A DNA stretch of 64,000 bases. Origin: Octopus bimaculoides. Its lineage: Eukaryota. The stretch lies in assembly GCF_001194135.2 (NCBI RefSeq), contig NC_069008.1:1688808-1752807 (forward strand), written 5' to 3'. Below the pieces are notes generated by a model that searched no databases, had not been told where the DNA came from, and saw nothing but the letters and a program-made list of their open reading frames with translations. This document shows positions 1 through 64,000 of the stretch, one piece after another. Position numbers and translations under genes: made by a program. How positions within the stretch are numbered: the stretch's first letter is position 1; every line of letters starts with the position of its first letter.

Positions 1-12118: not shown

Positions 12119-12549
12119 GCACTTGGATATATCGGTCTGTATATATATATGTTTGTGTGTGTGTACTTGGACATGTCCATGTGTGCACGTGTACTTGTGT
12201 ATGTGTGTATGTACTTGGATATATGTCTGTGTATATATGTGTGTGTGTGTGCTTGGATATATCTGTGGGTATGCATGTGCTTGTGTGCATGTATACATGT
12301 GTTTAAGTCTATGCTTGTATACACTTTTATGTGTGCATGCATTCATACAGTGTTTGTGCTTGCATGCATCTAACATGTTGCATACATCTTGGCTGCAGTT
12401 ATACTTCTGCAAGTACTTTTCTGTGCATCAGTGACAGGGCAATTCCACATGACCTTCAAGATAGATTGAGAAGAGGTAACATGAGGGACCACCTAGACAT
12501 CCAATTAACATAGATTAACATGAAATTTTGATGGAACAATGTTTTAATT

Positions 12550-12855
12550 GTGGAGGCGCAATAGCCCAGTGGTTAGGGCAGTGGGCTCGCAGTCGGAGGA
12601 TCGCGGTTTCGATTCCCAGACCGGGCATTATGTGTGTATATTGAGCAAAAGCACCTAAAAGCTCCACAAGGCTCCGGCAGAGGATTGTGGCGACCCCTGT
12701 TCTACTCTTTCGCCCCAACTTTCTCTCACTCTTTCTTTCTGTTTCTTGAGTAATGCTGCGATGAACTGGCATCCCGTCCAGCTGGTGGGGAACACATATG
12801 CCATAGAAACGGCCCATGAGCTTGGCTAGGCTTGAAAAGGGCGCATAAATAAATT
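12550..12855 (+). mobile_element. SINE family D, near full length
   Basis: tRNA-like A/B boxes, a central gcgatgaactggcatcccgtccag segment resembling conserved SINE core domains, and an aaataaat tail. Confidence 0.8.
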
Positions 12856-12878
12856 AAAATGTTTTAATTAAGGTCCCT

Positions 12879-13085
12879 TTAACCCTTTAGCATTCAGATT
12901 ATTCTGTCAAATGCAATGCTTGTTTATTCTCATTTCTTAAAATTAACCCTATATTATCTTATCTTATAGCTTTGAGACTTAAATGATGTAATTGTTTATT
13001 TTTAGAGGAAATGCGAGCGGCCAGATCTGATTAGTTTGAACCCAAAACAGGTCAGATATGACCAGTTTAATTACTAAAAGGTAAA
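12879..13085. mobile_element. piggyBac-type MITE
   Basis: Starts TTAA-CCCTTTAGCATTCAGATT; the right end is degenerate. Confidence 0.75.
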
Positions 13086-14172
13086 AAACAGGAATTTAGT
13101 ATCGTAGTACCAGGAGTGGAGAGGAGTAAAGTCTCAGGAGTGCTTGTATGAAAATGGTTGAACCACACCTTGCTGTCTTTAAAAGAAAGGAAATATGTCT
13201 GAAAAGAGGAGGTGGAATGCCTTTGGCCAGATGTCAGCCTTGTTAGAGCTGACTCGGGGTTAAACAACACAACATTGCTATGGTAAGACTATGTTGGTTT
13301 TTGTAGACTTCAGCCAGCTGTAATCCAGGAGGCATAAATTCTGAAGACATTCCAGGCATGACCATGCCATTTCTTTTATAGAAATAGCGTATCTAGGATA
13401 ACATTACTCAATGACTTAAATTTGATTTTTNNNNNNNNNNNNNNNNNNNNNNNNNNNNNNNNNNNNNNNNNNNNNNNNNNNNNNNNNNNNNNNNNNNNNN
13501 NNNNNNNNNNNNNNNNNNNNNNNNNNNNNNNNNNNNNNNNNNNNNNNNNNNNNNNNNNNNNNNNNNNNNNNNNNNNNNNNNNNNNNNNNNNNNNNNNNNN
13601 NNNNNNNNNNNNNNNNNNNNNNNNNNNNNNNNNNNNNNNNNNNNNNNNNNNNNNNNNNNNNNNNNNNNNNNNNNNNNNNNNNNNNNNNNNNNNNNNNNNN
13701 NNNNNNNNNNNNNNNNNNNNNNNNNNNNNNNNNNNNNNNNNNNNNNNNNNNNNNNNNNNNNNNNNNNNNNNNNNNNNNNNNNNNNNNNNNNNNNNNNNNN
13801 NNNNNNNNNNNNNNNNNNNNNNNNNNNNNNNNNNNNNNNNNNNNNNNNNNNNNNNNNNNNNNNNNNNNNNNNNNNNNNNNNNNNNNNNNNNNNNNNNNNN
13901 NNNNNNNNNNNNNNNNNNNNNNNNNNNNNNNNNNNNNNNNNNNNNNNNNNNNNNNNNNNNNNNNNNNNNNNNNNNNNNNNNNNNNNNNNNNNNNNNNNNN
14001 NNNNNNNNNNNNNNNNNNNNNNNNNNNNNNNNNNNNNNNNNNNNNNNNNNNNNNNNNNNNNNNNNNNNNNNNNNNNNNNNNNNNNNNNNNNNNNNNNNNN
14101 NNNNNNNNNNNNNNNNNNNNNNNNNNNNNNNNNNNNNNNNNNNNNNNNNNNNNNNNNNNNNNNNNNNNNNNN

Positions 14173-14215
<43 letters not shown>

Positions 14216-14304
14216 TACATATATGAATAACACAAAGATACTTATATTTGTATATACATACAGATACACATACATTACAAATTTATACAAACATACACAA
14301 ATAT

Positions 14305-14335
<31 letters not shown>

Positions 14336-14739
14336 CAAATGCATACATATATATGTGTGTGTATATATGTATATATTATAAACTAAATACAACTTTGCTG
14401 ATGTAATAAGAACAGATATGTTTGTGGTATTTTGGTTAATTCTAGCCCGCCACTCTACTTCCACACACACATTCCCCACCTACCCATCAACCATCTATGC
14501 TCCCTGCACTGCAGTGGTATCAGGTATACTCGCACACATACACACACTGTAAGAAATAGACCAACATGTAGGAGAAAGAGAGAGAGAGAGAGAGAGAGAA
14601 AAAAAAAAAACCAGGGTGTATAAAAATAAACTTAGGTGTAGATGAAAAAAAAAAAAGGAAAATAATTTAAAGAAAATGTCTGTTATAGTATTTTTTGGTA
14701 AATTCTTACCACCTTGCTAAAGTATCAGGTGTGTTTAGC

Positions 14740-14776
<37 letters not shown>

Positions 14777-15282
14777 ACACGCACATACATACACAGAGGC
14801 TATACAATTAGAATACAAATCCCTGAGAGAGTGTATATATAACAACTAATATTTATGGAACACTCTTTTTTTCTCTCTCTCTCTATATATATACACACAC
14901 ACATATATATATATACACACACATGAAAATCTTAACTTTTGCCTTTTGTTGTGGAAATATCAGGTCTGTATATGATATGTCCACACACATAGACATCGGT
15001 TATATTTGCCCAGACGTTATACATGCAATTCGGACTATGTAGGCATAACAGTGATGATAATAATTAGAAATGTAATAAAGACTGAACAAACAGGGTGTAT
15101 AAGCCAGGGTGTAGATGAAGGCATGTTGAACTTCATCCCTACCTCGCTGTAGCATCAGGTGTGTAGACACTACTTAGGCACATACATTACACATAATACC
15201 AGCCTAAACATATATAGACCAAGCAAATAAACAAGCGCGTATAATATAACCAGAGTGTTTTAATCTGTATAATATGCATATG

Positions 15283-15324
<42 letters not shown>

Positions 15325-15788
15325 NNNNNNNNNNNNNNNNNNNNNNNNNNNNNNNNNNNNNNNNNNNNNNNNNNNNNNNNNNNNNNNNNNNNNNNNNNNN
15401 NNNNNNNNNNNNNNNNNNNNNNNNNNNNNNNNNNNNNNNNNNNNNNNNNNNNNNNNNNNNNNNNNNNNNNNNNNNNNNNNNNNNNNNNNNNNNNNNNNNN
15501 NNNNNNNNNNNNNNNNNNNNNNNNNNNNNNNNNNNNNNNNNNNNNNNNNNNNNNNNNNNNNNNNNNNNNNNNNNNNNNNNNNNNNNNNNNNNNNNNNNNN
15601 NNNNNNNNNNNNNNNNNNNNNNNNNNNNNNNNNNNNNNNNNNNNNNNNNNNNNNNNNNGCGTATGGTAAATAAACAAGTGTCGTCGCCTGGTCCAGGAAT
15701 CGAAACCGCAATCTTGTGATCAAGAGTCCAACACCCTGACCATTAAGCCATGCACCTCCACTTGAGTGTATGTATGTATGTATGTATG

Positions 15789-15826
<38 letters not shown>

Positions 15827-15829
15827 TGG

Positions 15830-16100
15830 CGATTCTTTTCCTCTGTCTTCCTTTTCTCTTGGACTTTGCTCTGTCTCCTGTTTCCGAAGAAGAGCTTTGC
15901 TCGAAACATAAAACCACCTTTTTGCTCCTTCCCTGAGCATCTGCTAATACATTGCATGTAACACGTCCTCGTGTTGTTGTTTTTTTCTTGTGTTTGTTCT
16001 TCCCCTTTTTGGGATTTACTACATACACACACACATACACATCTGTGTTTTGTAGGACACAGGATAAACAGAACTCAAAACCTGAGTATATATTATTATT
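15830..16100 (+). mobile_element. Penelope-like element terminal (pLTR) fragment with a hammerhead-like motif at 15880-15914
   Basis: gtttCCGAAGAaGAGCtttGCTCGAAAcataaaac: stem II GAGC/GCTC, GAAA core and GTTT/AAAC stem I. Confidence 0.5.
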
Positions 16101-17573
16101 CCTGAGGTGGTGAGCTGGCAGAGTCGTGAGCACGTGGCACAAAATGCTTTGTAGCATATCATGTTTTTACATTCTGAGTTCAAATTCCTCTCAGGTTGAC
16201 TTTGCTTTGCATCCAAATGGGGTTGATGTAATCGACTATCCCTTTTCCACAAATTCCAGGCTTAGTGCCTTTAATAAAAAGGATTATTATTATTGTTATT
16301 TTTGTGCTAACTGACAAAAGTTATTGAAGTGACTCAAGGACCAAGAGTTTGGTGCACGGAACTTATGAAACTTGATAAGGGCCATAGGAGACGAAACTTT
16401 TGACCCTAGGGTTCTTTTGTAGCATTTGCTGATTAATTATTACAACTGCTTCAAATTTTGACACAAGGCCAGCAACTTTAGTGGGGGGAGGGAACAGATG
16501 GTTACATGGACCCAGTACATGATTGGTACTTTATTTCAAGGAACCTTGAAAGCATAAAAGACAAAGCTGACCTTGACAGGATTTGAACTCAGAATGTAAA
16601 CAGCTGGAAGAAATGCTGCAAAATATTCTGTCCTCTGACATGTTAACAATTCTGCCAGTTTGCAGCCTAAACAAGTGTAATAATGCATATGTGTATGTAC
16701 ATACATATATACATACATGCACCATGCACACACAGACATATACATACACATACATACATGCACCATGCACACAATACATTAAACACATTATAGAATCTAT
16801 ATACAAGTTCTACATACACACCCTCCACAAACCCATACCACAGACTAACACACCCACGGTGGAGTCTTCATGGTTGCTTGTCCTACCAAAAACTGGAAAT
16901 AGCAGCTAAATCTCCTCTGCATCACTCCTCCCACTGTTTCTTTTTAAATGGAAGGACACACTGGATAATGTAGTCCTAGATACATGATGTTTAGGGAAAT
17001 AATACCAGATGAAAAGGACACACCTGGAACGCCTTTGGAATATCAAGCTATACAATATCATAGAACTATACAGAATCTAAACACACACACACACACACAC
17101 ACACACAAGATCACATACTCTTTATATGCACACCAGATTACATATTCTATATATAAACACACTAGCAACAATTATCAGAAGAATAATTGTAGATCAATCA
17201 AACAGGGTGTATATAGATGAAAACCCAAGGTTGAGGAGAGAAAAATCTAAGCACCATTTGACTAAATGAAGAACGTGTCTGTTGCAATATTTCGTTATAT
17301 TCTTATCACCTTGCTGTAATATCAGGTATGTATACTACAAATATATATAGAGAGAGACTGTAATATACATATCACACAATGTAGACATAAATCATTACAT
17401 TCACAAATTATACACCCAAAGGCTGTATATCCTCAGTTTATACAATCAGAACAACAATAAAGAACAGGGTGTATAATATCAAGATGAGTCAAAGGTTTTC
17501 GGATTTTCACTGATCATTTTTGCCAACTTGTAACTTGACTCAACCTGGTGTTATAAAATGCTATTAAAAACAG

Positions 17574-17636
<63 letters not shown>

Positions 17637-17757
17637 ATTATATGTATTTATTTTATCCTAATTAATAATAATTCGGATAGAATAAATGGGTTAATAGAAA
17701 CCAGGGTAGCAAAGATCACAAAATAACTGGAATGGAATGAACGCATGTTATAACTGC

Positions 17758-17790
<33 letters not shown>

Positions 17791-18008
17791 TATAAAGAGA
17801 GAGAGAGATAGTATATACACATGACTATATAATAACTCTCATGAGATTATATCATATACACAGCAGCCTATGCTTCAGATGAATTATATACACCAATACG
17901 AAACTGGGTATGTGTGCATATACACACACACACACACACACACACATGTATATACACATAAATACACATGTAGATACACATGCGCACACACATACAACAA
18001 TAATACAT

Positions 18009-18039
<31 letters not shown>

Positions 18040-18851
18040 TCCAGAACAACAAAAATAGGCTTATAAACCATGTTGACCCCACCAACCTTGCTATGAATAG
18101 CATCAAGTGTCTATAATACATACACATCACACAGCCTAAAGCACCTATGTGGTTGTTTGACTTGTAAGAGTTAGCAGTCAAATTGCCCTCAAATCACACA
18201 CCTCAGTCTTTTGTATGTATGCAACAAGTATGAGCCAACAAGGACGAACCACTGTATGGTGGCTAGACCTACAAGAAATAGCAGCTGAATTCTTTGTGAC
18301 TGTTACAACAAAACTGACTTAAATAAATAAAAGGAGAGCTTACATAACGTCAACCTAGATACTCCACTGCCCCACTAAAAGATAGATGGTGATTGCCATG
18401 GTTGGAATCCTTTTTGAGAATAGGCTCTACTCAAATCAGGGCTGACCAGAAGTTAAATGAGAACAATAAACAAGTTGTGTATGTGTATATTATGTCTCTG
18501 TGTGTTTGTGTGCATACACATGCAAACATACATCCATACATATATAGAACACACACACACACATCTCTTTATCTTTCGGACTATACACACATGTATGCAG
18601 ACACACAATTATTTCATGTATGCGTGTGTATATATATATATATATAGTTGTATGTGTGTACATTTTTATATATTTATACACATAAATCCATATATATATC
18701 TCAATGTCTCTATACTTATACAAGGACACATACACATGCATACATATCCATATATATACATGTACCTGCACACAGATACACACACACACAAACTGATGCA
18801 TATACAAACATACATACATATGTGCAGGTGTGTGCATATATGTATGTAAGC

Positions 18852-18890
<39 letters not shown>

Positions 18891-18974
18891 CACACATTTG
18901 TGTATACCTATATACACACATATATACATACATATCTCAATACCTCTATACTTATATACACATTGCATATACTA

Positions 18975-19014
<40 letters not shown>

Positions 19015-19061
19015 GTGCTTGTGGTGTTCGGAGGTGTGAGGTCAAAAACAGAAGCCCTTAC

Positions 19062-19177
19062 TTGGCTGACGTGAGAATATGTCTATTGTGGCACTTCTTT
19101 AAATTGTCATCACCTGGTTGTGGCATTAAGTAGTAATCAAGCGTGGTCGTCCGAGTGTGCTCCGGGATCGTTCCCAT
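19062..19177 (-). CDS. Candidate first coding exon of an unidentified gene (MGTIPEHTRTTTLDYYLMPQPGDDNLKKCHNRHILTSA + phase-2 donor)
   Basis: Non-repetitive sequence. ATG in gcaATGG context with an in-frame TGA two codons upstream, 38 codons of ordinary composition, then CAA|GTAAGG donor. No homology recognised. Confidence 0.4.
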
Positions 19178-19429
19178 TGCTCAACCTCCACACAAGCAAC
19201 AACGACAACAACAACAATAACAATTATAGCAACGATTGCAGCGAGCACCGGAGGGGGTTTTCAAAAAAAACACACAACCAGTTTGCACAAACTGTTCCAA
19301 TACAAGAACTCTTCAAACTTTGCACTCCCCCACACACACGCACACACACACACACACCTATGGCATCACTCACGCTCTATCTTTATCACACGCACGCGCA
19401 CACATACATAATCTCTCTATCTCTGATGC

Positions 19430-19647
19430 GAGGAGAGATAAGTGGGAGGGAGGGAGAGGGCAAAGATGCGGTTCTGAGAGAGGTGTGTTGGTAAAGAGTG
19501 ATAACGTTTTTGCAGAGAGAGAGAGAGAGAGANNNNNNNNNNNNNNNNNNNNNNNNNNNNNNNNNNNNNNNNNNNNNNNNNNNNNNNNNNNNNNNNNNNN
19601 NNNNNNNNNNNNNNNNNNNNNNNNNNNNNNNNNNNNNAGAGGGAGGG

Positions 19648-19678
<31 letters not shown>

Positions 19679-20036
19679 GAGAGGGAGAGAGAGAGAGAGG
19701 GAGAGAGGGAGGTGTTTAGAGTGAAAGGGAGAAAGTGAGTGAGAGAGCATAAGTAATATGCAGAGACAGAGATAGAAAGAGATAGATAGATAGAGAGAGA
19801 GATAGCATAATAAATGAGGTGCAAAACGTCAGGGGAGAGAGAGAGAGGGGTTTAGAGAGAAAGGGAGAAAGTGAGTAAGAGAGAGAGAGGGAGTGAGTGA
19901 GAGAGAAAGTGAGTGAGAGTGAGAGAGAGAGAGTGAGTGAGTGAGAGAGAGAAAGTGAGTGAGAGAGAGAGAAAGTGAGTGAGAGAGAGAAAGTGAGTGA
20001 GAGAGAGAAAGTGAGTGAGAGAGAGAAAGTGAGTGA
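19430..20036. repeat. (GA)n microsatellite and GAGAGAGAAAGTGAGT-type minisatellite
   Basis: Direct reading; interrupted by N gaps. Confidence 0.9.
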
Positions 20037-20499
20037 NNNNNNNNNNNNNNNNNNNNNNNNNNNNNNNNNNNNNNNNNNNNNNNNNNNNNNNNNNNNNNNN
20101 NNNNNNNNNNNNNNNNNNNNNNNNNNNNNNNNNNNNNNNNNNNNNNNNNNNNNNNNNNNNNNNNNNNNNNNNNNNNNNNNNNNNNNNNNNNNNNNNNNNN
20201 NNNNNNNNNNNNNNNNNNNNNNNNNNNNNNNNNNNNNNNGAGAAAGTAGGCAGCAGAGCTGAAGCTAAACTTCTACCCCCCCCTCCGGATTCTCCCTCCC
20301 TCTCTCTCTCTCTCTCTCCCAACCATCAAGTGTAAAAGATACCCAGTTCGTCCAACCATACCCCTGTTGCTGCTGGTACCCACAAACAAACTACGCACAT
20401 TCAGCCTGCTTGCTGCTCTTCCTAGCAGCCCCTTTTAGGTCTGAAGCAGAGCACAGCTACCTTTGTACAACTGGGGTAACATATATATCTACAGAATCT

Positions 20500-20584
20500 A
20501 CGACTACAAAATGGGAGAGCTCTATGTGGCCACTTAATGTGGTAAAAATAGCAACCAAATTACCCTAAATCATATTTTACTGTC

Positions 20585-20616
<32 letters not shown>

Positions 20617-21030
20617 GTATGTGTATATGTCTGCTTGTGCTAAACAACGGAGGCTTCTATATGCTAGCTAAGCCTGTTAGAAATATCACCCAAATCTCCC
20701 TCAAATAACACCCATCTTGTGTGAGTGTCTGTGTGTATGTATGAGCTAACAGGAAGACTTCTATATGGTAGCTAAGCCTGTTAGAAATAGCAGCCGAATC
20801 TCCCTCAAACCACACCCATCTTGTGTGTGTGCATGCATGAGCTAACAAGAAAGACTTCTTTCTATATGGTAGTTAAGCCTGTTAGAAATAGCAGTTAGAT
20901 CTCCCTCAAATCACACCCATTGTGTGTGCATGCGCATGCATGAGCTAACAAGGAAGCCTTCTATATGGTAGCTAAACCTGTTAGAAACAGCAGGCAAATC
21001 TCCCTTAAATCACACACTTCTGTCTTAAAA
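20500..21030 (+). repeat. Tandem array (5-6 units, ~100 bp) of the 5' module of the TAGAAATAGCAGCCAAATCTCCCTCAAATCACAC element
   Basis: Repeated ttctatatggtagctaagcctgttagaaatagcagcc.aatctccctcaaa.cacaccc units. Confidence 0.85.
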
Positions 21031-21329
21031 CAATGAGAATGCTTCTAAGAGTGTGTAGTCGTAAGAGATGAAACACTTTTGGCCACAGGTTTGTCCTGAA
21101 GAACTAAGTAACTACAACATCAGAGAGAATAAAAGATTGATGTGATTCTGGTGAGAGACAAAAAGGTGAAGGAATTTGGAATTTGAAGAGACCAAGAGGT
21201 GCAGGCATGGGTTATGTGGTTCAGATGCTTATTTCCAAATGCTGTGATCTTGGGTTCAACTAAAGCCCTGGGTCAACCAAAGCCTTGTGAGTGGATTTGG
21301 TAGACAGAAACTGAAAGAAGCCCATCATA

Positions 21330-21376
<47 letters not shown>

Positions 21377-21378
<2 letters not shown>

Positions 21379-21720
21379 CTTTTACTTGTTTCCGTCATTA
21401 GACTGCAGCCAAGTTGGGGTACTGCATTAAAGAATTTTACTCTCCCAGTAACCCCCCCACTTTTTTTTACAGCCTTGTACTTATTCTATTGGTCTCTTTT
21501 GCTGAACCACTAAGTTATGGGGACATAAATACACCAACACCAGTTGTCAAACTGGTAGTGGGGGAACACACACACAAATATATGCACACATACAATGGGC
21601 ATCTTTCAGTTTCTACCAAATCCATTCGCAAGGTTCTGGTTGGCCAGAGACCATTGCCATGCAGCGGGACTGAACCTGAAACCATGTGGTTTGGAAGTAA
21701 GCTTACAACCATGCTTGTGC
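21377..21720 (-). mobile_element. SINE family A
   Basis: Reverse complement of the family A tail, body and head. Confidence 0.8.
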
Positions 21721-21957
21721 CTATAATCATAGGTGCAAGAGTGTATATGTACATATATATATATATATATATATATANNNNNNNNNNNNNNNNNNNNNNN
21801 NNNNNNNNNNNNNNNNNNNNNNNNNNNNNNNNNNNNNNNNNNNNNNNNNNNNNNNNNNNNNNNNNNNNNNNNNNNNNNNNNNNNNNNNNNNNNNNNNNNN
21901 NNNNNNNNNNNNNNNNNNNNNNNNNNNNNNNNNNNNNNNNNNNNNNNNNNNNNNNNN

Positions 21958-22240
21958 GTTGTTGCCAGTAACGCTGGACTGGCTGCTGTGCAGGTGGCAC
22001 GTAAAAAAACACCTTTTTGAGCGTGGCCGTTGCCAGTACCGCCTGACTGGCCCTCGTGCGGGTGACACATAAAAGCACCCACTACACTCTCAGAGTGGTT
22101 AGTGTTAGGAAGGGCATCCAGCTGTAGAAACTCTGCCAAATCAGATTGGCGCCTGGTGTAGCCATCTGGTTTCACCAGTCCTCAGTCAAATCGTCCAACC
22201 CATGCTAGCATGGAAAGCGGACGTTAAACGATGATGATGA
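21958..22240 (+). mobile_element. SINE family B
   Basis: Well-preserved body ending gcggacgttaaacgatgatgatg. Confidence 0.85.
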
Positions 22241-22244
22241 ATGT

Positions 22245-22620
22245 GGCGTGACTGTGTAGTAACAACTTTGCTTCACAACCACATGGTTCCGGGTTCGGTG
22301 CCACTGCTTGGCACTTTAGGAAAATGCCTTCTGCTATAGCTCTGGGTTAACCAAACCTTTGTGAGTGGATTTAGTAGAGAGAAACTGAAAGAAGCCCATC
22401 CTATATGTATGTATGTGTGCGCATTGTGTGTATCCCCACCACCTGACAACCAGTATTGGTTTGTTTACATCCCCATAACTTAAACGTTTGGCAAAAGAGA
22501 GACCAATGGAATAAGTACCAGGCTTAAAAAAAAAACTGGGGTGAATTTGTTCAACTAAACCCTATCCTTCAAGGCAGTGCCCCAGTATGGCAGCAGTCTA
22601 ATGATTGAGAAAAAAAAAAG
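22245..22620 (+). mobile_element. SINE family A
   Basis: Head gactgtgtagtaacaactttgcttcacaaccacatggttccgggttc through the tail. Confidence 0.8.
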
Positions 22621-23172
22621 AAAGATAAAAGATTAGTATTTATGTATGTGTGTGCACATGCATGTGTATTGTGGTCTTGACATTATGGGATGGTTGTAAA
22701 TGAGCTTTATTGTCATACAGGCGAGGTTGTTCATTTCCTGTCTTCTATGAAAAATCTACCTGGCCATGGGATGGAGGTGGGGTGAGTGGGGAATAGAACA
22801 TTGCTTGAGAGACAGGTACAGGTGTCTTGATTGTAGCAAAAAAAAAAAAAAAAAATTCTGCTTAACCTATGTGAATATGGGAAAAAAGAAGGATTTTAGG
22901 TAATGATGATAAGCGAGGAACAAATAGTTAAGAGCAAGGGAGAAAAAAAAAATTCTGCTTCAACACGCGAATTCACACAAAGAATCCTGCACACCAGATA
23001 CAAAAGCAAAGAAAATAAGATGGCGGAGGTAAAGAATATGTACACCACCTGTTTTCGGCATAACAAAAACCCTAAACCCTAAACACTGGGTCTATGTATT
23101 CTTTTGCCAAGAAGTTTATATCATAGAACTTGGGGCAGTTTCATAAAAGTTCTAAGTTTGAAAAGTTTTCTG

Positions 23173-23210
<38 letters not shown>

Positions 23211-23789
23211 CATCATTCAGCTCTTCAACATTTAAACTGGCCAAATCCGGTCAAAATGTTCTACCTGTTCTATCTTCAACTAAACCAGTCGCATCTGGCC
23301 CTTCTCACCTCTTCCCAGCAATGCCATTCTAAAAGCAAACAACCACATCATCGTCTAAGGATATTTTCGTTTTGATCTTTTACTCAGGAGGAAAGGTAGC
23401 ATCCATCACCCTTTACAAGGCCATCGAGACTGGAAGGAAGGAAGGAAGGAAGGAAGGAAGGAAGGAGGAATATATCCTCAAACCAAAAATCTGGCCTGAC
23501 TGTTTACAACAGACTAGACCCCTCCACTAAACGCCCTTAAAGTGCCAGGCAGTTGTGCTAAACTGGGCCATAGATTTTGATTACGTTTGTAAGCTGTTGT
23601 AGGATTTAAACTCAATGCAGAAAGGAGGAACAAATAACCACAAGGCATTAGAGTGGATGGAACTTGTGGAAGAGGAAGACATAGGATGAAGTACTGATGA
23701 CTGAACTCAAGACACTGAGCCTTAATGGAGAAGATAAAAGGGCCGAGATATCTGGCGCACTGCTGTCCTCATGAAGGCTCATTCGCTAC

Positions 23790-23975
23790 AGCAGAATTCA
23801 TAACGGTGCTGGTGCCACGTTTAAAAGGACCCAGTACACTCTATGGAGTGGTTGGCGTTAGGAAGGGCATCCAGCTGTAGAGACCATGCCAGAACAGACA
23901 TCTGCAGCCCCTGGCTTTACCAGCTCCAGTCAAACTGTCCAACCCATGCCAGCATGGAAAACGGACGTTAAACAC
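23790..23975 (+). mobile_element. SINE family B
   Basis: ggagtggttggcgttaggaagggcatccagctgtag...aaacggacgttaaac. Confidence 0.75.
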
Positions 23976-24416
23976 CATGATCGTTGTTTTCGCAGTTTTC
24001 CTAAACATGCATGCACGTGCATATTCTCTTCAGATTTCTGGGGTTCGGGTGGGTGGGGACAAAAGCAAAGAGCATGGGATGGTGCAGTGGTTGCAATCAG
24101 CTAGATAGAAAGGCGGCTCTGACTGTGCACCCAGCCCCCNNNNNNNNNNNNNNNNNNNNNNNNNNNNNNNNNNNNNNNNNNNNNNNNNNNNNNNNNNNNN
24201 NNNNNNNNNNNNNNNNNNNNNNNNNNNNNNACCTGAAGAATGGGCACGTAAGTTAAGTTGCCTGTGTGTCTAGGAAACTCAGAGTAAAGAGACAGTGGAA
24301 GTCATTGACTCGTAAACTATAAAAATACTCTGGCGTTTGTATATATAAACATTGTATATATATCTACATACATATGTATGTATGTATGGGCAAATGCGGA
24401 GCAGAAGAATATGGAG

Positions 24417-24470
<54 letters not shown>

Positions 24471-26357
24471 ACACCTCACTGTGTGCTGCTGTGCAGAGAT
24501 CTATTTCTTTTTCTTCCTGCGAAGATAATTGAAAGTTATGATGATGACGATGATGACGATAGTGGTGGTGGTTATGGCCGACAATTATATGCTTAGCTGC
24601 ATAAGTGCATGCATACACATACAGGTGTGTGTGTGCACGTGTGTACTAGCATACCCACATAAGCAGGTAAATACTTAAAGACGTAGAATATATATATATA
24701 TAAATAATATATATATATCAATATATAACACGAATACGTACACTGATAGAGTTTTGGGGGAGTTACGTAAAACACGCACACTCACACACAGCTAAGTCGT
24801 TACAATGATAAGAATGATAAAACTGGCAGAGTTTCAAAAAACACATACATACAGACAATAGCATTTGCAGACATCATATGGGTGTATCACACACACACAC
24901 ACAGAACAGTATCTCAGATGTACATATATACAGATAACAACTCTTGCAGACAAACACACACACACACACACACACATAAAATACACAGATACTAACTCGT
25001 ATAAAACAACTACAGACGTTAGTGTTACAAATAAGACTATCTCTCTCCCTGTCTCTCGCACACAGAGAGCTATTATAGTCGAATTCATTGGTCTGTGCCC
25101 ATACTGGGCACCGCTTTTCAAGGGGTTTATTTAATTATGTTGATCTCAGTTTGACGTCTCGGTTTCACCTCGTAAACATTCTACAAGTGTCCCAAGTTTC
25201 AAAGTGTTTCGTTAAGAAAATACTGGTTCCCCCGTTTTGAACAATACTAGTGTGATGGGAGATAACTCTGCCACACCTAAATACTTGTTCAATGTCCTGG
25301 AGGCGGGTGGTTTTCCTCACACACACACACACACGCGCAGAGTTTCAAGTATTGGATCATGGCCATGCTGGGGCACCTCATCGACCTCGGTTTGTTATTT
25401 ATTTTAAAGCCGGGTACTTAAACGTTTACTTAAATGAAAGAAAATTACCGGAGAACTTNNNNNNNNNNNNNNNNNNNNNNNNNNNNNNNNNNNNNNNNNN
25501 NNNNNNNNNNNNNNNNNNNNNNNNNNNNNNNNNNNNNNNNNNNNNNNNNNNNNNNNNNNNNNNNNNNNNNNNNNNNNNNNNNNNNNNNNNNNNNNNNNNN
25601 NNNNNNNNNNNNNNNNNNNNNNNNNNNNNNNNNNNNNNNNNNNNNNNNNNNNNNNNNNNNNNNNNNNNNNNNNNNNNNNNNNNNNNNNNNNNNNNNNNNN
25701 NNNNNNNNNNNNNNNNNNNNNNNNNNNNNNNNNNNNNNNNNNNNNNNNNNNNNNNNNNNNNNNNNNNNNNNNNNNNNNNNNNNNNNNNNNNNNNNNNNNN
25801 NNNNNNNNNNNNNNNNNNNNNNNNNNNNNNNNNNNNNNNNNNNNNNNNNNNNNNNNNNNNNNNNNNNNNNNNNNNNNNNNNNNNNNNNNNNNNNNNNNNN
25901 NNNNNNNNNNNNNNNNNNNNNNNNNNNNNNNNNNNNNNNNNNNNNNNNNNNNNNNNNNNNNNNNNNNNNNNNNNNNNNNNNNNNNNNNNNNNNNNNNNNN
26001 NNNNNNNNNNNNNNNNNNNNNNNNNNNNNNNNNNNNNNNNNNNNNNNNNNNNNNNNNNNNNNNNNNNNNNNNNNNNNNNNNNNNNNNNNNNNNNNNNNNN
26101 NNNNNNNNNNNNNNNNNNNNNNNNNNNNNNNNNNNNNNNNNNNNNNNNNNNNNNNNNNNNNNNNNNNNNNNNNNNNNNNNNNNNNNNNNNNNNNNAGAGA
26201 GAGAGAGGCAGAAACAACATCAGTATAAAACCCCCGTTGCTAAATCCATTTACTGGCAGGGACTGTGGGGATAATGATAACGGTGATGACAGTTACAACG
26301 TAACTGTCACCATGACATGAATATAGTCTAAGGCCTGATGGACACAACGGTGGGATC

Positions 26358-26690
26358 TTGTTCAAAACGGGGGCACCAGTATTTTCTTAACGAAACGCTT
26401 TGAAACTTGGGACACTGGTAGAATGTGTCATATAAAACATCTTTTTCTCTTAGTCTTCTTAACAAAAAAAACGCACATCGCAAGTTATTCCATGTTAAAG
26501 TTGTCGTATTTCTGTAAATTCAACCAATGACTGACGTCCATTCAGTCGAATAACAGTAAATGCTGACTACGTAAACAAACGATTCTGGCGGTGATAAAAT
26601 TATTATTTCCTTGTCAAAAAATCGCTGAAGCATATTGGCAGTAGCTAATAAACCTTTCTAGGATCTATTTTAAAACGGGGGCACCAGAAA
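26358..26690. mobile_element. Unclassified DNA-transposon-like fragment; its first 69 bp have an inverted copy at 25176-25244
   Basis: 66/69 identity between 26358-26426 and the reverse complement of 25176-25244; aaaacgggggcaccag recurs directly near 26672. Confidence 0.55.
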
Positions 26691-28984
26691 GAAAAAAGGC
26701 AGTAGTGATGATGATGATGGTGGTGGTGGTGGTGGTGGTGCTGGTAACGATTATGTTGACGGCTATGCTATGTCTGTTGTTGTTTCGCCTCCACGTCAGT
26801 CCCTGAGCGAGAAGACCTTCTGAGATCAAAGGTTGAATAAAAACTTGAGGAACAATTCTAGGGAGTTTGGTTACTATTTCTAGCAGGTTGAGCCAGCTAC
26901 CGCATAGAGACTTCTTCATTGGATGACAACGATGATGATGATGGTGGTGGTGGTAAGGATCACGATTTTGATTACATGATTACAACGGTTATGATTATGA
27001 TGATGATGATGATGATGATGAAGGTAATAATAATAATAATGGAAAAACAACACAAAAATTCTCATTTTGTAGGATTTTGGCAAAGATGGAATGTGAAGAA
27101 TGGGATGAGGGGGGGGGTAGTTGAGGGGNNNNNNNNNNNNNNNNNNNNNNNNNNNNNNNNNNNNNNNNNNNNNNNNNNNNNNNNNNNNNNNNNNNNNNNN
27201 NNNNNNNNNNNNNNNNNNNNNNNNNNNNNNNNNNNNNNNNNNNNNNNNNNNNNNNNNNNNNNNNNNNNNNNNNNNNNNNNNNNNNNNNNNNNNNNNNNNN
27301 NNNNNNNNNNNNNNNNNNNNNNNNNNNNNNNNNNNNNNNNNNNNNNNNNNNNNNNNNNNNNNNNNNNNNNNNNNNNNNNNNNNNNNNNNNNNNNNNNNNN
27401 NNNNNNNNNNNNNNNNNNNNNNNNNNNNNNNNNNNNNNNNNNNNNNNNNNNNNNNNNNNNNNNNNNNNNNNNNNNNNNNNNNNNNNNNNNNNNNNNNNNN
27501 NNNNNNNNNNNNNNNNNNNNNNNNNNNNNNNNNNNNNNNNNNNNNNNNNNNNNNNNNNNNNNNNNNNNNNNNNNNNNNNNNNNNNNNNNNNNNNNNNNNN
27601 NNNNNNNNNNNNNNNNNNNNNNNNNNNNNNNNNNNNNNNNNNNNNNNNNNNNNNNNNNNNNNNNNNNNNNNNNNNNNNNNNNNNNNNNNNNNNNNNNNNN
27701 NNNNNNNNNNNNNNNNNNNNNNNNNNNNNNNNNNNNNNNNNNNNNNNNNNNNNNNNNNNNNNNNNNNNNNNNNNNNNNNNNNNNNNNNNNAGGGAGGGAG
27801 GAGAAAAAAGCAGGCAGAAAGAAAGGGCGTTGGTTGTTTAATGACATGGTATATAGGAAACATGAGGGAGGGGGAGGTAAAGAGGGAATAGGAGGAGGTA
27901 CTGGTGGAAGAAGAGAGGGAGGTCGTGGAGCGTATGGGAGGTTTGCGAGAGGGAGGGGGAGTAAATGAATCACTGCTTGTTGAAGTTGGTGGTGGTAATA
28001 GTAGGAGTGGTGGTGGTGGGTGAGAGTAGTGGTGTCAGTGGTGAAACGATGGGGAGGAGGGGGGTGACGACTACGATAGACAATGTATCAGTGTGTGTGT
28101 CCGCGTGCGCGCGTATGTGTGTGCGTGAGTAGGATGGTGTGGTAGGAGGTGGAATGCGTGTGTGTATATGTTTAAGTATGTTATGCGTGAATGTGTGTGT
28201 ATATGTTTGCGTATGTTATGCGTGAATGTGTGTGTGTGTGTGTGTGTGTATCAATGACTGGTGGTAATAAAGTGTGTGTGAGTGTGTGTGTGAATAACAA
28301 AGGAGGAAGAGAGAGAGAGGAGGAGGAGGGAGAAAACAAGGAGAAAGGAGCGCGCATGTGTACGCGCGCGAGCGAGGCGGCGGGAAAGTAGCGTGGGTGC
28401 TGGAATGTCTTAGGGCAGCAGCAGTGGTGGTGGTGGTGGTGGTGGTGCGAAGGGTTAGAGAGTTGTTGCTGTATAAACAGAGAAGGAAAAGGAGAAAGAT
28501 GTAAAACAACGAGAGAGAGAGAGGGGGAATTCCTAAGTGGAGAGGGGGGAAGAGCAGAAAGGGAGAGGTGAGAGGTACAGTGGTAGAAAGAGGAAGGGGG
28601 GGTATTAGGAGAAAGACTTGTAATCTAGCTGGGATCAGTGAAAAAGGGATAGATGGAAGAGAGGGTGATGTTGTGTGTGTGAGGGGGAAACGGCTTTAAT
28701 GTTCACACGCCTCCTCCCACAATACCTCCACCTCCGCCCCTTCCTCGACGAGCTCGCTCTAGTTTTGTTTGTTTTTGTTTTATTTCCGTTTCGTGTTATT
28801 TTTTTTTAACCCCTCTTATTCTACAATCTTGTTCCTTAAAAAAATCAGCAGCAGTTAACACCAACAACATCTACCGATGTTATTTATAAGGATTAGCGGG
28901 CCTGAGCCTATCCAGGTGGGAAAACCTGGTAGAAATAGCTGCCAAATCTCCCTCAAATAACACCCTTCTGATTTAATGTATACT

Positions 28985-29325
28985 CTTACTTGTTTCAGTC
29001 ATTTGACTGCGGCCATGCTGGAGCACCGCCTTTAGTCGAGTAAATCGACCCCAGGACTTATTCTTTGTAAGCCTGGTACTTATTCTATTGGTGTCTTTTG
29101 CCGAACCGCTAAGCTACAGCGACGTAAACACACCACCATCGGTTGTCAAGCGATGTTGGGGGGTCAAACACACACATATATATATACATATATACGACGG
29201 GCTTCTTTCAGTTTCCATCTACCAAATCCACTCACAAGGCTTTGGTTGGCCTGAGGCTATTAGAAGAAGACATTTGCCCAAGAAGTGGTTGGAAAGCAAG
29301 TTTCTTATCACAGTCATGCCAGCGC
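28985..29325 (-). mobile_element. SINE family A
   Basis: Well-preserved reverse-complement copy. Confidence 0.85.
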
Positions 29326-30847
29326 CTATTATACCAAACACACAGATGCTCTTTGTATCCCAGGTTTTAGAATAGATATGTCATACCTTTTGCATTCTGT
29401 AACAGGTGACTTAAAAGGTTTGGCAAGAGAAAGGGCATCTGGTCCCAAAACATTGCCTCAAGGAGTCCTGCCCAACGGATAGTAGCACACACAGAAAAAG
29501 AAAATAGATGTAAAAACTATGAAGCTGATTAACTGTTGCTACCCAAGGACCAAAGTCGTTACACAGTGTAATTAGATGATTAAATATAAATATTCATCAT
29601 TTCATGTTCACTTTTCAATGTGGGAACAACAAGCAGGTTTAACACTTGGGAAGAATGGTAAAGTCTTATATGTTTTGAGCCTACGCTCTTTGATAGAAGG
29701 GGAAAAAATATGTAGGGATTAACGGTTGAACATGACCAGCTGGATGCCCTTCCAATCACCAACCCTCACCTGTTTCCAATTGTGTTAATGTTTCTTCATA
29801 AGCCTCACATGCTTCCGTGGAAGACTGGAAACAAATGTTACAACTTTTATGACAATGACTTGTTTGCAACTATAACAACATGTCCAGACAAGGACAAACA
29901 CACAGGGGCTGTGTGACAAGAAGCTTGTTTTCCAACCACATGGTTCTGGGTTCAGCTCCACTGTATGGCACCTTGGGCAAGTGGATTTGGTAGCAGGAAA
30001 CTGAAAGAACCCCATCGCATATATATATATACTGTGAGTGTGTGACTGTGTGCGTTTGTGCACAACCGGTGTTGGCGTATTTACGTCCCCGTAAGTTAAC
30101 GGTTCAAAAAAAAAAAAAATTAAAAAAAAAAGAGCCCGAAAGAATAAGTACCAGGCTTGCCCCAGCATAACCGCAGGCTAATGACTGAAACAAGTAAAAG
30201 AGAAAAGATACCTATGCACTGACAACTACAACACTACAGCCATCGGCCTGAAGATGACCATCATCACCATGACGACAACCATCATCACTACCACCGCCGC
30301 CGCCGCCATCAATAGAGTATGTAACAAAACAAACTTCATAACAACGCCATACTCCACTACCCCCCCCCCCGCCAGCCATCACCTCCACTTCCACCGTCGT
30401 CATGAATAGAGGATGTAGAGAATAACATGCAATCACACAACAAGCACACAAACCAGCAGGACAGACACTAGCAGGAAGAGCCCCTCCTCCCCCACTCCAC
30501 CTGACCACCACCACGAACAACAACAACAACAACACAAACAGCGACAACATCAATCCGTTTGTTTAACAAAGCAGTTATTTAATATAGTGAAACAGGAAAG
30601 AGATAGAGCAGCAACAGTTCTAATAACAAAAACAACAGGGAGTTGTCTTAAGGTCACGCACGCAGACACGCACATACACACACACACTCTCGCCCAAGTC
30701 TGCAAAGGTCACTTGGGAGGTGATTGTAATACGTCCCCGACGATGTAAAGATGTGAATAGTCATTGTAGGTAGTGTATGTATGTGTGCGCGCGTGAGAAC
30801 GTACACACACACACACAGAGAACAAGCTTGCTAAGGATGAGAGAGCC

Positions 30848-30951
30848 TATCTATCTCTATCCATCCATCCATCTATCTATCTATCTACTTGTCTATCTAT
30901 CTATCTACTTGTCTATCTATCTATCTACTTGTCTATCTATCTATCTACTTG

Positions 30952-30984
<33 letters not shown>

Positions 30985-31010
30985 TTATCTATCTATCCAT
31001 CTCTATCTAT
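30848..31010. repeat. (ATCT)n with a 4 x 20-bp higher-order unit CTATCTACTTGTCTATCTAT
   Basis: Four exact 20-mers at 30881-30960. Confidence 0.9.
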
Positions 31011-31206
31011 CACTTGTTAGTGACTGAGCTGTGGTCATGCAAGGGCACCATCTGAATAGTTTAAAACACCTGTACTATTATTTTAAACGTGGTACTTTAA
31101 ACGTGCAAGGGTTAAAAACACGCATTATACACACACATATATACATACGCAGACACACACATACACATATATACATACATACACACACATGCACGCGTTT
31201 TCTGTG

Positions 31207-31361
31207 AGTGGCTGTGTGGTAAGTAGCTTGCTTACCAACCACATGGTTCTGAGTTCAGTCCCACTGCATAGCACCTTGGGCAAGTGTCTTCTACTATAGC
31301 CTTGGGCCGACCAAAGCCTTGCGAGTGGATATGGTAGACAGAAACTTAAAGAAGCCCGTCG

Positions 31362-31408
<47 letters not shown>

Positions 31409-31549
31409 ATGCTTGTGTGTCTGTGTTTGTCCCCACAACATCACTTGACAACCGATGGTGGTGTGTTTACATCCCTGTAACTTAGCGGTTTGGCAAAAGT
31501 CACCAATAGAATAAGTACTAGGCTTACAAAGAATAAGTTCTGGGGTCAA
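31207..31549 (+). mobile_element. SINE family A (truncated by gap)
   Basis: ggctgtgtggtaagtagcttgcttaccaaccacatggttctgagttcagtcccactgc head and full body. Confidence 0.85.
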
Positions 31550-31767
31550 NNNNNNNNNNNNNNNNNNNNNNNNNNNNNNNNNNNNNNNNNNNNNNNNNNN
31601 NNNNNNNNNNNNNNNNNNNNNNNNNNNNNNNNNNNNNNNNNNNNNNNNNNNNNNNNNNNNNNNNNNNNNNNNNNNNNNNNNNNNNNNNNNNNNNNNNNNN
31701 NNNNNNNNNNNNNNNNNNNNNNNNNNNNNNNNNNNNNNNNNNNNNNNNNNNNNNNNNNNNNNNNNNN

Positions 31768-31804
<37 letters not shown>

Positions 31805-32357
31805 ATGGGCTTCTTTCAGTTTGTCTATCAAAGCCACTCACAAGACTTTGGTCTTGTGGGTGGATTTTTTCAGATTTTATAGTCCAGGGTTATAGCAGAA
31901 GACATTTACCCAAAGCGCCTCACAGAAGGACTGAACCCAAGACCACATGGTTGAGAACCAGGCTTATTACCCACTACACAGCCACGCCTGTGCCTATAGT
32001 CTTGCCTTTATCAAAATTATCTCCACCTGTAGAGGATGCTACTCAATTACCAAATGGCATTTATGAATGAGCTCCATATGACAAGGGGAGGTAATCTCAC
32101 GAGCGAAGAATTCTCCCAAACTGATTTGCTATTAGAGGAAAAAAGACAGGCTTTGTAGCCTGGAGATAAGAGGACAGTCGTGGACAGAGCAAATGCAGGT
32201 GGCGTAATAGACTTCTTTGTCAGATCAGAATAATTATGAATGTTAAAACATAAAGCTGCTGCCTGAAGTCAAAATTCAATATTTGTATTTTACTGCCCCT
32301 TGAGGGTAAAAGAGAATAAAATGAAAAAAAAACCCCCAAAAAACAGAAAAAAAAACA

Positions 32358-32882
32358 CCGAGTGGCTGTGTGCTAAGAAGCTTGCTTCCCAACCAAATGG
32401 TTCCGGGTTCAGTCCCACTGCATGACACCTTAAGCAAGTGTCTTCTGCTATAGCCTTGTAAATAGATTTGGCAAACAGAAACTGAAAGAAGCCTGTCATG
32501 TGCATGCATGTATGTATGGATATATATGTATATATATGGGAGAATTTACGGAAAAAAACAACAGCAGACGAGGACAGGTGGTGTAAACAACAAAAGGATG
32601 TATTAGTTTAACGCTCGGGAATAGAGAAAGTCTTTAGCGTTTCGAGCTACGCTCTTCAACAGAAAAAATATGGAGAAAACAAGGAGAAAAACTCAGAGAA
32701 AAAAAAAAAATTGAATGTTTTGGTCTCCCCCAATACAACTTGACAACTGGTACTGGTGTGTTTACATCCCTGTAAATTAGGCGTAAGAAAAATTTCCTGG
32801 GGGTCAATCTGTTTGACTAAAACCCTTCAAGGCAGTGCCCCAGTATGGCCACAGTGAAACGACTGAAACAAGTAAAAGAGAG
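32358..32882 (+). mobile_element. SINE family A split by an insertion at about 32535-32710
   Basis: Head and body at 32358-32500 and tail at 32712-32882, with unrelated sequence in the central microsatellite. Confidence 0.75.
32535..32710 (-). mobile_element. Penelope-like terminal fragment with a hammerhead-like motif at 32631-32666
   Basis: Minus strand ttttCTGTTGAaGAGCgtaGCTCGAAAcgctaaaga, the same architecture as 15880-15914. Confidence 0.5.
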
Positions 32883-32908
32883 TATAGTCAACAAGAAAGA
32901 CCTTTGTA

Positions 32909-33125
32909 CAGGGTTGGCCAAAAGTCACCCAACAATAAATTAAAATACCATAAATACTATCTGTAATTCTCTTTTGACCCCAATGGAAAAATGGTGTCGC
33001 TCAAGAAGGAGTTCAGTTTGAAGTTTTCATGATGTTTTTATTAAATTCATTCAGTTGTTAAACATAAATAAATCTTGGAGTTAAATGGGTTTGATTTACT
33101 GTCAGGTGACTTTTGGCCAGCCCTG
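32909..33125. mobile_element. Tc1/mariner-type MITE (217 bp)
   Basis: 21-bp TIRs CAGGGTTGGCCAAAAGTCACC / GGTGACTTTTGGCCAGCCCTG with one mismatch, flanked by TA on both sides. Confidence 0.9.
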
Positions 33126-33807
33126 TATGGCAGCTTGACTTGCTAGAAATAGCAGCCAAGCCTTCTCAAATCACAACCAGTTGTCTCATGTAAGTATAAA
33201 CGAATAAGCAAGATTTCTACATGGTAGCTCAAATCACACAGGATAATAATACAGCATTTGAGTTCCGTTCACATAGAAAAAAACTATGGGATGGCCATGG
33301 TTGGAATACCTTTGTTAATAAACCTGCAGGATGAGGACTAAGTTGGTGTTACACAACTACAACAATAATTCATTCAATCAGCCCTGGAAGAGTAAGAGTG
33401 AAAATGAAGTGTGGCAGGATTTGATCCCAGGAAAGCAGGAGCAACATGACCACATGCAGTAAAGCGTTGCCATAATACCCTTCTCCTACACTCTGCACAC
33501 CCGCTCCACCCACAAACAATGACCTAATCTGCTTAATCTGCACTAATCCCCTGCATCCTTTTGTCCCGGATGAAGTTGCAAGCATCAGACGCAGAGTAGT
33601 GGCAAGGAGCAGGAGGAGGGGTGGGGTGGGGAAAAAAATGTTTAAAAAAAAAATACAATTAGTAAAGGGGATGAGTGGTGCAGGAGGGAAGTAGGAAAGG
33701 ATTACGGAGTTAATCTGAGGATGGTTTGGATGGAAGAGGGGGTTGCAGGGAAGAGAGAGGGAGAGAGTGAGAGAGAGAGAGAGAGTGAGAGAGAGAGAAA
33801 GAGAGAG

Positions 33808-33840
<33 letters not shown>

Positions 33841-34112
33841 CAGATGGTAGTGGTTGATTTGATAATGAATTCAATATGCAGCTTGATTCTCCAGGTGCAA
33901 ATACATGCGTGTGTGTATATGTGCATGCACACACACACGGAGAATTTTAGCTGAATGAAACAAACCCCGTTACTTGTAAAGCCTTTTACTTATTCTATTG
34001 GTCTCTTTTGCTGAACCACTAAGTTACAGGGATGTAAAGACTTTCTCTATTCCCGAACGTTATACTAATACATCTATTTGTTGTTTACACCTCCTGTTGA
34101 TTTTTCATGAAT

Positions 34113-34147
<35 letters not shown>

Positions 34148-34149
<2 letters not shown>

Positions 34150-34291
34150 CACAGGTGTGGTAAGAAGCTTGCTTCCCAACCACATGGTTCCAAGTTCAGT
34201 CCCACTCTTTGGCACTTTAGGTTGCCCAAAGCCTTGTGAGTGGATTGGGCAGAGGGAAACTGAAAGAAGCCTGTCATATATGTGTGTGTGT

Positions 34292-34322
<31 letters not shown>

Positions 34323-34540
34323 CATTGTATGTGTGTTATTTGTTTGTCACCCCACCATTGCTTGACAACTGATTATGGTGTGTGTATGATGCTGTAACTT
34401 AGCAGTTTGGGAAAAGAGACTGATAGAATAAATAATGCAAAGACTAAGTCCTGGGGTCAATTTCTTCAACTAAGAAACCCTTTAAGGCAGTGCTCCAGTA
34501 TGGCTGCAGTCAAATGACTAAAACAAGTAAATGAATAAAA
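34148..34540 (+). mobile_element. SINE family A
   Basis: Head aggtgtggtaagaagcttgcttcccaaccacatggttcc through tail aaacaagtaaa. Confidence 0.85.
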
Positions 34541-34559
34541 GAGTATGTCTGCGTATATG

Positions 34560-34850
34560 TACCATTCAAGCGTGATCGTTGCCAGCATTGCCTCACCGGC
34601 ACATGAAAAGCAACATTTGAGTGTGGTCGTTGCCAGTGCCACCGGACTGGCCCTAGTGCCAGTGGCACTTAAAAGCACTCACTACGCTCTCGGAGTGGTT
34701 TGCGTTAGGAAGGACATCCAGCTGTAGAAACATTGCCAGATCAGATTGAACCTGGTGCAGCCACCTGGCTCACCAGTCCTCAGTCAAACCATCCAACCCA
34801 TGCCAGCATGGAAAGCAGACGTTAAACGATGATGATGATGATGATGATGA
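34560..34850 (+). mobile_element. SINE family B
   Basis: Body plus (GAT)n tail. Confidence 0.85.
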
Positions 34851-34852
34851 TA

Positions 34853-34884
<32 letters not shown>

Positions 34885-35199
34885 CACATATATATATATA
34901 TGTATACATGTCTCTTAAAAGATAGAGCTCAAAATCATATATATACATATATATATATATGTATATAGTGAATGTATAATATTCTAGAATGCCAGAGAGC
35001 TCCCTTATCTTCTATCCAGTATTATCAGTTATCTGACATACCTATCTAATCTGTTCTTTCTATACACACACGCAGAGTTCATCATATTTTGGTTGCTGTA
35101 GTGGCAGAGAAGGGAAGAAGGGTGGGGTCAATAAGAAGAATTTTTGATGTGGAGTATATATAATACACACAGCAGAGAACAAAAGACTATACATACACA

Positions 35200-35390
35200 T
35201 TTAACCCTTTAGTGTTTAAACGGGCCATATCTGTCCAAAATATTCGACCTGTCTTTATCTTCAAACTGGTCAGATATGGTCTGTCATGGCTACCTTACAG
35301 GGTCATTTTAAAAACAAACTATCACATTACTGAAATCTCAAAGCCATGAAATCATGCAGGATTAATTTAAGATGGTGTGAATACATAAGT
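35200..35390. mobile_element. piggyBac-type MITE, partial
   Basis: Starts ttaaccctttagtgtttaaacgggccatatc. Confidence 0.7.
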
Positions 35391-35399
35391 TGAAGAAAT

Positions 35400-35952
35400 T
35401 GAGCCCAAGACTTATTCTTTGTAAGCCTAGTACTTATTCTATCAATCTCTTTTGCCAAACTGCTAAGTTACGGGGACACACCAACATCCATTGTCAAGCG
35501 ATGGTGGAATGACAAACACAGACACAAAGACACATACATACACACATATATATATATATACAGGACGAGCTTCTTTCAGTTTCCGTCTACCAAATCCACT
35601 CACAAGGCTTTGGTCAGCCTAAGGCTTTAGTAAAAGACACTTTCCCCAAGGTGCCACACAGTGGGACTGAACCCAAAACTATGTAGTTGGGAAGCAAGCT
35701 TCTTACCACAGAGCCATACCTGTGACTGTATATATATCTTTGACTTCAGTTATGAGACTGCGACCATACTGGGGCACCACCTTGAAAAATCTTTAGTCAA
35801 ATGGTTTGACCCAGGTACTTTTTTTGACCCAGGTACTTTTTTTTTTAAAGCCTGGTACTTACTTTATCAGTCTTGTTGGAGAACAGCTAGGTTACGGGGA
35901 TGCAAACACACCAACACCAGTTGTCAAGAGGTGGTGGTGGAACACAGACATG

Positions 35953-36031
<79 letters not shown>

Positions 36032-36195
36032 GAGCTTCTTTCAGTTTCCGGCTACCATATCAAATTACACGGCTTTGGTCAGCCCAAGGCTATAGTAGAA
36101 AACAGTTGCCCAAGGTGCCATGCAATGGGACTGAACCCAGAATCCGAAACCATGTGGCGGTTGGGAAGCAACCTTCTAACCACACAGCCATGCTT
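35400..36195 (-). mobile_element. Two tandem SINE family A copies
   Basis: Two reverse-complement copies, about 35400-35727 and 35735-36195. Confidence 0.8.
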
Positions 36196-36697
36196 GCACC
36201 CTACCCCGCCCCAACAGGTGCATCACTATAGTTCCACATGTGAAAGCATTTAAGTGCTAAATACACAATTATAGAAGGTATCCGGAGCCATGTCTGCACT
36301 GTACACACACACACACACACACATTAGAGAGACAGGTAGATGTTATATACAAGCATGGATGGATGTATATTTACTTGGTAGATATGTAGGTAGGTGGAAG
36401 AACACGAGCATATCATATATCACCAAATGTTTATCAAAAATAACATTCAAGACTTTCATATCATTGTGTGTGGGGGCAGGAATGGGTTTATGTGTGGGGG
36501 CAGGAATGGGTTTATGTGTGTGTGCATGCAGACAGCCATACGTGAGAGTCTCTGCTTCTATGTGTGTAAATATTATAAATATTTTATATATATTAAATAT
36601 ATAAATATTTATCTATCTATCTATAAATATATAAATATATATCTGCATGCAAGAACGTATATGTATATCTAAGAATGTGTGTGTGTATATATGTGTA

Positions 36698-36743
<46 letters not shown>

Positions 36744-36793
36744 CATGCATATATATAAGCATGTATATGTATATCTAGGAATGTGTGTGTGTA

Positions 36794-36845
<52 letters not shown>

Positions 36846-37609
36846 CATGCATATGTATATATACATATATACATCAAAGAAAGTGTATGTATATATAATA
36901 TGTATAAGCATGCACGAGTGTTTATGTATGTCTAAAAATGTGTATGCATGCATATACATACAAACATGCATGTGTATGCATGCGTATATATGTTGCAAGC
37001 GCATGAGCAGCGTAGGTTCAAACACACACACACACAGAGGAACACCTCCACAGGACATTAAGGGTGTGGTAAAAAAAAAAAAGGTTTACATAACACCACT
37101 AATCTCCACCAAACCCCCCCCACCACCACTCCCAATGTTATCAATATCATCGTAAACATCATCATTATCATCATGATCTCTCCATAAACATCTGCCTCAG
37201 CTACCAGCATCAACAGATAGGTACCACACAGACACACACAGAGGAGCAGGAAAATGAGAACATTGAAGACAGACAGACAGACCAAGGAGAGGTGCCACTC
37301 CGTTAACCAGTAAACGCTATGCAATGCAATGTTGTGTAGCGTGATGCAGTGGCTATCATTCAGGTATGAATGACCGACCAACAACGCATGCACGAACCTG
37401 TGTGAAGAAACAAAGGAGGAGAAGGCAGAGGAAAATAAACGTTATCAGGTAAGCACTTTGTTCAATGGTAGTAGTAGGTCGTGTTTAGCCCCAGGCCAAC
37501 TTAGAGTGAGCAGACCAATGATCAAAACTGTTTCGGCTATGATCATCATCCCACCATTTTCTATATCATCATCTGTAGTGTTCAATATACCCATCTGCCC
37601 ACCCACCTT

Positions 37610-37778
37610 CAGTCAGTAGGGTGTGAAATGAAAGAGATTTGGTTGTTATTTCTTACATGTCCAGCTAACTTCCTTTGACTTGTACATATATACATACATA
37701 AGATAGTAGGCTGTGATTTGTGAGAGTGACTACTATTTCTAGCAGGTCTAGCTACTATATACCAGTCTCTCTTGTTGG

Positions 37779-37820
<42 letters not shown>

Positions 37821-37930
37821 CATACATATATATATACATACATACATATATATATATATACATACATACATACATATATATATACATACATACATACATA
37901 TATATATACATACATACATATATATATACA

Positions 37931-37966
<36 letters not shown>

Positions 37967-50527: not shown

Positions 50528-51825
50528 ACTCAAATACCCAAAATATCAAGGAGTTTCTACCTCATAAACATGAGTTACACCAGTTATTTTGTGATCTTTG
50601 CTACCCTGGTATCTATTAACCAATTTATTTTGTCCGAGTTATTTATTAATAAGGAGAAAATAAATACGTATAATGTATATATATATATATATATATATAA
50701 TACAAAGAATATATATACATGTATACACACATATATGTACATACTTACATCTACATGTGTATATACATGCATATCAGGGTACAGGACGTTAGAACAATAA
50801 ACTACAGACAACGGAACGAACACATAGGAAAACGGAAAGCCCCTTGGAATATCCCTTCATCAGCTGTCTCTATTCTATCTAGAAGTTTCGAAGATAGTTA
50901 AGTATATGTCCGGTCATAGAGTGACCAAGGGCTTAGCCTCATGGACATATGCTTAACTGCATAGAAATACATTATTGCTCTATGGTTTAGAATGTGCTTC
51001 TTTTCCGGATATATGATACACTGACAATATATATACTCTGTTACTTGTTCCAGCCATTTTACTGCGGCCATACTGGAGCACCTGTGTGCGAGCGGAGCAA
51101 TTTCTTTTGGGAGCATTTGCACATTAAATTAATAGTTTAATAGTAATCTATGCTATCTGAAAGGTATTTATAGGAAATTTCATTACAAAATATCCATTTT
51201 TCTGAAAGTTATGAGGAAACAAACTTAGGAGGGATACACTTGTGTAGGGACACCGGATGTTTCTGTTTTCATTTCCTTTTTGTTATTCAGTGTATACAGA
51301 TCGTGTAACTGGTATTTTTAGTCTATTGGTCCCTTCTCTCTCGTCTCTCAGCGGCCCCTCGGTAGAATGAATGAACGACAAAATTCCGATTTCGTGTGGA
51401 ATTAGAATGTGAAGGGAGTTAACTGTGTATGTATATATATATATATGTATGGGCGTAAGAGAAAGAGGGGGAGAGAGAAGGCGAAAGTGAGTAGGGGGAA
51501 GGGAGAGAGACGAGGGAAAGAGACAGAGTAAGAAGGAGGTGGAACAGGGAAGGAAAGAGAGAGGGAGAGAGAGAGAGAGAAAAAGAGAGTGTTGCAGACT
51601 GAAAATCGATGAGTGAAGGCTGATATGGAGTGAGAGTGGAATGGTTGAGAACGGGGTTGAGGCGGGAACAGAGTGGAGCTAAAAGTGGAAGAGAAAGTAG
51701 AGTGAGGTGTCGCAGTGTAAAAATAACTACTAGTTTCCCCACTGCATAAATAAACAAACGTTACTCGTTTGATACCATTATCATCATGTACATCAACAGC
51801 AGGGAAGTAGACCCTCCCTCTATGT

Positions 51826-51900
51826 CAGACATGGGCAACCCTTTTCGAGAAGCGGGCCGCACTGCTAAAAAACGAAAATAGTGTCACGGGCCGCAGTTTG
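51826..51900. mobile_element. Miniature hAT-like element with an 8-bp direct repeat (CTCTATGT)
   Basis: Starts CAGACATGGGCAAC, contains two CGGGCCGCA subterminal motifs, and is flanked by ctctatgt at 51818-51825 and 51901-51908; the right TIR is mostly missing. Confidence 0.55.
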
Positions 51901-52714
51901 CTCTATGTAGTCTCTCACCCATATCAACCACCAGTGTTAGATATCAGAGGTATGTCGAACAGAGACCAAGTCACAACGGACATAATACAATTTTGGTCGC
52001 TAGTCCTGTTAGAAATAGCAGCTAGATCGCTCTCAAATCACACCCTACTGTCTGGTGGTGTATGTGAGCGACCTCTTCTACGATAGTCCAGGCTCGACCA
52101 AAGCTTTGTGAGAGTATTCGGTAGACGAAAACTGAAAGGAATCCCGTGGTGTACACACACACATGGAGTATGTGTGTGTGTTTGTTTACCTTCCTATAGT
52201 TTAGCAGATCGGCAAAGTGATCAATGGAAAAATAAACAAAAAACAAATACGGGGGAGTCGGGGAGACCCTTTAATAGTACCCCAGCATGAAAAGGGAAAA
52301 GATGTACGTATGTACGAGTGATCGAATGACAGAGCTCTGGGTGGGAATAACTGAATCTCCTTCAAATCACAATAATTATTTTATGTTCGTGAGCAACATG
52401 ACACCTATATCGGGGAGAAAACAAACAAACAGTTCTTGCTGTTTTTAAAAAAACAGAAGACGTGCTGTATTTATATATATGCAGTCTTTTTCCTGTTAAC
52501 AGTATTTTAAAAGACGAGATGGGTCGCGTCTAGAAAGCGTTTTTATTTTATTTCATTTTTTTCCCTGATATAATTTTATCTTACATACTGCCTAATGTAT
52601 ATCAGATCGGAGTTGACCTGGAGCTAAAAAAATCAACAGGAGCAACAATTAAAGATAAATAGATTTAGAGATGAAATAATGGGTCATTTCTTTTTGTATG
52701 CCATTAGCTCTCTT

Positions 52715-52765
<51 letters not shown>

Positions 52766-53807
52766 ATCTTTTTTATTGGGGCCAACAGAGGGTATATATA
52801 TTTATATATATATATATATATATANNNNNNNNNNNNNNNNNNNNNNNNNNNNNNNNNNNNNNNNNNNNNNNNNNNNNNNNNNNNNNNNNNNNNNNNNNNN
52901 NNNNNNNNNNNNNNNNNNNNNNNNNNNNNNNNNNNNNNNNNNNNNNNNNNNNNNNNNNNNNNNNNNNNNNNNNNNNNNNNNNNNNNNNNNNNNNNNNNNN
53001 NNNNNNNNNNNNNNNNNNNNNNNNNNNNNNNNNNNNNNNNNNNNNNNNNNNNNNNNNNNNNNNNNNNNNNNNNNNNNNNNNNNNNNNNNNNNNNNNNNNN
53101 NNNNNNNNNNNNNNNNNNNNNNNNNNNNNNNNNNNNNNNNNNNNNNNNNNNNNNNNNNNNNNNNNNNNNNNNNNNNNNNNNNNNNNNNNNNNNNNNNNNN
53201 NNNNNNNNNNNNNNNNNNNNNNNNNNNNNNNNNNNNNNNNNNNNNNNNNNNNNNNNNNNNNNNNNNNNNNNNNNNNNNNNNNNNNNNNNNNNNNNNNNNN
53301 NNNNNNNNNNNNNNNNNNNNNNNNNNNNNNNNNNNNNNNNNNNNNNNNNNNNNNNNNNNNNNNNNNNNNNNNNNNNNNNNNNNNNNNNNNNNNNNNNNNN
53401 NNNNNNNNNNNNNNNNNNNNNNNNNNNNNNNNNNNNNNNNNNNNNNNNNNNNNNNNNNNNNNNNNNNNNNNNNNNNNNNNNNNNNNNNNNNNNNNNNNNN
53501 NNNNNNNNNNNNNNNNNNNNNNNNNNNNNNNNNNNNNNNNNNNATACATGTACACACACACACACATATATATAATACATATATTATATATATGCATATA
53601 CATATATATACACAGATATACATACATACACACATATATATACATATTTGACATATATACATACACACATCTTTATATATGTATACACACACACATGTAT
53701 ATATATGTATACACCTACACACACATATATATACATATTTGACATATATACATACACACATCTTTATATATGTATACACACACACATGTATATATATGTA
53801 TACACCT

Positions 53808-53842
<35 letters not shown>

Positions 53843-54733
53843 CATACATACATACATACACATATTATACACACAAGCACACACATATATAGTGTGTGTG
53901 TGTGTGTGTGTGTGATCACATCTGTCAGAGGAAAGGTAACGCAAAACTCTTGAGAAACAGTTTTGTGAAGACTTCCGCAGCTTTAATAAAAGCATATTTA
54001 CTCTACCTTCAGTATTCGAGTACTAATTTTTGTCCACCTTATTTTGAATTTATGTGCTTGCTCGTGTGTATACATACATACATATCATATTTTTACATAT
54101 ATACACATATAGATACATACATATTACACACACACACACACACACACATACATACTTACAATATAAAACTAAACCCCTTCAAGCTGGTGTCCCAGCACGA
54201 CCGCAGTCCAAGATACACATCATATACACAACCACAGGCATGCATAAGTCGCAAAAGTTGACCACAGTTGAGGAGGAAAAAGGGATTTGCCAGCAGTATT
54301 ATTTATAAGGTTAAGTTGATCTTGCATGTCTGGGTGGGTGAGATTCAAACGCCATTATATCCCAATTTAAAATACAAGAACTACAACGGAATTCATTGTG
54401 AACGTGTGTATATGGTTTTGGGTGTATATGCATGAAGGTGTATGGGTTGCGGACACCGTTATGAACAACCAGAGGCGAAATCAAGCCAAGAATAGACTGT
54501 CAATAAGTATATATGAATTTATACTCGATCAACGCACTCTAGCCATCGCATTGAGTTATATACTAGTGTTTATAATGTGAAATATATATTATACACTTCA
54601 CAATTCTTACAATACAGAGCCATATCTGTCTATCTACGTATACATTACATACACACCCGTATGTCAGAGATTTATTATTGATTATATATATATATACATA
54701 CACATACAGAAACTCTCAGTCCCTCTCTCTCGG

Positions 54734-54772
<39 letters not shown>

Positions 54773-54972
54773 NNNNNNNNNNNNNNNNNNNNNNNNNNNN
54801 NNNNNNNNNNNNNNNNNNNNNNNNNNNNNNNNNNNNNNNNNNNNNNNNNNNNNNNNNNNNNNNNNNNNNNNNNNNNNNNNNNNNNNNNNNNNNNNNNNNN
54901 NNNNNNNNNNNNNNNNNNNNNNNNNNNNNNNNNNNNNNNNNNNNNNNNNNNNNNNNNNNNNNNNNNNNNNNN

Positions 54973-55048
<76 letters not shown>

Positions 55049-56199
55049 CATATATACATAAGCTATGTGAATTTCTGGCCATGTGTATGAATGATGGACG
55101 TGATAGTAGTAGATGGGTGATGACGACGATGTCTGAGGTGATGTTTAGATCACCAATGGAACCGCCACAACCCAGTTTATTTAGATAAATCAACACCACA
55201 ACCTCCACCACGTCAAGTCTCCCGTCATACAGTGTTTTGACCACTACTATTACTACTAACAACTCCCCCACTCTTTCCTAGTCAGCCTTTTACTACTATC
55301 ACCGTCTCTACCACCGCCATCGTCTCCACCTGCACCATCATCATCTCTGTAACGTTCTCTTACTTATCCCTTTCCTCTCCCATCAAGCTGCATTCTTCAG
55401 TTATGCTCACAACATACTAACAACCATCACTAGGACAAATAGCTCACACATATACATACATTCCCAATATACACACGCAGCATCATATACGTATGTGTGT
55501 GTGTATTATATATATTTTACACACACGAACCATACTTCCCCCATCACACCCTCTCTTTCCATTCTAAAACACACTATACACATACATACATGCATATATA
55601 CAGCATTAAATTGCTCATGCCACCCCACTGTTCATCTATCACCAGTAAACAAGTGCCACATACCACGCAACACAATTAACCCTACCCATTGGACACACAC
55701 ACACACACACACAGCCCTGACAGCCTCTTCGTGGTCGCTCGACCTGCTAAAAAAAATAGCAACCAAATCTCCCTAAAATACCTTCTTTAACACACACACA
55801 CACGTATTATATTAGGACATTTAAATGGTTCTCCCCGGAATTCCCAACCTATAGAAAAAGGAGGGATGATCACGGCTGGCTGGAATGCTTTTCAGCATAA
55901 GTCTACCCGAACGAGTTAAGAGAGAGCAATCTCAAAGTTAATGAAATAACAGCTAAATCTCTCTCGTATCAACAGAACAGACCACATTAAACAAGTCAGG
56001 GCACACTGGCTGGATTATGTGGTCTTAGAATATATTTTGATTGAAATATATGAGTATAAAAAGATTTAAAGAAAGGTGATAGTGGTCACTGTGGAACGTC
56101 TTTGATAAGTTGGTTCGATCAGGACAGACCCGGGGTTAAACAACATAGCTGTAACCTGACGTCGATCAGATCAGACAGAGGGAGTCACCAGAGGCCCGG

Positions 56200-57030
56200 G
56201 ATGAATGAAAGAAACACTTGAAGACGGCACAGAGAAAGTGGCGGTGAGAGATGACAAGATAAGGAAGTTGTTGTGCAAGAGAGGAAGGGTGTGAGATGAA
56301 GAAGTGGGGTGGTGTAGACAGTAAGGAGAAGTTGTGAGAAAGCGGAGGGTGGGTGGGAAGAGCAGAGAGAGAGTAAAAGCGAAAATAGAAAGTGAGGGGG
56401 TGAGTAAAAAAGGTGCAGAGAGGTAGAGGGAGATAGAGAATGAATCGAAGTAGCACAGAGATAGTAAGAGGTAATGACTGCAACAGAAATACAAGGAGGA
56501 AGAAGCGATGACTAAAACATAGAGAGAAAGAGTGAGTGATGGGAGGAGGAAAGTAAGATGTAAACAGAGAAGTAAAAAGGGAAATAAAGATAAAGTATAA
56601 GAAAACAAAAGGGACGTGAAAAGAGATGGAGGGATAATGAAGGGGAGGCAAAGAGAAAGTGTCAGAAGACAAGGGAAAGATGCGGAGGAGAGAGAGAGAG
56701 ACTGCTTGTGTGTATGTGTATACATGTTGCAAAGAGGCGTAGGCAGAGGTAAGGAAATAGAGACAGGTGTAATGAAGATAAGATGACGATGCGAAGAGAA
56801 GGAAGTAGGATGAGGTATCGTTAAGGCGGGAGGAAAGAGAGAGTGGAAAAAAAAAGGGGGTTGGAAAGAGGGAAAAAGATAAGGAAAGGGAGAGGGGGAG
56901 AAACCCAACAGACAAGAAAGATACTGAGTGAGAAGGGAGTTAAGAGAAGAGGTAAAAAAGAAGATTAACGAATAAAAGAGGGGGGGAAGAGAAGCAGAGA
57001 AGGGGAGGAAAACGTCTGTTGAGCCCAATA
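56200..57030 (+). repeat. Long non-periodic polypurine (GA-rich) low-complexity tract
   Basis: About 800 bp dominated by A and G on the plus strand. Confidence 0.85.
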
Positions 57031-57077
57031 GAGATGGAATGTTGGAATGTATTCTTTTTTTTTGGAGGGAAGCGTAC

Positions 57078-57108
<31 letters not shown>

Positions 57109-57321
57109 AGTCAATGTTTACATGTTAGTGTGTATGTATTGTAATGTTTATGTATGTAACGCAATGTTAATGCGTGAGTATGTTAGGGGCGAGAAAGAAG
57201 TGTGCATGTGTGTGTGTATGCTGCAATGTGTGCGATTGGATGTGTGTGTGTGTGTGCTTTATATGTGATGTATGCGTATGAGACGAGTCTGTGATATAAT
57301 ATGGATGCGCACGCGATATCT

Positions 57322-58022
57322 TTTATCTTTTACTTGTTTCACTCATTAGACTGCAGCCATGCAAGAATTTTTTAGTCGGATTAATCGACCCTAGTATTTA
57401 TTTCCTTTTTTAAGTCTGGTATTTATTCTGTCGGACACCTTATGCCGAACCGCTAAGTTACAGGGACGTAAACACACCAACAACGGTAGTAGGGGATAAA
57501 CAGACACAAAGACACGCACACATACAATATATATATATATACATACATACATATATACGACAGGCTTCTTTCAGTTTCCGTCTACCAAATCAGCTCACAA
57601 TGCTTTGGTCGGCCAGAGGCTATAGTAGAAGACAGACACTTGGCCAAGGTGCCACGCAGTGGGACTGAACCTGGAATCATGTGGTTGGGAAGTAGACTTA
57701 TTTCATTCACTGGACTGCGGCCATTCTGGGGCACTGCCTAGAGAGGTTTTTAGTCGAATGAATTGACCCTCAGTACTTATTCTATCGGTCACTTTTTGTC
57801 AAAAGGCTGAGGTACAGGGATGTAAATTAACCAACACCGGTCCTCAAGTGGTGGGGACAAACATAAACACATAACAGACTTCTTTCAGATTCCGTCTACC
57901 AAATCCACTCACGAGGTTTTGGTTATCCGGAGCTACAGTAGAAGAAACTTGCCCGAGGTGCAATGTAGTGGGAGTGAGTCCAAGTGAATATGGCTGGAAG
58001 CAAGCTTTTTACCCCACAGCCG
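57322..58022 (-). mobile_element. Two tandem SINE family A copies
   Basis: Reverse-complement copies at about 57322-57700 and 57700-58022. Confidence 0.8.
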
Positions 58023-58074
58023 TATAAAACAGTATAATGTATGTGGTTGAATATACCATATAGCTGATCCATTG

Positions 58075-58400
58075 TTGTGAAGGCGCGTGGCTTGGAGGTT
58101 AGGGTATTCGGCTCAGGATCGCAAAGATGTGAGTTTGTCTCCTGGCGGCAAGTTGTATCCTTGAGCAAGATACTTTATTGCATGTTTCTCCAGACCAATC
58201 AGCTGGCAAAAACGAGTCGTACCTGTAATTCAATGAGTCAGCCTTATCACATTCTGTGTTATGCTGAATCGCCCTGAGAACTACATTAAGGGTACATGTG
58301 TCTGTGGAGTGCTCAGCCACTTGCACATTGATTTCACGAGCAGGCTGTTTCGTTCATCTGATAAACGGGAACCCTTATTGTCGTGACCAACGGAGTTGCC
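58075..58400 (+). mobile_element. SINE family C variant, near full length
   Basis: tRNA-like head aggcgcgtggcttggaggttagggtattcggctc, central ttgtatccttgagcaagatacttt, and a tail homologous to 9252-9558. Confidence 0.8.
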
Positions 58401-58627
58401 AGTTAGCTGAACTGTTGTACAATACAAACAACATACATTGTTTATGGTGATATGGATTTGTTGATGTTGTCATGTCAGTCTCACGCCACTTCTGACGATT
58501 ATCTCCATCAATAGTTTCACGTTCGATCTACAAATCAATACGCAGCTCCAGATATACCACATGCGGTCATTCGACCTGCTAGAAATAGCAGCCAAATGCA
58601 CCTGAAATCATACTATTGTCTTGAATA

Positions 58628-58835
58628 CGAGGCGGGTGCTGAAAAGTTCCTAGCTTTATGGGTATTGCAAAAGGCCTGGCTGGAGGCCAACCTTCCAAGT
58701 TCTCAAAATTACCGAAGTAACCACTGCTATAAGTGTATGAATTCGAGAGGGGAATATGTTGAATAACATCATAATTAACTGATCCTCCTGAACTTTCTTT
58801 TACCCCCAAAACAGGCACTTTTCAGCACACCCTTG
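58628..58835 (+). mobile_element. mariner-derived MITE retaining the transposase C-terminus
   Basis: TA-CGAGGCGGGTGCTGAAAAGTTCC ... GGCACTTTTCAGCACACCCTTG termini; internal aagtgtatgaattcgagaggggaatatgttgaataa reads KCMNSRGEYVE*, like the mariner KCxxxxGxYVE end. A second 5' fragment lies at about 59099-59190. Confidence 0.8.
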
Positions 58836-58849
58836 TGTGTGTGTGTGTG

Positions 58850-58990
58850 TGTATCATCATCATTGCCGTTTAATGTTCGCTTTCCGTGCTGGTATGGGTT
58901 GGACGGCTTGACTGAGGACTGGTGAGCCAGAAGGCTGCACCAGGCTAAATCTGATCTAGCAATGGATGCCCTTCCTAACGCCAAACAACA
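58850..58990 (-). mobile_element. SINE family B, 3' part
   Basis: catcatcat..gtttaatgttcgctttcc...ggatgcccttcctaacgccaa. Confidence 0.75.
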
Positions 58991-59317
58991 TAACGTACAC
59001 TGAGTGTACAACCAGATGAGAGAGACACACAGAAGGCCCCTAACTCTTCATCAGTTATCAACCAAATGGTATTACTCAGTTTCGCACCATATACATATTA
59101 TGAGCGGGTGCTGAAAAGCACCTGGCTTTAAGGGTATTGCGGAAGGCGTGGTTGAAGGCTCAACCCTCCAAGTTCTTTTACAGGGCTTATAGGACCTCGG
59201 ATTAAGCAAGGAAAATGAGTACATTACAGAATGGTCATTGCTGAGCTGGGACTAAACAACAAGGCTACACTTTGTCTAAATAAAAGATGGGACTGTTATG
59301 GCTGAAACATGATCCGG

Positions 59318-59702
59318 GTGTGGCTGTGTGGTAAGTAGCTTGCTTCCCAACCACATGGTTCTGGGTTCAGTCCCACTGCATGGCACCTTGGGCAAGTGTC
59401 TTCTACTATAGCCTCGGGCCGACCAAAGCCTTGTGAGTGGATTTGGTAGATGGAAACTGAAAGAAGCCCGTCGTATATATGTATATATATATGTATGTGT
59501 GTCTGTGTTTGTCCCCCCCAACATCGCTTGACAACCGATGCTGGTGTCTTTACGTCCCCGTAACTTAGTGGTTCGGCAAAAGAGATCGATAGAATAAGTA
59601 CTAAGCTTCCAAAGAATAAGTCCTGGGGTCGATTTGCTCGACTAAAGGCGGTGCTCCAGCATGGCCGCAGTCAAATGACAAACAAGTAAAAGAGTAAAAG
59701 AG
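59318..59702 (+). mobile_element. SINE family A, best-preserved full-length copy
   Basis: A-box-like tggctgtgtggt, B-box-like gggttcagtccc, body, (TA)n/(TG)n, and tail aacaagtaaaagagtaaaagag. Confidence 0.9.
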
Positions 59703-59714
59703 ATGTCTGCTAAA

Positions 59715-60632
59715 TAGAGCTGATCCAGGACAAAATAATAAGGATACATAAAATAATGTAGTCCTAGGTACATTGTGTCTAAATATAAGACAGGATGGAC
59801 ATGCCTGGAACATCTGTGAACTATATGTTAGCAAAATTAAGGCTGTGAGGGACAAAACAGTAAGGGTTTGTAAAACAAGATAGTCCTAGATACACTATGT
59901 CTATATAAAAGACAGGATGCAACTTCTGTGAACTGTATGTAAGTGAAATCAGAGCTGTTTGGGCGTAAACAATAATGGTACATAAGAATGTAGTCCTATG
60001 AGTACTCTAGATAACAGACAGGATGGTCATCACTGGAGCAGCTGTGACCTAGCTCCAAGATATACTATAAATAAAAACAGCATGGTCATTTCTGGAATAC
60101 ATTACATCATGTGTCTGCTGGATCATGGCTGACCATTGACAACAAAGACATTAAACAATGTAGTCCTAGATGCACTAAGCCGGAATAAAAGGTTGGTCAC
60201 TTTGAAAATACTTTGGTCTAAAGGACAGCTTTGTAGGACTGACCTGGGGGATAAACAAAAAAGGCACATTAGATAATGTAGTCCTAGATGCACAATGTCA
60301 AAGTTAAGGTCAAGATGGTCACTTCTGGAACAACTTTGATCATAGGTTAGTCAGATCAAGGCTGATCTGGGGGTTAAATAACAAAGGACACATTAGGTAA
60401 TATAGCCCTAGATGCACAATGTCAGAGTTAAAGACAGGATGGTCACTTCTGGAACATCTATGATCATAGATCTGTTGGATCAAACTGACTTCAAGCTAAA
60501 CAACATGGAAAGACAAGTCCAATAATGTAGTCCTAGATGCACAATGTCAGAGTAAAGATAGAATGGTCACTTCTAGAATATCTTTGATGATAAGCCTGCC
60601 AGATCATGGATGACCTGGGACTAAACAACACT
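59715..60632 (+). repeat. Tandem array (7-8 units, ~120 bp) of the 3' module of the TAGAAATAGCAGCC element
   Basis: Repeated cacattagataatgtagtcctagatgcacaatgtc...gatggtcacttctggaac...gac(c/t)tggg..taaacaac units. Confidence 0.9.
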
Positions 60633-60646
60633 CTCTCCTTTTTTTT

Positions 60647-60975
60647 TTTTACTTGTTTCAGTCATTTGACTGCGGCCATGCTGGAGCACCACCTTTAATT
60701 GAGCAAATCGACCCCAGGACTTATTCTTTGGAAGCCTGGTACTTATTCTATCAGTCTCTTGTCGGTTGTCAAGCAATGTTGGGGGGACAAACAGACACAC
60801 AAACATATACACACACATACATACATATATATATATATATACGACAGGCTTCTTTCAGTTTCCGTCTACCAAATCCACTCACAAGGATTTGGTCGACCTG
60901 GGGCTATAGTAGAAGACACTTGCCCAAGGTGCCACACAGTGAGAATGAACCCAGAACCATGTGGTTGGTAAGCAA
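60647..60975 (-). mobile_element. SINE family A
   Basis: Well-preserved reverse-complement copy with an internal deletion. Confidence 0.85.
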
Positions 60976-61313
60976 AAAAAAATTAGAACATTTTGTGTCT
61001 TGTATATTCTATTGCTGATAAATTTTAACAAAAAAACCTTATATGGAACCCGGTTGAGAACCACTGAGCTAAACAAACACTATATTTGATATTAAATCAA
61101 AAAGGGGTTTCATCAACACTCTCAGGGCAAACACTTGTTGCATGTTGTTTAGGTCTGGGTTAAGCCCAATCCAAGCTGACCTTGGATCAGAAACATTCCT
61201 GCATAGGAACACGCATACATGAAACAGTAGGATGACTCAAAGGAGACTTGGCTGCTACTTCTTACCAAGTCAAGCTAGCATCTAGCCCTTCCTTCGTATC
61301 AAATATATAAAGT

Positions 61314-61819
61314 ATGCACGCATGCGTGTGCATATACATACATACATATACATATATACATACATATATACATACATATATGCATACATATATGCATACA
61401 TATATGCATACATACATACATATATGCATACATACATACACATATGCATACATATATGCATACATACATACACATATGCATACATACATACACATATGCA
61501 TACATACATACACATATGCATACATACATACACATACATACATACACATATGCATACATACATACACATACATACATACACATATATACATACATACATA
61601 CACATATATACATACATACACATATATACATACATACATATGTATACATACATACATACACATATATACATACACATATATATATACATACATACACATA
61701 TATATATACATACATACACATATATATATACATACATACATACACATATATATATACATACATACATACACATATATATATACATACATACATACACATA
61801 TATATATACATACATACAT

Positions 61820-61850
<31 letters not shown>
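61314..61850. repeat. Compound (TACA)n/(TA)n/(CATATG) microsatellite
   Basis: Direct reading; explains the stacked ORFs in this region. Confidence 0.95.
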
Positions 61851-62981
61851 GGTGGGTTCAGGAACGTTGTACAAAGTTTGCTTCCCAACCACATGGCTCT
61901 GGGTTCAGTCCCACGGAATGTCACTTCTACTATAACCTCAGTTCGGCCAAATCCACTCATAAGAGTGGTGTGGTAGGCAGGAACTGAAAGAAGCACGCTG
62001 TGTGTGTGTGTGTACCTTTGTGTCCCTGTAACTGAACGATTCAGCAAAAGAGACTTAGAAGAAAAAAAAAAAACGTGTACTGGGGTCAATTCATTCCACT
62101 TAAAATCTTTTCAATGTTCCTCAGTATGGCAGCAGTCTAATGACTGAAAAACATGTAAACGATACAGAATATACACCTAAACCTATGCGTGTGTGCGTGT
62201 GTGTGTACGCGCGCGCGCTATATGTTCACGCAAACACACATGTAAGATAGTAGGCTAATTGAAGGTAAATTTGTCTGCTATTTCTAGCAGGGTCAAGTAG
62301 CCTCTCTCTCGTTGGCTCGAGGTCAAAAGATGGAAGGTTTTTAAGCGACAGATTAAGGAAATGGCCTCTATTTTCGTCGAGTCTTGTAGCAGCAAATTGG
62401 CCTGGCACTTGTTTGTGCTGCTGCTTTTAATTGTGGGTCAGCGAGCAGCTGGAATATTATTTGATGGCCGCTGTTCTTCTTCCCACACTCAAAACTTGCC
62501 TTGTTTTTTTTTTTGACAAGTGTAAATAAGTAAATAGGCCAAAGAAAAAGCAAAAAAAAAAAAAAAAAAAAGAAGGGGGTGATGGTGGTTTAGAAAAGTA
62601 TAATAGGGGAAATGAAGAAAATAAAACTGAAGTATTTTCGGGCATCTGAGGCGATAATGGCTATTCATTGTTAGCATAATTACTTTATTAAATACTAAAA
62701 ATAAAAAGAATATTCTCTTTCTCTCTTTCATATAAATATGTGGTTACTGGGGCCCTGTTTTTAAGAAAAGGGAGTATAATTGTAACATTTAGGCCCAAGA
62801 CATACACACACACATATATACTAAAAGTATGTACATACACGGCATTACGTATGCTGTATATACATACGTACACACACAGACAGACATACATGTAAACCTA
62901 CAGACAAATAGTTGCGTACAAGTTATTTCTACACGACAATATTGAGTGTTACATATTTTCATATCAAATGGCTATATCATT

Positions 62982-63530
62982 TATCTTTTACATGCTTCAG
63001 TCATTAGACTGAGGTCTTGAAGTATTTTAGTCGAATGAATCGACTCCAATAATTATTATTTTATAAGCTTGGTATTTATACTATCGGTTTCCTTGTCGAA
63101 CCGGTAAGTTACGTGGACGCAAACACACCAACACTGTTTATCAAGAAGTGGTGGGGGAACAAAACAGACAAAAACATCGCGCGCGCACAACCACACACAG
63201 GCTTTTTTCAGTTTCCGTCGGTAATTTTTCAGATTAACAACACCCGCACGATCTTCATTCACTAGGGTGTTAGGGTTAGGGACGTAATTCCCTAACCCTA
63301 AAACCCTAACCGTAACCCTAAACCTGACCCTAACACCCTAGTGAAGATCGTGCGGGTGTTAATCTGAAAAATTACCTTTCCGTCTACCAAATCTATTCAC
63401 AAGTATTTAGTCGCCCGAGGCTGCAATAGAAGATACTTGCTGCAATAGAAGATACTTGCTCAAGGTGCCATGCAGTAAGACTGAACCCGGAATCAAGTGG
63501 TTGGAAAGAAAGATTCCTTAACACAGCAAC
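62982..63530 (-). mobile_element. SINE family A interrupted by a MITE at 63220-63376
   Basis: The family A segment tcagtttccgtc|taccaaat is split by the insertion. Confidence 0.8.
63220..63376. mobile_element. Merlin-like MITE (157 bp) with 8-bp TSD and inward-facing telomeric-type repeats
   Basis: TSD TTTCCGTC at 63212-63219 and 63377-63384; ~50-bp TIRs starting GGTAA; core ttagggttaggg-acgtaatt-ccctaaccctaa.... Confidence 0.85.
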
Positions 63531-64000
63531 GTCTGAAAATTTCGTTAAAAAATACCAATTTTCTTGAAAGTTAGGAAACTTTCAGGAAAATTTCGACAAA
63601 TGTGAATTGTCTGAAACTCCTCTCCCCATCTCCCTCTTCTCAGGAAAAGTTTTTGTTTCATGACAAATTCCGATATAAATCGTAATCTTCAACGTCTACA
63701 TGGTAATTCGTAGAGAATTTCACTAAAAAAATATCCATTTTCCTGAAAAGTTATGAGAACAAAGTTGAGGTATGAGGAGGGCAGACTTGTGGAGGTAAAG
63801 CCATATCTGTACTCTTTTATTTTCACCACCAACGGACCCACAGGAAGAGGGGAGGGCTTTACAGTCATGTTTGTAACCTAACCATACCACACCCATCGCC
63901 CACATAGCGGCACCATATGCCCCCACCGCCGCCCTTTTACACATGTCTGTTAGTCTGTCTCCTCAATTGTCACCGACCACAGCCGGTTATGGTATATGTA

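What the first reader, a model, noticed from the sequence alone, without database searches (positions are those of the whole stretch)
16870..60632. One ~220-bp dispersed element whose two halves amplify independently into satellites
Seen in sequence: complete copies (e.g. about 47085-47275, 18230-18470, 55730-55920) read TATGAGCCAACAAG..GACC-TAGAAATAGCAGCCAAATCTCCCTCAAATCACACCCTACTGTC (5' module), then GGACACATTGGATAATGTAGTCCTAGATAC..GATGGTCACGGCTGGAA..GCTGACCTGGGG.TAAACAACAAC (3' module with an (AAC)n-like tail). The 5' module alone forms arrays at 20500-21030 and 37610-39320, and the 3' module alone at 59715-60632 and 47560-48760. The ~33-bp core also occurs dispersed many times (e.g. near 3750, 4420, 28930, 33140, 52015, 58580, 62270). 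No tRNA-like head, TIR or TSD is evident. Inference: this is an uncharacterised mobile unit acting as a local satellite seed, through rolling-circle (Helitron/Helentron-like) or slippage/template-jump replication. The recurrent core could be a protein-binding site.
Basis: partly seen in the sequence, partly recalled or inferred. Interest (0 to 1): 0.7.

Follow-up and report, generated by a model that had tools for sequence, protein, structure and literature searches.

The report
Two-module dispersed repeat that forms arrays
An old, non-coding, roughly 220-bp repeat family in an octopus-like genome has two modules, each of which has been copied head-to-tail into short satellite-like arrays; this is a real feature, but it is a cephalopod example of a pattern already well described in oysters, clams and flies.

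Summary
The window holds 17 loci of one repeat family, covering 7.3 kb (12.5% of the read bases). Each locus is built from a ~95-bp module (m5, with a 34-nt core) and a ~125-bp module (m3, ending TTAAACAACAA). Wherever both modules occur, the order is m5 then m3 on one strand, joined by the same junction. One copy with the same layout (m5-m5-m3) sits in an unrelated public assembly.

Both modules form arrays: up to about 15 m5 units and about 8 m3 units. No array crosses an N gap. The "single-module" arrays are not free-standing. Each is one expanded half of a composite element.

Private variants, neighbour clustering and a dimeric higher-order period indicate that the arrays grew in place, by slippage or unequal exchange.

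Nothing supports rolling-circle transposition. There are no Helitron ends, no subterminal inverted repeats and no conserved arms. No tRNA-like head was detected, and only one candidate target-site duplication was found.

The core is more conserved than its flanks (0.84 against 0.68). A constraint on the source copies or 5' truncation explains this as well as protein binding does.

I could not compare the family with Dfam or Repbase. My verdict is a new member of a known kind, of modest interest.

The parts
3717..4583 (+). Locus 1. Four m5 units (3717-3811, 3800-3894, 4393-4465, 4466-4549) and then the start of an m3 (4553-4583). A later insertion of another SINE at 3906-4394 splits the array.
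   Evidence: nhmmer; sequence; the m3 start is significant against shuffles
13160..13417 (.). Locus 2. A remnant of an m5 end plus the 3' part of an m3 on the + strand (13160-13281), lying tail-to-tail with a full m3 on the - strand (13290-13417). The latter abuts the N gap at 13431.
16851..17093 (+). Locus 3. Composite of one m5 and one m3.
18116..18472 (+). Locus 4. Two m5 units and one m3, the same layout as contig L001.
20495..21096 (+). Locus 5. Five m5 units (array A, period about 101 bp) followed by a degenerate m3 remnant. The units carry private variants (CTAAGCC, CCCATCTTGTG).
   Evidence: TRF; the m3 remnant is only marginal (P 0.07)
26775..26928 (-). Locus 6. Short composite of one m5 joined to the last ~55 nt of m3. 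It is flanked by the direct repeat TTACCA(C/G)CACCACCA...TCATCATCATC, a candidate target-site duplication in low-complexity DNA.
28915..28976 (+). Locus 7. An m5 core copy whose 5' part is not recognisable, directly followed by another SINE.
33116..33370 (+). Locus 8. Composite of one m5 (plus a weak second) and one m3.
37469..39343 (-). Locus 9. About 15 m5 units (39343 down to 37606) followed by one m3 (37595-37469). It has sub-blocks, a (CATA)47 expansion at one unit junction (37781-37968), and a dimeric higher-order period of 192-200 bp. It may be two adjacent elements, with a break at about 38370-38550.
   Evidence: TRF
39899..39990 (+). Locus 10. An isolated m3 fragment (profile positions 25-117).
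45168..45256 (+). Locus 11. An m5 with no recognisable m3 downstream.
46412..48788 (+). Locus 12. Mixed run: m5, m5, partial m3, m5, m5, m5, m3, m5, then about 8 m3 units (47435-48788). One m3 unit is split by a tRNA-like SINE insertion at 48067-48306, which has a perfect 18-bp target-site duplication.
51991..52632 (+). Locus 13. Two m5 units separated by an inserted repeat, and a weak remnant of an m3 tail (52596-52632).
55719..56149 (+). Locus 14. Head-to-tail dimer of the composite (m5-m3-m5-m3). The second m5 is reduced to its core and is joined at the microhomology GTTAA/GTTAGAAA.
58561..60630 (+). Locus 15. One m5 (58561-58628), m3 remnants (59218-59310), another SINE inserted at 59317-59704, then 8 m3 units (59740-60630, period about 124 bp). 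Adjacent units cluster together.
   Evidence: TRF
61142..61313 (-). Locus 16. Short composite of one m5 and the 3' half of m3, lying next to a 500-bp (ATAC)n tract.
62234..62320 (-). Locus 17. An m5 with no recognisable m3.

Best explanation
This is an old family of short, non-coding, non-autonomous interspersed repeats, in a genome that looks like an octopus genome.

Structure of the ancestral unit (about 220-240 bp):
- m5: TATGAGCCAACAAGGGAGACCTCTATATGGTAGCTAGACCTGT followed by the core TAGAAATAGCAGCCAAATCTCCCTCAAATCACAC and then CCTACTGTC.
- A short linker: TTAAAATGGAAG.
- m3: GACACATTAGATAATGTAGTCCTAGATAC ... GGATGGTCACGGCTGGAAC ... CTTTGATCATAGGTCTGCTAGATCAGGGCTGACCTGGGGTTAAACAACAA(C)n.

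Shown here:
- Copies are scattered among unrelated flanks.
- The module order and the junction are fixed.
- Either module, or the whole unit, can be repeated head to tail.
- Other SINEs inserted into the arrays later.

Inferred, with fair support:
- The arrays grew in place after insertion. A first duplication probably arose by slippage or microhomology-mediated repair at the module borders, for example between TTAAA(A/C) at the linker and the same motif at the tail, or between GTTAAA and GTTAGAAA. Unequal exchange then expanded the arrays, in one case in units of a dimer.

Inferred, weakly:
- The unit spread by target-primed reverse transcription, like a SINE or another LINE-dependent retroposon. 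The reasons are the microsatellite-like (AAC)n tail, the head-body-tail modularity with a short subtype, and one long flanking direct repeat.
- The 34-nt core looks conserved because the source copies had to keep it, and because many first units are 5'-truncated or come from subfamilies with other 5' parts. Selection on each individual copy is not needed to explain it.
For: One composite unit:
- The same m5-to-m3 junction occurs in at least 8 window loci and in contig L001 from NCBI assembly GCA_024449705.1.
- L001's flanks match nothing in the window.
- In the loci that hold both modules, m5 is followed by m3 on the same strand. An m3 followed by an m5 occurs only inside head-to-tail repeats of the whole unit.

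Dispersal:
- The 300-bp flanks of 15 loci share nothing apart from microsatellites and other known repeats.

Growth in place:
- Array A units are each other's nearest neighbours and share 3 private variants, against 0.56 expected.
- Units in the m3 array at 59740-60630 cluster by adjacency: 59747 with 59873, and 60267, 60391 and 60521 together.
- In the long m5 array, unit lengths alternate around 108 and 92 bp. Lag-2 identity (0.735) exceeds lag-1 identity (0.679), and TRF reports a 192-200 bp period.

Relative age:
- Other SINEs lie inside the arrays. One has a perfect 18-bp target-site duplication, AGACGCATTAGATAATCT, at 48049-48066 and 48307-48324. No case of the reverse nesting was seen.

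SINE-like traits:
- The (AAC)n tail reaches (AAC)5 at about 47907-47921. An (AAC)14 tract at 6886-6927 lies next to an m3-tail remnant.
- A short subtype (m5 plus the last ~55 nt of m3) is found at 26775-26928 and at three other loci.
- Locus 6 is flanked by a 15-26 bp direct repeat.

Core:
- Identity to the consensus is 0.84 for the core and 0.68 for the 43 nt upstream in 24 non-array copies (Wilcoxon p = 3e-5).
- In 10 copies found through their m3, the values are 0.83 and 0.70 (p = 0.01). Random background is about 0.6.
Against: - No small-RNA-derived head was found. ARAGORN finds no tRNA. Rfam gives nothing at the gathering scores and only microsatellite noise at E<=1. These tools also missed the obvious tRNA-like heads of other SINEs in this window, so the negative result is weak.
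- Target-site duplications are absent or unrecognisable in 7 of the 8 loci tested. The one candidate lies in trinucleotide-repeat DNA, where my shuffle test is too generous.
- No LINE partner could be examined.
- The signals for growth in place are modest because the arrays are old (65-85% identity between units). The m3 array at 47435-48788 shows no clustering by array at all.
- The family makes up 12.5% of this window. That is high for an ordinary dispersed family and could point to local clustering that my model does not explain.
Confidence: 0.55

Rival explanations
1. A non-autonomous Helentron (a HINE, like DINE-1 in flies or Cg_HINE in oysters). Rolling-circle transposition spreads a cassette that carries internal tandem repeats and a microsatellite. 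Read-through or template switching during replication makes the arrays.
For: - The general look is the same as in molluscan HINEs: short satellite-like arrays scattered through the genome, repeats in a fixed orientation, a microsatellite ((TATG)n/(TG)n) beside the repeats, and variable repeat number between copies (PMC7492417, PMC3879986).
- Whole units also occur head to tail (loci 12 and 14).
- The consensus can form a 3' stem-loop.
- A palindrome, ACATTAGATAATGT, sits just after each m3 junction. In DTC84 a palindrome lies near each repeat junction.
- Clear target-site duplications are missing in 7 of 8 loci.
Against: - No conserved left or right arm flanks the repeats. The element seems to consist of the two repeat modules only.
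- There is no significant inverted similarity between the two ends (score 16 against a null of 15.3).
- The ends are not TC...CTRR.
- The hairpins have no covariation support.
- One locus has a long flanking direct repeat.
- Private variants and the dimeric period are explained by growth in place.
Confidence: 0.15
2. The copies are 5'-truncated 3' ends of a longer autonomous retrotransposon. Its 3' untranslated region would carry an m5 array followed by m3 and an (AAC)n tail. The variable number of m5 units would then reflect where reverse transcription stopped.
For: - The 3' end is fixed and the 5' extent varies. The order is always m5 then m3.
- First units begin at varying profile positions (7 to 45).
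- In single-unit loci the sequence upstream of the core is close to random (0.68 against 0.60).
- The tail is microsatellite-like.
Against: - In four multi-unit loci the first m5 is complete and the DNA upstream of it is unrelated between loci.
- The window has no reading frame with a reverse-transcriptase look. All ORFs of 110 aa or more are low-complexity.
- Truncation cannot produce arrays of m3, nor head-to-tail composites.
Confidence: 0.15
3. m5 and m3 are two separate small retroposons. Each has its own microsatellite tail ((TATG)n and (AAC)n) and inserts preferentially into that microsatellite, so arrays build up by repeated insertion into earlier copies.
For: - Units are separated by microsatellite spacers of variable length.
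- Dong/R4-type LINEs are among the recently active families in Octopus vulgaris (PMC13282606). From my own knowledge, not checked here, these LINEs target simple repeats in other animals.
Against: - The m5-to-m3 junction is the same in at least 9 independent copies.
- Locus ends are not enriched for alternating purine-pyrimidine microsatellites: 2 of 15 at the 5' end and 5 of 15 at the 3' end, against a background of 0.20.
- Array units share private variants and a dimer period.
Confidence: 0.07
4. It is not mobile. It would be either a locally duplicated complex satellite or an artefact of a gapped short-read assembly.
For: - The family has an unusually high density in one window (12.5%), and 13 of 18 blocks are on the + strand.
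- The assembly does contain artefacts, such as the 47-bp duplicate around the 10-N gap.
Against: - The flanks are unrelated.
- An independent copy exists in another assembly with different flanks.
- Units are 15-35% diverged, and no array touches a gap.
- The strand bias is not significant (my estimate, not run as a tool call, is a binomial p of about 0.1).
Confidence: 0.05

Closest known systems
Cg_HINE elements of the Pacific oyster and the related pearl/DTC84 tandem-repeat-containing elements of bivalves (PMC7492417, PMC8268682, PMC3879986)
   Same: - Short non-coding mobile units of molluscs that carry satellite-like repeats.
- The number of repeats varies from copy to copy.
- A microsatellite lies next to the repeats.
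- The repeats keep a fixed orientation.
- A palindrome lies near the repeat junction.
- Arrays are scattered through the genome rather than concentrated in heterochromatin.
   Different: - Those elements have unique left and right arms with subterminal inverted repeats and a 3' palindrome, and they carry one kind of central repeat.
- Here no arms or inverted repeats were found.
- Here two unrelated modules make up the whole unit, and either module can expand.
- Here one copy has a long flanking direct repeat.
DINE-1 / DINE-TR1 and Tetris of Drosophila (PMC4067079; the Tetris and DINE-TR1 comparison is from my own knowledge)
   Same: Abundant non-autonomous elements whose internal repeats have grown into satellite arrays. 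Tetris supplies two different repeat types.
   Different: Those are Helentron or foldback elements with defined inverted termini. None was found here.
SINEs with a highly conserved central domain (CORE, V, Deu, Ceph, Meta and Nin-DC superfamilies; PMC4824008, PMC5804259, PMC4758252)
   Same: - A short non-coding dispersed unit.
- A block of about 34 nt is far better conserved than the neighbouring sequence.
- A modular head-body-tail build, including a short subtype.
- A tail that is a simple repeat.
   Different: - No polymerase III head was detected.
- The core could not be compared with the named domains. The only domain piece printed in a paper I could read, a 23-nt Ceph/RTE piece, does not match.
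- Tandem growth of modules is not a usual trait of those SINEs.
SVA and the zebrafish DANA element (from my own knowledge)
   Same: Composite non-autonomous retroposons with an internal region that varies in repeat number and spawns mini- or microsatellites.
   Different: Unrelated sequences and hosts. SVA has a single variable-number repeat region and a poly-A tail. DANA has a tRNA head.

Membership tests
SINE (LINE-dependent short retroposon) | 5' head derived from a tRNA, 5S, 7SL or snRNA, with internal polymerase III promoter boxes | tested here: inconclusive
   ARAGORN finds no tRNA in the window. Rfam gives nothing at the gathering scores or at E<=1 over the arrays. By eye there is no good A or B box. 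However, the same tools missed the evident tRNA-like heads of other SINEs in this window, so their power is low.
SINE (LINE-dependent short retroposon) | 3' tail that is a simple repeat or poly-A and is shared with a partner LINE | tested here: inconclusive
   The tail TTAAACAACAA(C)n is present, and (AAC)n expands in some copies. No LINE sequence of this species was available for comparison.
SINE (LINE-dependent short retroposon) | Target-site duplications of variable length flanking each copy | tested here: inconclusive
   One of 8 loci has a 15-26 bp flanking direct repeat, in low-complexity DNA. The others have none above chance. The copies are old.
HINE / non-autonomous Helentron (DINE-1, Cg_HINE) | Subterminal inverted repeats in the left and right modules | tested here: not met
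   The best inverted alignment between m5 and m3 scores 16, which is no better than the shuffle mean of 15.3 for the equal-scoring direct alignment. No significant inverted similarity between the ends was found.
HINE / non-autonomous Helentron (DINE-1, Cg_HINE) | Conserved unique left and right flanking modules around the central tandem repeats | tested here: not met
   The 300-bp flanks of 15 loci share only microsatellites and other repeat families.
HINE / non-autonomous Helentron (DINE-1, Cg_HINE) | Short palindrome or stem-loop at the 3' end | tested here: inconclusive
   The consensus folds into a 3' stem-loop (z = -2.1 for the whole unit). RNAalifold predicts no shared structure across 20 copies.
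HINE / non-autonomous Helentron (DINE-1, Cg_HINE) | Insertion at TT without a target-site duplication | not testable with these tools
   This needs empty sites from other genomes or haplotypes. None could be fetched.
Canonical Helitron | 5' TC and 3' CTRR ends, with a hairpin 10-12 nt before the 3' end | tested here: not met
   The consensus ends are TATGAGCC... and ...TTAAACAACAAC on one strand, and GTTGTT... and ...GGCTCATA on the other.
MITE (DNA transposon derivative) | Terminal inverted repeats and a short fixed-length target-site duplication | tested here: not met
   There are no terminal inverted repeats and no recurrent short duplication at the ends.
SINE superfamily defined by a highly conserved domain | A central block conserved well above the rest of the element | tested here: met
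   Core 0.84 against upstream 0.68, p = 3e-5. In copies found through their m3, 0.83 against 0.70, p = 0.01.
SINE superfamily defined by a highly conserved domain | Sequence identity of that block to a named domain (CORE, V, Deu, Ceph, Meta, Nin-DC) | not testable with these tools
   No Repbase, Dfam or SINEBase sequences were at hand. Only a 23-nt Ceph/RTE piece printed in PMC5786205 could be tried, and it does not match (P 0.12).
TE-derived satellite seed (general kind) | Tandem arrays made of a part of a dispersed element, with signs of growth in place | tested here: met
   TRF arrays, private variants and neighbour clustering, and a dimeric higher-order period.

The most novel reading that the evidence does not exclude
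The family is a cephalopod-specific mobile unit of a type not yet classified. It has no arms, no inverted repeats and no polymerase III head. Its 34-nt core is a new highly conserved domain, kept because a host or transposon protein must bind it. Its two modules are the source of larger satellites elsewhere in octopus genomes, possibly including centromeric ones.
Probability: 0.1. Interest if true: 0.6.

Novelty: new member of a known kind. Interest (0 to 1): 0.3.

Why it matters
Octopus genomes are about two-thirds repeats, and most of their SINE families are unclassified: 893 of the 900 recently active SINE families in O. vulgaris (PMC13282606). My one full-text search combining 'satellitome' with cephalopod terms listed no paper that used the word.

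A family that takes up an eighth of a 64-kb stretch would be worth entering in a curated repeat library, because it can turn either of its halves into arrays. Such arrays confound assembly, repeat masking and tandem-repeat counts. They also offer a tractable case of how satellites are born from dispersed elements outside bivalves and insects.

If the conserved core turns out to be a required binding or priming site, it would help to identify the machinery that moved the family. As things stand, this is a sound description of an ordinary kind of repeat, not a surprise.

Tried and rejected
1. Fetching more copies through proteins.
   - A 64-aa translation of the consensus found only one protein, P0001. 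The exhaustive representative search returned only P0001 itself.
   - Exact look-ups of two window ORFs inside the arrays found nothing.
   - P0003 and P0004, which were hits to the other abundant SINE, have no contig on record.
2. Fetching copies by DNA pattern. Two core patterns were scanned in JGI metagenomes and in GTDB genomes, with 0 hits in all four scans. This was expected, because those collections hold no cephalopod genomes.
3. Naming assembly GCA_024449705.1. There was no paper hit and no source name.
4. Literature search for the motif strings. Only an irrelevant hit came back.
5. Homology between m5 and m3, with the idea that the unit is a diverged dimer. Only a 13-nt match, CAACAAGGGAGAC/CAACAAAGGACAC, was found, which is not significant (813 of 2000 shuffles).
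6. Conserved RNA or DNA structure.
   - The m5 hairpin (GGGAGA/TCTCCC and TGGTAGCT/AGCAGCCA) has no covariation beyond shuffles.
   - The m3 3' stem-loop has none either.
7. A shared upstream sequence at loci 9 and 15. It turned out to be a separate small palindromic repeat with a third copy at 9489-9537.
8. Similarity of the unit to the other repeat families in the window. None was found.
9. Homing to microsatellites. There is no enrichment at locus ends.
10. A Pfam scan of upstream regions.

Full report
**What the window is**

The 64-kb window is 39.8% G+C. It has 16 runs of N and a very large number of microsatellites, and it has no convincing reading frame. A reading frame through another abundant repeat (60653-61018) matches an uncharacterised protein of Octopus bimaculoides at 92% identity over the shared part. 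The genome is therefore an octopus or a close relative. I did not establish the exact species.

**Gaps first**

Nine N runs lie within 16870-60632. That is the six the program listed plus 31550-31767, 52825-53543 and 54773-54972. None falls inside an array or a composite copy. The array at 20495-21096 lies wholly in the read stretch 20240-21777. The large arrays at 37469-39343, 46412-48788 and 58561-60630 lie in gap-free stretches.

Most of the 16 gaps abut a simple repeat, as expected for a short-read assembly. The 10-N gap at 4233-4242 is flanked by a 47-bp exact duplicate, so that small piece is an artefact. Nothing below depends on continuity across a gap.

Tandem Repeats Finder reports a 101-bp array at 20725-21015, a 93/192/200-bp array at 38668-39315 and a 124-bp array at 60239-60630.

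I built profiles for the two modules and iterated them. This gave 42 m5 and 25 m3 matches at E<1e-3. With longer profiles there are 17 loci covering 7,264 bp, or 12.5% of the read bases.

The 31-nt core occurs 15 times at 3 or fewer mismatches against none expected. An m3 box occurs 12 times against 0.1 expected.

**Anatomy**

- The m5 consensus is TATGAGCCAACAAGGGAGACCTCTATATGGTAGCTAGACCTGT-TAGAAATAGCAGCCAAATCTCCCTCAAATCACAC-CCTACTGTC.
- In arrays, m5 units are separated by (TATG)n, (TG)n or (TA)n spacers.
- The m3 consensus is GACACATTAGATAATGTAGTCCTAGATAC...AAAGACAGGATGGTCACGGCTGGAACACCTTTGATCATAGGTCTGCTAGATCAGGGCTGACCTGGGGTTAAACAACAA.
- The two modules are joined by TTAAAAnGGAAG. This junction is the same in at least eight window loci.
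- The junction recurs in the only outside copy I could fetch, a 502-bp contig of NCBI assembly GCA_024449705.1. That contig reads m5-m5-m3, and its flanks match nothing in the window.
- Where both modules are present, the order is m5 then m3 on one strand. An m3 is followed by an m5 only inside head-to-tail repeats of the whole unit.
- The m3-to-m3 junction (GGGGTTAAACAACAAAGGACACATTAG) resembles the m5-to-m3 junction. The "AAC tail" is therefore also the first few bases of the next m3 period.
- A short subtype joins m5 directly to the last ~55 nt of m3, at 26775-26928 and at three other loci.

**The single-module arrays are halves of composites**

- The 15-unit m5 array ends in one m3 (37469-37595).
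- The five-unit m5 array at 20495-21030 is followed by only a degenerate m3-like remnant, which is marginal against shuffles (P 0.07).
- The m3 arrays have m5 units upstream.
- The cores near 3750 and 4420 are one four-unit m5 array split by a later SINE insertion, and that array is followed by the start of an m3.
- Whole units also occur head to tail (55719-56149 and 46469-47557).

The general form is therefore (m5)n(m3)m, with n from 1 to about 15 and m from 1 to about 8.

**How the arrays arose**

- Units of the array at 20650-21015 are each other's nearest neighbours. They share three private variants, against 0.56 expected for random sets of four.
- In the m3 array at 59740-60630, adjacent units cluster together.
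- In the long m5 array, unit lengths alternate near 108 and 92 bp. Units two apart are more alike (0.735) than neighbours (0.679), and TRF sees a 192-200 bp period. That is the signature of expansion of a dimer by unequal exchange.
- The second unit of the dimer at 55719-56149 is joined at a short shared string, GTTAA/GTTAGAAA, which suggests microhomology-mediated duplication.
- Ends of loci are not enriched for microsatellites, so repeated insertion into a microsatellite tail does not explain the arrays.
- The m3 array at 47435-48788 is too diverged to say anything about.

Growth in place is therefore the best reading, with fair but not strong support, because all the arrays are old.

**How the unit spread**

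Flanks of different loci are unrelated, so the copies were dispersed and not segmentally duplicated.

I found no terminal or subterminal inverted repeats, no Helitron ends, and no conserved arms outside the two modules. The features that define Helentron-derived elements in oysters (PMC7492417) are therefore not met. The consensus can fold (z = -2.1), but neither the m5 hairpin nor the m3 3' stem-loop is kept by compensating changes.

No tRNA-like head was detected. These tools also miss the plain tRNA-like heads of other SINEs in the window, so this negative result is weak.

One locus (26775-26928) is flanked by a 15-26 bp direct repeat, but it sits in trinucleotide-repeat DNA. By comparison, a tRNA-like SINE that landed in an m3 unit has a perfect 18-bp duplication (48049-48066 and 48307-48324). 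This shows that nick-primed reverse transcription operates in this genome. It also shows that the m5/m3 family is older than that SINE's activity.

Taken together, the simple-repeat tail, the modular build with a short subtype, and the single candidate duplication lean towards a SINE-like retroposon. This step is inferred, not shown.

**The core**

In 24 copies outside the two large m5 arrays, the 34-nt core is 0.84 identical to the consensus. The 43 nt upstream are 0.68 identical, barely above the random level of 0.60 (p = 3e-5). The same holds in ten copies found through their m3, which removes the bias of finding copies by the core (0.83 against 0.70, p = 0.01).

Three explanations remain open:
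- The source copies had to keep the core, as with the conserved domains of SINE superfamilies (PMC4824008, PMC5804259).
- Many first units are 5'-truncated or come from subfamilies with different 5' parts.
- Something binds the core in each copy.

I cannot separate these explanations here.

**Comparison with what is known**

The closest described things are the tandem-repeat-carrying mobile elements of bivalves (Cg_HINE, pearl, DTC84; PMC7492417, PMC3879986) and DINE-1 and Tetris of flies (PMC4067079). More generally, the birth of satellites from parts of transposable elements has been reviewed (PMC12628747).

The present family works like these, but it fails their structural membership tests. 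It differs in being made only of two unrelated modules, either of which can expand. I found no open paper on such elements in cephalopods, and I could not query Dfam or Repbase. The family may therefore already sit unnamed in an automated library.

**Verdict**

It is most likely an old SINE-like composite repeat whose modules were multiplied in place. The rolling-circle idea is not supported, and protein binding was not tested. It is a new member of a known kind, and I rate the interest at 0.3.

Noticed in passing
window 4186-4289: The 10-N gap at 4233-4242 is flanked on both sides by the same 47 bases (tctttcattttccgtctaccaaatccactcacaaggctttggtcagc). This looks like overlapping contig ends that were scaffolded without being merged, so it is an assembly artefact.
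   Followed up: yes
window 48049-48324: A 240-bp tRNA-like SINE (reverse orientation, T-run and G-run at its left end) is inserted in an m3 unit. It has a perfect 18-bp target-site duplication, AGACGCATTAGATAATCT. The insertion shows that the m3 array is older than this SINE, and it splits one unit into two apparent ones.
   Followed up: yes
window 3906-4394, 28985-29290, 59317-59704, 60640-60976 and many more: A very abundant composite SINE of about 480 bp. It has a tRNA-like part, an internal (AC)n(AT)n microsatellite and a part beginning GTCATTTGACTGCGGCCATGCTGGAGCACC. A frame through it matches an Octopus bimaculoides protein. Two inverted copies bracket the m3 array at 59740-60630, and the left one interrupts the array.
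   Followed up: partly
window 6800-6927: An (AAC)14 tract is preceded by TGATCTGAGGCTAAACAGCAATAAC, which looks like an m3 tail. It abuts the head of a reverse-oriented tRNA-like SINE. This would be an m3 tail whose AAC repeat has expanded.
   Followed up: partly
window 63290-63334: A short interstitial telomere-like tract, (CCCTAA) repeated about 7 times at 75% match (TRF).
   Followed up: no
window 11937-12118: A 91-bp unit with tRNA-like sequence is repeated twice at 100% identity, 42 bp after the N gap at 11643-11894. It is either a very recent duplication or another assembly artefact.
   Followed up: no
window 39528-39589, 58334-58382, 9489-9537: A small, partly palindromic repeat (CACAAGCAGGGTGTTCCGTTGATCAGATCAACTGGAACCCTTGTCGTCATAAC) with three copies. 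Two lie about 200 bp upstream of m5 arrays and the third lies nowhere near one. It is probably a separate family.
   Followed up: partly
start of each m3 unit in the window (e.g. 60273-60286); L001 375-388: The palindrome ACATTAGATAATGT lies about 10 nt after each m3 junction. In contig L001 it reads GCATTGGTCAATGC, so both outer and both inner stem positions have changed together and the 6-bp stem is kept. This is a single case, so it is anecdotal.
   Followed up: partly
window 37781-37968: A (CATA)47 tract has expanded at one junction between m5 units. It gives sub-threshold Rfam hits to mir-297 and mir-1277, which are low-complexity noise.
   Followed up: yes

What the first reader, a model, noticed from the sequence alone, without database searches (positions are those of the whole stretch)
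63220..63376. Merlin-like MITE whose core is a head-to-head telomeric repeat junction
Seen in sequence: a 157-bp insertion in a SINE, flanked by a perfect 8-bp duplication (TTTCCGTC). Its ~50-bp TIRs are identical except for two short duplications (AAC, TTCA) in the left arm. The TIRs run into TTAGGG-type repeats on the left and CCCTAA-type repeats on the right, which meet at a short acgtaatt spacer. Established: 8-9-bp TSDs with GG-terminal TIRs (GGNRM) characterise the Merlin/IS1016 superfamily, TTAGGG is the common mollusc telomere repeat, and (TTAGGG)n-(CCCTAA)n is the geometry of telomere fusions. Inference: this is a recently active non-autonomous DNA transposon spreading interstitial telomere-like sites. 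These could recruit telomere-binding proteins or form a foldback hairpin.
Basis: partly seen in the sequence, partly recalled or inferred. Interest (0 to 1): 0.75.

Follow-up and report, generated by a model that had tools for sequence, protein, structure and literature searches.

The report
Octopus foldback MITE with telomere-repeat core
This is one copy of a roughly thousand-copy family of small palindromic DNA transposons in octopus genomes whose inner arms are telomere-type TTAGGG repeats; it moves like an ordinary cut-and-paste element, but it scatters head-to-head telomere-like sites through the genome.

Summary
A 157-bp near-perfect palindrome (63220-63376) sits in a SINE. It is flanked by a perfect 8-bp duplication (TTTCCGTC), and 21 other SINE copies in the window show the uninterrupted site.

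It is not a one-off or a fusion scar. Raw reads and contigs show on the order of 1,000-2,000 arms with the same 35-nt terminus, always followed by telomere-like hexamers, in three octopus species labels. The AAC and TTCA extras are private to this copy. The centre (TTAGGG-ACGGAATT-CCCTAA, or AATT alone) is shared by many copies. Array length varies, and a one-sided variant exists.

A 3.1-kb foldback element in O. sinensis has a terminus 34/41 identical and also an 8-bp duplication. The family is therefore best read as a miniature foldback-style non-autonomous transposon whose arm repeats are telomere hexamers.

Merlin is plausible but unproven. Octopus Merlin elements have GG ends and 8-bp duplications. 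None of the seven Merlin loci examined carries these termini, and no autonomous partner was found.

"Recently active" is only partly supported.

One run holds a 136-bp deletion form of this locus.

Verdict: real, an ordinary mechanism with an unusual cargo. It is a new variant of a known kind, of moderate interest.

The parts
63212..63219 (.). Left copy of the 8-bp target-site duplication TTTCCGTC
   Evidence: D12. The site is single in 21 other SINE copies and in the SINE consensus read from raw reads.
63220..63261 (+). Left terminal inverted repeat, unique part (35 nt of family sequence plus private tandem duplications AAC at 63239-41 and TTCA at 63258-61)
   Evidence: In one search practically all family depth lacks the AAC ('left out 3' at 63236), and alignments stop at 63257 and continue CTAGGGTG. 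In one search about half of the ~25 reads laid there lack both extras.
63262..63281 (+). G-strand telomere-like array CTAGGGTGTTAGGGTTAGGG (three units)
   Evidence: Family contigs continue CTAGGGTGTTAGGGTTAGGG... after the terminus in all four runs.
63282..63289 (.). Central spacer ACGTAATT of the palindrome (ACGGAATT in most reads that cover it; AATT alone in some copies)
   Evidence: 63285 T>G in 128 of 147 reads (X23) and 132 of 161 (X24); five X4 contigs read ...TTAGGGACGGAATT|CCCTAA. X18 and X19 contigs read TTAGGGAATTCC.
63290..63341 (+). C-strand telomere-like array (about 8 degenerate CCCTAA units, including CCGTAA, AAACCCTAA and CCTGAC)
   Evidence: At 63322 (A>C) and 63326 (G>A) the commonest family base restores CCCTAA. 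Many 'goes back' joints and inserted CCCTAA units show that array length varies between copies.
63342..63376 (-). Right terminal inverted repeat, unique part (35 nt, ends ...AAAAATTACC)
   Evidence: I2, I3. Raw-read depth is about 1,240-1,350 here. Hundreds of reads and dozens of contigs diverge into unrelated sequence exactly after 63376.
63377..63384 (.). Right copy of the target-site duplication TTTCCGTC
   Evidence: D12.
63090..63500 (-). Host SINE copy interrupted by the element (tRNA-like head at the right-hand end, read on the minus strand)
   Evidence: Alignment with four other SINE copies of the window. Very high read and contig depth on the flanks.
63244..63379 (.). 136 bp missing in the only form of this locus found in run X7 (keeps 24 nt of the left terminus including the private AAC; 3-nt microhomology CCG)
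   Evidence: one 297-nt contig, depth 6.15, no mismatches, 208 and 89 nt on the two sides. The joint was not listed for any of the other DNA-type runs laid. Every joint was shown only for X4, X12, X13, X14, X18, X19 and X20; the lists for X1, X2, X3, X5 and X10 were truncated.

Best explanation
What it is. The 157-bp sequence is one copy of a non-autonomous cut-and-paste DNA transposon family (a MITE) built like a miniature foldback element. Each arm has a 35-nt unique terminus beginning 5'-GG, followed by a tandem array of telomere-type hexamers. The two arms meet head to head at a very short palindromic centre.

How it moves. A transposase supplied in trans recognises the termini, excises the element and inserts it at an 8-bp staggered cut, which gives the 8-bp duplication. 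This step is inferred from anatomy.

Which transposase. It is most likely of the Merlin/IS1595 kind (my estimate about 0.45). This too is inferred, from GG ends, 8-bp duplications and the presence of Merlins with the same two features in octopus genomes.

The telomere-like arrays. They are cargo that occupies the place of foldback arm repeats. They expand and contract by slippage. They were present in the founder of the family and were not made at this locus.

Consequences.
- The family places on the order of a thousand short head-to-head (TTAGGG)n-(CCCTAA)n sites in the genome.
- Each site can fold into a ~70-bp hairpin as single-stranded DNA or RNA.
For: - Insertion and TSD.
- Defined outer ends: in every run, reads and contigs diverge into unrelated AT-rich sequence exactly after 63376.
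- Copy number from raw reads: depth on the terminus is about 1,250-1,350 in 1.93 Gb sampled per run. That is roughly 1,800 arms if the genome is about 2.7 Gb (my assumption).
- Copy number from exact words: 32-mers of the right terminus stand at depth 1,575 and 1,375 against 6.8 for the single-copy locus contig in X12, so about 200-230 arms are identical over 32 nt.
- Terminus and hexamers are linked family-wide: depth runs continuously from the terminus into the array, and contigs continue CTAGGGTGTTAGGG....
- Shared centre.
- Variable arrays and a one-sided variant (30-nt terminus joined directly to CCCTAA units): joint 63290/63347 in 34-43 reads, and loose ends after 63252.
- Same family in organisms B and C at comparable depth.
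- Related element L001:161-3272 in O. sinensis: terminus 34/41 identical, 8-bp TSD AAAAAAAT, arms 94.8% complementary over ~1,440 nt, arm repeats of ~125 bp, no ORF.
- Octopus Merlin elements: GG termini and 8-bp TSDs GCAAATCT, GAAACTTT, CAAGGCTT and CAAAAGAG/CAGAAGAG.
- Target preference: the consensus of the first 8 outward flank letters is AAAATTTY / GAAATTTC, a palindromic 8-mer like the Merlin TSD GAAACTTT (agreement only ~0.4).
Against: - No autonomous element with these termini was found, so the transposase is unknown.
- The octopus Merlin termini examined are unrelated in sequence, and none of seven Merlin loci has this terminus within 10 kb.
- Foldback architecture is classically associated with superfamilies other than Merlin (my own knowledge).
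- TSD length rests on two elements only: this copy and L001.
- The two copy-number estimates differ about ten-fold. Summed contig depth gives 13,000-18,000, which I think is inflated by overlapping unitigs.
- A recurrent flank (...GTGGTCCGAAAAACGGGTT), which by my estimate sits beyond the terminus in about a quarter of raw reads, is unexplained.
Confidence: 0.8

Rival explanations
1. It is the same kind of element, a foldback-style MITE, but mobilised by a transposase of another superfamily that makes 8-bp duplications. Candidates are Mutator-like/Foldback, P-like, hAT, or an undescribed group.
For: - The whole-element palindrome and the 3.1-kb relative with tandem-repeat arms are foldback architecture.
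- The seven Merlin loci examined do not carry these termini.
Against: - The ends begin GGTAA, not the YARNG of hAT or the CA of P elements (sequence; the motifs are from my own knowledge).
- Both measured TSDs are exactly 8 bp, whereas Mutator and Foldback elements usually give 9 or more (my own knowledge).
- Octopus Merlins share both the GG ends and the 8-bp TSD.
Confidence: 0.35
2. The telomeric core arose when the centre of a palindromic element broke (hairpin or cruciform cleavage). Telomerase added TTAGGG to both 3' ends and the ends were rejoined. Alternatively, one healed arm was copied by foldback synthesis. This happened once in the founder, or recurrently in palindromic elements. 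It is an account of origin, compatible with the best explanation.
For: - Each half reads 5'-terminus-(TTAGGG)n-3', as a telomerase-extended end would.
- The centre is a perfect or near-perfect palindrome: TTAGGGAATTCCCTAA.
- An unrelated ~730-bp palindromic element (L004:5565-6294) also has head-to-head degenerate telomere-like arrays at its centre.
Against: - The arrays start at the same nucleotide in both arms and share variant units (TTACGG/CCGTAA). This fits arm duplication and slippage without any telomerase step.
- There is no direct evidence of breakage or healing.
- Only two families were seen.
Confidence: 0.15
3. A locus-specific interstitial telomeric site: a relic of a telomere-telomere fusion, or a telomerase insertion during break repair at this place.
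For: Only the (TTAGGG)n-(CCCTAA)n geometry.
Against: - It lies inside a TIR element with a TSD, within a SINE.
- The same terminus-array-centre arrangement occurs in on the order of 1,000 places and in three species labels.
Confidence: 0.02
4. An assembly artefact, that is a chimeric join of repeats.
For: The window is a gap-rich scaffold with many runs of N.
Against: Exact contigs across the left and/or right junction in nine runs (X1, X2, X3, X4, X5, X10, X12, X13, X14) from at least seven samples and three studies. Three RNA-type runs also hold locus contigs.
Confidence: 0.01

Closest known systems
Merlin superfamily (IS1016/IS1595-like DDE transposons) and their MITEs
   Same: 5'-GG termini and an 8-bp TSD, the structural hallmarks given in PMC8101967. 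Octopus genomes hold many DDE_Tnp_IS1595 genes. The Merlin elements checked here have GG ends and 8-bp TSDs.
   Different: - No sequence similarity to the octopus Merlin termini examined.
- No partner transposase was found.
- The whole-element palindrome with tandem-repeat arms is not a described Merlin trait, as far as I know.
Foldback elements (Drosophila FB, Galileo and foldback-like elements of other animals and plants; my own knowledge)
   Same: - The arms consist of a short unique terminus followed by tandem repeats of variable number.
- The arms meet with little or no loop.
- Most copies are non-autonomous, hairpin-forming and prone to deletion.
- The 3.1-kb relative L001:161-3272 is a textbook foldback structure.
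   Different: - It is far smaller (157 bp).
- The arm repeat is the 6-bp telomere motif.
- The TSD is 8 bp rather than the 9 bp (FB) or 7 bp (Galileo) that I recall.
Telomere-bearing transposons of ciliates (TBE1/Tec, Tel-1; my own knowledge)
   Same: DNA transposons that carry the host's telomeric repeat within their inverted termini.
   Different: - There the repeats are at the extreme outer ends, and the elements are large and autonomous (Tc1/mariner-like).
- Here the repeats are internal, head to head, in a MITE of an animal.
Short interstitial telomeric sequences inserted at repaired breaks (PMC7215372 abstract) and fusion-type ITS
   Same: Short (TTAGGG)n tracts at non-terminal sites. 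The head-to-head geometry matches fusion junctions.
   Different: Those are single-locus events without TIRs or TSDs. Here the tract is part of a mobile unit copied about a thousand times.

Membership tests
MITE / non-autonomous TIR (class II) transposon | Terminal inverted repeats at both ends | tested here: met
   Arms are identical apart from two private tandem duplications.
MITE / non-autonomous TIR (class II) transposon | Target-site duplication of fixed length, with a matching empty site | tested here: met
   Perfect 8-bp TTTCCGTC. There are 21 uninterrupted paralogous sites. The related element L001 also has an 8-bp TSD. Only these two elements could be measured.
MITE / non-autonomous TIR (class II) transposon | Short, no coding capacity, many dispersed copies with different flanks | tested here: met
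   157 bp with no ORF beyond chance. About 1,000-2,000 arms by raw-read depth. Flanks diverge exactly after 63376 with consensus agreement of only ~0.4.
Merlin superfamily | Termini begin 5'-GG | tested here: met
   GGTAATTT... / ...AAATTACC. The criterion is from PMC8101967.
Merlin superfamily | TSD of 8 or 9 bp | tested here: met
   8 bp here and in L001:161-3272.
Merlin superfamily | Termini shared with an autonomous element that encodes a DDE_Tnp_IS1595 transposase | tested here: inconclusive
   Seven octopus Merlin gene loci (L001-L010, 10 kb each side) hold no terminus like this one. The Merlin termini found are GGCGATGTTTCG.... The tools give no whole-genome DNA search.
hAT superfamily | 8-bp TSD with short TIRs beginning YARNG (my own knowledge) | tested here: not met
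   The TSD length fits, but the termini begin GGTAA. The flank consensus GAAATTTC does not fit nTnnnnAn.
Foldback-type elements (an architecture, not a transposase family) | Long inverted arms made of tandem repeats behind a short unique terminus, with variable repeat number and a small or absent loop | tested here: met
   - Hexamer arrays lie behind a 35-nt terminus.
- Array length varies between copies.
- The centre is 4-8 nt.
- The relative L001:161-3272 has ~125-bp arm repeats.
Telomere-fusion or repair-derived interstitial telomeric site | A single-locus event without a mobile-element context | tested here: not met
   It is flanked by TIRs and a TSD, and the same junction is present in many copies and three species labels.

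The most novel reading that the evidence does not exclude
The telomere repeats are not passive cargo. Palindromic transposons in octopus genomes repeatedly acquire head-to-head telomeric arrays, because their centres break and are healed by telomerase before rejoining. Alternatively, the arrays are kept because bound telomere proteins protect or help the element. On that reading the family would be a natural reporter of telomerase action at internal breaks, and about a thousand dispersed sites could bind shelterin-like proteins.
Probability: 0.1. Interest if true: 0.8.

Novelty: new variant of a known kind. Interest (0 to 1): 0.45.

Why it matters
- A mobile element that copies a head-to-head telomere motif to about a thousand places changes how interstitial telomeric sites in cephalopod genomes should be read. 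Most would be transposon cargo, not relics of chromosome fusions.
- Each site is a potential fragile site. It combines a palindrome with G-rich repeats, and one run here holds a 136-bp deletion form.
- Each site is a possible binding site for telomere proteins.
- When transcribed, each site gives a ~70-bp double-stranded RNA hairpin, in an animal group known for heavy RNA editing.
- The family also gives a handle for finding a still unidentified active transposase in octopus.

Tried and rejected
1. Searching the 5.8-billion-protein collection with a translation of the terminus plus repeats, to reach other copies through called ORFs. Only two unrelated LG/PN-repeat ORFs came back.
2. Exact-pattern scans of the metagenome contigs (twice) and the viral contigs for the terminus. 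No matches.
3. Asking for PacBio runs. None were served.
4. A coverage calibration on 38000-43999.
5. Asking which runs hold the fetched octopus loci, to decode the species labels.
6. Scanning about 200 kb of O. bimaculoides, O. sinensis and O. vulgaris DNA fetched around Merlin genes for further copies. No copies of the family itself were found, only the 3.1-kb relative.
7. Testing for an orthologous insertion in organisms B and C. It was not resolved. X18 has a single-copy-depth contig across the right junction with 3 mismatches. The only left-flank contigs listed there are paralogous SINE copies that stop at 63219/63220.
8. Rfam. Only microsatellite look-alikes of miRNA families, nothing on the element.
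9. Six literature searches. No paper in the library describes a MITE or foldback element with a telomeric core.
10. Treating summed contig depth as copy number (13,000-18,000). I rejected this as inflated by overlapping unitigs and preferred the raw-read and exact-word estimates.

Full report

Yes, at the stated coordinates and in every detail.

- The element occupies 63220-63376 (157 bp).
- Its right arm, reverse-complemented, is GGTAATTTTTCAGATTAAC-ACCCGCACGATCTTCA-CTAGGGTGTTAGGGT. The left arm is the same with a tandem AAC and a tandem TTCA added.
- The unique termini run into CTAGGGTGTTAGGGTTAGGG on the left and about eight degenerate CCCTAA units on the right. They meet at ACGTAATT.
- TTTCCGTC flanks both ends (D12).
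- The host is a SINE. The uninterrupted site TTTCAG|TTTCCGTC|TACCAAATC occurs 21 more times in the window, against none expected. A multiple alignment shows the host copy interrupted by exactly 165 bp, the element plus one duplicated octamer.
- In raw reads, more than 500 reads per run join ...GGGCTTCTTTCAG directly to 63377.
- The palindrome folds at -56 kcal/mol, z = -15.8.
- Exact contigs cross the left and/or right junction in nine DNA-type runs of organism A (X1, X2, X3, X4, X5, X10, X12, X13, X14), from at least seven samples and three studies. It is not an assembly artefact.

**2. Is it a family?**

Only this copy lies in the window, but read data show a large family.

- In 1.93 Gb of raw reads per run, depth on the right terminus is about 1,250-1,350. 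With an assumed 2.7-Gb genome that is roughly 1,800 arms.
- Exact 32-mers of the terminus stand at depth 1,575 and 1,375 against 6.8 for the locus-specific contig in X12. About 200-230 arms are therefore identical to this copy over 32 nt.
- This copy carries the minority base at 63346.
- Summed contig depths give 13,000-18,000. Overlapping unitigs are counted several times in such sums, so I treat that as an upper bound.
- In every run, reads and contigs diverge into unrelated AT-rich sequence exactly after 63376. That fixes the element's end.
- Reads of both arms pile on the right arm, because the left arm carries the two extras. When only the left arm is offered, practically all family depth lacks the AAC, and alignments break before the TTCA and continue CTAGGGTG. 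Both duplications are private to this copy.

**3. Is the telomeric core a family feature?**

Yes.

- Depth runs continuously from the terminus into the hexamers, and contigs in four runs continue CTAGGGTGTTAGGGTTAGGG.
- The commonest family base restores CCCTAA at 63322 and 63326.
- About 150 reads per run cover the spacer, and about 80-90% of them read ACGGAATT.
- Five X4 contigs read ACGGTTACGGTTAGGGACGGAATT|CCCTAA.
- Contigs of organisms B and C read TTAGGGAATTCC. That gives a centre, TTAGGGAATTCCCTAA, that is a perfect palindrome.
- Array length varies widely: there are many 'goes back' joints and inserted CCCTAA units.
- A sizeable subfamily has a 30-nt terminus joined directly to CCCTAA units, so it has only one array orientation (34-43 reads).
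- The family stands at comparable depth in organisms B and C.

**4. Relatives elsewhere**

I took an Octopus bimaculoides Merlin protein from the supplement of PMC8101967. With it I retrieved octopus DDE_Tnp_IS1595 proteins and their loci.

*A foldback relative.* By luck, one O. sinensis locus holds a 3.1-kb element, L001:161-3272.
- Its 41-nt terminus GGTAAAATTACAGATTATCACCCCCACGATTTTCACTAAGA is 34/41 identical to our family consensus.
- It is flanked by the 8-bp duplication AAAAAAAT.
- Its halves are 94.8% complementary over ~1,440 nt.
- It has no ORF.
- Behind the terminus it carries ~125-bp tandem repeats that echo the inner terminus motif.
- It is a classical foldback structure. Our element is its miniature, with telomere hexamers where the relative has 125-bp repeats.

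*Octopus Merlin elements.* They are real and informative.
- An 8.7-kb element (L001:4266-12986, also in L002 and L003) and a 470-bp derivative (L005:10779-11248) begin GGCGATGTTTCG.
- All have 8-bp duplications: GCAAATCT, GAAACTTT, CAAGGCTT and CAAAAGAG/CAGAAGAG.
- Their termini are unrelated to ours.
- None of the seven Merlin loci has our terminus within 10 kb.

**5. How it most likely works**

*Shown:* TIRs, an 8-bp TSD, a defined end, high copy number with different flanks, and no coding capacity. This is a MITE.

*Inferred:*
- A trans-acting DDE transposase binds the 35-nt termini and makes 8-bp staggered target cuts.
- The first eight outward flank letters have the weak palindromic consensus AAAATTTY / GAAATTTC. 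That fits an 8-bp symmetric target and resembles the Merlin TSD GAAACTTT. Agreement is only ~0.4.

*Superfamily.* I put Merlin at about 0.45. GG ends and the 8-bp TSD meet the published structural criteria, and octopus Merlins share them. Other superfamilies together get about 0.35. hAT fails on the termini. The defining test, a partner transposase, could not be run.

*The arrays.* They behave as foldback arm repeats. Their identical starting point in both arms and their shared variant units (TTACGG/CCGTAA) fit duplication of one arm plus slippage.

*Origin.* An origin by telomerase healing of a broken palindrome centre is possible but untested. A second, unrelated ~730-bp palindromic element (L004:5565-6294) also has head-to-head telomere-like arrays at its centre. 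Arm fragments of it lie in this window beside an N gap. That keeps the idea alive.

**6. Age and activity**

- This copy has two private indels. It departs from the commonest family base at 63285, 63322 and 63326, and it carries the minority base at 63346.
- The family is shared by three species labels.
- On the other hand, roughly half of the family's contig depth on the terminus remains at 98% identity or more (the 98% run compared with the 94% run, in different runs). The family may therefore have been active not long ago.
- Orthology of this insertion in organism B is unresolved.

**7. Other observations at the locus**

- Three RNA-type runs hold locus-specific contigs through the left junction at depth 3-5. 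They hold the family terminus at depth 500-1,400. Copies are therefore transcribed, probably as parts of longer transcripts.
- Run X7, whose library type is not on record, holds only a form lacking 63244-63379. It keeps 24 nt of the left terminus including the private AAC, and has a 3-nt microhomology. This is either a secondary deletion allele, as expected from palindrome instability or abortive excision, or a polymerase jump across the hairpin.

**8. Comparison with what is known, and verdict**

- The mechanism is ordinary: a MITE with foldback architecture.
- What is unusual is the cargo. The host's telomere motif sits in head-to-head arrays and is copied about a thousand times.
- Six searches of the paper library found no description of such an element. 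Repbase and Dfam could not be consulted.
- The nearest precedents I know are the telomere-bearing transposons of ciliates. They differ in where the repeats sit and in element type.
- I rate it a new variant of a known kind, interest 0.45.

Noticed in passing
L001:161-3272 (O. sinensis CM016860.1): A 3.1-kb fully palindromic foldback element. Its terminus is 34/41 identical to this family's. It has the 8-bp TSD AAAAAAAT, ~125-bp subterminal tandem repeats and no ORF.
   Followed up: yes
L004:5565-6294 (O. bimaculoides); window 25176-25220 and 26382-26565: A second, unrelated ~730-bp palindromic repeat (termini GAYAACGTTRGGATC). Its centre holds head-to-head degenerate telomere-like arrays (5897-5965 G-strand, 5985-6028 C-strand). 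Arm fragments of the same family lie in the window on either side of an N gap.
   Followed up: partly
L005:7397-7490 (O. sinensis): A one-sided degenerate (TTAGGG)n tract of ~95 bp. It is preceded by AT-rich sequence with a faint resemblance to the MITE terminus (GATTCTGAAAAAATTTAC).
   Followed up: no
window 63244-63379: Run X7 (library type unknown) holds only a form of this locus lacking these 136 bp, with a 3-nt microhomology. The joint is absent from X4, X12, X13, X14, X18, X19 and X20, where all joints were shown, and it was not listed for the other runs. It is either a real deletion allele or a polymerase jump across the hairpin.
   Followed up: partly
L001:4266-12986, L002, L003; L005:10779-11248: An 8.7-kb octopus Merlin element with ~355-bp TIRs beginning GGCGATGTTTCG and 8-bp TSDs, and a 470-bp non-autonomous derivative with the same termini.
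   Followed up: partly
beyond window 63376 (read data only): In both raw-read runs the consensus of about 500-600 reads that continue past the element's end is AAAATTTTTTTGTGGTCCGAAAAACGGGTT (agreement ~0.44). An RNA run shows ...AAAAAACGGGTT. I take this to mean that a sizeable subset of copies sits in one recurrent context. The motif is absent from the window and from the fetched loci.
   Followed up: partly
window 63235 and 62999: RNA-type runs show T>C at 63235 (X11, inside the left arm) and A>G at 62999 (X6), each in the single locus contig. They could be individual SNPs or A-to-I editing of the hairpin.
   Followed up: no
window 63233: A contig with an extra G after 63233 carries 29-46% of the depth there in X1, X2 and X4. 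It is either a heterozygous indel in the left terminus or a near-identical paralogue.
   Followed up: no
window 63420-63457: A perfect 19-bp tandem duplication (GCTGCAATAGAAGATACTT x2) in the host SINE, just right of the insertion.
   Followed up: no
window 61290-61930 and 62180-62250: Dozens of sub-threshold Rfam 'mir-297/mir-466/mir-1277' matches fall on TG/TA microsatellite. They are composition artefacts, not miRNA genes.
   Followed up: no
window, many places (e.g. 1300-2150, 2560-3100, 13430-14170, 25459-26195): The window is a gap-rich scaffold. The N runs I looked at are bordered by microsatellites or repeats.
   Followed up: no
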